A program made the position numbers and the translations under genes. Below the pieces are notes generated by a model. The model did not search any database. It was given only the letters and a program-made list of their open reading frames with translations, and was not told the origin of the DNA. A stretch of 64,000 nt of DNA from an uncultured Gemmatimonadaceae bacterium (lineage in GTDB: Bacteria > Gemmatimonadota > Gemmatimonadetes > Gemmatimonadales > Gemmatimonadaceae): positions 384,001 to 448,000 of the forward strand of contig CAWHHI010000004.1 of NCBI GenBank assembly GCA_963829055.1. Reading direction: 5' to 3'. Shown piece after piece: positions 1 to 64,000 of this stretch; within the stretch, counting starts at the first letter, position 1; each line of letters opens with the position of its first letter.

Positions 1-248
1 TCGCGATGGGCGAGAATCGTGAACGTGCCCTTCGTCGTTTCGACGGCGACCTTGAACGAGTCGGGCGCCGGCGTCGCAATCGCGTTCTTGTCCGGGTTCG
101 CGAGGGCGCTGTTGGCTCCGCCACCGGTGCTGGCGCCGCCGGCGCCTCCTCCACCTGCATCCGTCTTGCACGCCACGCTGAGGACGACGAGCGCGACTCC
201 TACGGAAGCGCGGACGAGCGTGCGGCCTGGCCCGGACTTGAGCGACAT
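1..248 (-). CDS. Cyclophilin-type peptidyl-prolyl isomerase lipoprotein, 5' part (runs off the window)
   Basis: Manual translation, not in the ORF track: MSLKSGPGRTLVRASVGVALVVLSVAC...APDSFKVAVETTKGTFTILAHR. Lipobox-like SVAC, cyclophilin-like N-terminal strand, AAGGAG RBS upstream. Confidence 0.75.
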   Translation of the reverse strand, partial: MSLKSGPGRTLVRASVGVALVVLSVACKTDAGGGGAGGASTGGGANSALANPDKNAIATPAPDSFKVAVETTKGTFTILAHR

Positions 249-326
249 GAAACGTTCTCCTTCGTGGCGGTTGAAAGCGTCCGCGAAGAAGTTAGTCGCC
301 GGCGTTTCGAGTGGCGAGGCAGCTGA

Positions 327-2827
327 CTATTCCGCACGCATCGCGATGCGCGGGTCTACTCGCGTAGCGCGCCGGGCCGGGATGATGGTCGCAACGAGCG
401 CGACGAGTGCGAGCAGTGCTACGGTCGCCGCGAATACGCGCGGGTCTCGCGGGCTCACGCCGTACAGCAGACCCCGAAGCGCCTGAGCCGCCGGGAACGC
501 CAGTATCGTTCCGACAACGAGGCCACCCAGCGGGAGCCTCATCCCCTGACCAACAACGAGGCGGCCGACGTCAGCCGGCGTCGCGCCGAGCGCGATGCGA
601 ATTCCGATCTCGCGCGTGCGCTCGCTCACGAGACTCGCGACGACTCCGAACACCCCAGTCGCCGCGAGCAATAGCGCGAGGCCAGCGAAGGACGCGAGCA
701 CGGCACTCGTGAATCGCTGCTTCGCCCAGGCACCGCCGAGCTGCTCCGTGAGCAGCCCGAAATCGTAGAGCGCCAGATCGGGGTCGACGTTCTGCATCGC
801 GTCGCGAATGCCGCGCATGGTGGCGGCGGCGTCGCGCGACGTACGCACCATGACCGTGCGCGTGGCGTACGTGAACTGCAGATACGGCGTGTACACCGCA
901 GGGCGAGCGCGGCGGTCGTCGCCTTCCTGATACGGGACGTCACCGACGACGCCAATGACCTCGAGGCTCGAGTCGGGCGAGTCCCACGCGCTCGCGCTGC
1001 CGCCGCCGAACCAGATCCGTGCGCCGATCGGATTCTCGTTCGGCCAGAAGCGCCGCGCCGCGGTCTCGTTGATGATCGCGACGCCGGGTCGGCCTTCGCG
1101 ATCCGTGCTCGCGAACGCCCGTCCGCGCAGCAGGGGAATGTCGAGCGTGCGGAAATGGTCGGGCCCCACGTAATGGCGCATGATGCCTGGCGCCGCTCCA
1201 GGCGCCGGAACGGGGCGCCCGAGCACGAACAGCGAACTGTTCGCGCACGACGCCACGAGTGGCGCGCATCCATCGACGGTCGCCGCGGTCACGCCCGGCA
1301 CTGTCGCAATGGATGCCAACAAGCGCTCGATGAACGCGGGCGCGGCGGTGGTCGCGTAGCGCACCTCCGGTGGCCGCACCGAGAACGTGATGACGTTGCG
1401 TGGATCGATGCCGAGTGACTCGCCTCGCAAGCGCGCGAGCGTCGCGAGCATGAGACTTCCGCCGGTGAGCAGCACGAGCGCGAGTGCGACCTCGACGGCG
1501 ACGGCGATCCCTCGCAGCGAGGCGAACGAGCCTCGTCCCGCGCGCGTGACCGCTCCGCTCTGTCTGAGCGTCGTCGCGAGCGCGGTCTTCGTGGCGGTGA
1601 GCGCCGGCGCGAGCCCGCACAGAAGCGCGGTGACGATCGTCAGACCCGCCGTGAACGCGAGCAGCGTGACGTCGACATGCGGTCGCACGAACTCGCCGAC
1701 GCTGCCATAGAAATTCGACGGCGCAATGGCTCCCGCGGGCGCAACGATCACGCGCGTCGCCCACCACGCGAGCGCAATGCCGATGGCACCACCTAACGAT
1801 GCGAGGAGCGCTGACTCCGTGAGCAGCTGCCTGACGAGTCGTCGGCGCGTGGCGCCGAGCGCGAGGCGCACGGCCATCTCGCGGCGGCGGGACGCGGCAT
1901 GCGTGATGAGCAGGCTGCTCACGTTCGCGCAGGCGAGGAGGATCACCGACGGCCACCGCGCCAAGCAGCACGACCATTGCCCGTCGGGTGGTGGCGTTCA
2001 CGCGAACTTCGGACAACGACACCGCCGTCGCCCCATACGAATCACCGGGGACCTCGGACTCGCTCGGCTCCGCTCGCTGGATGGCCGCGCCGGCCGCGCC
2101 GATCTCCGCGCGAAGTGATGCGATGGAGGCGGTCGGCCGTAGCCGCGCGACGACGCTGATGAAATCCTGATTGGTCGTGAGATACTCGGGATACGTTAGG
2201 CGCGGCGCCTGCACGGCCGGGTACCAGAGCTCAGCGCTACCGGTGAGGCCGCTGAACCCGTCGGGCATGACGCCGATCACGGTGAGATCGCGTGCCGTTC
2301 ACGCGGATGACCTGCCCGAGGACCGCCGGATCGCTGCCGTACCGCCGCCGCCACAGGTCGTGCCCGATGAGGGCCACGAGCGCGCCGGCGGTCTCGCGGT
2401 CTTCCGCGCTCGTGAAAAGGCGCCCGCGCGCCGGCTGCACGCCCAGCACGGCGAAGTAGTCACCGGACACGACCTCGGCGCGTACGGGCTCGGCGTCCGT
2501 CCGACCGGCGAGGTTGACGCTGGAGAGTCCGTAGCTGCCGATGGCGGCGACGGTGTGGAGCGACTTCTCGAGCATACGAAACCGCTGATAGGACCAGCGG
2601 AGTCGCTCGGTGCCGCGCGTGGGCTCGGTGTGAGTCGTGTACAGCATCGCGAGCTGGTCGGGGTCGCGAAACGGCGGAGGCGTGATGAGGGCGGCCTCAG
2701 CAACCGCGAACGTCGCGGTGCCAGCGCCGATCGCGAGGGCCAGCGTGACTACGACCGAGACGGCGAGCGTGCGGTTCTTTCGGAGCGAGCGGGCAGCAAG
2801 GCGGAGATCGCCAATCAATCCATCCAT
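327..2827 (-). CDS. ADOP/MacB-like duplicated ABC transporter permease (frameshifted)
   Basis: DLRLAARSLRK..TLALAIGA N-terminus; [44 protein letters not shown]-terminus. Split across three ORFs. Confidence 0.9.
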
Positions 2828-2994
2828 CAGTCGGCACGGCCTGAGAGGGCGGGCATCATCTTGGGTGGCTGCACCGTAGGACGCCAGTCAGTCAAAGAGC
2901 GCTTGAACGCGTTTGCCAACGCTCCAATCGCGAAGAAGGAGACGTAGCGGGGCTTCCGGCGGCGGCATGGCCAGTACCAAGTGCGTCAGCGACT

Positions 2995-3092
2995 GCTCAG
3001 CAGCAGGTGTCAGGCATCAGGCCCCGTATCCGCCGGCTTGGGTCGCCGTTACCCGCAGTGCCCTGACGCCTGACAACTCGTACTGACGCGAC
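2995..3092. repeat. Inverted short heptamer repeats (TGTCAGG CATCAGG / CCTGACG CCTGACA)
   Basis: Seen in the intergenic sequence downstream of tag. Confidence 0.5.
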
Positions 3093-3139
3093 TCAGTGCT
3101 GAGTCACTGGCCACGCTGCCGAGACAACACCGATAAGCG

Positions 3140-3719
3140 CTAGGTGCCGGACTTCGCGACTTGGCGGTACCGGAAGCAGTTGGTTGCGTGGTCGTTGACC
3201 ATTCCCGTCGCCTGCATGAAGGCATAGCAGATCGTCGAGCCGACGAAGCGGAAGCCGCGCTTCTTGAGGTCCTTGCTCATGGCGTCCGACTGCGGCGTGG
3301 ACGCCGGGACCTGGCCGAGCGCGTTCCACGTGTTCACGCGCGGCTTGCCGTCCACGAAGCGCCAGACGTACGCGTCGAACGAGCCGTGCTCCTTCTGGAC
3401 GTCGAGGAACGCTTTGGCATTCGAGACCGCCGACTCCACCTTGAGGCGATTCCGGACAATGCCCGGGTCGGCGAGCAGCCTTTCTACCTTGCGCGTCGTG
3501 TAGCGAGCGACGCGAGCGGGATCGAAGTCGTCGAACGCTGCGCGGTAGGTGTCACGCTTCTTGAGGATCGTCTCCCAACTCAGTCCGGCCTGGGCGCCCT
3601 CGAGGATCAGGAACTCGAACAGTCGCTGGTCGTCGTGCAGCGGGACGCCCCACTCGGTGTCGTGGTACGGAATGCTCAGGTCCGTGCGTGGCCCATCGAC
3701 ACCGTGTGACGTTAGGCAT
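3140..3719 (-). CDS. tag: DNA-3-methyladenine glycosylase I (frameshift near 5' end)
   Basis: RC.WA, YHDTEWGVP, LFEFLILEGAQAGLSW, GIVRNRLK, GFRFVGSTICYAFMQATGMVNDH..CF. Confidence 0.95.
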
Positions 3720-3737
3720 GATCGTCAGGCGTGGCCG

Positions 3738-4503
3738 TTAGGCATAGAGGTCGTTCACGTCGGCGGCCGCGAGCTCCGTGTAGAAGCCCGCGAGGCGCTC
3801 CGTCACCGCGTCGAAGTAGCGCGCGCCCTTCTCGGGTGTCGCCGCGGCTGGATTGCCGGTGCCGGTATCGTCGGTGACCTTCGTCCACTGCCGAGGCGCC
3901 CATGCCCAGCCGTCACGCAGGCCGGCCACCCGTGAAGCGTCGCGCGCGTCCCGCGCCCGCGTCGCTGAGCGGAAGCACGAGCTCCGGCATCAGGTGCTGC
4001 ACGAGACTCGTCTCGAGCTCGCCCGCGTGATCGCCCGGCTCGTCGAAGAACGGGCGAGGATCGAGGCAGCTGTACCAGTTGATCGTGCAGATGAACGGTC
4101 GCGCCGTCGGCTGCAGCTCGCGGATCATCTGCCGGAAATCGTTCCCGCCGTGACCGTTGAGGATCACGAGCTTCGCGATGTTCGCGGCAGCGACCACGTT
4201 CGCGACGTCGGCCAGCACCGCCGCCTGCGTGGACGGGTTCAGGTTCATGCACAGGGGAATGTCCAGCTGTCCCGTGTTCACACCGAATGGCACGCATGGC
4301 AGAACGATCGCGCGCGCCCCCTGCTCCCACGCGCGACGCGCGGACTCGGCGGCGACCGCGTCACTCTCGATGACGTCGGTGCCGTACGGGAGATGGTAGT
4401 TGTGGGCTTCCGTGGCGCCCCAGGGGAGGATCGCGACGTCGTAGCGTGTGTCGCGAACGGTCTTCCAGTTCGTCTCAGCGAGGATGTATGGGCGTCCGGC
4501 CAT
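3738..4503 (-). CDS. Creatininase family amidohydrolase (frameshift near 3920)
   Basis: GATEAHNYHLPYGTD, NGHGGN, DHAGELETS, DTGTGNPAAATPEKG. Confidence 0.9.
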
Positions 4504-5050
4504 CGAAGTCGGTTATGAGTCGCGGGTGGCCGTCGACCATATCGTAGAAGCGGATCCGGTCGGGCTGTTTGCTCTTGGCGAGCAAGATGATCTGCCCGGT
4601 GTGCATCGAGAAGTGCTCGACGACGTGATACACCGCCTCGAGCACCGAGACGTCGTTCGCCTGGATCGTGCGTCGCGTGTGCAGATCGGCAGGCGTCAGC
4701 GAGGCGAGCACGCGATCGACGTCGGTGACGGTCTGCTCGAGCCAGTCGATGAGGCTCGTGGCGGGCAGCGGCGCCCGCTGATCGAATTCGCTCTGACGGT
4801 CGCGGATGTCGGCTGCGCCGCCGACGCCGCTCACGATCCACTGCCGCGCGTTACCGGAGAGGTGGAGCATCAGGTTGCCGATGCTGTTCGACGACTCGTT
4901 AGGCCGAGCCCAGATGATATCGTCGTCGAGCACGGAGACCGCGAGGCGGATCTTCGTCAGATACTCGCGCAGGTAGCGCCGCGAGAGCGCGATGAGCATC
5001 TCGGCCGTCGCTCGCTCGCCGGCAACGGGTGTCGCACCTGGTGCCGTCAT
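4475..5050 (-). CDS. DinB/DUF1572 family protein
   Basis: WARPNESSNSIGNLMLHLSGN, RDRQSEF, VEHFSMHTGQII. Confidence 0.85.
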   Translation of the reverse strand: MTAPGATPVAGERATAEMLIALSRRYLREYLTKIRLAVSVLDDDIIWARPNESSNSIGNLMLHLSGNARQWIVSGVGGAADIRDRQSEFDQRAPLPATSLIDWLEQTVTDVDRVLASLTPADLHTRRTIQANDVSVLEAVYHVVEHFSMHTGQIILLAKSKQPDRIRFYDMVDGHPRLITDFDGRTPIHPR

Positions 5051-5607
5051 CGCATCGCTACCGTCATGGGATCATCGACGAGCCTGATGAGGCGTGTCGC
5101 GAACGTGGCGAGCGGCTCCCACCCCGAGGGCGCCGCGTCGCTCCAGCGGTAGCGCGTCTCGTGCAGCTCTTCGCCGAGCGTGAGCTCGATGATCGTGGCG
5201 TCGAGCGGCGGTTCCGGCTGGTGCGGCCGGCACGTGATCGTTGCCTCGGCGAGACTCGCGAGCATCGCGTCGACGACGTTCGTATCCACGTCGAGCCGCA
5301 CGGATCGGAGCGACGGCGGGCGTTTGGTCGCGAGGTCGGCGACGAAGATGTCGCCTGCGCCGATGAGCGCGTCGCGGAAGATGCGCGGCGTTGGGACGTC
5401 GAGCGCGCGTTGCCACACGGTCCGCACGACGTAGAGATCGCCACTCGCGGAGCGTCGAACATCGCGGGCGACGGGGTCATCGAACGTCGGGATAGTCAGC
5501 AGGAGCGCGACGCGACTGCCGTAGCCTGACTCGCCGGCGCGCCCGTCGCGCAGCTGCTGAATCGCGTGGTCGAATGCGGAGCGGTGGAGATGAATAGGAA
5601 AGCGCAT
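5047..5607 (-). CDS. Hypothetical protein
   Basis: 186-aa ORF; its stop overlaps the next start (ATGA). Confidence 0.6.
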   Translation of the reverse strand: MRFPIHLHRSAFDHAIQQLRDGRAGESGYGSRVALLLTIPTFDDPVARDVRRSASGDLYVVRTVWQRALDVPTPRIFRDALIGAGDIFVADLATKRPPSLRSVRLDVDTNVVDAMLASLAEATITCRPHQPEPPLDATIIELTLGEELHETRYRWSDAAPSGWEPLATFATRLIRLVDDPMTVAMR

Positions 5608-5836
5608 AGGACGACGGGTGAAGAAGGAACAGAGAATCTGTCCTCAGCGCTTCGTGATGTCTATCGGGAACGGCGCTGGTGGCTGGGCGGTCGTGCTGGT
5701 CGCTGGCTGAACGAAGCGTTAGGTGATCCTCACGAAAATGACGTTATTTCTATCGAGCTCAGCCGGCGCGTCGGGCCCAACAGTTGCGGGCGGCAGCGAG
5801 CACGCAAGGGCACCGCTCCCCATCGAGGAGGTACCG

Positions 5837-6172
5837 ATGGCAATGGATCGAGAACGCTCCGCGGACGTTCCCACGATCACCACCGAGGCGTCCCTGGCAA
5901 CCCTGGGCCCCGATTGGGACACCGAGGACGCGTACTGGCAAAGCGCATATCCGGAGCGACCGTATGCGCGCGCCGACCGTGGCTTCGACTACTACCGCGC
6001 CGCGTACCGCTTCGGAGCCGAACGCGCCACGCTCTGGCGGCACCGCGAGTGGACAGACGCCGAGCGCTCGCTGCATGAGGCGTGGATGGCGACAGCCGAT
6101 GCGGTCAACGCCGCGTGGGATGAGATGAAGGAGGCCATCCGCGACGCCTGGGACCACGTCCGCGGTCGGTGA
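5837..6172 (+). CDS. Hypothetical Trp/Tyr-rich small protein
   Basis: GAGGAGG RBS; EDAYW..RPY..YYRAAYRFG..W..WDEMKEAIRDAWD. Confidence 0.75.
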   Translation: MAMDRERSADVPTITTEASLATLGPDWDTEDAYWQSAYPERPYARADRGFDYYRAAYRFGAERATLWRHREWTDAERSLHEAWMATADAVNAAWDEMKEAIRDAWDHVRGR

Positions 6173-6192
6173 CGACCGACGACATTCGTAGG

Positions 6193-6364
6193 CGCATTCC
6201 GAGCGAAGGCCGAGCGATCGACGAATCGCGTGTCATTCCGAGCGCAGCGCCGAAGGCGCGAAGTGGAGGAATCGAGCCTCGTTGGTAAGGGCCCCTCTAT
6301 CAGACGGTCGCGATTCCTCGACTCGCTGTCGCTCGCTCGGAATGACAACCCGCTCGGAATGACA
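6193..6364. repeat. REP-like palindromic element, TGTCATTCCGAGCG...GAGGAATCG family
   Basis: Arm at 6231 (TGTCATTCCGAGCG..GAGGAATCG) pairs with inverted arm CGATTCCTC..CGCTCGGAATGACA; extra terminal copy at 6351-6364; lies between convergent genes. Confidence 0.85.
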
Positions 6365-6372
6365 CGGGTGCG

Positions 6373-6699
6373 TTAGGCGGTCACCGTTTCCCGGACGAAG
6401 ATCGCGTGCGCGCCGGCGAAGTCGAGGATCAACATGTCGCCGGCGCCGAGCGCGAAGCGCGTCGACATGGCGTGAGGCGCGCTCGGATTGTCGGTCTCGA
6501 GCAGGTCACCTGTGGTGCGGTAGATCAACGGCACCACCAGCTCACGTCCGTCGACCGAGAGGATGTAGCGCAGGTGGCCGCCCGGCTGGAACTCCATGCG
6601 TACGCCGGGCCCGAAGTCGAGCGACGGGTCGCTCCTCATGAGACGCCAGAGGCCGAACAGCCACGACGGCGTTGGGTCGTTGAACACGGGCTGGGTCAC
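6373..6699 (-). CDS. Hypothetical protein
   Basis: GTG start; LFGLWRLMRSDPSLDFGPGVRMEF, beta-rich. Confidence 0.65.
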   Translation of the reverse strand: MTQPVFNDPTPSWLFGLWRLMRSDPSLDFGPGVRMEFQPGGHLRYILSVDGRELVVPLIYRTTGDLLETDNPSAPHAMSTRFALGAGDMLILDFAGAHAIFVRETVTA

Positions 6700-6884
6700 G
6701 CGAAGTCGAGCCGGGAAGAGCTGAAGAAAATCGAGGTGGCCGGATGCCGCCCGGATCGGGTGCCGCGTCGAATCCAAGATGTTTTCCGGTGATGACGCCG
6801 TCCAGCCACCGATGACGCCGCCGCTGACCCGGGACTGGCAGGCATGTTGCCTCGGCCAAACTGCAGAACGTTCAGGAGTGGCAA

Positions 6885-7483
6885 ATGGCTGAGGTGTTGG
6901 TGGAGTTCGACGCGGCATTCCACGGGTCCGATGGAGCGAACTACGCGCCACGAGCCTGCGCACGCCTCGGCGACGACGGGTTGTGGGAGGGATGGCTGGA
7001 GTTCAGCGATCTCGACACTGGTGCAGTCATCCGCAGTGGGCGAGAAACGACGCAGCCGACACGCGATGACGTCATGTATTGGGCGACCGGCCTCACGCGT
7101 GTGTACCTCGAAGGTGCACTCGAGCGCGCGCTCAGGCCACTTCGCGTCGTGGAGCCGCTGCGCACCCACGAGGAACCGACTTTCGATGGCCCTGCGCCCG
7201 ATCTCGAGGTCGTCGACGAGATCGCGGTGCCGCGCGCGGTGCTCGATCCCGTTCGAGGTCTACGTGCAGGGTGAGCAGGTCCTGCGGCAGGAGCTTTCGG
7301 CGCTGAGCATCGACCACCTGCGTGCGATTGTCGACGCGTACGGTCTCGGCGGCGGCGTGGCTGCCACCTCGCCAGTGCCTGCGGTGCTCGATCGAGTACA
7401 TCGTGGCCGAGGTGCGCAGTCGTTTCGTGCCACCGGCCAGAGACGTCATCGAAGACGGTCGATCACTCCTTCCAGAACCGTAA
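6885..7483 (+). CDS. Hypothetical protein (frameshifted)
   Basis: AGGAG RBS; WEGWLEF..RETTQP..YWATGLT.VYLEGALERA, continuing after a shift as FEVYVQGEQVLRQEL. Confidence 0.7.
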
Positions 7484-7922
7484 CGGCGGCGTCGAGCACC
7501 TCGCGCTCGTCAGGCGCGAGCGCGCGAACTTCCGCGGTGAGTGCCGCGACCCGCCGCGCTCGGCCACGCAGTAGCAGCGTGCGCCCGTTAGGCGTTGCGC
7601 GAATCCGCGTGAGGCGCCCGTCGCTCGCGTCGGGCTCACGCGTCACGAGACCGTCGGCCTCCAGCGCCGTGACGAGGCGCGTCATGGTCGGCGGGCGGAC
7701 CTGTTCCGCGTTCGCGAGCTCGCCGAGTGTGAGCGGTCCGCCGAAGACGAGCACGGACAGAGCGGACAGACGGGGCGCGCTCAGGCCGCTCGTGGCGTCT
7801 TCGCGACGCAGCCGCCGCAGCAGATGAATCGCCGCGGAGTGCAGGCGATCCGCCGTCCGCTCGGCGTCGTCCTGCGCGCTCTCGCGCTCTGATTTATTCG
7901 GTCTTGCGCGCGGCGACGCCAT
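7446..7922 (-). CDS. MarR family transcriptional regulator
   Basis: LSALSVL..GPLTLGELA..EQVRPPTMTRLVTALEADGLVTR..D.R winged HTH. Confidence 0.92.
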   Translation of the reverse strand: MASPRARPNKSERESAQDDAERTADRLHSAAIHLLRRLRREDATSGLSAPRLSALSVLVFGGPLTLGELANAEQVRPPTMTRLVTALEADGLVTREPDASDGRLTRIRATPNGRTLLLRGRARRVAALTAEVRALAPDEREVLDAAVTVLEGVIDRLR

Positions 7923-7930
7923 TCCACATA

Positions 7931-7951
7931 ATCGTTAGCATTGCTAATGAT
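7931..7951. promoter_or_regulatory. Palindromic MarR operator candidate
   Basis: ATCGTTAGCA-T-TGCTAATGAT, one mismatch, AT-rich, between divergent marR and VOC genes. Confidence 0.7.
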
Positions 7952-7989
7952 AATCGACCGCAACTTCAGGTGAGAACCCGGAGCCGACG

Positions 7990-8379
7990 ATGACCATGAC
8001 GCCTGCCGCCGTAGCACTCGACACGATTGGACAGATCGCCATCCGCGCGAAGGACATTGCGCGCGCCGTGCAGTTCTATCGTGACACGCTCGGGATGCGC
8101 TTTCTGTTCGAGTTCCCGAACCTGGCGTTCTTCGACTGCGGCGGCGTGCGGCTCATGCTGAGCCCGTCCGAGGAGCCGGGCTTCGATCATCCGGGCTCGG
8201 TGATCTACTACAAGGTGAAGGACATCACTGGGAGCTACGAGTCGCTGAAGCAACGCGGCGTCGAGTTCATTGACCAACCGCATCTGATCGCGAAGATGCC
8301 CGATCACGATCTGTGGATGGTGTTCCTCAGGGATACGGAGGGGAATACGCTCGCCTTCATGTCGGAGATAGCTCACTGA
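7990..8379 (+). CDS. VOC/glyoxalase family protein
   Basis: IGQIAI..D..RAVQFYRDTLG, LAFFDCGGVRLML, FLRDTEGNTLA. Confidence 0.92.
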   Translation: MTMTPAAVALDTIGQIAIRAKDIARAVQFYRDTLGMRFLFEFPNLAFFDCGGVRLMLSPSEEPGFDHPGSVIYYKVKDITGSYESLKQRGVEFIDQPHLIAKMPDHDLWMVFLRDTEGNTLAFMSEIAH

Positions 8380-8386
8380 AGGACTG

Positions 8387-8475
8387 AGCGGATGGCGGAG
8401 GGCGGACGGCGGAGGGCGCGCGTCACTTCGGCAAGCAGTGGCCTTTCCGCCGTCCGCCCTCCGCCATCCGCCTTC
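8387..8475. repeat. Inverted heptamer array (GGCGGAN)n / (NTCCGCC)n
   Basis: ggatggcggagggcggacggcggagggc ... gccgtccgccctccgccatccgcc, between convergent genes. Confidence 0.8.
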
Positions 8476-9111
8476 CTATCTGCGGTACGCCACCAGCACC
8501 CCATCACGGATCGGAATGATGGAAGCGATCCACTCATCGCTCTCCATGATGCGGCGCGTCACGGCGCGCACGCCCTCCGTGTTCGCCGACGTGTCGGACG
8601 CATCGAGAATGCGGCCGCTCCACAGCAGGTTGTCGATGATCAGCGCGCCGCCTCGGCGCAGCTTCGGCAGGATCGCATCGATCGACGCCGGATAGCCGGC
8701 CTTGTCGATGTCGTTGAAGATGATGTCGAACGGGCCGTCGGTCGCGCGGAGCGTCTCGACCGCTTCGGCGACGTGGAAGCGAATGAGGTCGGAGTACCCG
8801 AGGCGCTCGAGGTGCTCGCGCGCGCGAGTGGAAAGGTCTTCGTCCCACACGACGTGGTGCACCTCGCCTCCTCCGTTCTCGCGCACCGCGCGCGCGAACC
8901 AGGCGGTCGAGTAGCCGAAGCCCGAGCCGAGCTCGAAGATGCGACGCGCGCCGATCAGGCGAGCGACGAGATAGCAGAGCTGTCCTGATGCCGGGCCGAT
9001 GATCGGGAAGTTCGTCGACTCCGCGATCCGCTCCATCTCCTGCAACTCGGCCGGCCGTTCCGGGACGAGGTCGTCCAGGTAGCGGGAGATCTCAGGCGCG
9101 AGAATGTCCAT
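8476..9111 (-). CDS. O-methyltransferase (class I SAM-dependent)
   Basis: FELGSGFGYS, FDIIFNDIDK..Y, DNLLWSG, IPIRDGV. Confidence 0.92.
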   Translation of the reverse strand: MDILAPEISRYLDDLVPERPAELQEMERIAESTNFPIIGPASGQLCYLVARLIGARRIFELGSGFGYSTAWFARAVRENGGGEVHHVVWDEDLSTRAREHLERLGYSDLIRFHVAEAVETLRATDGPFDIIFNDIDKAGYPASIDAILPKLRRGGALIIDNLLWSGRILDASDTSANTEGVRAVTRRIMESDEWIASIIPIRDGVLVAYRR

Positions 9112-9180
9112 GGCGTGCGCGTTCGGCGTTCGAGGGTGAATGCAGCAGTGCTACGGCCGTGCCAGCTACCGCCAGGCCAG

Positions 9181-9588
9181 CTACCAGAGTTCGACGCCCG
9201 GCTGGCCTGCGTAGGCCATCCCTTCGAGGATACCGCCGCCCTGGACATCCCACGCGGGCCGGCGCGGGTCAGGCGGAACCGAGATGGCGGAGCTGTCGGT
9301 GAACGCGACCGTGAGGGTGCCGTTGCGTGTGACGGTCACACTGCGGACGCCGAGTCCGACCATGGCGAGGCAGGGGGAGAGTCGCTCGGTATCGGCGGGG
9401 TCGATGTGCCGAGTGGCGCCGCTCGCGAGCTGTAGCGTGAAAGGCCCGGCAACGCGGACGTCGGCTGAGCCATCGAGCGACCACGTCTGGATGCGGATCG
9501 ACGACCGGTCGATCACGAGCTGTGTGACGCGGTGATCCAGCAGTACCCAGTGGTGTTCGTCTTCCGACTCGATCAGCTGGGCATTCAC
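9181..9588 (-). CDS. Hypothetical protein (DUF6188-like)
   Basis: VTQLVID..GPFTL..IDP..GTLTVAFTD..ISVPPD...AW pattern. Confidence 0.6.
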   Translation of the reverse strand: MNAQLIESEDEHHWVLLDHRVTQLVIDRSSIRIQTWSLDGSADVRVAGPFTLQLASGATRHIDPADTERLSPCLAMVGLGVRSVTVTRNGTLTVAFTDSSAISVPPDPRRPAWDVQGGGILEGMAYAGQPGVELW

Positions 9589-9613
9589 GCGAGCACTCCC
9601 TCGGTCTGGCCGG

Positions 9614-10192
9614 CTACGGCTTGATGTGAATCGGAGTGCCGACCGGAACGGCGCTCCAGATCTCCTCGATTTCCTCGTTCGTGACGGCGATGCATCCCTC
9701 GGTCCAATCGAACTCTCGGTGAGCGGCGCCGACCCACGCCTGTCGCGGTGGCAGCCCATGAATCATGATGTCGCCGCCGGGCGACACGCCCAGCGCCTGA
9801 GCTCGCGCGCGGTGGGCTGCATCAGGATACGAGATGCGCAGTGCGCGATGGAAGCGGCTCTCGAGATTTCGCGCTTCGATGGTGAACCTCCCCTCGGGCG
9901 TACGCATGTCTCCTCTGCTCACCTTGTCGCCGACCGGATGCTCGCCCAACGCCACGAGATAGCTGCGGACCACCGCGCCGTTGTGGTAGAGCGACAGGCG
10001 ATGCGATGATTTCTCGACGACGATGCTGTCGGCAACGATCGAAGGTGATCGCGCGGCAGGGGTTCTCGGGGCTCTGGATGGGGCGCGCGAGCTGTCGGCG
10101 GAGCCGGCGAGCGTGAGCGCGATCGTGCCAACGAGGAGCGGGAGGGCCATCGTCGCAGACAACCTGGGTATAGCGTACAAGACGTTCGGCAT
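9614..10192 (-). CDS. L,D-transpeptidase (YkuD family)
   Basis: GDK..GDMRTPEG, LRISYP, IMIHG...DWTEGCIAV. Confidence 0.92.
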   Translation of the reverse strand: MPNVLYAIPRLSATMALPLLVGTIALTLAGSADSSRAPSRAPRTPAARSPSIVADSIVVEKSSHRLSLYHNGAVVRSYLVALGEHPVGDKVSRGDMRTPEGRFTIEARNLESRFHRALRISYPDAAHRARAQALGVSPGGDIMIHGLPPRQAWVGAAHREFDWTEGCIAVTNEEIEEIWSAVPVGTPIHIKP

Positions 10193-10397
10193 CGCCGAAG
10201 CTGGCGATGTCGTGTGGATGACGTGCGGCGTCCGTCGGCGGCAACGGGAGTACCGCCGACGAACTATGAGCGCCAATGTAGGATCCTGTACTTCCAAACG
10301 TCCAGTGGGGAGGAGCGGCGAGCGGACGCTCGAGCTTGCCAGTCGGTCAGTCGTGCGGCCTAACGATCCTACGTTTCCGCGTCGTCGGCGCGCGACG

Positions 10398-10625
10398 TTA
10401 AAACCGCCTCACGAGTCGCACTTCGACATACGTCCGGCGAAACCCGAACTTCTCGTTCACGTGTACCATGGCCGGGTTGCCGGACGCGGTCGCGAGCTGG
10501 CGAACGCCGTTGTCCCGCGCCCACCGGATGCAGCTCGCCTTGAGCGTCGTCGCGATGCCGAGCCCGCGATACGCCGGGCGAACGGCAGTTCTCGAAGCGT
10601 GGACGCGCGCGAATGCCGTTCCGCG
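10398..10625 (-). pseudogene. GNAT acetyltransferase C-terminal remnant
   Basis: Manual translation: TAVRPAYRGLGIATTLKASCIRWARDNGVRQLATASGNPAMVHVNEKFGF..RRF*. No start codon before the cupin gene end. Confidence 0.7.
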
Positions 10626-10626
10626 G

Positions 10627-10986
10627 TCAGAGTCGCGCCGGGTCAGCCACGGTTCTTTCGCTCTGGACGTTCCCGGTGTTGAGCGTGCCGGCGGGCTCGA
10701 AGAGGATCACCTCGACTTCCTCGTCGGCAACCGGTCGGTGCTCGACCCCACGCGGGACGATGAGGAAGTCTCCAGCGTGCAGCTCGATCTCCCGGTCGCG
10801 GAGCTGCATGCGAAAGCGGCCGCGGTGCACGAGGAACATCTCGTCCTCGTGATCGTGGTGATGCCACACGAACTCACCAGCGAATTTCACGATCTTCACG
10901 TGCTGCCCGTTCAGCTCGCCGACGATCCTTGGCGACCAGTGCTCGGAGAACGAGGCGAACTTCGATGCAAGCGTGACTTTGTCCAT
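10627..10986 (-). CDS. Cupin domain protein
   Basis: WSPRIVGELNG..VK..GEFVWHHH..EDEMF, VPRGVEHRP. Confidence 0.92.
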   Translation of the reverse strand: MDKVTLASKFASFSEHWSPRIVGELNGQHVKIVKFAGEFVWHHHDHEDEMFLVHRGRFRMQLRDREIELHAGDFLIVPRGVEHRPVADEEVEVILFEPAGTLNTGNVQSERTVADPARL

Positions 10987-11059
10987 GCGTCTGATTTTGC
11001 GGATTGCGTTGCGTGCGCGCAAGCGGTCGGTTTGAATACGATGACACGCCTTTGCACCG

Positions 11060-11137
11060 CCCTCCGCGCCTGCCGGCGGCCCTCCCTCCGCCAGTCCTCC
11101 TTCCTCCTTCCGTCCCAGGGCCTCCTTGCTCAGGCCT
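11060..11137. repeat. CCTCCTT/GGCCTCC short-repeat tract
   Basis: cctccttcctccttcc...gggcctccttgctcaggcctc, directly 3' of the hom stop. Confidence 0.55.
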
Positions 11138-12135
11138 CACGTCGCCCCGATCACCTCGAGAAAATCCGCGAACATGCCATACGCCGTGGTGGTGAGATCC
11201 GGAGCCGCCGATGTCACCGTCAGACCACCCGGAAATACCTCCGCTTCGTAACGCGTGACCAGCGTCGAGCCCGAGACCGCGAGTGGGCTGCCGAGCGCCA
11301 CCTGCTCCGGCGCGACGCGCGCCAGGACTGCGGTGCCCTCCGCGCTCACGCGACCCACGAGCCGGAACGGCTGGCCTGCGCGGTGAGCGGCACGCACCGC
11401 GTCCGGATCCAGCGATCGCAGACCAACGCGGTCCACGTCAGGCGGGTGAAGCGCGTGCTCGAGAATCACGTTCGAGATCGCGCAGAGCTTCACGGCCGAG
11501 TCCCAGCCGTCCACGTCGTACGATGGATCCGCCTCCGCGATGCCTAACGCCTGCGCCTCGCGGATGCCGTCGTCGATCGAGGCGCCGCGCTCCACCGCTT
11601 CCAGCACCACGGTCGCCGTCGACGTGAATATGCCGCTCACCGCGCGGATCCCCGCCAGCGGCAGGCACCGGCGCACCAGCGAGAACACCGGAGTGCCGTC
11701 CATCACCGCCGCCTCGAATCGATACTGCCGCGCGTGCAGCTCGGCGAGCGCGCTGAGCCGACGGTAGCCATGCACCACCGGACCCTTGTTCGCGGATACG
11801 GCGTGCACGCCGGCGCGAAGCACCTCGCTCAGATAGTCGAGCGCCGGTTGGCCCGTGTGTGGGTCGAGCGCGATCGTCTCGAACACGACGTCGGGGCGAG
11901 CCGTCAGGAGCCAGTCACCGATGTCGTAGCACGTAGTGCCCGCCGGCCCCGGCCCGCCTGGCGTCAGGCCGTCATCACTGTCTGCTCGCCAGCCTAACGT
12001 CCGCGTCGCGACGCCGGTGATCCGGCACGTGACCCCGTATCGTACCGCCAGCTCGGTTCTTCTGGATTCGAGCAGCCGAACCAGCGCTTTCGCGACGTTG
12101 CCGTACCCGAGAAACGCGACGGCGTAGCTGCGCAC
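11137..12135 (-). CDS. hom: Homoserine dehydrogenase
   Basis: GYGNV Rossmann motif, SANKGP, FEAAVMDGTP, AQALGIAEADPSYDVDGWDSAVK. Confidence 0.9.
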   Translation of the reverse strand: MRSYAVAFLGYGNVAKALVRLLESRRTELAVRYGVTCRITGVATRTLGWRADSDDGLTPGGPGPAGTTCYDIGDWLLTARPDVVFETIALDPHTGQPALDYLSEVLRAGVHAVSANKGPVVHGYRRLSALAELHARQYRFEAAVMDGTPVFSLVRRCLPLAGIRAVSGIFTSTATVVLEAVERGASIDDGIREAQALGIAEADPSYDVDGWDSAVKLCAISNVILEHALHPPDVDRVGLRSLDPDAVRAAHRAGQPFRLVGRVSAEGTAVLARVAPEQVALGSPLAVSGSTLVTRYEAEVFPGGLTVTSAAPDLTTTAYGMFADFLEVIGAT

Positions 12136-12149
12136 GCGGGCGGCGGCCC

Positions 12150-12554
12150 TCAGCGTCCCCGCACGATGCGTGACGGCATCGTGCGGACGTCGCGTGCCTG
12201 ATACAGGCACACCGCGACGACGATCTGCGTGAGCGCGACCAGAACGCCAACGCCGAGCGAAACGCCGGCTGGCCGGCCTAACGCGGAGGCCTCCGGGCCG
12301 ACGAGCCGGGCGACGGCCACGATCGAATTCAGGAGCACGTAACCGCAGAGGAGTGCCGCGATGTACCACGTCTGCCGGTTCGGTCGCCCGAGCCGGAACG
12401 CGATGGCCGCCGCCAGCACCGCGGTGCCGATCCAGTGGACGAAGAGCACGGCGTTCGGGCCGCGCGGCGGCAGCCGGAGACCGAATGCGAGGACGACCGC
12501 AATCACCGCGTACACGGCCTCCGCATAACGGGCCGTGCGTAGCGCCGCGGGCAC
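12150..12554 (-). CDS. Small membrane protein (about 4 TM segments)
   Basis: Hydrophobic segments; GTG start 2 nt after the extended osmC stop. Confidence 0.65.
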   Translation of the reverse strand: MPAALRTARYAEAVYAVIAVVLAFGLRLPPRGPNAVLFVHWIGTAVLAAAIAFRLGRPNRQTWYIAALLCGYVLLNSIVAVARLVGPEASALGRPAGVSLGVGVLVALTQIVVAVCLYQARDVRTMPSRIVRGR

Positions 12555-12556
12555 CG

Positions 12557-13006
12557 TCAGGGCTCTACGGAAACTTCTACTTTCACGTCGGCGATCGCGA
12601 CCGCGATCGTTCCGAACAACGGTCACCGCCGCTTGAACCCTTCCACGAGCGCGGCGGCCTGCGCGGCGTCCGTTCCACCGACCGTGAAGCGGAGACGCAC
12701 CGTGTTGAACAGGGTGACGTCGGTTCGAGGCTGGTTGCCACGATCCACGGTGCCGGTGACGGTCAAGCCGACGCGCGTGATTGGCACGGACTGATCGCGC
12801 GCGATCACGTGCAGCAGTTCGACGCCACAGGCGGCGACGGCCGAGAGGAACAGTTCCGGAGGGGTCACTTCCTCGCCCGGACATCCGTTCTGCACCGGCC
12901 CGTCGACGATGAAGTGGTGGTCGCGCGCGCTGCACATCACGCGGCCGAACACGTCGGTCGAGCGAGCTCGGATCTCGTACTCGCGAATAGGCTGCGGAGC
13001 GGTCAC
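12557..13006 (-). CDS. OsmC/Ohr family protein, probable selenoprotein (in-frame UGA at 12623-12625)
   Basis: TPPELFLSAVAACG carries the first OsmC Cys. The second CP site reads KRR-UGA-PLFGT and continues 21 codons to TGA at 12557. Confidence 0.85.
12588..12615 (-). promoter_or_regulatory. Bacterial SECIS-like hairpin
   Basis: mRNA UCGG-AA-CGAUCGC-GGUC-GCGAUCG-CCGA; loop begins after a 20-nt spacer from UGA and starts with G. Confidence 0.75.
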
Positions 13007-13068
13007 GGAAGAGGCGTGGCGAGAAGGGTCAACCAGAACAACACGGCGAGCATGAGCAGTTGCTGCAT
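13003..13068 (-). CDS. 21-aa hydrophobic ORF, or frameshifted signal peptide of the OsmC protein
   Basis: MQQLLMLAVLFWLTLLATPLP*; its TGA overlaps the osmC GTG (GTGA). Confidence 0.45.
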   Translation of the reverse strand: MQQLLMLAVLFWLTLLATPLP

Positions 13069-13085
13069 ATCACGTGCATGTCACT

Positions 13086-13637
13086 CTAATCGAACTCGAA
13101 CTTCGGCGCGCCCTGCTCGGATGTGACACGGCCGGCCATGATCTGGGCGATGGCGAAGTTCTCCGACCGCACAGGCGACTGCGCGAGCCGCCGCAACATC
13201 ACGATCTGGCCCACGTGCGTGAACGCGTCGGCGACAGGACCCTGCAGCAGCTGTTCCGCGGACCCGCCTAACGGCCGATCGCCGGCGAGATAGTCGTCGA
13301 GGCGCCCGAGCGCAGCAAAGAAACGCGCGGACTCCTCGTCCCACGAGCCCGGCGTGGACACATGCCAGCGCTGCTGGCCTTCAGCGAGCGAGAGTGCCCA
13401 GTCGAGCAGATCGCCGAGATGCGCGAGGATCTGCAGGGGAGTGCGCGTCTTCTCGCTGGCGTGGAAGTCCGCGACCGCGGGCGATGCATTGCGAATGGCC
13501 TTCCCGCCGCGATAGGCGAGCGTCGCGAGCGCATGACGCAGCATGGCGCGCTTTCCCCGCGCGTGGGGCTCGTCGTCAGCCGGGCTGCTCACGGTGTGCA
13601 CCTCATCATATGGGTCAGCGGCTCGTGACTCGCCCAT
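13086..13637 (-). CDS. DinB-like protein (start uncertain)
   Basis: LRHALATLAYRGGK, RTPLQILAHLGDL, QGPVADAFTHVGQI.MLRR. Confidence 0.8.
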   Translation of the reverse strand: MGESRAADPYDEVHTVSSPADDEPHARGKRAMLRHALATLAYRGGKAIRNASPAVADFHASEKTRTPLQILAHLGDLLDWALSLAEGQQRWHVSTPGSWDEESARFFAALGRLDDYLAGDRPLGGSAEQLLQGPVADAFTHVGQIVMLRRLAQSPVRSENFAIAQIMAGRVTSEQGAPKFEFD

Positions 13638-13947
13638 GCCCGATGAGACGCGAGCCCTCGATCACATCGAATTCCGCGCCCGTCACGAGCTCGGAATGCG
13701 AGACGCCATTATCGGGCGGAAGGCGGATCGTCGCATTCGCCCCGGCGCCGGGATGGATCGGCTCGGACGGTCCAGCCACGAACTCGACGTTCAGAAGACG
13801 TCCCTGACCACCACGTACCCGGAACTGCGGTCGGTACGCTACGGGCCATTCGGAGCTGAGGTCGAGCGGGGTACGCCGACCGCCCTCATCGACGGGCAGC
13901 AGTTCGATCCAGATTTTCACATAGCGGACGGCGCCGTTGGTATTCAT
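13615..13947 (-). CDS. Stand-alone EF-Tu domain III-like protein
   Basis: L.VDEGGRRTP...YRPQF...IHPG...GAEFDVIEGSRLIGHGRV mirrors EF-Tu EGGRHTP/YRPQF/FAIREGGRTVGAG. Confidence 0.7.
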   Translation of the reverse strand: MNTNGAVRYVKIWIELLPVDEGGRRTPLDLSSEWPVAYRPQFRVRGGQGRLLNVEFVAGPSEPIHPGAGANATIRLPPDNGVSHSELVTGAEFDVIEGSRLIGHGRVTSR

Positions 13948-14011
13948 GCGCCGTTACCCTCGCTGTCGCGAGGGCTGCGGTCAAGTCCTGACGGCTGGAC
14001 TCGAGCCGGCC

Positions 14012-14164
14012 TTACCCGCCCCGCTTGAAGAATTGCACGGCACGCTCGTGCTTCTCGGCCGCCGCGCGCGACGTGAAGGTCCCGAGGTTCCGCCGCTTGC
14101 CCGTTTTCGGATCCTTCTTGCGCGAGTACAACCGGTAGCGACCGTCTTTCAGCTTTCGAATCAT
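14012..14164 (-). CDS. Small basic protein (50 aa)
   Basis: MIRKLKDGRYRLYSRKKDPKTGKRRNLGTFTSRAAAEKHERAVQFFKRGG. Confidence 0.8.
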   Translation of the reverse strand: MIRKLKDGRYRLYSRKKDPKTGKRRNLGTFTSRAAAEKHERAVQFFKRGG

Positions 14165-14171
14165 TGTCGAA

Positions 14172-14672
14172 TCATCGGCTGTGTGCGACGGGCGAGGGTG
14201 GCGAAGTCCGCGCCGCTGGCGCGCCGCGCGTGAACGCGATGTAGTCCGTAGGAACGGGTTCTCCGGCGCCATCGCGAATCACGAGTGCGACCTGCCCGCG
14301 GTGATACGCTCCGTGCAGCGCGACGTGCAGCAGGATGTCCTCGATCGTCGAGCGGAACGGCTGTCCGGCGCTGTTGCGGTAGTCGATCTCGCGCGCGAAG
14401 TCGTTTGGCGCCAACGACGTGAGGAGGGTGTCGAATGCCGCGGCGTTTCGTGCGGCGAGCGCCGCGCACGCATCGACCGACAGCGATGGCCAGACCGCGA
14501 CGTCCGACGGCCGGCCATCGATCCGCGCGAGCCACACCGCCTCGGCGCCCAGCACATGGGCGTAGATCGTGAGCGCTCTCTGCTCGGAGCCGGGTGATGC
14601 GCGCAGCGCGTCGAGCGCGGCGGCGTCGGCCCACTTCAGATGGTCGATGAGCTTGCGAATGTAGACGGTCAT
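14172..14672 (-). CDS. DinB family protein
   Basis: HLKWAD, AHVLGAE.VW, ILLHVALHGAYHRGQ, PTDYI. Confidence 0.9.
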   Translation of the reverse strand: MTVYIRKLIDHLKWADAAALDALRASPGSEQRALTIYAHVLGAEAVWLARIDGRPSDVAVWPSLSVDACAALAARNAAAFDTLLTSLAPNDFAREIDYRNSAGQPFRSTIEDILLHVALHGAYHRGQVALVIRDGAGEPVPTDYIAFTRGAPAARTSPPSPVAHSR

Positions 14673-14705
14673 GGCAAACGCAGAAAACGCGGACGCGACT
14701 CCAGC

Positions 14706-15071
14706 TCAGTGGGCGTCGCGGTGCACACTCTGTGGACTGAACGCCGGGGTGCACACCGCAACGTACTCAGCGCCACCAGGCTCGGGGCTGCTGTAGCGCA
14801 CCCATTCGCCGGGATGCGTCACGACAGCCTGGCCTGCTCGCACATCGATCGCGCCTCGCTCATGCTCGACGCGCAACAGTCCGCGCAACACGAGCGTGAT
14901 CTCCTCGAACTCCGGGCGTTGTCCCGGCTCGGTCCACCCTTCGGGCGACACCATGCGTGCGACGCTCACGCCCGCGTGACCGGAATTCACTCGTCCGGCG
15001 AACTCCTCGATCTGTTTCGGCTTGGTGCCCGCCGCCGCGATGACGGTCGGTTGCTCGATCAATCTGGGCAT
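14706..15071 (-). CDS. Cupin domain protein
   Basis: KPKQIEEF.GRVN, MVSPEGWTEPGQRPEFEE, GEWVRYSSP, PAFSP..VHRD. Confidence 0.88.
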   Translation of the reverse strand: MPRLIEQPTVIAAAGTKPKQIEEFAGRVNSGHAGVSVARMVSPEGWTEPGQRPEFEEITLVLRGLLRVEHERGAIDVRAGQAVVTHPGEWVRYSSPEPGGAEYVAVCTPAFSPQSVHRDAH

Positions 15072-15096
15072 TGCGCGGTCAGGCGGCTCTGGACAC

Positions 15097-15612
15097 TCAG
15101 TGGAGGTGGGCGAACAGCCACTCGACCACGCGTTCCGGATGCACGCCGTCGCGCTGCTCGCGCGCGAGCGGATGATCGAGCTGATCGGCGAGGACGAATG
15201 TCGGTATGATCGCTGGCCCCGACAACGTGATCTCGCCCGGGAGTCCGAGTGTGGACGAGTAGCACGTGAGCGCGTTCGCGAGCGTCGCTTCGAAGGGCGG
15301 CTCGTCGAATTGCGCGGAATCATCCCACAACTCGCGCGTGCGCGAGTATGCGGCTTCGCTCACCTCTGCCCAGACACCCCAGGCGCACGCTTCTTCCTCG
15401 CCTCGCACCGGCATCGGCAGGAGGACGCGAAGAAAGAACCGTTGGTCGGAATCGGCGCCGTCATGGAGACGGCACTCATCGTCACCGACGGTCGCGCGCG
15501 CGTCGCGTTCTTCCGGCGGCAGGTCGAGATAGGCGTCCGGGTAGGTGTAGCCCGGTTCCATCTCGCTCAGGTCGTGCTCGCCCCCGCACGTCCCGCATCG
15601 AACCTTGTCCAT
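15097..15612 (-). CDS. DUF2199-like protein
   Basis: C..CG..H, FFLRVLLPMPV, WGVWAEVS, HPLAREQRDG. Confidence 0.8.
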   Translation of the reverse strand: MDKVRCGTCGGEHDLSEMEPGYTYPDAYLDLPPEERDARATVGDDECRLHDGADSDQRFFLRVLLPMPVRGEEEACAWGVWAEVSEAAYSRTRELWDDSAQFDEPPFEATLANALTCYSSTLGLPGEITLSGPAIIPTFVLADQLDHPLAREQRDGVHPERVVEWLFAHLH

Positions 15613-15775
15613 GCGATTCCACCTCGTAGCTGCCCGGCCAGTCGACGAAGCGTCGTCGATCCTCTTGGCCGGGACTATGGGGGGTGGACCGGTCGATGTC
15701 CAGAAGAAAGATGTGCGGTCTTGCGCGGGTGTTGCGACATTTGCCGATTTCGAGCGCGGCGGGTACCGCGCGACG

Positions 15776-16032
15776 TTAGGCGATGGCGAGCGCGGCCAGA
15801 AATCCCGCGGGCAAATACGTCTGTTTGCCGGCTGACCCGCGCGGCCTATCCAGGGTCGCGACCTTGACTTCTCCGCGGCGCGCAACGGCGATCTCGTCGA
15901 GGATGGGCTCGATCAACCGACACGGCGGACACCACGTGGCCGGGAAGTCGACGAGCGTCAGTCCTTTCGACTGCTCGATTTCCCTGCGCGACTGTGCGTC
16001 AGTAACGGCGATGGCGGTGGCCAGGATGACAC
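15776..16032 (-). pseudogene. Truncated thioredoxin
   Basis: LVDFPATWCPPCRLIEPILDEIA..VKVATLD, then unrelated sequence; the cis-Pro C-terminal half was not found. Confidence 0.65.
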
Positions 16033-16212
16033 TCCCTCCGCGCCAGGTCATGGACCCGGCGCCCGATGGCGTTAGGCGAGCTGAAGCCATGGGGTGCGAG
16101 CAACGTCATCCGACCTGGGTCTGACGTCATCCGGCTATGTCAACACCGATCCAGTACGGCGATGCGGTCCTCGATGCGGTCGCGAAGGCGCGCACGATGT
16201 AGAGAACATCAA

Positions 16213-16657
16213 TTACTCCGACGCGACGCCCCGAATTTCTAAACGCAGTGACAGCCGCCGTTCGGCCAACCGTGCGAGCGTGTCCGGCGCGAGATCCGCC
16301 GCCCGATCGATGTCGTGCACGTACAACCCGCACACCACCACGACCTCGGCCCACCCCGCCAGCGATTCCCAGAGTGCCGGGTCGGCCGGCAGCCGTTCGA
16401 GCAGCGTATCGATGGCGTCTCCGAGCTCCCACTCCGGAGAGGCGGGGAGCGTGTAGCTCCAGATGCCCGTGCGCTGCGCGACGGGCACGCCGTCGAGATC
16501 GATCGCCTCTCCCTTCCGCGCGGCGCGTGTCGGGTTCGCGTTCAGCATGCGCGTGATGCGCTCCGGGTCGAGGTCGTCTCCGGTGACGCGCAGCTCGATC
16601 TCGAGCCGGTCGATGTCGCGGCCAGTCGGAGAGTCGTCGCCGGTTGGTTCGCGTCAC
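16213..16657 (-). CDS. DUF4279-like protein (5' frameshift likely)
   Basis: LRVTGDDLDPERITRML..PT..KGE..GIW pattern. Confidence 0.7.
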
Positions 16658-16689
16658 GCGGACACGGCATGCGCGGCGTCCGCGCCACG

Positions 16690-17194
16690 TCACGCGGTCT
16701 CGCACCTGCGAGAGATGGTGCTCGAGGTGCGCGACGTAGTCGCGCATGAGGTCATTGAGCGCCGCGGGCTCGTCGGCCGCATAGAGTTGCCAGCCGAGTT
16801 GATCCATGTTGTGGCGCGTGTGCTTGCGGTAGCGCACGTCGGCGGGCACGGCGTCCATAACGCGAACGAGGTGCCGGTTGTACGCCTGCCACAACGTGAC
16901 GATCTCGGCCCACGGCGCCGTCGCGTACCCTTGCAGGCGGACCCAATCGTCCTGCGCGTAGCCCGGGAACACGAGGTCGTCCTGGCTGTTCGCGCGCACG
17001 AAGCGCTGATGGTTGTTCGCCGCCGAGTCGATGAGATGGCCAATGATCTCCTTCGTGGACCATGCGCCGGGTTTCGGCCGCCACGTCACCGTCGCCTCAG
17101 GCAGTCCCTCGAGCCATGGCGTGGCGTCGTCGATGGTGCGTTCGAGGTCGCGAATGAAATCGGTGGTGGCGAGGTGCGCAGGATTCGTGGTCAT
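16690..17194 (-). CDS. DinB family protein (3' end uncertain)
   Basis: WSTKEIIGHLIDSAANNHQRFVRA, YAQDDWV, DYVAHLEHHL. Confidence 0.88.
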
Positions 17195-17223
17195 GGCATG
17201 GTGCACGGTAGAAGCGTCGGTGC

Positions 17224-17746
17224 CTAACGTGTAAGGCGCTCGTCGGGCGGAAATGGCAGCTCGAGCGTTCCGCCTGCCGGCACCGCGTCCAGCTGCGCGA
17301 ACAGCTCGGCGCGTCGCTGTCGGATGCGGGCGAGGTCGTCGTCGGTGAGGACAGGCGGCGGCGTTCGGAGGTTGTGGTCGCTGTAGTAGCCAGCGGCCTT
17401 GTCGTTGAACTCACGCAGCGGACCAGCGGGTGCCGCTCGCGCGCTCGGTGTCGAGGAAGCCGACGATGAGCTCCGCGGGGTCGGCGTCGTCGGGAATGCG
17501 TCCGCGCGGCCACGGTGCGCCGAAATCCGACAGGTTCCAGCCGTCCGCGACCATGCCGTAGAACGCACGGCGATAGCCGAGTACGGTCTCGACCGCGTAG
17601 TGCGTGAGGTCGTGTCGTGGGAAGAACAGTCCCTGCGCTCCCTGCTGCCGCTGCCACGTGACCGTTCCGTCCGCGCGCGTGCACGAGAGCGCGGCCGAGC
17701 CGTCGGCGTTCTTCTTGATGCGAATGGTTAGGCGTGGCCTGTTCAT
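17224..17746 (-). CDS. Hypothetical protein (frameshift near 17420)
   Basis: SCTRADGTVTW..FFPRHDLTHYAVE..AFYG..GW, with an HxxxH motif. Confidence 0.7.
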
Positions 17747-17832
17747 GGCGCGTCCGTTGGCGAGACGGGTGAACCTCGACTTCCAGGGAAAGAAAGCCGC
17801 TTTCACCCTGTTGGGACAGCGGACTACGGGCC

Positions 17833-17862
17833 AGAGGAAGGAGGCCTCAGGAAGGAGGGAAA
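17833..17862. repeat. GAGGAAG-GAGGCCT short-repeat tract
   Basis: gaggaaggaggcctcaggaaggaggga; same family as 48100-48132 and 55097-55210. Confidence 0.55.
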
Positions 17863-17899
17863 AGGCGCTGCTACCGCGACACTTTCGATTTCTTGCTCG

Positions 17900-18800
17900 T
17901 TGATCGGCCGCGTGACCTCGTATAGCGTTCACGCCATGAACCGGATCGCCCTTCTTCTCCAGACGCCCGCCGTGGCATTGCTGGCGCATGACCATCCAGC
18001 GGGCGCCGCGCACTGCGATCCGGACCATGAGATGGCGACGAAGGACTCGATCAGCTTCGTCGAGGCGGGCACGTTCGACGCGCACGTCAACGACGAACAC
18101 TGGCAGCTCGCGCCGGGCACGCTGTTCGTCGCGCGGCGTGGGATGGCGTACTCGTGTCGACACGCGGAGGAGGTCCCGAGTGACCGATGCTTGACGGTGG
18201 CATACACCGACGGCGCGGTCGAGGATCTCATGCGGGTCGACCTGCCGGCGCTCAGGCCGCCGCTCGCGCGCATGTCCGCGCGACGGCAGTATCTGCATCA
18301 TCGGATCCGGTCGTGCGCCGAGGGTGACGCGCTGCGGCTCGAGCTGTTGGCCGGCGCGCTGTTCGAGTCGCTGGCGTCCAACACGCAGTCAGGGCCGGCG
18401 CGTCTCGATGGGCGGGTGACGCCGCTCATGCGCCGGATCGACCGCGCGGTGGAGTTGATCGAGACGGATTTCGCGCGCGACCTGACGTTAGGCGATCTGG
18501 CGACTGCGGCGGGCTTGAGCCCGTACTACTTCGCCCGAGCGTTTCAGCGTTTCGTGGGCGTCCCGCCGCATCGCTACCTGACGGGCGTGCGTCTCCGCCA
18601 CGCGGCGCGACTCCTGGATCGAGGGCGCGGCGGTCACGTACACGTGCTACGAGGTGGGCTTTGGATCGCTGAGCCACTTCGTGACCGCCTTTCGTAGACG
18701 GTTTGGTGTGCTACCGTCCGCGGCGCGTCGCGGATCACCGATTCCGCCGCTGCGTGCGGGGCTGTCGGCTCCTACATGGGTGAAGCGATTGAAGGCGTAG
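17900..18800 (+). CDS. AraC family transcriptional regulator (frameshift near 18630)
   Basis: LGDLA.AAGLSPYYFARAF..GVPP..Y..RL; second HTH VGFGSLSHF..FR.RFG in a shifted frame. Confidence 0.9.
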
Positions 18801-18805
18801 AGTTG

Positions 18806-19146
18806 CGTCGCGCCGGGGCCGGTGGGGACTACGATTGGGCGGATCTGTACTGCGAAACTACCGGATACGGCTTTGCATTCCCGCATCGTCGCGCCGCGGT
18901 CGGTGGGAACTGCGATTTCGCGGATGACACGGAAGAAGCAGGATAGTGCGTTACGGCGAGCCGGCTCCTCTCGCCACGAGCCGGGAACTCTTGGGAACGG
19001 CCGCTCGGGACGCAGGAGTCTCCCGAGCGGCCGTTCCCATTAGTTCAGAGTCCGGCGATGAGCCAGCGTCGATGCAAAGCCGTATCCGGCCGTTTTCCGT
19101 GTCATCCGCCAGATCGTAGTTCCCACCGGCCGCGGCGCGATGATGC
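18806..19146. repeat. Composite element: three ~65-75 bp repeats (two direct, one inverted) around a 19-bp perfect hairpin
   Basis: Copies at 18806-18878, 18883-18946 and inverted 19072-19146; hairpin arms 18992-19010 and 19021-19039. Confidence 0.85.
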
Positions 19147-19281
19147 CTCGGACAGCAAGAACCCGAAAGTATTCGCCACTCCACTTCATAGGTTGTCGCG
19201 TGCCTGACGTGATCCGCGCTCGATCCGCTACACGTTAGGCAAAACAGCAATCAACCTTCTCGAACGTGGAGTGAACCTGCA

Positions 19282-19705
19282 ATGAATGATCTGCTCTTGA
19301 ATCGCTGGACCGAGATCGGCGACAAGATGGTCAAGCTCGCCGAGGAGTTCCCCGAAGATCGATACGATGCTCGCCCCGTGGCCGACATCCGTTCGTTCGC
19401 GGATCAGCTGCGTCACGTGGCGTTCTGGAATCGCTACGTGCAGAAGACGCTCCGTCGCGAGGAGGCCGACGGGCAGGCCAACGAGCTGCCGGCGAACGAG
19501 CTATCCGACGCAAGCCGAAGATCGTGAAGGTGCTGCGCTCGACGTTCGACGACGTCGCGAAGGAGTTCGGCGGGATGAACGGCAGCGCGAGCAGGCCGAC
19601 GCCGACACCATGGTGTCGTTCATCGAGCACGGCGGCGAGCACTACGGACAGCTCGTCGTGTACGCGCGCCTCGCCGGAGTCGTTCCGCCGGCGTCGCGGG
19701 CCTGA
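19282..19705 (+). CDS. DinB family protein (frameshifted)
   Basis: LAEEFPEDRY..RP..RSF..QLRHVA, IEH.GEHYGQLVVY.RL.GVVPP. Confidence 0.85.
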
Positions 19706-19739
19706 CGCCGCCGAGGAGCGCTGGCCGCCACGATCGGCG

Positions 19740-20576
19740 GCCAGCGTTCGCTCTGACCCGAGCGGCCTGCTCGGTGAGCGCGGTGCCGAGCACGTTGCAG
19801 CACAGCACCGTGAGGAAGATGAACGCGCCGGGGAAGATGCCGAGCCACGGCTCGGAGCTCATCGTCGTCTGCGCCTGGTAGAGCATGTTCCCCCAGCTCG
19901 CGGTCGGCGGCTGCACGCCGACGCCGAAGAAGCTGAGCGCACTCTCGAGCAGGATGCCTCGGCCGACGGCGAGCGTCGTCGCGACGGCGGCGGTCGGCAG
20001 CACGCCGGGCAGGACGTGGCGCATCACGACACGCGTGCGGACGTCGCACCCACCGCGCGCGCCGCGGTCACGAAGTCGTTCGCCTTGATCGACTGCACCT
20101 CGGCGCGGACGACGCGCGCCGTCTCCATCCACCCCGCCGCGCCGACGAGCACGATCAGCAGCGGCACGCTCGGCGTGAGCACCGCGGCGGCGATCATGAG
20201 CAGCGGCAGGCGCGGGACGGACGAGCATGGCGTCGGTGACGCGCATGAGCACGCGCGTCGACCCATCGACCGCGTCCAGCCGGCCGTCGCGCCGATCGCT
20301 GACGCCGATCGCGCACGCTCACGGCGGCCGACACGAGGCCGACCGCGAGCGAGACGCGCGCGCCGAACAGCACGCGCGTGAACAGATCGCGCCCAAGCTC
20401 GTCGGTGCCGAACCAGTGTGCAGCGGACGGCGCCCGCGCCGATGCGCGAGGTCGAGCGCGTCGAACGCGTACGGCGCGATCAGCGGCGCGAGCGCCGCGA
20501 GCACGACGAGCGCGACGAGGACTCCGACGGCGACGGCCGCCTGACGCGGACGATCGCGATCGGCTCGCGGCCTCAC
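19740..20576 (-). CDS. Peptide ABC transporter permease, DppC/OppC-like (frameshifted)
   Basis: [43 protein letters not shown]. Confidence 0.85.
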
Positions 20577-21526
20577 GCCGCGTCCCGCGTGCGCGGGTCG
20601 AGCGCGTGCACGGCGACGTCGGCGAGGAAGCTCAGCATCACGACGGCGACCGACGCGCACATGAGGAACGCCATGAGCACCGTGTAGTCGCGCTTCGCGA
20701 GCGCCTCGGTGAACAGGCTGCCAATGCCCGGCCACGCGAACACGCTCTCGGTCACGACCGCGCCGGACGCCATGATCGACGCGTCGAGCAGCACGACGGT
20801 CGCGAACGGCAGCAGCGCGTGCCGCAGCGCGTGGCGCAGAACGATGCGGCGCTTCGCTCACGCCACGGGCGCGCGCGGCGTTCGCGAACGGCTGCGCGAG
20901 CGCGAGCCGCAACCGAGCCGCGCAGGTAGCGCGACCAGCCCGCGGCGTGCGCGACGGCGAGCACCGTGACCGGCAGGACGAGGTGCGCGAGCCGATCCGC
21001 GAAGTCCGCCGCCGCCGAACGACGCCGTCCCGACGACGGCAGCCAGCCTAACGTGTTGCTGAACAGCGAGCTGCAGCACGAGCCCGAACCAGAACACCGG
21101 AAGCGAGAGGCCGGCGACCGCGACGACGCTCGCCGCTCGATCGACGCCGCGTCGCAGCGCGGCTCGCGATGCCGACGACGATGGAGACGAGCACCGCCAG
21201 CGATCGTCGACACGCCGACGAGCTGCAGCGTCGCCGGGACGCGCTCGAGCATGCGCTCGAGCACCGGACGGCCGTCGGCGTAGCTGTAGCCCCAGTCGCC
21301 TCGCACGAACGCGCCAGAGCCACGAGAGGTACTGGGCGCCGAGCGGCCGGTCGAGCCCCATCGCGCGCCGCAGGCGCTCGATGTCCTCGGGCCGGACGTT
21401 CGGGTTGTCGAGGTAGAGGCTGAGCGGACCGCCCGGCGCCGCGTGGATCAGCGCGAAGACGAGCAGGGACACGATGAGCAGCAGCGGGACGGCCTGCGCG
21501 AACCGGCGGGCGGCGAACCGCATCAC
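20573..21526 (-). CDS. Peptide ABC transporter permease, DppB/OppB-like (frameshifted)
   Basis: [42 protein letters not shown]. Confidence 0.88.
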
Positions 21527-21576
21527 GTATGCAGGATCACGGGTGCGGACGCGGGCACGTTAGGCCGCAGCGACCG

Positions 21577-23240
21577 TCACCGCTTCGCGGCGGCGAGTTC
21601 CCACTCGTGCACGTTCCAGAACGGCCCGGCGTTCGTCGGATTGCCCTTGAAGTTGCGCAGCGCCGCCGGCACGGCGTCGATCTTGGCCGTGTTGTACAGC
21701 ACGAGCTCCGGCACCAGCTCCGCGACGCGCCGCTGCGCCGCACGCAGCAGCTCGCGCGCGCTTCGCCTGATCGACCGTGCGATCCGACGCGTACAGCACG
21801 CGCGTGAGCGAGTCGTCCGCGAAGTAGTTGATGTTGCGCCCCGCCGGCGGCGTACGGTCGGCGGCGAAGAACAGCGTGATCTCCGGGATCGGCGCCGGAC
21901 TGCCACCAGTGCAGCATCGCGTCGAAGTCGCCGCTGAACCACACCGAGCTGATCGACGTGCCGTCGATGAGCTTGACCGACGCGTTCACGCCGACGTCGC
22001 GGAACTGCCGCTGAATCGCCTGCGCGACGTTCTCGCGAATCGCGAACCCCGCCTGCGTGATGAGCGTGAACGCGAGCGGCTTGCCGTCCTTCGCGCGAAT
22101 CCCGTCGGCGCCGCGCTTCCAGCCCGCCTCGTCGAGCAGACGATTCGCCGCCGCGGTGTCGTAGTCGTACCGCGTGACGTTAGGCTCGTACGCCCACGAC
22201 AGCGGCTGGATCGGTCCGTTCGACCGTCGTGACGAGGCTGTCGAGGATCGTCCGCACGAGCAGCTCGCGGTCGATCGCGTGCGCGAGCGCCTGACGCACG
22301 CGCACGTCCGCGAACGGCGGGAAGTGTTTCTCGTTCAGCGTCACGTGCTCGTAGCCGTTGCCGAGCACCTGGTTGAGGCGCACGCCGGCAGCGTCCCGCA
22401 GCTCGCGCACCTTGTCCCACGGCACGAGCGCGACGAGGTGCACCTCGCCCGACTTGAGCTGGTTGATGCGCGTCGTCGTGTTCGGCGAGGAAGCGAAACA
22501 GGATGCGGTCGATCTTCGGATACTCGGCGCCGCGCCAGTAGTCCTTGGACCTTCTCGAGCAGCACGTACTCGCCGGTCTTCCATTCGGCGATCCGATACG
22601 GACCGGTGCCGAGCGGGTTGCGGTTGTAGTCGTTCGCCTTGTCGATGTCGCGGCCGTCGAGCAGGTGCTTGGGCAGCGTGCCGCGGAAGAACTGCATCTG
22701 ATAGGGCGCGTAGACTTCCTTGTAGTGCACGACCGCCGTGAGCGAATCCGGCGTGTCGACCGACGCGATGCGGTCGAAGCCGTCGGTGCTCTCGGGCTTC
22801 CAGTCGCCCTTGTTGATCGCGTCGACGGTGAACTTGACGTCGGCCGACGTGTGCGGCTTGCCGTCGTGCCACTTCACGCCGGGCCGCAGCTTCCACGTGA
22901 CGTCCATGCCGCCGTCGGGGCGCAGCTACGACGCCGCCGTTCTCGAGCGTCGGAATCTCGGCGGCGAGCACGGGCACGACGTTCATCTTCTCGTCGCTCG
23001 TGACGAGCCCTTCGACGACGCACGACTGGATGTCCTCGAGGATGTGCGTCGCGTAGCGGTTCATCGTGTCGGGCTCGCGATCGTAGCCGACGATGAGCAG
23101 GTCGTTCGACGGCGCCGGCGCGGTTGCCGCCGTCCTTGCGCAGCCAGCGCTGCGAGCGCAAGGCCGAGGAGAGTCGACGCAAGCCTGTCATTCCGAGCGG
23201 AGCACCGAAGCGTCGCGGAGTCGAGGAATCGCGCTCATCC
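21577..23240 (-). CDS. Peptide ABC transporter substrate-binding lipoprotein, family 5 (frameshifted)
   Basis: KLRPGVKWHDG..TSADVKFT, PLGTGPY, DVRVRQALAHAIDR, WNVHEW. Confidence 0.88.
23186..23231. repeat. Single arm of the TGTCATTCCGAGCG REP-like family, at the SBP 5' end
   Basis: tgtcattccgagcggagcaccgaagcgtcgcggagtcgaggaatcg aligns with 6231-6274. Confidence 0.8.
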
Positions 23241-23259
23241 CGGTCGAGGGACGAGCCTC

Positions 23260-24982
23260 GAGTCATCATGCGCGCGACGAGCGGAACCGGAATCGACCCG
23301 TAACCGAGCAGCTCGTCGTGAAACCGCCTGAGCGAGAACGCGCGCCCCTTCACGCCGCTTGCATCTCGGCTCGCAGGTCGTGAATCGCCTGCGTGCCTAA
23401 CCAGTACATGATCGCCGTACACGGAAACATCGAATTCTTGACGGCCTCGGCCCGCGCGGCGTCGGTCGCTCATTCCGACCTGCTCGACGTAGAACCGCAC
23501 AGCATCCGTCGAACGACATCGTTCGCTGATGCAGCTCGATGTCGACGATCGCCCGCGCGAGCAAGCGCACGCGCGAGTGCTGCTGCGACACGCGCTCGAG
23601 CGGCGTGAGGAACCCGAGCTCCTCCATGAGCTCCGTCGCGTAGCACGCCCACCCCTCGGCCATCGTGCCGCCGCAGAACATGCCGATGCGGTTCGCGCAG
23701 TCGACGGCGGCGACCTTGCCCGACGCGCGATCGCGTGCTGATGATAGGCGTGCCAGTTCTGCACGTGATGGCCGATCGCGCCGTGGTGCACGACGTGATT
23801 CAGCTTGATCGTGCTGTGGTTCCACACGCGGAGATGCTGCTCGGCCGCGTCGGGCTCCGCCGGCAAGCGGCGGCACGACGTAGTCGTACGTCGTGTACGG
23901 GTCGAACGGCGCCGGCGATCGGTAGTACAGATAGTAGAGGTACGGCGCGGCGTCGGCGGTCCACGCGGGGAAGGGGACGTAGCGAATGGGCCAGTCGGGC
24001 CAGTGACGACGTTCGCCGCCTCGGCGCGCTCGCGGCACGCGCGCCCACGTCTCGTGAAAGCCTCGAGAGTACTCGTCAGGCGACGGGTGATCGGCCGCGA
24101 GCTGGGCCTGCACGTCCTGCCCACGAGCCGGCGACCGTCGCGCGCCATCGCGTCGAGCTCGCGCGCGCTCGGCCGTCGAATCGCTCGCGCACCTCGGCGA
24201 GCAGGTCGGCGCGCGAGCGCGTGCAGTGATGACCGCGCGAGAGCAGCAGGTCGAACAGCTCGGGGCCGCACGCCATCGCCGTCGTCGGGAGCCGCCGGGT
24301 GGCGCCCGCAGCCAGCGTCGCGAACGCCCGAAGCGCCGGCTCGCGCTGCGCGGCCGCGTGATGCAGCACTGCGATCGCGTGCGTCGGCGCCGAGCGCGAT
24401 CCACGCCGCGATCCATCGTCGCGATGCCGCTGCCCGAGCAGATCGCGGCGCGCCTGTCGCACATCGCGCAGTGCGCGCGGTCGACGTCCACGGCTCGTCG
24501 GCGAGCGGCGCGACCGACGGCGACGCCTGGCTCGTCGACGCAGTGTCATGCCACGCGGCGTCGAGGAACGCCGGCAATGCCTCGAGCCGTCGCAGCCGCG
24601 ACTCGATCCGCTTCGCAGTCGGCGCGAAGTCGCGGATCATCAGCGAGATGATCGAGAAGACCGCTTCGCCCGTCCACAGCGCCGGATTCCCTCGCGGCCC
24701 ATGCAGGCTCGCATTCTCCGCGCGCTGAATCTCGAGAAAGCCGCGCGCGAGCTCGGCGTCGAGCAGCTCCGGACTGTTCGCGAAAGCCGCGGCGCGACGC
24801 CGGCGCCGGATACTCGCGCGCGAGCTGCCGCGCCTAACGACTGCATCTCGTCGTCCAGCGCCGCGAGCCCGTCGGGCGACCAGTCGGGAAGCCGGTCGTC
24901 GTAGTCGTGCACGCCGGTGAACGTCGCGTTCACCGGACGCCGCGCGTAGTAGTGGTCGAAGAAGTCGTCGATGCGCCGTCAC
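23260..24982 (-). CDS. DUF885 family protein (frameshifted)
   Basis: NATFTGVHDYDDRLPD, HHGAIGHHVQ, MAEGWACYA, FHDELL.YGSIP. Confidence 0.8.
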
Positions 24983-24992
24983 GCCGCTGCGC

Positions 24993-26140
24993 TCACCGGG
25001 CCAGCGGAATCGACACCCAACGCCGCTCGCGAAACGACAGCTCCACGGCGTTGATCAGCTCCTGCACGTGCGCGCCGTCCTCGAAGTTGCCCTCGTTCTC
25101 CGGGCCGTCGCTCAGAATCTCCGAGATGAACGAGCTGCACGAGGTTCGCGTAGAACAGCGATCGCCACGACTCGCGCTTGCTGCCGCCCGGCGGATAGAA
25201 CCGCTCGGGCACGTCGAGCTCGCGGAACTCGACCTGGTCCGCCGTCGCCGCCTTGAGCGACTCGCAGATGCCATTCTCCTCGACGAGCCGGCAGATGAGC
25301 GCGCCCTTGCTGCCGTAGACGCGCGCCTCGAGCCCCGGGTAGTTCCCGACGGTCACGAAGCTCGTCTGAATCGAGCCTAACGCGCCACTCGCGAACTCGC
25401 CGATGAAGATGTCGCCGTCGTCGATGTTCATGCGCATCATCTGACCCGTCGCGCGCACGACGCGCTCGGGGATGAAATTCTTCATCGTCCCGACGACCTG
25501 GCTGAACCGGCTGCCCATGAACAGGTGCCCGAGGTCCATGATCGGCGCGCCGTAGCCCTCGAGCGACGACACCTGAATCACCGACTGATCGGCCTCGTGA
25601 TCCACCTGACGCAGCGGGTTCTGCGGATCGAGCCACTGCGAGTTCTGCTCGTAGCCGTTGAAGATGAACGGCGTGCCGACGAACCCCTGGTCGATGAGCT
25701 CCTTCATGTACTGCATCGCCGGACTGTAGCGGAACGTGAAGCCGAGCTTCGTCTTCACGCCCTTCTCGCTTCGCGAGCGCCGCGGCGCGCAGCGTGTCGC
25801 GATAGTCGTACGCGACCGGCTTCTCGCACAGCACGTGCTTCCCCGCCTCGAGCGCCGCCCAGCTCAGCTCGAAATGCGTCGCGCTCGGCGTGCAGACGTC
25901 GACGAGGTCGATGTCGTCGCGCGCGATCAGCTCGTCGTGCGAGTCGTACACGTTGGGTATGCCGAACTTCTCGGCGAACGCCCGCGCGCGCTCGACGACG
26001 GGATCGGCGATGGCCACGAGCTCGCAGCGCGGGTCGCGCTTGTAGCCGGGCAGGTGCGCGAACTCGGCCCACGCGCCGGCACCGAGCACGCCGACGCGCA
26101 CGCGCCCGTCCACGCGAGCTTTCGCTGACGCGGTCGTCAT
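24993..26140 (-). CDS. Gfo/Idh/MocA family oxidoreductase (frameshifted)
   Basis: GVLGAG.WA..H, DLVDVCTP..H, GKHVLCEKP, GFTFRYSP. Confidence 0.9.
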
Positions 26141-27894
26141 TCGATCACCGCGCCCGTGTCGCCCGGCAGCAGCAGCTGACGTTGCGCCCAGATCGGCGCG
26201 ATGCCATTCGTCATGAATCGCTCGTGGAATTCGCGCAGTGAGAACTTCGCGCCCATGCGCTTCTGGTAGTCCGCGCGCAGCTTGAGGATCGCGCGCTTGC
26301 CGAGGAAGTAGCCACCGTACGTCGGGTCGTACGTCGCCGCGCTCGGCCTCTCGCTTCGCGGCGGGCGCGGCGACGTACGCGTCCTTCTCGAAGCAGCGCT
26401 GCGCATCGGCGAGCGTCCACTGCTTCGTGTGCAGCTTGATGCCCGACAGCAGCCGACAGATGCGCGTCAGCGCGTCGCTCACCTGCGCGAGGCGCAGCTT
26501 CGGATCGCCGTTCCGATAGCCCTTCGTCGAGCACCATCTGCTCGGCGTAGTGCGCCCATCCGTCCTGACCCGACGACGGCTGCGGAAACGGATTCAGCCC
26601 GATCCAGATGCGTCGCACCTTGCCGGGCGTGCGACGCATGTAGGTCGAGTGCAGCCAGTGCCCCGGCATCGCTTCGTGCGCGGACGTGTTCGTCAGCGAC
26701 GCGTAGTTGTACCGCTCGAGCCACGCCTCCTGCTGCGGCTGGCGACAGTCCCGGCTGCGCATCCGTGATGTAGTAGATGCTCTTCACCGGCGTCTTCTCG
26801 AGCGGCGGCGACGCGTGCATCGACGCGAAGCCGAGGTCGAACGGCAGCGCCGGCGCGACGATCACGCGTTCGTTAGGTGGCAGCGACGCGATGCCGCGCG
26901 CGACGACGAACGCCGACAGCGAGTCGACGATCGCCTGCGTCGCGGCGACGACGCCGCCCATCTTCGGGTGATCGCGTCCGCACGTCCTGCCAGACCGTCA
27001 CGGGATCTCGCGCCCGGGGCGAGCTTTGCCGCGGCCGCACGAAACTCGGCCTGCGATCGCGTCAGCTCGCGCTCGCCGATCGCGACCATCGTGTCGAGCG
27101 GCGTGTCGATCAGCTCCTCGGCGAGATAGCGCCGAGCGACGTTCGCCGCGCCGATCGTGAAGTCGCCGGTCGCCTTCGGAATGACGTCTTCTCGAGGTAC
27201 GCGACGTACGCGGCGATCTGCGGGATGGCGACATCGGCCGCCCGCCGCAGCGAATCGCGCAGCGCAGCGTTAGGCTCGGAGGCGAAGGCGAGGTCGAGAT
27301 CGTGACCGAGCATGTCGTGCGCGCCGCGCATGATCGCCGCACCACGCTCGGCGAAGAGGCGTGGCGGGTTGATGACGTTCGTCCTCGCGGCGGCGAGGAA
27401 CGCCGGACGCTGACGCGAGCTTGGCTGATGATCCGACGCATGCGAACCGGCGCGGGATCGCTCGCCATCGTCATCAGATTGTGCACGCCGTCGGCGAGCG
27501 CCGACGCGTAGAGCATTGGATTCCGCGCCAGTTCTGGAGCGTCTCCTGCTCGAGCAGCCACCCGTCGATGATGCCGAGCAGGATGCGCTGATCGACGCGC
27601 TCGTCGGGCGTGAGGCTGTTCGCGTCGAAGCGCGCGAAGTCGGGCGGCATCGCGCTTGAGCGCCGCGATCTCGGCCGCGATTCCCGCGGCCGAGAAGTCG
27701 TCGAGCCGATCGTCGTGGTCGTGAATGCCGTTTCCGGCGGCGATCGACGGATGGCGCCGCGCGAAGTCGTCGAGATATCGGTCGACGAATCGCGCGAACT
27801 CCGTGGACTGCTGCGGCTGGGTGGCGCCGAGCGGAACGACCGCGAGCGCGATGAGCAGGAGACGCGTGAGTGATCTCAAGGCGACGATCTGCAC
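26137..27894 (-). CDS. DUF885 family secreted protein (frameshifted)
   Basis: Signal peptide; GIHDHDDRLDD; HEAMPGH; DGWAHYAE; YFLGK..LR; FHE. Confidence 0.85.
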
Positions 27895-28116
27895 GAGGGC
27901 GGTGGAGCGGGGTCGCCAAAGGTGCGCGCGCGCTGCGGTCGCAAATCGCGCTGACCGGCGTGCGATTCGAGCGCGCAGCGTCCGCCCAATTGCGTCGGGT
28001 CAGCCGTCCGCCATCGCCATCGCAGAAACGCCGTCGGACGCGGCGAACGGAGCTGGACGGGAACGATGCATACTCGAGGTCGATCGCCTCAGACCCCACG
28101 AGACCCAGTGTCAGCT

Positions 28117-30224
28117 CGCCTTGATCCTGACCGCCTTCGATTCCGACTCGCCATCGGAGCTGCGCTTCGCGCCGCATACGTCGCCGGCTGCCTGGCTCCG
28201 GCTCGCTCGCAGAGCGCAAGTCCGTCGACTGGCCCGTCTACGGCGGCACGACGCGACAACACCCACTACTCGACGCTCGATCAGATCACGCCGGCGAACG
28301 TCAAGCAGCTGCAGGTCGCGTGGACGTACGAGACGCACGATGAGTTTCCGGGCTCGGAGATGCAGTCCAATCCCGATCGTCGTCGACGGCGTGCTGTACG
28401 CGACGACGCCGAAGCTCCGCGTCATCGCGCTCGACGCGGCGACGGGCGAGGAGCTCTGGACGTTCGACCCGAACACGATCGACCCGAAGACGGGGCGATT
28501 TCGGCATCGCGGCGTGACCGTGTACCGCGACCGCGTGTTCGTCACCCACCGCAACAACCTCTGGGCGCTCGACAAGAAGACCGGCAAGCCGATCCCGACG
28601 TTCGGCGACAGCGGGCGCGTGGACCTGCGCAAAGGACTCGATCGCCCGTTCGAGTCGCAGTCGGTGAGCGCGAGCACGCCGGGCGTCATCTTCGACGGCC
28701 TGCTCATCATCGGCAGCACGGTGAGCGAGAGCCTGCCGTCGTCGCCCGGCGACATTCGCGCGTACGACGCGATGACCGGCGAAGATCCGCTGGATCTTCC
28801 ACACGATTCCGCGACCCGGCGAGTTCGGCTACGACACGTGGCCGCCTGACGCCTACAAGGTTTCCGGCGGCGCGAACGCGTGGGCCGGGCTGACGGTCGA
28901 CCACAAGCTGGGCATCGTCTTCGGCGCGACCGGCTCTGCCGCGTTCGACTTCTACGGCGCGAACCGACACGGCGACAACCTGTTCGCGAACAGCGTGATC
29001 GCGCTCGATGCGCGGACGGGCAAGCGCGTCTGGCACTTCCAGACGGTCAAGCACGACCTCTGGGACATGGACCTCCCATCGCCGCCGACGCTCGTCACCG
29101 TCAGGCGCGACGGCAAGACGGTCGACGCCGTCGCGCAGATCACGAAGACCGGCTTCGTGTTCGTCTTCGACCGCAAGACGCGGGAAGCCGCTGTTCCCGA
29201 TCGAGTATCGCAAGGTCCCGCGTCGACGCTCGACGGCGAGCGCGCAAGCACGACGCAGCCGGTCCCGCGTCAAGCCGCCGCCGTTCGTTCGGCAGACGCT
29301 GACCGAGGAGATGCTGACGAACGCGCACGCCCGAGGCGCACGCGTCGGCGCTGAAGACGTTCCGCGAGTACAAGTACGCCGGGATGTTCCAGCCGCCGAG
29401 CCCGGATGGGCTCGATCGTCTTCCCCGGCTACGACGGCGGCGGCGAGTGGGGCGGTCCCGCGTTCGATCCGGAGACGGGGCTGCTCTACGTCAACGCGAA
29501 CGAGATGGCGTGGCTCCTTCGAAGTGATGCCGCGCAATGACCACTCGCTGTACAAGAGCGCAGTGCGCGAGCTGTCACGGCGACGACATGAAGGGCAGCG
29601 CGAATGGCGCCGTCGCTGCTCGACGTCGCGCAGCGCCACTCGCGCGAGGAGCTCGCGACGATCATTCGCCAGGGCACGGGCCGCATGCCGGCATTCGCCG
29701 AGATGCTCGAGGGCGGCGGCGATCAACGATCTCGTGAACTTCCTCGTGACCGGCAAGGACGTCGCCGACACGGCGACGACGAACCCGAACTTCCTCAAGT
29801 ACCGCAACAACGGCGATCCGATCTTCCTCGATCACGAAGGCTACCCGGGCATCACGCCGCCGTGGGGCACGCTGAACGCGATCGATCTGAACAGCGGGCG
29901 AGATCCGCTGGACGATTCCGTTCGGCGAGTATCCGGCGCTCGCGGAAAAGGGCATCGAAGAACACGGGCACCGACAACTACGGCGGCCCGGTCGTGACGA
30001 CGAATGGTCTGCTGTTCATCGGCGCGACGACGTACGACAAGAAGTTCCACGTGTTCGACAAGCGGACGGGCGAGCTGTTGTGGGAGGCGGAGCTTCCCGC
30101 GTCAGGCAACGCGACGCCGTCGCTGTACGTCGTGAACGGCAAGCAGTACGTCGTGATCGCGTGCGGGGGAGGCAAGAACGGCGCGCCGTCGGGCGGGACG
30201 TTCGTGGCGTTCAGCCTGCCGTAG
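28117..30224 (+). CDS. PQQ-dependent (glucose-type) dehydrogenase with cytochrome c insert (frameshifted, start uncertain)
   Basis: [67 protein letters not shown]. Confidence 0.9.
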
Positions 30225-30305
30225 GGACGGGACGGGCAGCGGGACGGGATCTGGCGACGGGAGCCGGTAGAGGCCTTCCGGTCTCCCGTTCCCGTTCCCG
30301 TCCCG
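30225..30305. repeat. Inverted short repeats (GGGAC)n / (TCCCGT)n
   Basis: Between convergent genes; probable hairpin. Confidence 0.6.
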
Positions 30306-30309
30306 GCAG

Positions 30310-30816
30310 TTAGATCTTCGGCTGTCGTACGCCCAGTGCAACAGCGCCTGCCGCTGTCGCCTCCGACACGTTAGGTCTCGCGGCCGGCAGCCGCGTCTTG
30401 ACCTGCGCCACGTGTCGCGCGATCTGACGCCACCGGCGAATCTGCCGGTCGTCGTCGAGGCAGCGACGTCCCAGGTAGTAGCGGCAATACCACTGGAACC
30501 AGCCGCGCGGGTCCTCCTCGTAGATCCACCCCTTCTTTCGCCACACCGCGAGCGGCTGCGACGCGCGCACGCCGAAGTAGTTGAGCTTCGCGTCGTATCG
30601 CTCGGGCGAGAGCTTCGCCCGCGCGAACCAGCTCGCGGGAAACTCGCCGCGGCAGTCCGTCATGTACTTCCCGCCGAACACGCCTAACGCGAGCATCTCG
30701 GGCGGCGTGAGCTGTGGCTCGAACCCAGACTCGAAGTTGCGGCCGGTGGGCTCCGTGAGAAGATACGTGTAGCCCTGCTGCATGAGGTCATTGACGACCA
30801 TGCGGCGGGGCTTCAT
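30310..30816 (-). CDS. Conserved hypothetical protein (frameshift near 3' end)
   Basis: LTP.EML.LGVFGGKY, NYFGV.AS, DPRGWFQWYCRYY.GRR..DD.RQI.RW. Confidence 0.8.
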   Translation of the reverse strand: MKPRRMVVNDLMQQGYTYLLTEPTGRNFESGFEPQLTPPEMLALGVFGGKYMTDCRGEFPASWFARAKLSPERYDAKLNYFGVRASQPLAVWRKKGWIYEEDPRGWFQWYCRYYLGRRCLDDDRQIRRWRQIARHVAQVKTRLPAARPNVSEATAAGAVALGVRQPKI

Positions 30817-31548
30817 GCGAGACATGCTTCCTCGAACCGCTTTCGGAGCTCTGCCCAACCACTCACCGCGATCTCCGGCGCGTCAGAGTGGACCGCGTTA
30901 GGCGGGCGCAGCCAGACGGCCGCGAATCCCGGCCGCCTGTGCGCCCGCGACATCCGTATCCAGCCGGTCGCCCACGAACCAGATGTCACTCGGCGCGAGT
31001 CCAAGTCGCGCGGCCGCGGTGTCGAACAGCATGGGATTCGGTTTCCGGACGACGTAGTCGGCCGACACCATCACGAATGCGAGATGGGCTGCGAGGCCGT
31101 GTTTAGCGAGGTCGCGCCGGATCACGTCGGCGCTGAACGACGCGTTGCTGACGACCGCCATGAGCACGCCCGCCGCGTGAAACGCGTCCAGCGCCTCGCG
31201 CGCGCCCGGGATTGGGCGCGTCGCCATCGACGCATCCCAGAACCCGCGCTCGAGCTCCGCCATCGACAGGCGAAACCGCGTACCCAGGTAGTCGTGAATG
31301 AGGCGCGTGAGTGAAGTCCACGGCGCCTCGACGCCGAATTCGTCGCGTCGCTCGGAGACTTCGGCCAACACGCGCTTCGCGCGCGCCATCACCACGTCGA
31401 CGGTGACATCAGCGCGCAGGTTCGTCGCCTGCGCGAGCAGCCACTCGTTGCCGGCGCGCAGGTCGAACCGACCCTCCTCCACGAGCGTCCCGCCGTAGTC
31501 GATCAACAACCCCTTCGGCCGTCTCACGCGTTGGGGCTGCTCGGTCAC
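30813..31548 (-). CDS. HAD family hydrolase (frameshift near 3' end)
   Basis: DYGGTL, VVSN, RKP..F, VGD..DVAGA..AG. Confidence 0.88.
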
Positions 31549-31570
31549 TCGGCGTTCCTCGTCCGCGTCC

Positions 31571-32992
31571 TCATGGCGCGACGGCGGCAGGCGCGCGCAG
31601 CAACTTCGCGCGATCCGCGCCGGTGAACAGTCGGCCGTTGGCGACGACGGCCGAGATGCGTCGCGTGTTGCCGATGTCCTGGAGCGGATTCGCATCGAGC
31701 AGAACGAGGTCCGCGAGCTTCCCGGTGGCGATCGTGCCCGCGGAATCGAGCATGCCGAAATACCGCGCGGGCTCGATCGTCGCCGCGCGCAGCACCTCGA
31801 ACGGCGACATCCCGCCGCGAGCGAGCAGCGTCATCTCCTCGTGCAAGGCCGAATCCCGGCGGACTGTTGCGCAGCGGGGCGTCCGTGCCGGTGAGGATGT
31901 GCACGCCGGCGCGCTGCATCGTCGCGACCTGACGCAGCCGCTTCTCGAGCATCGCGCGCCCAACCGAGTCGGCGTTAGGCGGGATGCTGTCCGGCATCGG
32001 GAAGATCTGCGCCACGTAGTCGCGGAGCAGCTTTCGGCAGGTAGTGCGCGAGCGTAGTCGCCCGGAACCGCGTGCGTTGGCCACATCGCGACTTCGACCT
32101 GCGCCGTGAACGTCGGCGTCACGTACGTCCCGTTGCGAACGAACTTCGCGTACAGCGGCGCGAGGTCCTCGGATCGAGCACCGGCCTAACGCCGTTTGTA
32201 CCGTGAAGCGCGGCTGGAGCGCGACCGAATCCGCCGGCGTGCAATCGAGCCGGAATCGCGAGCAGGTGCTCGATGCTCTTCTGTCCCGAGTCGGACGCGG
32301 CCGCCGACCCGACCGACGCGCGGCACGTGTCCGGCGAACACCATGCCACGCTCCCGCGCGCGCCGAGCGATCGCGAAGTACGCCTCCGCGTTGAGCTGCG
32401 AGTGAACCTTGATGAAGTCCACGCCGAGCGCGACGAGCGAGTCCACTCCAACGCGCGCCTCGGCAGCGTTGCGGGCGAGCAGGTGCGGGATCGGCACGTC
32501 GCCACCCTCGAGGTACGGGCCCGACGCGATTATCCGTGGGCCGACGAGCTGGCCGCGGGCGATCTCCGCCGCGCCACGTCGTGAGGGTGTCCCAGTCGCC
32601 GGCCATGTCGCGCACGCCGGTCACGCCGTTGGCCACGTAGAGCGGCAGGAGCTCACGGCCGCCGGCCATCCAGCGATCGCGGTGTGCACGTGCATGTCCC
32701 AGAAGCCCGGGACGAGAAATTTTCCTCGGCCGTCGATGACGCGAGCGCCCGCCGGCGCGGGAGTCGAGCGCGAGGGCCCGGCCGCGACGATACGATTGCC
32801 GCGAATGACGACCGTCTGGTTAGGCACCGGCGTCGAGTCGCGACCGTCGATCACGGTGACCCCCGTGAACGCGAGCGGGGTCTGTGCGCTCGCCGACGCC
32901 GCGGGCGACGCCAGCATGAGGCTGCCCGTCATCGCCGCCGCAATGCACGCCAGGGTAGCGGCCCCGATGCGGCGTTGGCTCCTCTGAGGCAA
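31571..32992 (-). CDS. Secreted amidohydrolase family protein (frameshifted)
   Basis: PGFWDMHVH, ANGVTGVRDM, GTDAP, GKLADLVLLDANPL. Confidence 0.88.
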
Positions 32993-33277
32993 GTCGAGCG
33001 TGTTCGTCAGCAAGCTATCGATCCCCGCGTCGGGCGCAGTCAAAGTGGATGCATTGAATCGGGCGTCGCTGAGTCTATCGGCGGGACAGCACGTGCGCGA
33101 GGAACCAAGCGCGTGAATTGGTCGGCCAACCGGAACGACCTCGCTCGAAATGGCTGGTCGCGGCGGCGTCGGAGGGAGTGGTGCACCCCACCATCGACAG
33201 GGTTGCGACCGGCCTCCCGGTCGATACCACTGCCGCTGCCGTTCCGCGAGGTTACGGCGACGAGAGGGGAGGGGACC

Positions 33278-33754
33278 ATGTACACACCGGTCGAGACATA
33301 TCGCGGCTTCGTGTACCCGTGGGTCATCGACCACGTCGGGCACATGAACGTGCAGTTCTATACCGCGCGGTTCGACGAAGCGAGCTGGCAGTTTCTCGCG
33401 CAGCTCGGCCTCACGCCGGCGTTCCTGAAACGGAACGCACGCGCGGCCGTCGCCGTCGATCAGCGCACGCAGTACAAGCGGGAAGTTCTGGCGGGCACGT
33501 TGATCCACATCACCAGTGAGCTCGTCTCACTTGGTCGCACCAGCATTCGCTTCGTGCACCGCATGTTCGACAGCGAGACCCGCGAGGAAGTCGCCGTCAG
33601 TGAGCTGGTCGGCGTCTACTTCGATACCGACTGCCGGGCTGCGACGCCGCTGCCCGCCCACGTGCACGGGCGTGCCGGCGAGATGCTGACGACCAGCGCG
33701 GAGGTGTTGGTCGACTCCGGCGACGACACCGCGGAGATGGTTGCGATCGCGTGA
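33278..33754 (+). CDS. Acyl-CoA thioesterase (hotdog fold)
   Basis: V.PW.IDHVGHMNVQFY..FDEA. Confidence 0.88.
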   Translation: MYTPVETYRGFVYPWVIDHVGHMNVQFYTARFDEASWQFLAQLGLTPAFLKRNARAAVAVDQRTQYKREVLAGTLIHITSELVSLGRTSIRFVHRMFDSETREEVAVSELVGVYFDTDCRAATPLPAHVHGRAGEMLTTSAEVLVDSGDDTAEMVAIA

Positions 33755-33766
33755 CTTCACTACCGC

Positions 33767-34666
33767 CTAACGTGGTGTCGTCTCGGTGATGCGGTCGCGG
33801 ACGAAGTCGTCGAGGTGCGTGAGCTGTATCGGGTAGCGCCGCAGCATCTGCGCCGGATCGAACGTCTGATCCGTCGTGTCGAACACGATGCTCGCGCGCA
33901 TGACCTCGCTGATCCCTGGATGAAAGGGACCCAGCAGGGCGGACATGATTCGCAGCGTACCGAGGGAGACATGACGGAGTTTCGGCGAGCGACCGGAGAG
34001 CCGCGCATACAGGGCGGCGACCTCGTGACGGCTGAGGTTTGTCGGCCCGCCGATCTCGATGACCTCGTTCGTCGAGGTTGGGCGACTCAGTGCCATGACG
34101 GCGACCGCGGCCACGTCACGCGCCGCGACGAAGTTCGCCGGTTGTTCGCCCCTCCCGAAGATGACGGCCGGTTTTCCGTTCAGGATCGCCTTGCCTAACA
34201 ATTCGTGCGCGTGCGTCTCCATGAACGCTGTGGGGCGGAGGATCGTGTAGCGGAGGCCGCTCGCCTCGAGGTAGCGCTCCGTCTCGTATTTGCGTCGCCA
34301 GAAGCCAATCGGATGCGCGGCCGACACGCCGATCACCGACGTGTACACGAACTGACCGACGCGCTCGGATTTGGCGGCATCGATGAGTGCCCGATGTCCC
34401 GCGTCGTCGACAACGGCGGAGGCGTTCCGTCCTCTCCCGAGCAGGGCGTGGGCCGCGGCGACAACGGCGTCCGCGCCGCGTATCGCCGGTCCTAACGAGG
34501 CCGGCTCGGCGAGATCCGCGTGTCGCACCTCCGCACCGATCGCCTCGAGGTCCGCTGCTTTCGCGGGGGTGCGCGCGATGGCGATGACCTGATGACCCGT
34601 CATGAGCATCTGCCGAGTCACCTCGCGCCCTAACGATCCCGTGGCACCGACCACCGCGACCCGCAT
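33767..34666 (-). CDS. Atypical SDR / NmrA-like NAD(P)H-binding protein
   Basis: VVGATGSLG, K..TE..L..SGL.YTILRP. Confidence 0.9.
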   Translation of the reverse strand: MRVAVVGATGSLGREVTRQMLMTGHQVIAIARTPAKAADLEAIGAEVRHADLAEPASLGPAIRGADAVVAAAHALLGRGRNASAVVDDAGHRALIDAAKSERVGQFVYTSVIGVSAAHPIGFWRRKYETERYLEASGLRYTILRPTAFMETHAHELLGKAILNGKPAVIFGRGEQPANFVAARDVAAVAVMALSRPTSTNEVIEIGGPTNLSRHEVAALYARLSGRSPKLRHVSLGTLRIMSALLGPFHPGISEVMRASIVFDTTDQTFDPAQMLRRYPIQLTHLDDFVRDRITETTPR

Positions 34667-34752
34667 CCTCCCTCGCTGAAAAGCGGATCGCTCAAGCTGA
34701 CGCGATCCGCTCTCAGGCGATAGCTCGCGAGCGAGGTTTGCGCCGAATGGTG

Positions 34753-35121
34753 CTACGCCGCCCTTTCATGCCAGACATCGATCGAGCGCGACCCCATGAG
34801 GCGATTCGCCGCCGACAGCGGATCGCCCTCGCCGAATGCGCCGAGCACCCGCCGCAGAATGCGCGGCCACACCTCAGCGACCGAATCGACGCCGTCTCCG
34901 AGCGCGCCGGCGCGGTGGCTGAAGCGCAGCTGATTGCGGCGCAGCCCGAGCTCGAGCCGCTTCATCGCGTCGCCCGGCGGAAGAAGAAACAGGTACCAGA
35001 CCGCGATCACCGCGAGCGCGTGCTCGTTCCAGGACGAGGCGGGCATGGAGCCGTCTTCGAACGACAGCACGAACTCCCACAGCTCGAAGGTCGAGGGAAA
35101 TTCCGCATTCAAGTCCGACAT
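34753..35121 (-). CDS. Hypothetical protein
   Basis: AAAGG RBS; FV.SFEDGSMP..W.EH..L..WYL. Confidence 0.65.
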   Translation of the reverse strand: MSDLNAEFPSTFELWEFVLSFEDGSMPASSWNEHALAVIAVWYLFLLPPGDAMKRLELGLRRNQLRFSHRAGALGDGVDSVAEVWPRILRRVLGAFGEGDPLSAANRLMGSRSIDVWHERAA

Positions 35122-35284
35122 GGTGTCACCTTTCGTCTCATTGGTAGGCGACGCCGCCAGTTCGTTACGTCCGCGGCGCGTCGCCAATTCAGATACGCGA
35201 CCGGCTCGGGCTTCGAGACGGTGCGCTGCGACTCACTACACGGCGTATGGTAATTTCGGCGATCAAACTGCTATCACCGCGCGA

Positions 35285-35419
35285 TCACCTAGCGGAATTC
35301 ACTCGGAGTTGCGGTCTTTTTCGTTGGACCTCGGCGTAGATCTCGAGCACGTTACCGTCCGGATCGCGAAAGAACGGCGTCCGATTGCCCCGCCATGGCT
35401 GGTACGTCGGCGGGATGTC
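35285..35419 (-). pseudogene. VOC/glyoxalase C-terminal remnant
   Basis: Manual translation: DIPPTYQPWRGNRTPFFRDPDGNVLEIYAEV...*; no N-terminal half before the S8 terminator. Confidence 0.65.
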
Positions 35420-35430
35420 GCATACGACAC

Positions 35431-35463
35431 GAGCGGCGCGCGGCTTCGAGCCGCGCGCCGCTC
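35431..35463 (-). terminator. 15-bp perfect hairpin downstream of the S8 gene
   Basis: gagcggcgcgcggct-tcg-agccgcgcgccgctc; no U-tract. Confidence 0.65.
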
Positions 35464-35488
35464 GTCCTGTCGCTGTTCCCGTCGTCGC

Positions 35489-36913
35489 TTACTGCGACAG
35501 CGCTTTCAGCAGGTTGACGCGACCGGCGCCGTAGGCGTCGTCCGGTCCTGGAGGACCGAGGTCATCGAGCCCGTTCAGCAACAGCTGCTTGATGCGGGCC
35601 GGGTTCCTTGCCCCGTACTTCGCGATGAGTTGCGCCACGACGCCGGTCACGTGTGGTGCTGCCTGCGACGTCCCTGCGATGCCAATCGTGAAGAAGAAGC
35701 CAGGTGGCGCGTTGCAGGGAAACACGATGGTGTTGCCCGAGACCGCGGCGAGGTGATGTGCGCAGACCGAAGACACCCACCCAGCGCCCGTGCCGCCCGG
35801 CGCCGAGACGGTGATGGATTTCCGCCCCGTGTTGCTGTAGCTCGCCGGCGCATCGACGTTTGCCCACGGGCCGGAGAACGCATTCGCGCTCGCCGTCGGT
35901 CCCGTCGCCGACACGCAGATCACGTGCGGCGCCTCGCAGAAAACGGCGAGCGAGCGTCCGTTACCGTCGAGGTTGAGTGCATCGTTACCAGCGGAGACGA
36001 CGACCACCATCCCGGCCCGGTTGGCGTAGTTGAAGACCTTGTTCGTGATCCCAACGAACCCCTTACTCCCCGCCTTGTCGATTCCCCCTGAGACACCGAG
36101 GCTCATGTTTGCCACGTCCGCGCCATGATCAGCCGCCCAGATGATCCCGGCCAAAATGCCTCCCAGCGTGCCGCCGCCGTTCGCGCCGAGCACTTTGACG
36201 CCGATGAGACGCGTGCGCGAGTTGACGCCGGCGAAGATCGTTGCGTTCGACGAGACCTGCGTTGCCACGTTCGTCCCGTGCCCGTTCAGATCGTCGAGCT
36301 GATTCCGTCCCGGCAGCAGCGCGGCGATCAGCGCGTTGTCGTTGGGTACCAACGACGTCGACCGTGAGAGATCGACCATGCCGTTCATGTCGAAGCTGTC
36401 GTAGTCGATACCGGTATCGAGGATGGCGGCGGTGACGTTAGGCGACCCGAGGTTGCCGAGCGCCCACGCGGCTGGCGCGCTGATGGCGCGCATGTTCCAC
36501 TGGAAGGCGAAGCGGAACGACCCTGCCGGGTTCGCGATGCTGTTCACCGAGACATCGGCGGCGTTCAGCTCGCTGCCTGGCGTCGGCGCGCCGAGCTGCA
36601 CGGGCACGTCATCGTAGACGGCACCAACGCCGGCTTGTCGCCCGAGTGCAGCGGCGGCCTGGGCACTGAGGCCGCTGACGCCGGCGAAGCCTGCGCCGTC
36701 GGCCACGAAGTCGACCGTGCCACCTAACGCCGCAACGCGCGCCGCGAAATCAGCGCGCACGGGCCCATTTAATTCCACCACGAACCGGTTCGGGGCCGCC
36801 GCGACGGCGGCAGTTGGCGTCACCGCCCTTGCGGGGGTCGGCTGGACCGGGCTATCCGAACAGGCGGCGAGCGCGACGGTTGCTGCTGCGAACGAGAGGA
36901 CCGGTGATCGCAT
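35489..36913 (-). CDS. S8 (subtilisin-like) serine peptidase lipoprotein
   Basis: LAAC lipobox; triad ILDTGID, HGTNVA, GTSQAAPHV; SAGN. Confidence 0.93.
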   Translation of the reverse strand: MRSPVLSFAAATVALAACSDSPVQPTPARAVTPTAAVAAAPNRFVVELNGPVRADFAARVAALGGTVDFVADGAGFAGVSGLSAQAAAALGRQAGVGAVYDDVPVQLGAPTPGSELNAADVSVNSIANPAGSFRFAFQWNMRAISAPAAWALGNLGSPNVTAAILDTGIDYDSFDMNGMVDLSRSTSLVPNDNALIAALLPGRNQLDDLNGHGTNVATQVSSNATIFAGVNSRTRLIGVKVLGANGGGTLGGILAGIIWAADHGADVANMSLGVSGGIDKAGSKGFVGITNKVFNYANRAGMVVVVSAGNDALNLDGNGRSLAVFCEAPHVICVSATGPTASANAFSGPWANVDAPASYSNTGRKSITVSAPGGTGAGWVSSVCAHHLAAVSGNTIVFPCNAPPGFFFTIGIAGTSQAAPHVTGVVAQLIAKYGARNPARIKQLLLNGLDDLGPPGPDDAYGAGRVNLLKALSQ

Positions 36914-37357
36914 GCGACTTACTCCTCCAGGTGGGGGCGCGAGAGCACTCGCGCCGCCAGGGTGACGCACGCGCACGAGCCACCGGACCCGGCTGGGCCG
37001 CCGCCGCGCGTTGCAACGTGGGCAGCACAGGATGGGCTTGTCTCACAACGCGTGTCAACGATGAGCGCTGTTACAGGCCAAACTGTTGGCTCAGCGCCAC
37101 AGCGGGGCGGATTTTAGCGGCGGCCCTTGGGAGCACGAGCCACAGCCGCCGCGGTTCGAACCGCCACCACTCCACAGTCACCTGCGTCAACCAATACAAC
37201 TGTGCTGGCGCCGACTCGAGGATACCGCCGACACGCTCGGCGCCCATCTCCCGGACATACCTAACGCGGCGCGCGCACGCGGCTGGCCGTGAATGGCCCA
37301 CCAGAATCACCGACAATGGCCCTACAGGCTGTACCGCTTGTGTCGTACCATTCTCCG

Positions 37358-37843
37358 ATGAGCTTCGACATTATCGGTACCAGATCGGTTGGCGCGCTGC
37401 TCGGGCTGCTCGCATGCGGCGCCACAGCGTGCCGTGGCGCGCAGAAGGGGACGTCGGCTTCTCCCGCGGTTGCCCCGGTGCGCCCCGCGACCGCCGCCGG
37501 CGTCGGGCCGGCGTCGTACGCTCTCACGCCGCTCGACGGATCGCGCCTAACGGCGACCGTCGTAGAGGTGCGCATCGAGCCCGGACAGCAATCGCGCGCC
37601 CATAGTCACCCGTGCCCGGTCGTCGGATACATCATCGAGGGTGCCTACCGTATGCAGGTGAGGGGTGAGGCCGAGCACGTGTACACCGCTGGCCAGACGT
37701 TCTACGAGCCCGCTAACGGCGTGCACGCCGTGTCCGCGAGCGCGAACGACAAGCCAGTCCGCTTTCTCGCCTACTTCACCTGCGATCGTCAGACGCCGCT
37801 GACCGTCCCCCCGCCCGATTCCGGACGTTCGCCTCGCGATTGA
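37358..37843 (+). CDS. Cupin domain exported protein
   Basis: Signal-like N-terminus; HSHPCPVVGY..EG, FYEP.NGVH. Confidence 0.85.
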   Translation: MSFDIIGTRSVGALLGLLACGATACRGAQKGTSASPAVAPVRPATAAGVGPASYALTPLDGSRLTATVVEVRIEPGQQSRAHSHPCPVVGYIIEGAYRMQVRGEAEHVYTAGQTFYEPANGVHAVSASANDKPVRFLAYFTCDRQTPLTVPPPDSGRSPRD

Positions 37844-37985
37844 CGCGGCGCTCCGCGGTCACCGTTTCACGAGTGCGTTTGGCATCGAGCGGTGCCGCTC
37901 GATCTCGCGCACGACGAACTCCGATCAACGCTCCTCTCATGCGATGGCGAGGACAGAATGCTCGGTTCGTGAACGGCGGAACAGC

Positions 37986-38187
37986 GAGACAGGATGGCCA
38001 GGATTGGCAGGATTGAGAAGATGACCGCCTCGGCGTCGAGGAGCGGGTCGCCGGGGCCTAACGAATGTGGGGGACACATCTCGGGGAGCGTGGCGTCCCG
38101 AGCGGCCGTTCCCCTCATTCCGGGCTCGTTGCGGGAGGGCCCCTGCGTGCGACACGGAGCCTCTGTTCAATCCTGTCCATCCTGGCC
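37986..38187. repeat. Inverted element with nonamer arms, (CAGGATNGN)3 ... (NCNATCCTG)3
   Basis: gagacaggatggccaggattggcaggattga ... tcaatcctgtccatcctggccatcctgtc; extra half arm near 38368-38386. Confidence 0.8.
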
Positions 38188-38426
38188 ATCCTGTCATGCA
38201 GTGGCCGTTGCCGTCAGCAGCCCGTGCGTGATGCGCCGTCGCGAACTGCGCCGCTCCTCCGCTCAGCCTAGCGTTCGCAGATTAGCCGCTCGGCGAGAGC
38301 AGCGTCGCGAGCAGCCGGTCCAGCCATTCTCGACTGGTGACGGGATCTCGTGGGAACGCAGAGCCGTCATCCTGCCAATCCTGTCCGGGTCTTCGCGCGA
38401 TGTTCCGAAACCTGCCAACCATCCGC

Positions 38427-38483
38427 TCCCCTTGCGCGTCTAAGGGACAGGCAGTCAGTTTCTCCATAGATCGGCATAGGAAG
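38427..38483. promoter_or_regulatory. Possible PadR autoregulatory operator(s)
   Basis: Imperfect palindromes tccccttgcgcgtctaaggga and ctccatagatcggcataggaag upstream of padR. Confidence 0.3.
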
Positions 38484-38524
38484 GAGGCCGACGAACCTTC
38501 TCGCCCACCGAAACGGAGACTGCC

Positions 38525-38881
38525 GTGTTCGCCAAAGAGTCCGGTCTGCTGCAAGGCACGCTCGAGCTCCTCGTACTCAAGACGCTCTCGTGGGGACCGA
38601 TGCACGGCTACGGGATCGCGAGCTGGATCGAGAGCGCGACGAGCGACGTCCTCCGCGTGGAGGAAGGGCTCGCTCTATCCCGCGCTGTACCGCATGACGC
38701 GCAAGGGTTGGATCGCCGGCAAGTGGGGCACGAGCGAGAACAACCGGCGCGCGAAGTTCTACCACCTCACGCCCGGAGGGACGGCGCCAGTTCGTCGAGC
38801 AGACGACGGGGTGGCAGCGCTTCGCCGCGGCCGTGAATCAGGCGGTGGACACGACACGAGCGCCCAGTTGGGCGCGGTGAC
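38525..38881 (+). CDS. PadR family transcriptional regulator (frameshifted)
   Basis: [43 protein letters not shown]. Confidence 0.92.
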
Positions 38882-38891
38882 CAGAGCGACC

Positions 38892-41581
38892 ATGCGTGAG
38901 AAATTGCAGAAAGGCGACGGTGGTCGCGGCGGGCGTCCCTTCGAGCCCAAGCCACAGGTCGAAGTCGACAGCGAGCTCGCGTTCCACCTCGAGGAGCGCG
39001 TGCGCGATTACGTGGCGCGCGGCATGGACCCCGTCGCGGCACGTGCGGCGGCGCTCGAGCGCTTCGGCGACGTGACGAGCGTCCGCGACGAGTGCACGCA
39101 GCTGCTCGCGGAGGAGCGCCGCGCCGTGGCCCGTCGCGACTGGCTCGACGACCTGCGGCAGGATCTGCGGTATCGGCGTCCGCTCCGCGGTGCGCGCTCC
39201 GCTGTTCTCGCTGCTGGCGATCGTCACGCTGGCGCTCGGCATCGGCGCGAACGCCGCCGTCTTCGGCGTCGTCAAATCGGTGCTGCTGAACGCGCTGCCG
39301 TACGCGGACGCGGACCGCCTCGTGCGCGTGTATGCGCGCATGGAGGATGGGACTATGGAACGGTCCTCCATGAGCGCCGGCGCGATCACGGACTTCAGTG
39401 CGCGACAGCGCTCGTTCTCGCGCGTCGCCCCATTCTACCGTGAGAACGTTCGACGTCACGTACGCGGCCGACGGCGGCCCGCGCGTCATCAGCGCGACGC
39501 TGGTCGGAGCGGGCTTCTTCCAGACCCTCGGCGTGTCCGGCGCTCCGAGGGCGCCTGCTGCGCGACGAGGACATGAAGACCGGCGCGCCTGACGTCGTCA
39601 TGCTGAGTTGGGCTGCATGGCAGCGTGAGTTCGGCGGCGACCCACGCGCGGTCGGGAAGTCGATGCGCATCGACGGCGAGGCGCAGGAGATCGTCGGCGT
39701 CCTGCCACGCGGATTCGTCGGGCCGAATGGGTGCGGCGGACCTCTGGTTTCCGCTCGATCTCGGACCGGCGCTCCGCGACCCTGTTCGCGCGCGCAAGCA
39801 ACACTGGCTCAGTCTCGTCGGGCCGGCTCGCGCCTAACGCCACCGTCGCGTTCGGCACAGCGCGAGATCGCGGCCATCGGCACGGACCTCGCGCGCGAGC
39901 ATCCCGAGGCGCAGGGCGGCATGGCGCTCCGAGGCTTCCCATTGCGCGACGACATGGTCGGCGAGACGCGCACGCCACTGCTCGTGCTCATGGCGAGCGC
40001 CGGCCTCGTGCTCGTGATCACGTGCGCCAACCTCGCCGGCGCTCTGCTGTCCCGCTCGTTGAGTCGGCGCAAGGAGTTCGCCGTTCGCATCGCGCTCGGC
40101 GCCGGGCGCGGAGCCGACTCGTCAGGCAGCTGTTGACCGAGAGTCTCGTCCTCGCGCTCGCCGGTGGCGGCGTCGGACTGCTGCTCGCCATGGCTCGGAC
40201 TCGCGGCCGTGCGCTCGCTCGCGTCGACGGCGCTTGCCCGCATACGCGGAGCTGTCGCTGGACCCGGTGGCCGTTGCGGTGACCGGCCTGCTCGCCCTCG
40301 TCACGGGTGTCGCGTTCGGCGTCGCGCCAGCAGCTGGCTGCCGGCCGCGCCAACACGCAGGGAACGCTGCGCGACGAAACGCGCGGCGCGAGCGAGAGCC
40401 GCCGCACGCGACGACTCCGCGGCCTGCTCGTCGCCGGGCAGATCGCGCTGTGCGTGAGCCTGCTCGCTGGCGCGGGCCTGCTCGTTCGCAGTCTGTGGAC
40501 GATGGCCACGGCGCCGCTCGGATTCGACCCGCATGGCGTGCTCACGATCGCCGTGCAGTTACCGGGGCGGACGTATACGTCGACGCCGGCACGCGCCGCG
40601 ATTCTTCGAGCAGTTCGAGCAGCGCGCTGCGCGCGATTCCCGGCGTGCGCGACGTGGCGGACGTGAGCGAGCTGCCGACGCCGAACATGAATCGCAACGG
40701 GCTGACGATCGAGGGCCTGACGTGGCCTGCTGGCGAGGGACAGCCGTTCATCGCGTCCGAGATCGTGTCCGACGACTACTTCCGCACGATGCGCATTCCG
40801 CTTCGAAGCGGGCGTACCTTCGGCCCGGCTGACCGGGACAGCACGCAGCGGGTAGTCGTGATCAGCGAGGCGATGGCGCGTCGGTACTGGCCTAACGGGA
40901 ACGCCGTCGGCGCCCGTATCCGTATGGGACCGGCCGAGGTGGCGCCGTGGGCACAGGTGATCGGCATCGTGGGCGACGTGCGCACTGACCCCGCGCGTCC
41001 CGTCCCGGAGCCGATGACGTACACGTCGAGCCGGCAGGACGCGTGGGGAGCCCGGACGCTCCTGATACGAACCGACGGCGATCCCCTCGCGCTCGTGAAG
41101 CCGGTGCAGCGCGAGTTGACGGCACTCGACGCGTCGATTCCCATCCGACGCCGCGGCGCCGATGGAAACCTTGCTCGCCGATCAGCTTGCGGGTCGTCGC
41201 CTGCCGGTGGTGCTCATGATGGCGTTCGGTGTCCTGGCGCTGCTGCTCGCGTCGGTGGGCGTGTACGCGATGTTCGCGAGCATGGCGGCGGCGAGGGAGC
41301 GCGAGTTCGGCGTCCGGGTGGCACTCGGCTCGAGCCGAGGCGCGATCGCGGGGCTGGTGCTGAGGCAGGGTGGCGTCTGGATGATTGCCGGCCTGGTCGC
41401 GGGGGCAGTGGGTGTGGTGCTGGTCGCGCGCGGTCTCGGCGGGCTGCTGTACGGCGTGACGCCGTTCGACCCGATCGCGTTAGGCGTCGCCGGCACGACG
41501 CTCATCGTGTCCGCGGTGGTGGCGCTGCTGGTTCCGGTGCGTCGCGCGACGCGGGTGGATCCGGTGAGTGTATTGCGGTAG
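38892..41581 (+). CDS. ADOP/MacB-like duplicated ABC permease (frameshifted)
   Basis: ELAFHLE..GM..AR.AA..FG prefix domain, [26 protein letters not shown]. Confidence 0.9.
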
Positions 41582-41656
41582 GGACTCGGGACTGGGGACT
41601 CGGGACTGGCGAACTGCGAGCTGGTCGCTGGTCGCTCGTGCTGGTCGCTGAGTCGC
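41581..41656. repeat. Heptamer arrays (GGGACTS)4 and (GCTGGTC)n
   Basis: Directly after the permease stop codon. Confidence 0.75.
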
Positions 41657-41861
41657 CGCTGCGTGCAGCGAGCAGCGCGTGGGTGACCGGGCGGTATTGG
41701 CAGCAGCGGGCAGCGTGCGGCCGCAGCATGCAGCCGGCGGCTGAGGTTCCCAGCGTGCAGCCGCGTGCAGCTGCTCGCCCGCCGAGCCTATCGACAAACC
41801 CCGTGTCTTCCGTCGATAATGCGTCGGTACCGCTTTGTTCTCTTCAGCCCCGACGCCCCAG

Positions 41862-44754
41862 ATGTACTTCGCGCTCCTGCTCGTCGCCCTGCAGCAGCCC
41901 GCCGCCGATCCGAGCCTTCGTGGTGTTCGCGACCCCGCGTTCGCGCCCGATGGACGGCTCGCCGTGTCCGTCGATGGCGATCTCTACGTCCAGGCCGCCG
42001 GTCGTGGCGCCTGGACACGGACTCACCAGCGGCCCCGCCTGGGACCGCGAGCCCGTCTGGTCGCGAGACGGCACCAGCATCGTCTTCTCCTCCGACCGCG
42101 CCGGCAGACTTCGATCTCTGGCGCGCTCGCCGTCCCGGCAGCGGCCTCGGCTCGCCACGTCCGCCGCAGCCCGAGCGCCTCACGACGTCGCCCGAGCCCG
42201 ATGCGCAGCCGTCCGTCGCCACCGATGGCCGCATCATCTTCGTGCGCGGACGCGGTGCCCTCGCCCGCCTCTGGGTGCGCGCGCCCGATGGAAGCGAGCG
42301 GCGCCTAACGCGCGGACAGGTCGCCGAGCGGTCGCCCGCCGTGTCGCCGGACGGAGCGCGCGTCGCGTATGTCGCCGTCACGGAGACCGGACGACCGCCT
42401 GCGCGTACGCGTGCTCGCCGACACGTCCGCGCGTCCGGCGACAGCGTCGTCGTGGCGAGACCGCGATGTCGAGCGGCCCGCATGGGCGCCTAACGGCGAG
42501 CGCCTCGCGTTCACGACCGGCGGCGCGCGTCCCGGCGTCTTCATCACGCCGACGGACGGCCGCTACGTCGAACCTCGTGAGCGCGCGCCACGCCGCGCCG
42601 GCCTGGGCGCCCGACGGGCGCACGATCGCGCTGGCGGAGCTCGGCGCCGATCCGCCGGGGTACAATGGCGATCCCGCGCGCGTCGCGGATCGACGATGTG
42701 TCCGAAGATCTCGAGCGCGACTGGACGCCTCTGGACCGTCGCCGTCCCGACCGCGCCCGATGACGGCCTCGTCGAGCGTCGCGTCACCGCCGACTCGGTC
42801 GCGACAGGAACGGAACGCCGAGGCGTTCGATCGAGTCTGGACGCGATCCGCCGAGCTGTACTTCGCGACACCGGAAGCCGCGTCGCGTCGCCAGCGCTGG
42901 ACCGCGCTGCGCGATCGGTACCGGCCGCAGGCGCTCTGCCGCGGCGACCGACGCCGCGCTCGACGACGTCATCTACGCCATGCTGCGCGAGCGGCCGCCA
43001 CTTCGCGAGGCCGCGACCGGGCGTGCCGCCGTGTCGAGCGCGCATCCGGTCGCCACGGCCGCGGGGCTCGAGATCCTGCGCAAGGGCGGCAACGTCGTCG
43101 ACGCCGCGGTCGCCGTCTCGTTCGCGTTAGGTGTCGTCGAGCCGGATGCCAGTGGCCCGGGCGGCTACGGCCAGATGATCATCCAGCTCAAAGGGCGCAG
43201 AGCGCCCGGCGCTCATCGAGTTCATGTCGCGCGTTCCCGAGGAAGCGACGCTCGCGAACGCGGCGCTCATGACGGAGGGCCGCTATCCGTCCGACGGCCC
43301 CGTCCTCGCGAACGTACCGGGCACCGTCGCCGGCATGCACTCCGCGTGGCGTCAGTTCGGCAGCAAGAAGGTGCCGTGGGCCGACCTCCTCGCGCCGGCG
43401 ATTCGCGCGGCGAAGGACGGCTACGTCGTGAGCGAAGGGTTGGCGACGACGCTCACCGTCGAGCGCGAGCACTTCTGCGAAGTACGAGTCGAGCAAGGCG
43501 CTGTTCTTCCGCAACGGCGAGCCGCTGCACGCAGGCGACACGCTCCGCAATCCGGACCTCGCGTGGACGCTCGAGCAGGTCGCGAAGGGCGGCGCTGACG
43601 GTTTCTACGCGGGCGAAGTCGCGCGACGCATGGTCGCCGACCTGCGCGGGAAGGGCAACGCGATGCGGCTCACCGATCTCGCGCGCTACTACGCCGCCGA
43701 TCGTGAGCCCGTGAGCTCCACGTTCCGGGGCTACACGCTCTACTCCAGCGCGCCGCCGGTCTCGGGCGGGGCGACACTCGCTGCGCAGCTCAACCTGCTC
43801 GAGCAGTGGAAGACGCCGCGTCTCTACACGGACGACGCCGCGACCGCGCACGCGATGATCGCCGCATGGCAGCTCACGCCGACGACGCGCAACCGCATCG
43901 CCGATCCCGGGCTCTGGCCGGTGACCGTGGAGCCGCTCGTGAACAAGGACACGGCTCGCGTCCGCTGGCGCTGCTTCGACGCCGCCCACGCGCTCACGCC
44001 GTCGAGCTTTCGCGGCGACACGCTGGTGTGCGCCACTGATCGCAAGGCTACGACCGACGGCGGCGCCGACGACAATGCGAGCGGAAGCGAGCTCGCGCTC
44101 GAGGAAGGGCGCGCCTGCGGGAACCCGGCGGAGCACGCGCGTGAGGTCGTCGCCTGTCACTCGTCAGGCACGACGGCGTTCACCGTCGCCGATGCGGACG
44201 GCAACGTCGTCGCTGTGACGCAGACGCTCGGCACGTGGGGCGGAAATTTCTACGTCTCACCCGGGCTCGGCTTCATTTACAACGACAAGCTCACGTCCTA
44301 CGGCACCGACCCCACGCAGTACGGCGCTCGGCTCCCCTACGCTCGGCACGGCAGTACGCTCGCGCCCACGATCGTCTTTCAGGGTACCGGCAGTGCGCGA
44401 CGCCCGGTGCTCGCGGTCGGTGCCGCGGGGAACGCCTGGATCACGTCGGCGGTGTACGAGACGCTCGTCGGCGTCCTCGACTTCGGTCTCACCCCGCAGC
44501 AGGCGCTCGAGCTGCCGCGCTTTCTCCCGTCGGGCCGCGGCGCCGGGTCACGCCGCGAGTTCGTCATCGACGTGGAGGGTGGGTTCGCGCCGTCCGCCAT
44601 GCGGCGACTGCGCGAGATGGGCTATAACCTGAACGTGATCTCGCTCGAGGGCGAGCCGCGCATGGGGTATGGCGCGGCGATCACGTTAGGCAAGGGCACC
44701 GTCACGGCTGGCGCCGACCCGCGTCGGAGCGGCGCGGCCGGAGCTGTTCCATGA
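41862..44754 (+). CDS. ggt: Gamma-glutamyltransferase fused to N-terminal PD40/TolB-like repeats and a helical linker (frameshifted)
   Basis: PD40 repeats (PVWSRDG..IVFSSDR, PAVSPDG, PAWAPDG); GGT motifs [36 protein letters not shown]. Confidence 0.85.
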
Positions 44755-45737
44755 ACCGTCGTGGTGGCATGCGCGTGCAGGTTGCCCTCGCACTCGTGGC
44801 GCTGGCGGCGCCACTCGGCGCCGTTCACGCGCAGGAAGCACCGCCGTCGGAACTACCTGCACGACTCGTCGGCGACCGGTTCTACGTCCATCCGGTCACG
44901 CAGCGCGGTGACACGCTCACGCTGTTCACCGATACCGGTGGCGGACTCTGGCTCGCGAGCGATGCCGTCGCGCGCCTCGGACTCCCAACGAAAGTCGTGG
45001 GCATTCAGGGCACGGACACGGTGCGGTCTGTGATGCTGCCGGCATTTCAGCCCGGCCGCGGGATCCCTACGCCGCTCGGACGCGAGGGCGGCGCGCTGTT
45101 CGTCTTTCCCTCGTCGCAGCTGAGCGGAATGGGGAACGGCTGGACGGGCATGCTCGGGCAGGAATGGTTCTATGGACGCGTGTGGACGTTCGATTACCCG
45201 CGCGGCAAACTGCTCGTGCACGCATCGAGCGCCACCGTCCCGAGCGACCCCGCGCACACGGTTCCGCTGGCGTTCCGTCGCAATGGCAACACGGCCGCGA
45301 ACGGCTTCGCGCGCATTCGCGTTGCTGTCGACGGCGATTCGCTCGACATGCTGTTCGACACCGGTGCGACGCAGCGGGTAGCCGACTCCACGGCCGCGCG
45401 GTTAGGCGGACCGGCTGGCGAGCGTGCGACGAGCTTCATCACGACCGAGGTGTTCGATCGCTGGCGCAAACGACATCCCGACTGGCGCGTAGTTCCGAAT
45501 GCCGATGATCTGCCAGGAATGGCCGCCATCGAGGTCCCGCGTGTATCCGTCGGCGGTTTCGACGTCGGCCCCGTATGGTTCACGCAGCGTCCCGACCGCT
45601 CGTTCCACGACTACATGGCACAGTGGATGGACAGGCCGACTGACGGCGCGCTCGGTGGTTCCGCGCTGAAATACTTTCGCGTGACGGTCGACTACCCGAA
45701 CGCGATTGCCGTGTTCGAACGGCCGGAGCGTACCTAA
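44751..45737 (+). CDS. Secreted aspartyl-protease-like protein with two DTG motifs
   Basis: Signal peptide; LFTDTGG..GMLG..DYP and LFDTGA..GALG..VDYP. Confidence 0.75.
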   Translation: MNRRGGMRVQVALALVALAAPLGAVHAQEAPPSELPARLVGDRFYVHPVTQRGDTLTLFTDTGGGLWLASDAVARLGLPTKVVGIQGTDTVRSVMLPAFQPGRGIPTPLGREGGALFVFPSSQLSGMGNGWTGMLGQEWFYGRVWTFDYPRGKLLVHASSATVPSDPAHTVPLAFRRNGNTAANGFARIRVAVDGDSLDMLFDTGATQRVADSTAARLGGPAGERATSFITTEVFDRWRKRHPDWRVVPNADDLPGMAAIEVPRVSVGGFDVGPVWFTQRPDRSFHDYMAQWMDRPTDGALGGSALKYFRVTVDYPNAIAVFERPERT

Positions 45738-45739
45738 CG

Positions 45740-46741
45740 ATGAACATGTTACGAGTCGGTCCCGTCGTCGGCCGCGCGGGTGAGAAGGTCTCGGGGTTCA
45801 TCGAAGTTCCCGCAGGTGTCGACGCAGGGGCGAGAATCCCTGTGACCGTCGTGACCGGCAGTGCCGACGGCCCAGTCCTGGCGTTGATCGCGGGAACGCA
45901 CGGGTCGGAGCCGTCGCCAATCGTTGCACTGCAACGGGTGCGCAGCGAGCTCGATCCCCTGACGCTTCGGGGCACGGTCATCCTGGTGCACGTCGCGAAC
46001 CTGCCCTCGTTCGTTCATCGCACGATCTACCGCGGGCCGTGGGATCAGAAGAATCTGAACCGCGTCTTCCCTGGCAAGGCGGATGGAACGGCATCGGAGC
46101 GCATCGCGTACGCGATCACCACGCAGGTGATCGATCAGTGCGACTACCTGGTGGACATCCACTCCGGTGATGGCAACGAAGCGCTCCGCCCGTACTCGTA
46201 CTGGAACCAGCTCGGCCTCGACGAGCGCGTGGATGTCACAGCCCGGGAGATGGCGCTCGCGTTCGGACTGGATCACATCGTCGTCGACCGAGGGCGCCCA
46301 CGCGATCCCGCCGCTACGCAGTTCTGCTCGAACACCGCGCACGTGCGTGGAAAACCCGCGGTGACGACCGAGGCCGGCGGCGTCGGCGTTCCCACCGAGG
46401 AGATGGTTTCGTGCAACGCGCGCGGTGCGTTCCGCGTTATGCGCTACCTGGACATGGTGCCGGGGCCGAAGGAGACCGTCGAACGACCGCGGTGGATCGA
46501 CCCGTCGGTGGTGCTGACGAGTCCGGGGACGGGTACGTGGTATCCCGCGGTGCAGCCCGACGAACACGTGAGCGAGGGCGCGCTGTTCGGCCGGCTCACC
46601 AACTATTTCGGCGACGTGATCGCCGAGGTGCGCTCGCCGCTAGCCGGTGTGGTGATGTACGTCGTGGTGTCGCCGGCCATGAGCGAAGGTGAGCCGCTCG
46701 GCATGGTCGGCGCGGTGACGGTCGCCGCCCTGCCCGCCTAA
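45740..46741 (+). CDS. Succinylglutamate desuccinylase/aspartoacylase family (M14)
   Basis: AGTHGSE, NLNRVFPG, VDIHSG, TTEAG. Confidence 0.9.
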   Translation: MNMLRVGPVVGRAGEKVSGFIEVPAGVDAGARIPVTVVTGSADGPVLALIAGTHGSEPSPIVALQRVRSELDPLTLRGTVILVHVANLPSFVHRTIYRGPWDQKNLNRVFPGKADGTASERIAYAITTQVIDQCDYLVDIHSGDGNEALRPYSYWNQLGLDERVDVTAREMALAFGLDHIVVDRGRPRDPAATQFCSNTAHVRGKPAVTTEAGGVGVPTEEMVSCNARGAFRVMRYLDMVPGPKETVERPRWIDPSVVLTSPGTGTWYPAVQPDEHVSEGALFGRLTNYFGDVIAEVRSPLAGVVMYVVVSPAMSEGEPLGMVGAVTVAALPA

Positions 46742-46761
46742 CGACCGCCTGCTGCTCGAGG

Positions 46762-47577
46762 TCAGCGCTTGCGGAGCGTCACGCCGCCATTCGTCGTCGT
46801 GACACGCACGAGCGCTCCGCCCTGGCCGAGCTGCGTCGAGAGTTGACGGTCGAGCCGGCCCTGCACCGTGACGGGGAAGCCGATCTCCATGCCGCCGTTT
46901 GTCGTGCCTGTCTCCAGACGCGCCGAGTAGTTCTCGGGGATCGTCAGCTCGACGCCGCCGTTGGTGCTGCGCACGTCGAGGCCCGCGCCGCTCCACCGGT
47001 CACCGGTCAACTGAACGTCTACTCCACCATTCGCCGTTTCGCCGCGGACATCGCCGGCGACTCCGGTCAGCGAGATGCCACCGTTCGTCGTCTCGAATTG
47101 GAGGCGTCCGTCCACGTTGTCGATGGAGATCCCGCCGTTCGTGGCGGTGAGGTCGAGGCTCATCTTGCGCGGCACGTGAATCTCATAGCTCACCGACCAC
47201 GATGATCGCCAACGCGTGGACGGCCCGTCCGCACGAATCTCATCACCGGTCTCGATGCGAATCTGCTCCGCCATGGCCTTGGCGTCCGCTTCGCTGCCAG
47301 CCTGCGTCTGAATCTTCGAGATGACGAGAATGTCGCTCCGATCGGAGCCTATCACCTCGATGCCTCCATTCGTCCGCCCATCGACACGAAGCTGCGAGCG
47401 AGCGCCGATGGTCTGCTCGCGAACGTCACAGTACCGCTCCCGGTCACTGCGCCCACCGTCGTGCTGGCAGTCGTCGAGCCAGCGCTGCGCATCGCGCGAC
47501 TGCGCGCTGCGGGATTGTGCGGCCGCTGGGACTGCGGACAGCGTGAGAAAGAGGGCAGGGAGCAGAGCTCGGCGCAT
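46762..47577 (-). CDS. DUF4097 beta-strand-repeat exported protein
   Basis: Signal peptide; repeated TNGGI/TNGGV motifs. Confidence 0.88.
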   Translation of the reverse strand: MRRALLPALFLTLSAVPAAAQSRSAQSRDAQRWLDDCQHDGGRSDRERYCDVREQTIGARSQLRVDGRTNGGIEVIGSDRSDILVISKIQTQAGSEADAKAMAEQIRIETGDEIRADGPSTRWRSSWSVSYEIHVPRKMSLDLTATNGGISIDNVDGRLQFETTNGGISLTGVAGDVRGETANGGVDVQLTGDRWSGAGLDVRSTNGGVELTIPENYSARLETGTTNGGMEIGFPVTVQGRLDRQLSTQLGQGGALVRVTTTNGGVTLRKR

Positions 47578-47781
47578 GTGAATCTCCAGGGTCGACATCG
47601 TCAGGACGAACGATGGTGAGACAACCCTTACCCCACGAGGGTTTCGCGACACCGAGCGCCCGCGCCCGGCCCGGGCGCACGGGGATCTTCCGGAACGTGA
47701 TCGTGGCCGGACTAGCTCGGATGACTGCAGCGTGTCTCTGGCACGCGAAGTCCACCGCGCCGACAAGAACACAGCGAATCG

Positions 47782-47936
47782 ACAACGCAAACAGCAACGG
47801 CAACGGCAACAGCAGAGACAGGATTGGCAGGATTTGCAGGATTGAAGAGACGTCTCGAGGGATGGTCGCGATCTGCCCGCCCGGAATCCTGCCAATCCTG
47901 CAATCCTGTCCTTTTTGTTGTTGCTGCTTGTGTTTG
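47782..47936. repeat. Second nonamer-armed inverted element with CAACGG/CAACAG flanks
   Basis: caacggcaacggcaacagcagagacaggattggcaggatttgcaggattga ... aatcctgccaatcctgcaatcctgtcc..ttgttgttgctgc. Confidence 0.8.
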
Positions 47937-47956
47937 TCGTCCCGAGCGTCAGCCGG

Positions 47957-48073
47957 TTGTCATCCCGACGCGGCCCGCGCAGCGGCAGCGAGGGATCTTC
48001 GGTGAAGTACTCGTGGCCAGGCTAGCCACGCTGACGTTGGAGAAGATCCCTCGCGGATGCTCGGGATGACAAC
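47957..48073. repeat. REP-like palindrome, TGTCATCCCG variant
   Basis: ttgtcatcccga..cgagggatctt / aagatccctcg..tcgggatgacaa. Confidence 0.8.
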
Positions 48074-48079
48074 GCTTTC

Positions 48080-48132
48080 TCCGCCATCCGCCGTCCGCCC
48101 TCCTCCTTCCTAAGGCCTCCTTCCTCAGGCCT
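48080..48132. repeat. (NTCCGCC)3 plus (GGCCTCCTTCCTNA)2 tract
   Basis: tccgccatccgccgtccgccctcctccttcctaaggcctccttcctcaggcctc, 3' of tamB. Confidence 0.7.
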
Positions 48133-48144
48133 CGATTCGCCTCG

Positions 48145-51100
48145 CTAGAACTTCCACTCGCGGGCGAGGAATGTTCCGAATATCCCGGTGCTCTTTGGCG
48201 TCACGCGCTCGAGCGTTGGGGCCTGCGGGATGTACCGGGGCGTGAAGCTCGCGCGACCGAGAAGCCCTTACCGAGACGACGCTGCACGCGAATTCCCGGC
48301 ACGGCGCGATCGTTCGGGTCGCTCGCGAACGCGCTCAGTCGCGCCTGCACCGCGACGAACGTGTTCGGATCGGTGTACTTCCCGACTTCGATTTCGCGTG
48401 CCCTTGAAGAAACCCGAGATTTCTCCGCTCTGCGCCAGTTCGGTGTACAGGTCGGCCGGCGTCACGTTCACGTACGCGGCGCCGAGCGAGCGCGCCGCCT
48501 GACTCTCGAACTCGTTCACGAAGACGCCGAGCGCGACCGCCGCCAGCTGTTGCGTCGCGAGCTGCGCTCCGGTGCCGGCGATCCCGGATCCGCCACCACC
48601 GCCCGAGAGCGACGATCCCTCGAACTGCAGCAATGAGCTCGACGTCCGGCCGAACGCGAGGTAGCTGAGCAGGTCCGACTGTGAGAGCGGCGGCTGCGCG
48701 TCGCTGTCGAGCGCGATCCGCGGACGACTCAGCGTGCCGCCAATCTGCACGCGGATGTTGATCGCCTGGCTCGCGGCCAGTCGCACTTCGTATTCGCCCG
48801 TGATCTGCAGGTTCGGATCGAGCTCGGCGTCCACCGACGAACATCGACCGACCCTCGCCGAATCTGGAATCGCTTGCTGAGGAACTCGTACTCGCCACGA
48901 TCCGTCTGAACCTCGCCGTCCAGCACGACAGCCTGACGACGCTGGTCGACGCGAATCGCCAGTGCGCGATCCGGTGGCGTGAAGATCTCGACGTTGGCGT
49001 CGCGCCGTCCGCACCCAGGTGTCGCGCGCCACATCGAGCGTTCACGTCCATCCGCAGGTTCGCCATCAGCGCGATTGGCGCGCCCACGCCGCATCTCCTC
49101 GTCACCCGCGCTTGGACGTGTCGACGAACTGATACAACGCCGGATCGCGCGTGCTGATGACTTCCTTGTGGTCCGATTCCGGGATCGACGATCACGCCGT
49201 TTTGCACGCCGACGCGGCCCGACACCACCGTGCGGTCGAACGGTCCCTTCACCTCGAGGCCAACGTCCGCGCGCACGGTGCCCTGTGTCGTTGTCCAGCA
49301 CGCGCGCGTTCTCCGCCACCAGGTGCAGGTCGAACGACGGCTCGGCTGATCTTCTTGATGCCGATACCGCCGCGCGCGAAGACGCGGCCACCCGCGCGCC
49401 CCGCGATCGAGTCGATGACGATCGTATCGGCGAACATACGGAGCGACGCGTTCACGTTCGTGAGGCGCATCCCGGTCGACGCGAGACGCACGCTCCCGTT
49501 CTGCAGCGCCAGCGCGCCAACCGTCGTCGGGTGACGCGTCGTCCCGCGCACGCGCACGACGCCGAACGCGCGCCCACCGACATCCGACACGGCATCGGTG
49601 AATCGTGACACGAGGTCGAGCGGCAGCCCCTCCGACCGCGCAGTCGATCGAGATCGGCGCGTCGGGCAGCATCGGCCCCGGCGATCCCGATCCGAGGTTC
49701 ATCGGGATCGTGCCGTCCGCGACGGCGACGCGTCGTCCGCTGTCCGCGAGCCTCGAGATGCGTCGTCAGCGTCGGCGACGCGTACGTCGCCGTCGCGCGG
49801 AGGTCGGGGACCACCGTGCCGGCGTACATGGCGTTCGCCACGCCTAACGCCGCCCGGATCCTCGGCGCCGCGCGTCGTGCCCTCGATCCGCGCCGTCGTC
49901 GTGACGAGGCCGCGGAACGTCGAGATCCGTCTGCGCCAGCGCCGCGAGATCGGCGACCTGGAAATTCTCTATCACGATGTCGAGTGCGCCGACACCCTCT
50001 GGCGGAATGTTGCCGTCGACGAACACGCGACCGTTCTTCCCGTTCTTGAGCTCCAGCTCGGTCGACGAACACGCCGCCGGTGCCCCAGCGGATCGCCGAC
50101 GGATGCGACGCCACCCACCGCGTGCTGTCGAACCGCAGCGCGAGGTCGCGAAGGTGCACCTCGTTATGATCCTTGTGCAGCGCGAAGTCGCCGCCCACGC
50201 TGTACTCCTCGCCCGTCTGCTGGAACATCGCGACCACGACGTCGCCCGCCGACGCGTGATACGACGAGCGGATCTCCACGCTGTCCATCGCGAAACCCGC
50301 CGCGCGCGCTGAGTCGAGCGACGCGCCGACGGCGATCGCCGACTGCGGGCGTGAGTCGCGCCGAGCCACGCGTACTCGAGACGCCCCCGACGCAGCGTGT
50401 TGCCGCGGAAGACGACGTTCTCGGCCGCCGCTCGCCCGCGGAGGTCGAAGCCCTTGATGCCACCCCTGATCGACGCCAGCTGCGCGCAACTGTCCCCGCG
50501 GTGGAGTCGACGACGAAGCGGCGCCTGGTGGAGCAGGGATGGGTCCGAGGCGAGGCGCGGCAGCGCCAGTCGCGAGACGCTCGATCTCGGTCTCGCGCGC
50601 GACCGTCGCGGAGTCGGCCCTGCGCCTGTGCGACGATGCGTGCGTAGTCGCGCGGACGCGGCGCGACGACGCCGGTGTCCGCCGCCGGGAAGAACCGGTT
50701 GAGCGCGCGCGAGCGAATCGACGACGCGGCTCGATACCGCAGCTCGCCGGTGTGCCCGGCCGCGAGTCCGAACGTGCCGCCGAGCGTGAGCGACCGTGTG
50801 CGGTCCACTCACGCTCGTCGAGTCGAGACGCGCACATGCCGTCCGCGATCGCCACGCGAACGTACGCCGAGTCGATCGCGACGGTGTCGATCGTGGAGGT
50901 CGCGAGGTTCGCGCCGAACGCGCCGCGCATGGTGGCCGGATCGAAGCCACGACCACGCGCGAACGCGGTTGCGGTGAGCGACGTGGCCGGCGCGCTTCGC
51001 CACGACGCTGCTTCGCGTTGAACACGCGCATCTGCGCGGCGAGATCGTAGCCCTTGTCCTTGCTCGCGAGATCGAGCGTGCCGCGCGTGTCGAGGCCGTC

Positions 51101-52797
51101 CGCCGTCGGCGAGCGCGAGCCGCGCATCCATCGCGAGGTTGCCCAGGTCTCCCGTTAGGCGCACCGGGCCGGCCGCCGCGCCCTGCGAGGCCTGCGGCAG
51201 GCGCGAACTTGCCGACCTCCGCCAGCGACAGCGGCAGCAACCGGGCGTCGACGTCGAACCACGGCCGGCTCCCGAGACCGCATCGTCGCGTTCCCCGCGA
51301 TTCTGGATCGCAGCGCGCCGTCAGTGTGCGTGAGATCGGTGCGCACGACGAGCTGCGCGTTCGTCTCGCCGTTGAGGCGCGCCGAGCCGCGAATCGAGCC
51401 GCCAATCGGAAGCGTCGGCATGAACGTCGTCGCCATCCCGACCTGCACCGGGTCGAGCGTGACGTCGAGATCGCGGAACCGAACGCCGCGAGCCCGTCGT
51501 GCCCGACTGCCCCTATCGCGATCACGCGACTGCGGCCATAGCGGGCGTCGTCGAAGGCGACGTCGCCGTCCACGTGCATGAGGCCCGGTGATCCATCGAG
51601 CTTCGCCGACGCCGCTCAACGTCCCGTGCCGCGGGATCTTCACGTCAGGCGACCAGCTGCTCGATCAGGTGCGTGTCGACCGACGAGAACCGCAGGTCCG
51701 TGTCGTGGAACCACAGGCTGTCGCCGACCATGGAGATGGCGAAGTCACCGCCGGTCCGCGCGGAGTCGATGCGGAAGTCCACCTTCTGCGCGATGTACGT
51801 CGACGTATCGCCTTTCCACTGAAGGCGGAAATCGAGATTGCCCTGACCGCGCGCCGGCAGCTGCGGCATGATGAACCGGACGTCCGCGAGGGACATCGGC
51901 TGTGCGCGCAGCAGGAGGTCGAAATCGTTTGTGTCGAACACGTAGCGCCCGTCGCCCGCGGCCTTCGATCCCGGCAGCCACAGGTGCGTGTTCTTGAACC
52001 AGATCGAGTCGCTGTGAACTCCAGCGTGCCGATGAAGTTGCTGATGACGGCCGCCGGCGGATGGAACGGCAGCACCGTCGCGGAAAGCTTCGCGATCTCG
52101 AGCCGGCGGACATGCGTGTCCGGGTGTTGGAGCCGAAGGTAGGGAAGCTCACCGTTGAAATCGCGGAACTCGATGATCTTCTGGAAGCCGTCGCCGCGAC
52201 GCTCGACGACCACGCGCTCCTTCCCGGCGACCGCGGAGCGCGATGGCCGAGTCGCGCGCCGCGCCAGTCAGCTCACTCTTGGGCTTCCACGGGGAGCGGA
52301 TCACCATGTGCCCGCCGAGCACGGTGATGTTGCGCAGTACGATCCAGTCGCCGAAACCAGCCTTGGTCGTGTCGCTTCTGCTGCTCCGGCGTATTGCTCT
52401 TGAAGATCGCCTTGTAGTTCCAGAGCGCGCTGTCGCCCGGCGGCCGGTCCAGTACCACGAGCGGGTGAACCAGTCGGATGTCGGTCAGCTCGAGCCGCTT
52501 TCGCAGCAGCGCACGCAGTCCGTAGTTCAGGCTTACCGAGTCCGCGACCAGGAACGGTGCGTTCGCGGAGTCACGGATCGACACGTTCGCGATCGTGAAT
52601 CCCTCGAGGAGGTTCCCGCTCACGCGTCCGAGCCGCACGACTCCATGCTTGGCCGCGCCCTGCACGGCCGATTGCGCGAACCGGCGGACCCGCTCGCGCC
52701 CGTAGTCCGTGTTCGTGAACACGAGCAACCCCACCAGTACGACGGCCACCAGCAGCACCACGAACGCTGCGGCGTAGGCCAGAATGCGACGACCCAC
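48145..52797 (-). CDS. tamB: Translocation and assembly module TamB-like protein (heavily frameshifted)
   Basis: N-terminal TM then NTDYGRE, GRVSGNLL; C-terminal DUF490-like LDPNL..I.GTLSRPRI.L.SD..PLSQSDLLSYL.FG; ends WKF*. Confidence 0.85.
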
Positions 52798-52798
52798 G

Positions 52799-55067
52799 TC
52801 AGTACGCCTCGCCGATGGACAGATGTAACGTTAGGCGCCGCATCACGCCGGTGATGCCGGACGCGCCTCCCGTCGGGTTGTACTTCCACTGGTCGGTCAG
52901 CTGCACGATCTGCCCCTGTCCGTTCGGGCCCGGGGATCTCCGTGATCACCGAGAGGTCCTCGGCCAGCGCGGGGTTGAGTCCGACGTCGACGCGGATCGG
53001 CCCAACCGCCGAGCGGTAGCGAATGCCGATGCCCGGCGTGATCGTGCCTGCGCCCTTCGTCGCGGACTGCAGCGAGCCCTGGCCGAGCAGCGCGCCGTCG
53101 ACGAACGTCGCGCCGTAGAGGGCGCGCCAGATCGGGAAGCGATACTCGACACTGCCCTCGATCAACGCGCGACCGCCTAACGGGCGAGGCGTGAAGTCTC
53201 TGTCGGCCAGCGCGTTGCCTGACGAGTCGACGCGGGACAGATCGCACGTCGCCACCGCCTCCCCGCTGAGCTCGGGGCAGATCACCGCGAGCTTGCTCGC
53301 CGGCAGCGTGAGAACGCGCGGGCCGAGTTGATTCTCGCCAACGCCGCGGACCGACCGCGCTCCGCCTGCGTACAGGCGCGTCCGCGGGTGCAGGATGTCA
53401 CCGCTCAGGTCCTCGCCAGCGCCCGTCGCGAGTCGCGTGCTTTCCAGCGCCCTCACGAACCCCACGCGCGAGTGGAACGCCAGAACCGATCGAGCGCCGA
53501 TCGGCCGATACACCGCGCCCTCCGCGTAGACGCTGTTGTAGCGAAAGCTCGATCCCGTGTACGCCGACGCATGATCGAGGCGCGCCTCAGCTGTGTAGCC
53601 GCGCCTGGGCTCCAGTGGATCGTTCTGGCGGTTCACGTTTGCTATGAGCGAGACTGGCGCGAGCCGTTGCCTCTCCCGGAGCGCCGCGATCGTCTGCGGA
53701 TCGCACACGCCGTAGTTGACGCAGTAGTACACGTCGCCGGCGATGACGCCGGTGAGCTCGAATCGGTACGTCAGGCTCACGGGCACGCGATCCATGATGT
53801 CGCGCGTGAACGAGACGTTCGCGCCCTCACCACGTTCGACGAACACCGACTGGTGCCATACGTCTGTAGGCAAACACGCCGAAGCCGGCCGAATTTTTCG
53901 GCGAAAGGAACCACGGCTGCGTGAAGTCGGCGCTCGCGTTATAGGTCGGGTCGAGAAACGCGGACGCATCGCCGACGACGTCTTCGGTGATGTCCTGGAA
54001 GCCGATCAGCCCGCCGATCTGCGAGCCGTTCAGACTCTCGGCGAACAGGTTGCCTAACGTCGCGACCGCATCGAGCCGCCGCGCACCGCCGAAGAAGTTG
54101 TTGTGCGTGAACCGGCCGTCGACCTGGATGAAATCGAATGTGTTGAAGCCGCCACTCACGCGAGCGAGACGCGGCGCCGCTTCCGTCACGCTGACTTCGA
54201 CGTTCCTGATCGCTGTCCCTGGCCGCGCGGCGCCGTCGATGGCGGCAGCGCTGGAACAGTCCCGACTCGTACAGACGACGCTGCGTGTGTGCTCAGCTCC
54301 ACGCGGCGGAACAGGTCGCCAGTGTGGAAGCTGAGCGAATTGCGAATCGTCCGCTCGGAGACCGACTTGTTGCCGGTCACGGTGATAGTGCCGACGTGCG
54401 TTATCCATCGCGGCGTGACGCGGATGGTGGCCTCGGCTGTTCGCGCGGCGGTGTCGATCGCGGTAGCCGTGTCGACCCGCGCATCCGCATACCCTTTGTC
54501 CTGCAGGACCAAACGGATGCGCGCGACGGAGGAGTCGAGCTCGATGAGGTTGAACGGCTTGCCCGAATCGACTCGAGACCACGCGTTCCACCTGCGCGGT
54601 CGTGAGCACCGAATCCGTCTGATTCACATGAACGGCGCGGACGAGCGTCGGCGCTCCCTTCAGTGATCTTGAACGTAACGGCGACCTGATCGTTGCCCTT
54701 GCTCGACGACGCTGGTGTCCACCGCGGCCTGCCGATACCCGCGCATCCAGTAGAACACGCGGATGCGCAGCACATCGCGGCGCAGCTCGGTGCGATCGAG
54801 ATATCGCTTCTCCCAGATCCGATCCGAGTGCGTGAGCGGGCAGAATACGGTCAGGAGAAAGCTCTTACATCGCGACGCTGTCGTCGCGATGCTCTGAGTC
54901 AGCTCATCTCGGTCGACAGATCGAACGCCGCTCAAAGCCAGGGACCGGACTTCCGGTCGCTCCATCTGATCGCTGTTGGCGCTCTTCGTCTGCGCCCCGC
55001 TCGTGCGACCCGCTCCCAGCAGCGCCACGATCGCCCCGAACACGGTAGCAAATCGGCAGGCACGCAT
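52799..55067 (-). CDS. Omp85 (BamA/TamA) family outer membrane protein (frameshifted)
   Basis: POTRA-like LR.DV.RI..FY..RGY and GNK motifs; YAGGARSVRG; GPIRVDVG; C-terminal SIGEAY; adjacent to tamB. Confidence 0.88.
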
Positions 55068-55096
55068 TTGGAAACGCCTGAAGCAAGGCTGGGCCG

Positions 55097-55210
55097 AAGA
55101 GAGGAAGGAGGCCGGCGGAAGGAGGAAGGCGGCAAGCTCCGTGCTGGCGCCCGCTCCCTCCGTCGCTCCTCCGGCCTCCGTTCCTGAGGCCTCCGTTCCT
55201 ATCGGCCTAG
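55097..55210. repeat. Inverted GAGGAAG/GGCCTCC repeat tract
   Basis: gaggaaggaggccggcggaaggaggaaggcgg ... ggcctccgttcctgaggcctccgttccta, between rho and the Omp85 gene. Confidence 0.7.
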
Positions 55211-55216
55211 CTGTCT

Positions 55217-56836
55217 CTACAGTCCCGCTAACAGCGCATCGTTGTTCGCTGTGTTCGCGATGCGCTTGATCAGCCACTCCATCGCGGCCTGCGGCGGCAT
55301 CTGCTGAAGACCGCGCCGCAGCGTGTACACCGCGTCGAGCTGCTCCGGCTTGTACAGCTTCTCCTCGCGACGCGTACCGCTCGTCGCAATGTCGAACGCC
55401 GGGAAGATGCGCTTTTCCGAGAGGGAGCGGTCGAGCTTGATCTCGCTGTTACCCGTGCCCTTGAACTCCTCGAAGATCACGTCGTCCATCCGCGAGCCGG
55501 TCTCGACGAGCGCCGTCGAGATGATCGTGAGTGACCCGCCACCGTCCTTCTCCAGCACCGCGCGAGCCGAACCGAAGAATGCCTTCGGCTTCGCCATCGC
55601 CGACGAATCGAGTCCGCCCGACAGCGTGCGGCCCGAGCCACGCTCGGCCGTGTTGTGAGCGCGAGCCATTCGGGTGAGCGAGTCGAGAACGATCACGACG
55701 TCCTTGCCCATCTCGACGAGACGCCGTGCGTGCTCGAGCACCATCTCCGTGACTTCGACGTGTCGGTCGGCCGGCTGATCGAAGCTCGACGCGATGACCT
55801 CACCGACACCCCACGAGATCGCCTCGCTGACTTCCTCGGGACGCTCGTCCACGAGCAGGATGAGCAGCGTCGCGTTCGGATGGTTGATCGCGATGCCTTC
55901 GGTGATCGCGTGCAGGAGCATCGTCTTGCCGGCGCGTGCCGGGGCGACGATCAGCGCACGCTGGCCATAGCCGATCGGCGCGATGAGATCGATCGCGCGC
56001 CGCGTGAGCTCGGGACCACCCTTCGCCGGACGTCCCGTCTCGAGGAACAGCTTCCGCTCCGGGTACGTCGCGGTGAGCGATCCGAAATCCGGACGGCGCG
56101 TCGCCGTCGCCGGATCCTGTTCGTTGATCTTGAGCAGATTCGACCACGGCACTGCGTCCGCGGTGATCGCGGCCCGTGCTCGCGACGATGGTATCGCCCC
56201 GCCGCAGGCCATACTGGCGAACGAGATGCGGTGCCGATGTAGGCGTCGCCCGGGTCTGCCAGGTAGCTGTTCGCGGCGCGGCGAATGAACCCGCCGTCAC
56301 GCGACGCATCGAACCACCCTGTCGTCTCGCTGTCCGCGACGACCGGCGTTGGCGGGACCTGCTGCTGATTGTCCCGCGCTGGCGCCCGCGACCACGGTTC
56401 CGGCGATTGCGTCGACCGTTACCGTTCCCGCCGCCGAACTGCTGGTTCTGCTGGCGATTGCCGCTGGCTCCATTCTCGCCGCGGTGGTCGCGATGCTCGC
56501 GATTCTGGTTCTGACGCGGCTCCGCGGCGGCTCCCGGTGCTCCCGGGGCTCCCGAGGACGGTGATCGCGCTCGCGGAACTCGCGCGGTGGGCGCTGTTGT
56601 TCCGGCTCGCGCGGCTCCGCGGATGTCTGGTTTGGCGGGGCGAGCTGGTGCAGGGGCGTCCTCAGTCGCGACGGAGACCATGCTGGGCGGCGGCGAGTCG
56701 GTGTTGTCGCCTCCATCAACCGGGGCGTCAGGGGCCCCGTCGCGGTACGGATTCGCTCGCCAGTGGAATCGGCGGACGTTTGGTCGTACGAGCGCGGGCC
56801 ACGGCCACGACGGTGAGGGCGTCGGCGTTCGGTCAT
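55217..56836 (-). CDS. rho: Transcription termination factor Rho with long disordered N-terminus (frameshifted)
   Basis: PIGYGQRALIVAP..AGKT, LVDERPEEV, LDSLTRMARA, LSGG, FFGSAR, TGSRMDDVIFEEFKGTGN, SGTRREE. Confidence 0.96.
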
Positions 56837-56976
56837 GCAACGATATTCGTTATGGGGTGTTTACTCGCGACGTCACGCCGGAATCGACCGGCGTAGTCTC
56901 GCGGTGCTCCTGTGGATCAAGAGGTCGCACGTAAAAACGGCATGCGAGCCCGTGAAGGCCACGAATGATGCACGTT

Positions 56977-57187
56977 GGGTGCGGTTCGGACTGCTGCCAG
57001 AGACGGGATCGGTCGTGCGAGCGTCGCACGAACCCTGCTTGTCACCGACGAGCGCGGACTACACACGCGGTCAGGCGACCTTTGCTCCTCTGCGCGCGGT
57101 TGCAGGGACGCAAGTCCCAAGCCTACTGGGACTTCCCGACTGCACCCGCCACTTGCCGGTCGCGCCATATCGCTCGCGCCGGCATCC
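56977..57187 (-). ncRNA. Structured RNA candidate in the rho leader (6S-like rod or cis-regulatory element; strand not certain)
   Basis: Nested pairings GGGUGC/GCACCC, CCAG/CUGG, AGGC/GUCU, GGGA/UCCC, CCCUGC/GCAGGG; internal hairpin UCGUGCGA/UCGCACGA. Confidence 0.55.
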
Positions 57188-57193
57188 GATACG

Positions 57194-57222
57194 AGTATCG
57201 CAGCTTGAAGCGTTTCGCGCAA
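57194..57222 (-). promoter_or_regulatory. Sigma70-like promoter candidate for the rho leader
   Basis: TTGCGC-N17-GATACT. Confidence 0.45.
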
Positions 57223-57254
57223 GAACTCCGCGGCCAGTCGTTGTGTGATGGAGA

Positions 57255-57902
57255 TTAAGGTCTCCCAACGCCGTCCATCCCGCGCACGACCTCTACTACA
57301 CGCCGAGTGAGCTCAATGATCCGCTCCACGGACTCTCGATGGTCCGGCGGCAGCGTCTCCAGCTCCAGCAGCTGAGCCTCGGCCAGCAGCGCCGCCAGCG
57401 GATTGTTGAGCGAATGCTGGAGTCGCATCGCGATCTCCCCAGCAGCGATGAGCCGCTGGGTCTGACGCAGCGCCCGCAGCGCGCTCGCCGAGGGAGTTCC
57501 GTCGCCCCCGCCATCACCAACGCGTAGAGCGTCGGTGACCGCCGCGGCCAGCGTGGAAACGACATCGCCCTCCAACGAACACAGGCGTACTCCAAGCCGA
57601 GCTGCACTGACCGCGTCCCCCGGAGACGGTGCGCGAGTTGGATCGACGAGCAATACCGCCGGCCCGGCGAACCCACGCGCGCGAATCCGTCGCACGACGT
57701 CCACCCCATCGACGCCGTTGACCGAGGCGTCCACGATCGCGCAATCGACGTCCTCGGGCTCGAACTGCTCGACGTCGGTGTCCACCCGCGTGATCGTCGC
57801 TGACGGAAACATCGCGACGAGCGCCTCGTGGAGCGTCGCGGCAGGCGCGGATTGGTCGGCGACACAGGTGAGTGTGAGCGCCCGTTCGCTGCGGTGCATC
57901 AT
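57255..57902 (-). CDS. Receiver-like domain plus HisKA domain, no ATPase domain
   Basis: DCAIVD..GVDG.DVVRRIR; AAGE...LQHSLNNPL H-box; stop soon after. Confidence 0.8.
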   Translation of the reverse strand: MMHRSERALTLTCVADQSAPAATLHEALVAMFPSATITRVDTDVEQFEPEDVDCAIVDASVNGVDGVDVVRRIRARGFAGPAVLLVDPTRAPSPGDAVSAARLGVRLCSLEGDVVSTLAAAVTDALRVGDGGGDGTPSASALRALRQTQRLIAAGEIAMRLQHSLNNPLAALLAEAQLLELETLPPDHRESVERIIELTRRVVEVVRGMDGVGRP

Positions 57903-57963
57903 GGTCTCGATGATGTGGTGCCCAGCCCTGCTCGGGAAGCGCGACGCCGTGCCTCCGTGAATA

Positions 57964-58578
57964 ATGGGACGCTACGTTTCGCCAATGCTCTCGCCAACAT
58001 CGAACATTCCCGCCGAGCTCGCGGCGGCGGTAGACGAATATCAGATCCACGGGAATCCTGCGCACCTCGTTGCGCGCCTCCGAGAGATCGCGGACGCCAC
58101 GACCCCCGATGCCTTGATCGCCGCGGTTGAACCTTACCGCCAGATCCCAGAGGTTGCTGGTCCGCTGTACGAGCGGATCGTCGAGGCACAGCCCGGCAAC
58201 GCCCGCGCGATCGTGATTCTCGCGAATGCGTACTGGTTGACGGGCCACGGGCCTGACGTGGTCGGTGCCCTCGCCAGCCGCGCGATAGCCGCCGACGCCA
58301 CGAATCGTGGTGGTTGGCACCTCTGGGCGTTGTCGGAATCCGATCCGCGCCAGCGGGTCGCTCGTTGGCAGCAGGTGGTCGCGCGCTTTCCGTCCGACGA
58401 TCTGGCGCGGGCGGCGCTGGCCGACAACGCCGCGTCACTCGCCGGCGCGGAACACGATATCGACGCGCTCGACCTGGCGATCGAGACCTACGAACACCTG
58501 CTCTCGAAGGCGGAGGACCCTGCGCAACGCGCGGCGCTGGATACGGCGCTCACGTCCCTTCGTGGGTGGAAGCTGTAG
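57964..58578 (+). CDS. Hypothetical TPR-like helical protein
   Basis: YERIV...PGN..A..LANAYW, RAIAAD..NR..W. Confidence 0.7.
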   Translation: MGRYVSPMLSPTSNIPAELAAAVDEYQIHGNPAHLVARLREIADATTPDALIAAVEPYRQIPEVAGPLYERIVEAQPGNARAIVILANAYWLTGHGPDVVGALASRAIAADATNRGGWHLWALSESDPRQRVARWQQVVARFPSDDLARAALADNAASLAGAEHDIDALDLAIETYEHLLSKAEDPAQRAALDTALTSLRGWKL

Positions 58579-58632
58579 GCCTTGTCGTCCCTCGCTGGCG
58601 CTTTGCTGACGCTCGGGATGACAGCAGCTCGG

Positions 58633-59682
58633 TCAGTCCTTCGCCGCCGCGGTCGTCACTGCCTTCGCGACGGTCTTTGGATCGCCGTCCGAGACGTACC
58701 GCTGACCATGCTTCTCGAGCCCGTTCAGCGGTGCGAGTCACCGCCGAGTCGCCAATGACCTGCACGCGCGGAATCGACAGGGGATTGAACTGCGGGTCGA
58801 AGGGACTGCGGGCCGGCCCGCCTGCGACTTCGAGAATCGCATCGTGTGACGTAGCTCACGGTGCGCCCCTTCGCGTCACGCCACGAGCCGCGCTTCGCCA
58901 GCTCGCGGTTCTGCGGCCACATCCCGAGTGGAAGCGCCAACGTGCGCACCTTGTAGCCAGGCACCGCCGAGTCGATCGCCATGATTCCGCGGGCGATGAA
59001 CTCTTCGACCTTGGCGCCCGCACGATCGAGTCGCGCGTGATAGAGCGTGTGGTTGCACAGCTCGAATCCCTCGTCGGCCAGGAACTTTACCTTCTTGTAC
59101 CGCCATTCCGTCTTCTGGCCCTCGATGTTCTTGTCGCCGAAGAACGACGCGCCCCGCCTGCGCCGCCGGCAGCATGCAGAAGACGGCGCGGTTGCGCCAA
59201 TCAGGGTGCTGCTTGTTGAACGCGGTGAGAATGCCGACGGCCGACGTCGGATCGATCTCGAGCTGGCCGTTCTTCTCGATGTAGCGGAATTGCGACGGGG
59301 ATGCATCGTCGAACACGAGCACGACTGGCGACTCGCCCGCGCGGCAGGTCGATCTTCGGTCCAGCATCTCGCTGATCGAGATCGGACGGAAGCCGCGCTG
59401 ATACATCGTTTCCAGATCGCGCCGCAATCCGTCGGGCGTCCGCTCGTACAGCACCGTTCTTGGGGACGATCAGGTGGTACTCGAACACCGGAATGCGACC
59501 GAGCTCGTTCGACGGTAGACTCGCTGTCGTGGACGCGCCCACGGATGGCGACCGACGTCGGAGCGACGGCGACCTCACCGGACGCGTTACGGGCGCGGCT
59601 GGTGTCGACTCGAGGAACAGGCAAGGGTGCCGGCAGCGATTGTCGCGCCGAGGCACCCGAAGAGAACGATCCGGGGGGACAT
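58633..59682 (-). CDS. Polysaccharide deacetylase family lipoprotein (frameshifted)
   Basis: TLAC lipobox; NELGRIPV.EYH, VLVFDDA..SQF, ELCNHT..H, LALPLG. Confidence 0.85.
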
Positions 59683-59894
59683 CTACCTGGTCTGTGTCGA
59701 GAGGAAACGCCGAGGGTCGATCGAAGGACGACAACGGTAATCGAGCGCAACAGGCGGTTGTACTGCCGCGCTCGGCCGAGTTATCGTTGATATCGTACAC
59801 CGGATGCTCGACGTGACATGACTCGTTGCGCCGCTGCGAGGGTCGAAACTTTGCAGAAGGGCTGGGGTGTCAATGACTGACGTAACGCGGCTCA

Positions 59895-62073
59895 TGCCCT
59901 TGTCCATTCTGCCGTTTTTCCGGGACCGCTGGCGCGTGCTTCGGCATCGCATGCGACGCGATCCCGCAGTTCCTGCACGTCGCTGGCTTCGCTCGCACTG
60001 GCCGTGGCTCACTGCGCTTCTGCTCGCCATCGTCGGCGTGGGCGCAGTGGACGTCTGGCTAGGCACCTGCGGCTTCAACGGCTGCCCCACGACTCGGCGA
60101 GATCCGCGCGATTCCGACCGCCCGAGGGCGGAAAGATCCTCGACCGTCAGGGTCGCCTCATGGGCCGGCTCACGGTCATTCGCCGCGTGAATGTGCCGCT
60201 CGAGAGCGTCCCGCGAGTACGTCCGGGATGCGTTCCTCGCCACCGAGGATCGCCGCTTCTACGACCACAACGGTCTGGATTGGCGCGGTTTCATTCGCGC
60301 CGGGCTCGCAACGTCACGCGCGCTCGGCGTGCGTGAGGGCTTCAGCACCATCACGATGCAGGTCGCGCGGAATACGTTCATCGCCGAACATTTCGTCGGC
60401 ATCGCGCACGATGCGGCGGAAGCTCATGGAGCTCCGCCTGTCGCGTCTCATCGAGAAGAGCCTGACGAAGGACCAGATCCTCGCGCTTTACCTCAACGTC
60501 ATCTACCTCGGCAACGGTGTGTATGGCGTCGAGGCGGCGAGTCGCGACCTGTTCGGAAAGAGCGTGAAGGACGTCACGATCGCCGAAGGCGCGATGCTCG
60601 CAGCGCTGCCCAAGGGGCCGTCGGCGTACACGCCGCGCAACAACCGGAAGCGGGCGCTCGCACGTCGCGATCTCGTGCTCGGGCTCATGAGGCGCGAGGG
60701 CTACCTCGACGACATCGGCCTCGTCGCCGCGCGCGCGGAGCCCCTGCGTGTCGCGGCCAAGGAATGGCGCCCGCCACAGCCGGACGATTCGTACGCGCTC
60801 GATGCGGTCCGCAGCGTGGTCGACTCCGTCGAGGCGATGCTCAAAGAGCCGGAGGCGACGACGAGCGACTACGTCGTGTACACGACGCTGGATCTCGGTG
60901 CGCAGCGCGCCGCGGATCGTGCCGTCCGACGCCGCGCGGCCGCGATCCAGCAGGAGGCGCGCTACTGGGCAGGCCGGAACGCCGGTACGATCGAAGGCGC
61001 GATGATCGCGATCGATCCGCGCAACGGCGACATCCGCGCGCTCGTCGGCGGCAGACAGTACGAACGCGGCAGCTTCGATCGCGCGCTCTCCGCGCATCGC
61101 CAGCCTGGGTCGGCGTTCAAGCCATTCGTCTACGCGGCGGCGCTCGCGGCCGGCTTCACGCCGGCGTCGCTCGTGGATGATGAGCCGGTCGAAGTCGAGC
61201 AGGATGGTCGCATCTGGACGCCGGCGAACTACGGCGACGAGTACCTCGGTCGTGTGACCATGCGACGCGCGCTCATGAAATCATCGAATGCCGCGACGGT
61301 TCGTGTGAGTCGAGCGGTCGGCGAGCAGCGCGTGGTGCAGACCGCGCACCGCAATGGCATCACGAGCCCGCTCGTCGCCGGTGCCGGCGATCGCGCTCGG
61401 CGCGCTGGAGGTGACGCCGATCGAGCTCGTGACGGCGTACGCCCCGTTCGCGAACGGCGGATTGCGCGTGCGACCGCGGCTCGTTAGGCGGATCGAGCGG
61501 GCGGACGGCAGCGTGCTCTGGGCGCAGGACAATGCGACGCCCGTGGCGGTGATGGACCCGCGGGACGCGTATCCAGCTGACGTCGATGCTGCGGTCGGTG
61601 GTGGACCGCGGCACTGGTACGGCGATACGCGCCGGCGGCGTCACGCAACCGGTGGCCGGGAAGACGGGGACGACGAACAACGGCGCGGACGTGTGGTTCG
61701 TCGGGTACACGAAGTCGACTCGTTGCCGGCTTCTGGTTCGGCTACGACGCCCCGCGCAGCATCGCCGGCGACGCGAGCGGTGGTCGCCTCGCGGCGCCGG
61801 CGTGGGCGGAGTTCTACCAGCAGGGCTGGAACGATCGCTCGAACGACACGGAGTGGACGCCGCCGCCCGGCATGGTTGCCCGCGTGATCGATGCCGAGAC
61901 GGGCATGCTGGCCGGTGACTGGTGCCCGCTGACGCAGCGCGAGTGGTTCAAGCCCGGCACCGAGCCGACCGAGGTGTGCGACGGAGCATTACGAGCTGCC
62001 GGAAGCCGAGCCGTTCGTCAACAGTGTCGGAGCGAAACTCGGCAAGGCGCTCAAGAAGATCTTCAAGTTTTAA
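59895..62073 (+). CDS. Class A penicillin-binding protein (PBP1A family, frameshifted)
   Basis: EDRRFYDH.G, STITMQVARN, RKL.E, YLN.IY.G, RQPGSAFKP, SSN, KTGT. Confidence 0.93.
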
Positions 62074-62079
62074 CTACGG

Positions 62080-62187
62080 GCAGCTGGTTGCTGGGTGTGG
62101 ATGCTTGGTGCTGGGTGATGCTGGGTGCCAGCTGGTAGCTCCACTCAGCGTCACCCAGCCACCAGCACGACCACCCAGCAACAAGCC
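62080..62187. repeat. Inverted heptamer array (GCTGGGT)n / (ACCCAGC)n
   Basis: Between convergent PBP1A and DUF1501 genes. Confidence 0.75.
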
Positions 62188-62196
62188 TGCGGTTTT

Positions 62197-63468
62197 CTAG
62201 ATAAGTCCGACGTCCGTCTTCGCGACGTAGCCCGGGAACACGGTGTCGAGCTTGGCTGCCCCGAGATGCTTGCGAGGCAATCTCGCTGAACACCGCGCGG
62301 AAATCCGTCGTCAGGGCGAGGTCGCGACCCTCGTAGAGCTGCTCCCGAGCGAGCCCCGGCCATTTGCCGTGGACCTTGCCGCCCTTGATCGAACCACCGA
62401 TCGCGAACATGGCGCCGGCGTGGCCGTGGTCCGTTCCGCCCGTTGCCGTTCTCGCGCGCCATGCGGCCGAACTCGCTCATCGTGAGGATCACGACGTTCT
62501 CCATCCGATCGCCGAGGTCGGTCACGAGCGCGGCGATCGATTGCGCGAAGTCCGTCGAGACGGTCGCAAGCTGCCCCGTCGCACCGCCCTGGTTCACGTG
62601 CGTGTCCCAGCCACCGACGTCGGCGAACGCGATCTCCATGCCGACGTTCGCCTTGATCAGCTGCGCGATCTCGCGAAGCCGCTGGCCGAACTGCGAGCGC
62701 GGATAGTTCGCACCGTTCTCCGGCTGATAGCGCTGTGGATTCGCGGCACGGAGCATCTTCACCGCGTCGAACATCTCGGAGCCCGACGCGTGCACGACGT
62801 CGCTCGCTCCCGGTTCGATAGAGCGCCTCGATCTGCTCGGCGGACGCGCCGCCTGCGCGAACGGTGAATGCCTCGAGGCTCGTCATGGCGACCGCCGGTG
62901 CCGCGCCCTCGAGGATGCGCGGCGTCTGATCCGTCATCGCGACGGCCTGGAACGGCGAGTGCCTAACGCCGCCGGTGTCGCGCACTCCTCGCACGTGCCC
63001 TTCGTCGCGAGATAGCGGTTGAGCCATCCGTCCGGCGTGGACTTCACGTCCGGCGTGCCGGACTCCATGTAGTCCTGGGCGTCGAAGTGCGAGCGCGTCG
63101 TGCTCGGGCTGCCCACGGCATGAATGGGCGCGAGGAGGCCGCGGTCCCAGAGCGGCTTGAGCGGCTGCAGCGACGGGATGCAGCCCGAAGAAGCCATCGA
63201 GGTCGATCGCTGCCTGCGCGTCTCCCAGGCGAGCGCTCGGACGCGGAATCGCGATGCGCGGCCGAAGTGAGTAATACGACGCCTCCCCGTGCGGCACGAC
63301 GACGTTCAGCGCGTCGGCGGCGCCGCGCTGAAACAGACAGATGAGCGTCCGCCCCTTCGCCGCGCCTGGCAGCTCCATGCCGAACGCCGTGCGGCGCAGG
63401 AAGCGCGGGCTCAGTCCCATCGTCACGAGCGCGAGCGCGCCGGATTTCACGAATGCTCGTCGTTGCAT
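62197..63468 (-). CDS. DUF1501 family protein with Tat-like signal (frameshifted)
   Basis: MQRRAFVK, FQRGAADALN, RSHFDAQ, GGWDTH..Q, SEFGR..ENG, TDFR. Confidence 0.9.
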
Positions 63469-63515
63469 GATGCGGCCTACACGTATGAGAAGGATCGGGC
63501 GCGCGGCGCGCCGCG

Positions 63516-64000
63516 CTATCGTCGCTGGAATTCCGGCGAGCCTAACGCGAGCCCGACGACCTGCGCGAGTCCCGTGAGCTCGGGAATGTTTCCGAAGCCC
63601 TGCGCCGCCACGCTGGCGTCGTCGCGCCGGCGGTTCGCCGGCCGCCATGGACGTTGTCGGGGTTCGATCGTCGTGTCGGCGCCTCGCGCTCATGCCGTCG
63701 ACGCCGAGGAATCGGCCGCCGCCTTGCGCGACCATGGGGTGCACGCCGGTCGTGAGGATCTCGCGCGTCTCGCGGCGACACGTGCCCGCCGAGGAGCGAC
63801 GCGATCACGCCGTCGACCTGCTCGGCGCGTGACGCGCGCGCGCAGTCGCGCCGACTCCGGCCACCGGTCGAGCGATGCGCCCGGAATCGCGGTTCGCCGC
63901 CGCCGCCATCCCGAAGTTGATGCGATTCAGGATCGCGCCCGTGTTCATCCACGGTTCCGACGTCTCGGGCCACCCGTTAGGCGCCTGGTGGCCGAAGATC
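63516..64000 (-). CDS. DUF1800 family protein, 3' part
   Basis: PNGWPD..W.NTGAILNRINF; ends SPEFQRR*; immediately upstream of DUF1501. Confidence 0.85.

Follow-up and report, generated by a model that had tools for sequence, protein, structure and literature searches.

HIP1 of cyanobacteria and the uptake sequences DUS and USS are described DNA words that are enriched genome-wide and independently of the reading frame. DUS and USS spread by biased transmission, and the same is now proposed for HIP1. Uptake sequences inflate the peptides which they encode and are linked to preferred codons, as described in PMC2817400; close inverted pairs of DUS are enriched, and both DUS and USS have dialects. 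A further known element is the integron core site with its inverse, GTTRRRY / RYYYAAC according to PMC3053210. The word GCCTAACG, analyzed here in a window of 64,000 nucleotides (the whole stretch of DNA under study) and in the genome of its host, a soil bacterium placed in the Gemmatimonadaceae by its RecA relatives, resembles HIP1 and the uptake sequences in its genome-wide, frame-independent enrichment and likewise inflates a dipeptide (PN, O/E 1.40). It differs from DUS, since its close inverted pairs are depleted, and from USS, since its favored frame takes the rarest Leu codon; moreover, no dialects were seen in the sampled relatives, in which the word is only on or off.

Abundance and placement of the word

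The window contains 56 copies of CCTAACG compared to 2.76 expected ones (100 dinucleotide-preserving shuffles, maximum 7, none with at least 56), and 61 of CCTAAC compared to 5.56, with 32 copies on the plus and 29 on the minus strand; these counts agree with those of an earlier note on this DNA. The full 8-mer GCCTAACG accounts for 46 of the 56 sites. Within the whole genome (7.78 Mb, assembly 85.9% complete) 5004 copies were found, whereas Markov models predict 131 (order 1), 257 (order 3) or 60 (order 3 with the word masked), which equals a 38- to 83-fold enrichment and places the word at the top of all genomic 8-mers by a wide margin. The density amounts to about one copy per 1.2–1.5 kb, and 14 bins of 10 kb have no copy compared to 1.25 expected. 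The enrichment also survives the codon-aware null that the earlier note had named as a possible refutation: 4048 predicted genes with a minimum length of 600 nt contain 2837 copies (1311 + 1526) vs. 123 (81 + 42) after synonymous-codon shuffling within each gene, a 23-fold excess, and this null is conservative because the rare codons supplied by the word itself were retained. An artifact, the other refutation considered there, is contradicted by the hyper-abundance of the word in all six further members of the genus and in numerous other assemblies. The motif-bearing stretch 40001–50000 is covered by short-read contigs from four runs of four studies, mostly at 90–99% identity, as judged per stretch and not site by site (591 differences, 40 of them listed).

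The word has four readable frames, exactly those named earlier, and all of them are used: xCG-TTA-GGC, xxG-CCT-AAC-G, xGC-CTA-ACG and xxC-GTT-AGG-C. Copies are also located at stop codons and in non-coding DNA, and the split between coding and non-coding DNA resembles that of random positions. Together with the strand counts and the synonymous null, this bears out the earlier view of a frame-independent, genome-wide signal at the DNA level. The word is written into genes against the host's own codon habits: 46.5% of all TTA codons in genes lie within it, and its forms make up 23% of the peptide contexts [SPTA]-L-G, 21% of [CSRG]-L-T, 47% of P-N-[VADEG] and 10% of V-R-[LPHQR].

The six stop codons that had been assigned to the word were recovered (all site coordinates are those of CCTAACG). 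TAA is supplied at 3736..3742 (−) for ORF 3738..3929 (−), at 17223..17229 (+) for ORF 16463..17227 (+), at 45733..45739 (+), a variant ACCTAACG, for ORF 44751..45737 (+) and at 46737..46743 (+) for the AstE/AspA-family ORF 45740..46741 (+); TAG is supplied at 33766..33772 (+) for the NmrA-like ORF 33767..34666 (−), and the copy at 6371..6377 (−) ends ORF 6373..6777 (−). ORFs 3738..3929 and 6373..6777 are crude gene calls of the present analysis. Additional ORFs ending in the word are 22180..23064 (−; TAA, site 22178..22184, −), 30898..31695 (−; HAD hydrolase, site 30896..30902, −) and 49844..51127 (−; TAG, site 49843..49849, +), as well as the called ORF 15776..16051 (−; site 15774..15780, −), and the penicillin-binding-protein ORF 60228..61487 (+) has a copy at its 3′ end (61482..61488, −). 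Within ORFs, copies were found in the homoserine dehydrogenase region (11543..11549, +), an AraC-type regulator (18486..18492, −), a subtilase (36436..36442, −; ORF 35489..36976, −), a gamma-glutamyltranspeptidase (44684..44690, −, in frame xCG-TTA-GGC; ORF 43630..44754, +) and, in opposite orientations, an Omp85-family protein (52829..52835, −, and 53176..53182, +; ORF 52620..53969, −). Further full copies are situated at 10359..10365 (+), 16070..16076 (−), 19233..19239 (−), 21047..21053 (+), 21558..21564 (−), 24833..24839 (+), 25376..25382 (+), 27268..27274 (−), 37546..37552 (+), 38057..38063 (+), 62962..62968 (+), 63541..63547 (+) and 63975..63981 (−). The variant ACCTAACG, with A as 5′ base, also occurs at 1792..1798 (+), 5717..5723 (−), 26871..26877 (−), 30369..30375 (−), 36723..36729 (+), 37260..37266 (+) and 43125..43131 (−), and the variants TCCTAACG and CCCTAACG at 34491..34497 (+) and 34629..34635 (+), respectively.

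Neighboring copies keep a distance: g(d) amounts to only 0.25 at less than 50 bp and reaches 1 at approximately 300 bp, whichever of the four orientation classes is considered. The same exclusion was seen in six further word-rich genomes, which represent three genera (g(d) 0.33, 0.62, 0.69, and 1.0). The window contains a direct pair 26 bp apart, 3710..3716 (−) and the above-mentioned copy at 3736; its longest word-free gap extends from the copy at 54053..54059 (+) up to 61482.

Turnover and phyletic distribution

Comparison of the window sites with five congeners of 74–77% DNA identity revealed 31 identical cells among 84 aligned ones (37%), compared to a baseline of 11–16%, and the conservation of word sites exceeds that of random 8-mers 2.6-fold. 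Sites common to congeners are nevertheless in the minority (63% are not shared). Indels affect only five of the 84 cells, and in 26 cells the word was gained in the relative only. The state seen most often in place of the word is CGCTCGGC (Leu CTC), from which TTA can be reached synonymously. Judged from these alignments, copies of the word arise by substitution and turn over fast. Identity was complete at 49843 (5/5 congeners), 44684 (3/3) and 30683..30689 (+; 1/1) and partial at 4897..4903 (−; 4/5), 17223 (3/4), 12277..12283 (+; 3/5), 2194..2200 (−; 2/5) and 42489..42495 (+; 1/3). No congener shared the copies at 11543 and 11993..11999 (+; both 0/5), 51153..51159 (−; 0/5), 7586..7592 (−; 0/4) and 13267..13273, 32185..32191, 39833..39839 and 42304..42310 (all +; 0/3). 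Two of three congeners share 31973..31979 (−), the third having CGTTAGGT; at 41478..41484 (−) two are identical and one each carries CGTTAGGT and CGCTCGGC. The alternatives are CGCTCGGC and CGCTTGGC at 18486 and GCCCAACG, GCCGAAAG and GCCGAAGG at 40891..40897 (+).

The distribution of the word is bimodal. At least 0.1 copies per kb were detected in 62 of 201 genomes of the family, belonging to 24 of 68 genera, with a maximum of 1.34 per kb; beyond the family this density is reached only in the genus g102 (3 of 162 genomes of a phylum sample) and in genome G030. Word-poor relatives are at chance level, with seven copies in 680 kb and a mean of 6.5 for TAA words of the same composition. Foreign DNA lacks the word: a 49.6-kb stretch of contig C6, which carries a second, ~50%-identical set of housekeeping genes, is devoid of any copy.

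Candidate explanations and the attC R box

We tentatively regard GCCTAACG as a lineage-specific self tag that is maintained by drive, recognized at the DNA level by a putative reader and most likely engaged in biased DNA transmission between cells. Point substitution would write the word into the chromosome, and word-bearing alleles would be favored by molecular drive, with or without selection, and not through coding, transcription or replication. Uptake, or sparing and recombination, would favor fragments that carry the word, and new copies would spread thereby. The exclusion of close pairs is the pattern expected if the tag is required once per fragment, although typical uptake fragments are longer than 300 bp. 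The host genome encodes a full pilMNOPQ and pilin cluster; no ComEA (TIGR00426) was detected at E ≤ 1e-5 in this 85.9% complete genome, and ComP_DUS (PF16732) matched none of eight word-rich genomes. All of 31 relatives have ComEC, and PilQ was found in 196 of 201 genomes of the family; the uptake machinery is equally present in word-poor genomes and does not explain the on/off pattern. Co-occurrence with a methyltransferase or competence gene, suggested earlier as a check, was not observed, as no methyltransferase, ComP, IntI, ComEC or PilQ tracks the trait, and none of these candidates emerged as the reader. A homolog of a PilX-like minor pilin, found in 62 of 62 word-rich and 76 of 139 word-poor genomes with a query from a word-rich genome and among relatives that are not independent, is only a lead. 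We know of no demonstration of natural transformation in the phylum Gemmatimonadota, and our literature search found no publication on uptake sequences in gemmatimonads.

The motif, which the earlier note did not recognize, is the integron core and inverse core site (GTTAGGC/GCCTAAC), and the word equals the 8-bp R box of the lineage's own attC, including those of the host. Pairs of the attC-like form GCCTAACG...CGTTAGG[C/T] are found on host contig C20, about nine of them at 119–205 kb and another at 890 kb; an IntI gene lies at C20:208041-208958 (265.7 bits). Uptake alone leaves this exact match unexplained. It is conceivable, though unlikely, that IntI or a relative reads the dispersed words as isolated R boxes, which could be landing or exchange sites of cassettes, raw material for new cassettes or attC, or decoys. 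The match covers 8 of 8 bases in both attC R-box halves, a random 7-mer has a chance of only ~1/512 of matching GTTRRRY in either orientation (calculated from the consensus in PMC3053210), and the R′ box CGTTAGGC is common in the cassette arrays of word-poor relatives (21 of 24 attC in L001, 8 of 12 in L002). The 20-fold genome-wide enrichment of the one-mismatch variant CGTTAGGT, with C>T at the last base, agrees with the Y of the consensus, the stop-codon positions (376 of 6408 called genes) recall inverse core sites in cassettes, and exclusion in every orientation would fit the hazard of deletions and inversions made by a recombinase. However, IntI does not follow the word-rich state: it exceeds the cut-off in many word-poor genomes (400–457 bits), was not found above it in word-rich G002, G004, and G010 and is fragmented in G014, the densest one. 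The dispersed copies showed no attC context, partner box, palindrome or flanking conservation, 55% of copies fall within uninterrupted frames of ordinary genes, in which an insertion would do damage, and copies originate by substitution, not insertion. Moreover, GTTAGAC is accepted by attC sites yet depleted genome-wide (0.40 of expectation), and GWT alone suffices for genomic cassette insertion at attG, as stated in bioRxiv 10.1101/2022.09.11.507474.

Binding by an abundant nucleoid-associated or chromosome-organizing protein, with copies held by weak selection as proposed in 2018 for HIP1 (such a role is argued in PMC5861425), appears quite improbable. The 2.6-fold excess conservation, the near-Poisson counts per 10 kb across all contigs (variance/mean 1.01) and the soft, orientation-independent exclusion of ~300 bp in four genera, which would fit steric or looping constraints on a nucleoprotein complex, are in line with it. 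Weak selection per site is unlikely to bring about a 40- to 80-fold rise against codon bias and to distort the proteome, though, and the unshared majority of sites and word-poor relatives that manage without the word within the same family and even the same genus (G115 in g52) argue against it, as does the lack of a 3–200 kb periodicity (permutation p = 0.17, 0.76, and 0.88 for the three largest contigs).

Marking by an orphan methyltransferase, with biased, VSP-like mismatch repair or methyl-dependent transformation enriching the word, has a precedent in HIP1, which two methylases recognize and whose effect on transformation is methylation-dependent (PMC13756078; PMC4390886), and the host has a single adenine methylase of the D12 class (DPPY motif; C8:134573-135647). 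We consider this option, put forward in the earlier note, very improbable. The D12 methylase also occurs in six word-poor genomes (G007, G009, G013, G015, G017, and G018), and no copy of it was detected in word-rich G014 and G010; PF01555 was detected in none of seven genomes of the genus, neither PF02384 nor PF00145 had a match in the host genome, and the one-mismatch neighbors lack the strong genome-wide depletion expected of a repair substrate (lowest ratios 0.38–0.40, counts 24–27).

A polar signal of recombination or translocation of the Chi or KOPS type, likewise short, non-palindromic, over-represented and missing from foreign DNA, is close to refuted, because strand skew is absent, as presumed earlier, both overall (2457/2547; adjacent copies with shared orientation 3293 vs. 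3078) and in 50-kb bins on both sides of the GC-skew switch of C16, neither coupling to GC skew nor a replication or transcription skew was seen in the genome, and five further word-rich genomes show interleaved orientations as well. Known Chi sites are also enriched far less.

Gene cassettes of the host's order bear the same 8 bp as R box. If the putative reader of the self tag recognizes these 8 bp, gene cassettes would be tagged as well. The word points to a DNA-reading system, which by analogy may resemble those behind the self-tags of Neisseria, Haemophilus and cyanobacteria.

Abundance of the word and its placement in genes

The earlier note had described a highly iterated motif around CCTAACG in the window, and a recount together with ORF calls confirmed its counts, strand split, reading frames and stop-codon examples. 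CCTAACG occurs 56 times in the window, compared with a mean of 2.76 and a maximum of 7 in 100 dinucleotide-preserving shuffles, and the inner hexamer CCTAAC occurs 61 times (5.56 expected), 32 times on the forward and 29 times on the reverse strand. At 46 of the 56 CCTAACG sites the full 8-mer GCCTAACG, referred to as the word in the following, is present; it is non-palindromic, i.e., not its own reverse complement. In the complete assembly (7,784,024 bp in 20 contigs, 66.7% G+C), in which the window is located at C4:384001–448000, we counted 5004 copies, distributed over the two strands as 2457 and 2547, whereas 131 are expected from an order-1 and 257 from an order-3 Markov model. Under both models the word is the top 8-mer by a wide margin. 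When perfect copies are masked, the order-3 model predicts 60 copies, corresponding to an 83-fold excess, and over the Markov models the enrichment ranges from 38- to 83-fold. These lower-order and masked models were preferred to a ranking by maximal-order Markov model, in which the word does not stand out, since its sub-words show enrichment too.

CCTAACG is found once per 0.9–1.6 kb on every contig. The inner hexamer is strict and tolerance is confined to the outermost base on either side and to a few variants: ACCTAACG (20-fold), CCCTAACG (14-fold), GCCTAACA (17-fold) and GCATAACG (9-fold) are enriched, and the one-mismatch variant GTCTAACG is depleted. Genome-wide, the flanks carry no information past codon periodicity, and a flank comparison of the 56 window sites revealed no common context. 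A word-bearing stretch is also present in independent short-read data, namely contigs of metagenome runs, in a comparison that itemized 40 of 591 differences.

The assembly is 85.9% complete and seems to hold single-base indel errors. The base at window position 41651 is missing at full depth in contigs of three of four independent runs, and many genes of the window are divided between neighbouring frames or cover only part of their Pfam domain (e.g., 42369–44754, 22180–24982 and 48268–51579). Gene calls were likewise crude; an early GC3-based gene finder covered just 55% of the genome and was replaced. Since frameshifts seem to be present and the calls are crude, the frame statistics rest on a local six-frame score, applied to the 5000 of 5004 sites located at least 150 nt from contig ends. 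The word was read as xCG-TTA-GGC at 1148 sites, as xxG-CCT-AAC-G at 759, as xGC-CTA-ACG at 498 and as xxC-GTT-AGG-C at 363; at 965 sites neither side was coding-like, and most of the remainder lie at frame ends. With the same score 5000 random positions gave 461–505 per frame and 862 non-coding positions. The favoured frame uses the rarest leucine codon, TTA, and 46.5% of all TTA codons in the 4048 predicted genes with a length of 600 nt or more are located inside the word. A synonymous shuffle within these genes left 81+42 copies, compared with the 1311+1526 observed. The word form takes a share of 10% to 47% of the compatible peptide contexts, the upper value being reached in PN[VADEG] contexts, and the Pro-Asn dipeptide is inflated (observed/expected 1.40). 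In the set of 6408 crudely called genes, 210 of 804 TAA and 166 of 1633 TAG stops are provided by the word, about 6% of all stops. Its density is 0.56 per kb within called genes, flat along their length, and 0.72 per kb outside. For annotation this means that a single word accounts for about 6% of the stops, nearly half of the TTA codons and a visible Pro-Asn excess.

Intergenic regions throughout the genome also contain a separate family of short hairpin repeats of the form ...AGAGGGCCCTCT...GATTCCTCGACTCGC...GCTCGGAATGACA, with 767 occurrences of TCGGAATGA. Its members in the window (6310–6370 and 47683–48350) are covered at very high depth in each of the four metagenome runs, and the family keeps no fixed distance to GCCTAACG.

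Distribution among relatives and turnover

Among 201 genomes of the family with at least 80% completeness, the density of the word has a bimodal distribution, its modes being near 0.003 and 0.3 copies per kb. At least 0.1 copies per kb, which we term word-rich, were found in 62 of the 201 genomes and in 24 of 68 genera, with a maximum of 1.34 per kb; the tally takes in the unpublished genomes G013, G048 and G094, all word-poor. A word-rich genome of the family, G053, comprises 4 contigs at 100% completeness and thus probably stems from an isolate. Members of a genus mostly agree in state, and across the 68 genera the trait is nearly on or off. An exception is genome G115 with 0.013 copies per kb, compared with 0.87–0.97 in four other genomes of its genus, g52 (G062, G152, G183 and G209); in the pilQ region G115 shares 72% identity with these four, and they are 78.5% identical among each other. 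Outside the family only three of 162 genomes of the phylum sample, all of genus g102, reached 0.1 per kb, and the 63 sampled genomes of families f4 to f12 were without exception at background (the unpublished G255, G282 and G351 are counted here, as is G013 for the family genomes of the sample). The closest named relatives by RecA are MAGs labelled Gemmatimonadales or Gemmatimonadaceae with 81–93% identity, whose RecA neighborhoods yielded few comparable word sites.

Word-poor relatives carry the word at chance level, with 7 copies in 680 kb and a mean of 6.5 for 60 TAA-containing words of the same composition; by this comparison the word is not avoided. In samples of 60–100 kb from six word-poor relatives no other hyper-abundant word, which would represent a dialect, was found (top z at most 12). 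The word-poor relatives therefore provide natural controls and, together with G115 within a word-rich genus, should make a factor that recognizes the word, the postulated reader, findable by phylogenetic profiling and the maintaining force measurable.

Alignment of the window to five genomes of the same genus (74–77% DNA identity) allowed 22 window sites to be followed in 84 aligned cells. The word was identical in 31 of these (37%), compared with 11–16% for all 8-mers of the same alignments, and indels affected only five; in 26 further cells a relative carried the word where the window does not. The commonest alternative state at word sites is CGCTCGGC. This indicates that the favoured frame originates through synonymous changes from CTC via CTA to TTA; the intermediate, CGCTAGGC, also shows enrichment (2.7-fold). 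In these alignments, copies are thus made by substitution and kept better than chance, yet turn over fast. At window position 3710–3743, between convergent ORFs, two direct copies lie 26 bp apart, each followed by CAT. Each of the related genomes has only one of them, so that a 26-bp duplication or insertion with the word at its borders is present in the window. In the same genomes the window segments 38531–38836 and 39943–40227 have dozens of matches with 66–80% identity in every case, and probably represent a conserved domain from an extensive family of paralogs (genes for MacB/FtsX-type permeases are located nearby) or a dispersed repeat.

Fourteen 10-kb bins of the genome are devoid of the word where 1.25 are expected. 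The largest word-free gap, C6:5440–55038, spans 49.6 kb at 70% G+C with zero copies and encodes FtsK, DAHP synthase, chorismate synthase, TrpB, a peptidase M17, an amidase and others. Second copies of its housekeeping genes with 47–56% identity are located on contigs C16 and C12. A D5_N/primase-like gene was observed near its start. The region is either a large foreign insert or a chimera of assembly or binning, and in both cases it serves as an internal negative control.

Integron cassette arrays and the attC core

In word-poor relatives the few copies are clustered on one strand, about every 550 bp, and lie at the 3' end of a conserved repeat of about 60 nt between short ORFs. These clusters are integron cassette arrays. 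The array L001 (G021:C95:1–20000) comprises about 24 cassettes in 20 kb at about 60% G+C; readings of this locus as a tandem repeat or as a single giant gene were dropped, as neither was found. A search with the conserved internal segment of this repeat showed that the R' box, one of the core-type boxes of attC, is CGTTAGGC in 21 of 24 attC sites of L001 and in 8 of 12 of a second array, L002 (G019:C3:1–9000), the variants being mostly GTTAGAC. Across the phylum, word counts are strongly strand-asymmetric in some genomes (62 vs. 6 in G304, 20 vs. 71 in G249), which suggests that long chromosomal cassette arrays are common in the order.

The integron core site has been described as GTTRRRY and the inverse core as RYYYAAC (PMC3053210). 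GTTAGGC fits the former and GCCTAAC the latter, and the 8-mer is identical to R'' and R' of the attC sites of this lineage. The dispersed word is thus the 8-bp R box of the lineage's own attC sites. The genome under study also encodes an integron integrase, IntI (C20:208041–208958, reverse strand), which scores 265.7 bits at an NCBIfam cut-off of 265. The associated integron (C20:119000–208958) consists of a few cassettes beside intI and isolated attC-like sites of the form GCCTAACG...CGTTAGG[C/T] scattered across about 90 kb; a further such site is located at 890 kb. At C4:2862–3170 a truncated intI fragment was considered as a special reader and rejected as a pseudogene.

A role of the dispersed copies linked to IntI is nevertheless doubtful. 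In an integron, each attC site has a pair of boxes flanking an imperfect palindrome of 57–141 bp, and the sites form arrays beside intI, whereas the approximately 5000 dispersed copies are single, lie in either direction and mostly inside ordinary genes, and lack the pairing and the palindromic context. Only 58 pairs in attC orientation with 30–160 bp spacing occur among 6391 sites, and about ten of these are attC-like, all on C20. IntI is moreover independent of word density, as it exceeded the cut-off in 18 of 31 relatives irrespective of density. Insertion at attG sites was rejected as a cause of the word, because these need only GWT (10.1101/2022.09.11.507474), which leaves the 8-mer unexplained.

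Candidate readers, spacing and comparison with known signature words

To our knowledge, a genome-wide signature word has been recognized in few bacterial groups, namely Neisseriaceae, Pasteurellaceae and cyanobacteria. Gemmatimonadota differ in phylum from the groups with the uptake sequences DUS (Neisseriaceae) and USS (Pasteurellaceae), and we know of no described competence among them. The anatomy of the word matches that of these self-tag words, DUS/USS and the cyanobacterial HIP1, in abundance, strand symmetry, frame independence, distortion of the proteome and absence from foreign DNA. It differs from them in that no known receptor, inverted pairs, dialects, periodicity or, among four Pfam families, methylase tracking the word were found. 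Its identity with an integron R box is new among self-tag words.

We tentatively favour maintenance of the word by drive through DNA exchange, a reading to which we give somewhat less than even weight. The argument is that the rarest leucine codon occupies a quarter of the suitable Leu-Gly sites, for which a transmission bias is likelier than selection at each site. The likeness to DUS/USS extends to a non-palindromic word of about one copy per kb, equally frequent on both strands, free of replication skew and often located in genes in several frames. For DUS/USS, inflation of the encoded peptides and absence of the word from foreign genes are reported in two studies (PMC2817400; PMC1939737), and peptide inflation and word-free, foreign-looking DNA are seen here as well. 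Unlike in DUS/USS taxa, the sampled relatives are on or off for the word and show no dialects, close inverted pairs are depleted, and the favoured frame coincides with the rarest codon.

In Neisseriaceae the dedicated DUS receptor is a ComP-type minor pilin. A ComP homolog (ComP_DUS, PF16732) was matched in none of eight word-rich genomes, in contrast to the DUS system, and the weak matches in 10 of 31 relatives were all in word-poor or intermediate genomes. ComEC was present in all 31 relatives and PilQ in 196 of the 201 family genomes; neither separates word-rich from word-poor. ComEA does not distinguish the two groups either; none was found in the genome under study, and matches elsewhere were weak. 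The genome has a pilMNOPQ plus pilin cluster, but the import machinery is equally present in word-poor genomes, and a comparison of type IV pilus clusters from 13 word-rich and 7 word-poor genomes (two loci incomplete) showed synteny and no gene restricted to the word-rich. Homologs of a PilX-like minor pilin were found in all 62 word-rich and in 76 of 139 (55%) word-poor genomes, and in 24 of 24 and 33 of 44 genera, respectively. As the query derived from a word-rich genome and the relatives are not independent, this is weak evidence, and we regard the protein as a candidate lead only. The pattern recalls the correlation between pili and HIP1 reported in PMC13756078.

HIP1, GCGATCGC, is likewise an exact octamer, over-represented 15- to 300-fold (PMC5861425). 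Its function was long obscure; a link to natural transformation and to the machinery of the type IV pilus has since been drawn (PMC13756078). Shared with HIP1 are the exact 8-mer (38- to 83-fold here), about one copy per gene, the location inside and between reading frames, conservation above expectation, and a lineage-specific occurrence with secondary exceptions. Differences are that in the present case PilQ does not distinguish between word-rich and word-poor genomes and that the word equals an integron recombination core. HIP1 is also periodic at 10–90 kb, while Fourier analysis of 1-kb counts, a simpler method than that of PMC5861425, detected no periodicity of the word between 3 and 200 kb (permutation p = 0.17, 0.76 and 0.88 on C16, C20 and C4).

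Copies of the word are spaced. The pair correlation is 0.25 below 50 bp, 0.46–0.55 at 100–200 bp and 1 at about 300 bp, with all four orientation classes equally depleted at short range (pairs below 100 bp at 0.25–0.32 of expectation). Close inverted, terminator-like pairs are accordingly not enriched but depleted in this genome. Six other word-rich genomes of three genera, when pooled, gave 0.33, 0.62, 0.69 and 1.0 at 0–100, 100–200, 200–300 and 300–600 bp. Past about 300 bp the counts are Poisson-like (variance/mean 1.01 in 10-kb bins), except for the 14 empty bins mentioned above. That the word is a chromosomal binding site appears improbable to us.

A motif for methylation or repair is less probable still. 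HIP1 is a palindrome with two cognate methylases; the word is asymmetric, and none of the four Pfam methylase families searched tracks it. N6_N4 methylases (PF01555) were absent from seven of seven genomes of the genus, and profile searches of the genome under study recovered no N6_Mtase or C5 methylase. The only DNA methyltransferase found with these four families was a D12-class adenine methylase with a DPPY motif (C8:134573–135647), which is split over two frames in the assembly and 79–84% identical in all six congeners. It does not track the word either, being common to word-poor genomes and not found in the word-rich G014. A polar signal of the Chi or KOPS type, also a short, asymmetric and over-represented word marking its own chromosome, is hardly tenable, since Chi and KOPS are skewed with replication whereas the word follows neither GC skew nor replication on the contigs, and adjacent copies share (3293) or differ in (3078) orientation at random. 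Apparent one-strand runs in genus g51 proved to be an artefact of listing order; the fetched DNA had mixed orientation.

Returning to drive through DNA exchange, it is conceivable, though unlikely, that the word is an exchange tag borrowed from or common to the integron system. Word-rich Gemmatimonadaceae would then have a reader selecting DNA with the attC R box, either a receptor associated with the pilus or the periplasm or a factor acting after uptake that derives from IntI or works together with it. In such cells, import or retention would favour both DNA of their own species and cassettes of any integron in the order, and over time the tag would have been stamped about 5000 times into their own genes. 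A literature search for the word, gemmatimonad integrons and attC sites, uptake sequences and k-mers returned nothing comparable in print.

Each known group with a signature word has been informative on the distinction that bacteria make between self and foreign DNA, and the same phenomenon is found here, as strong as in any known case, in a widespread and little-studied soil family. The match to the integron core was unexpected. Even if it is coincidental, the integrase of these genomes is offered perfect R boxes in the thousands; a functional match would connect two major routes of gene flow. A borrowed tag, if real, would be the first self-tag for uptake or recombination outside Proteobacteria and Cyanobacteria, and the first mechanistic bridge between the specificity of natural transformation and the traffic of integron cassettes.
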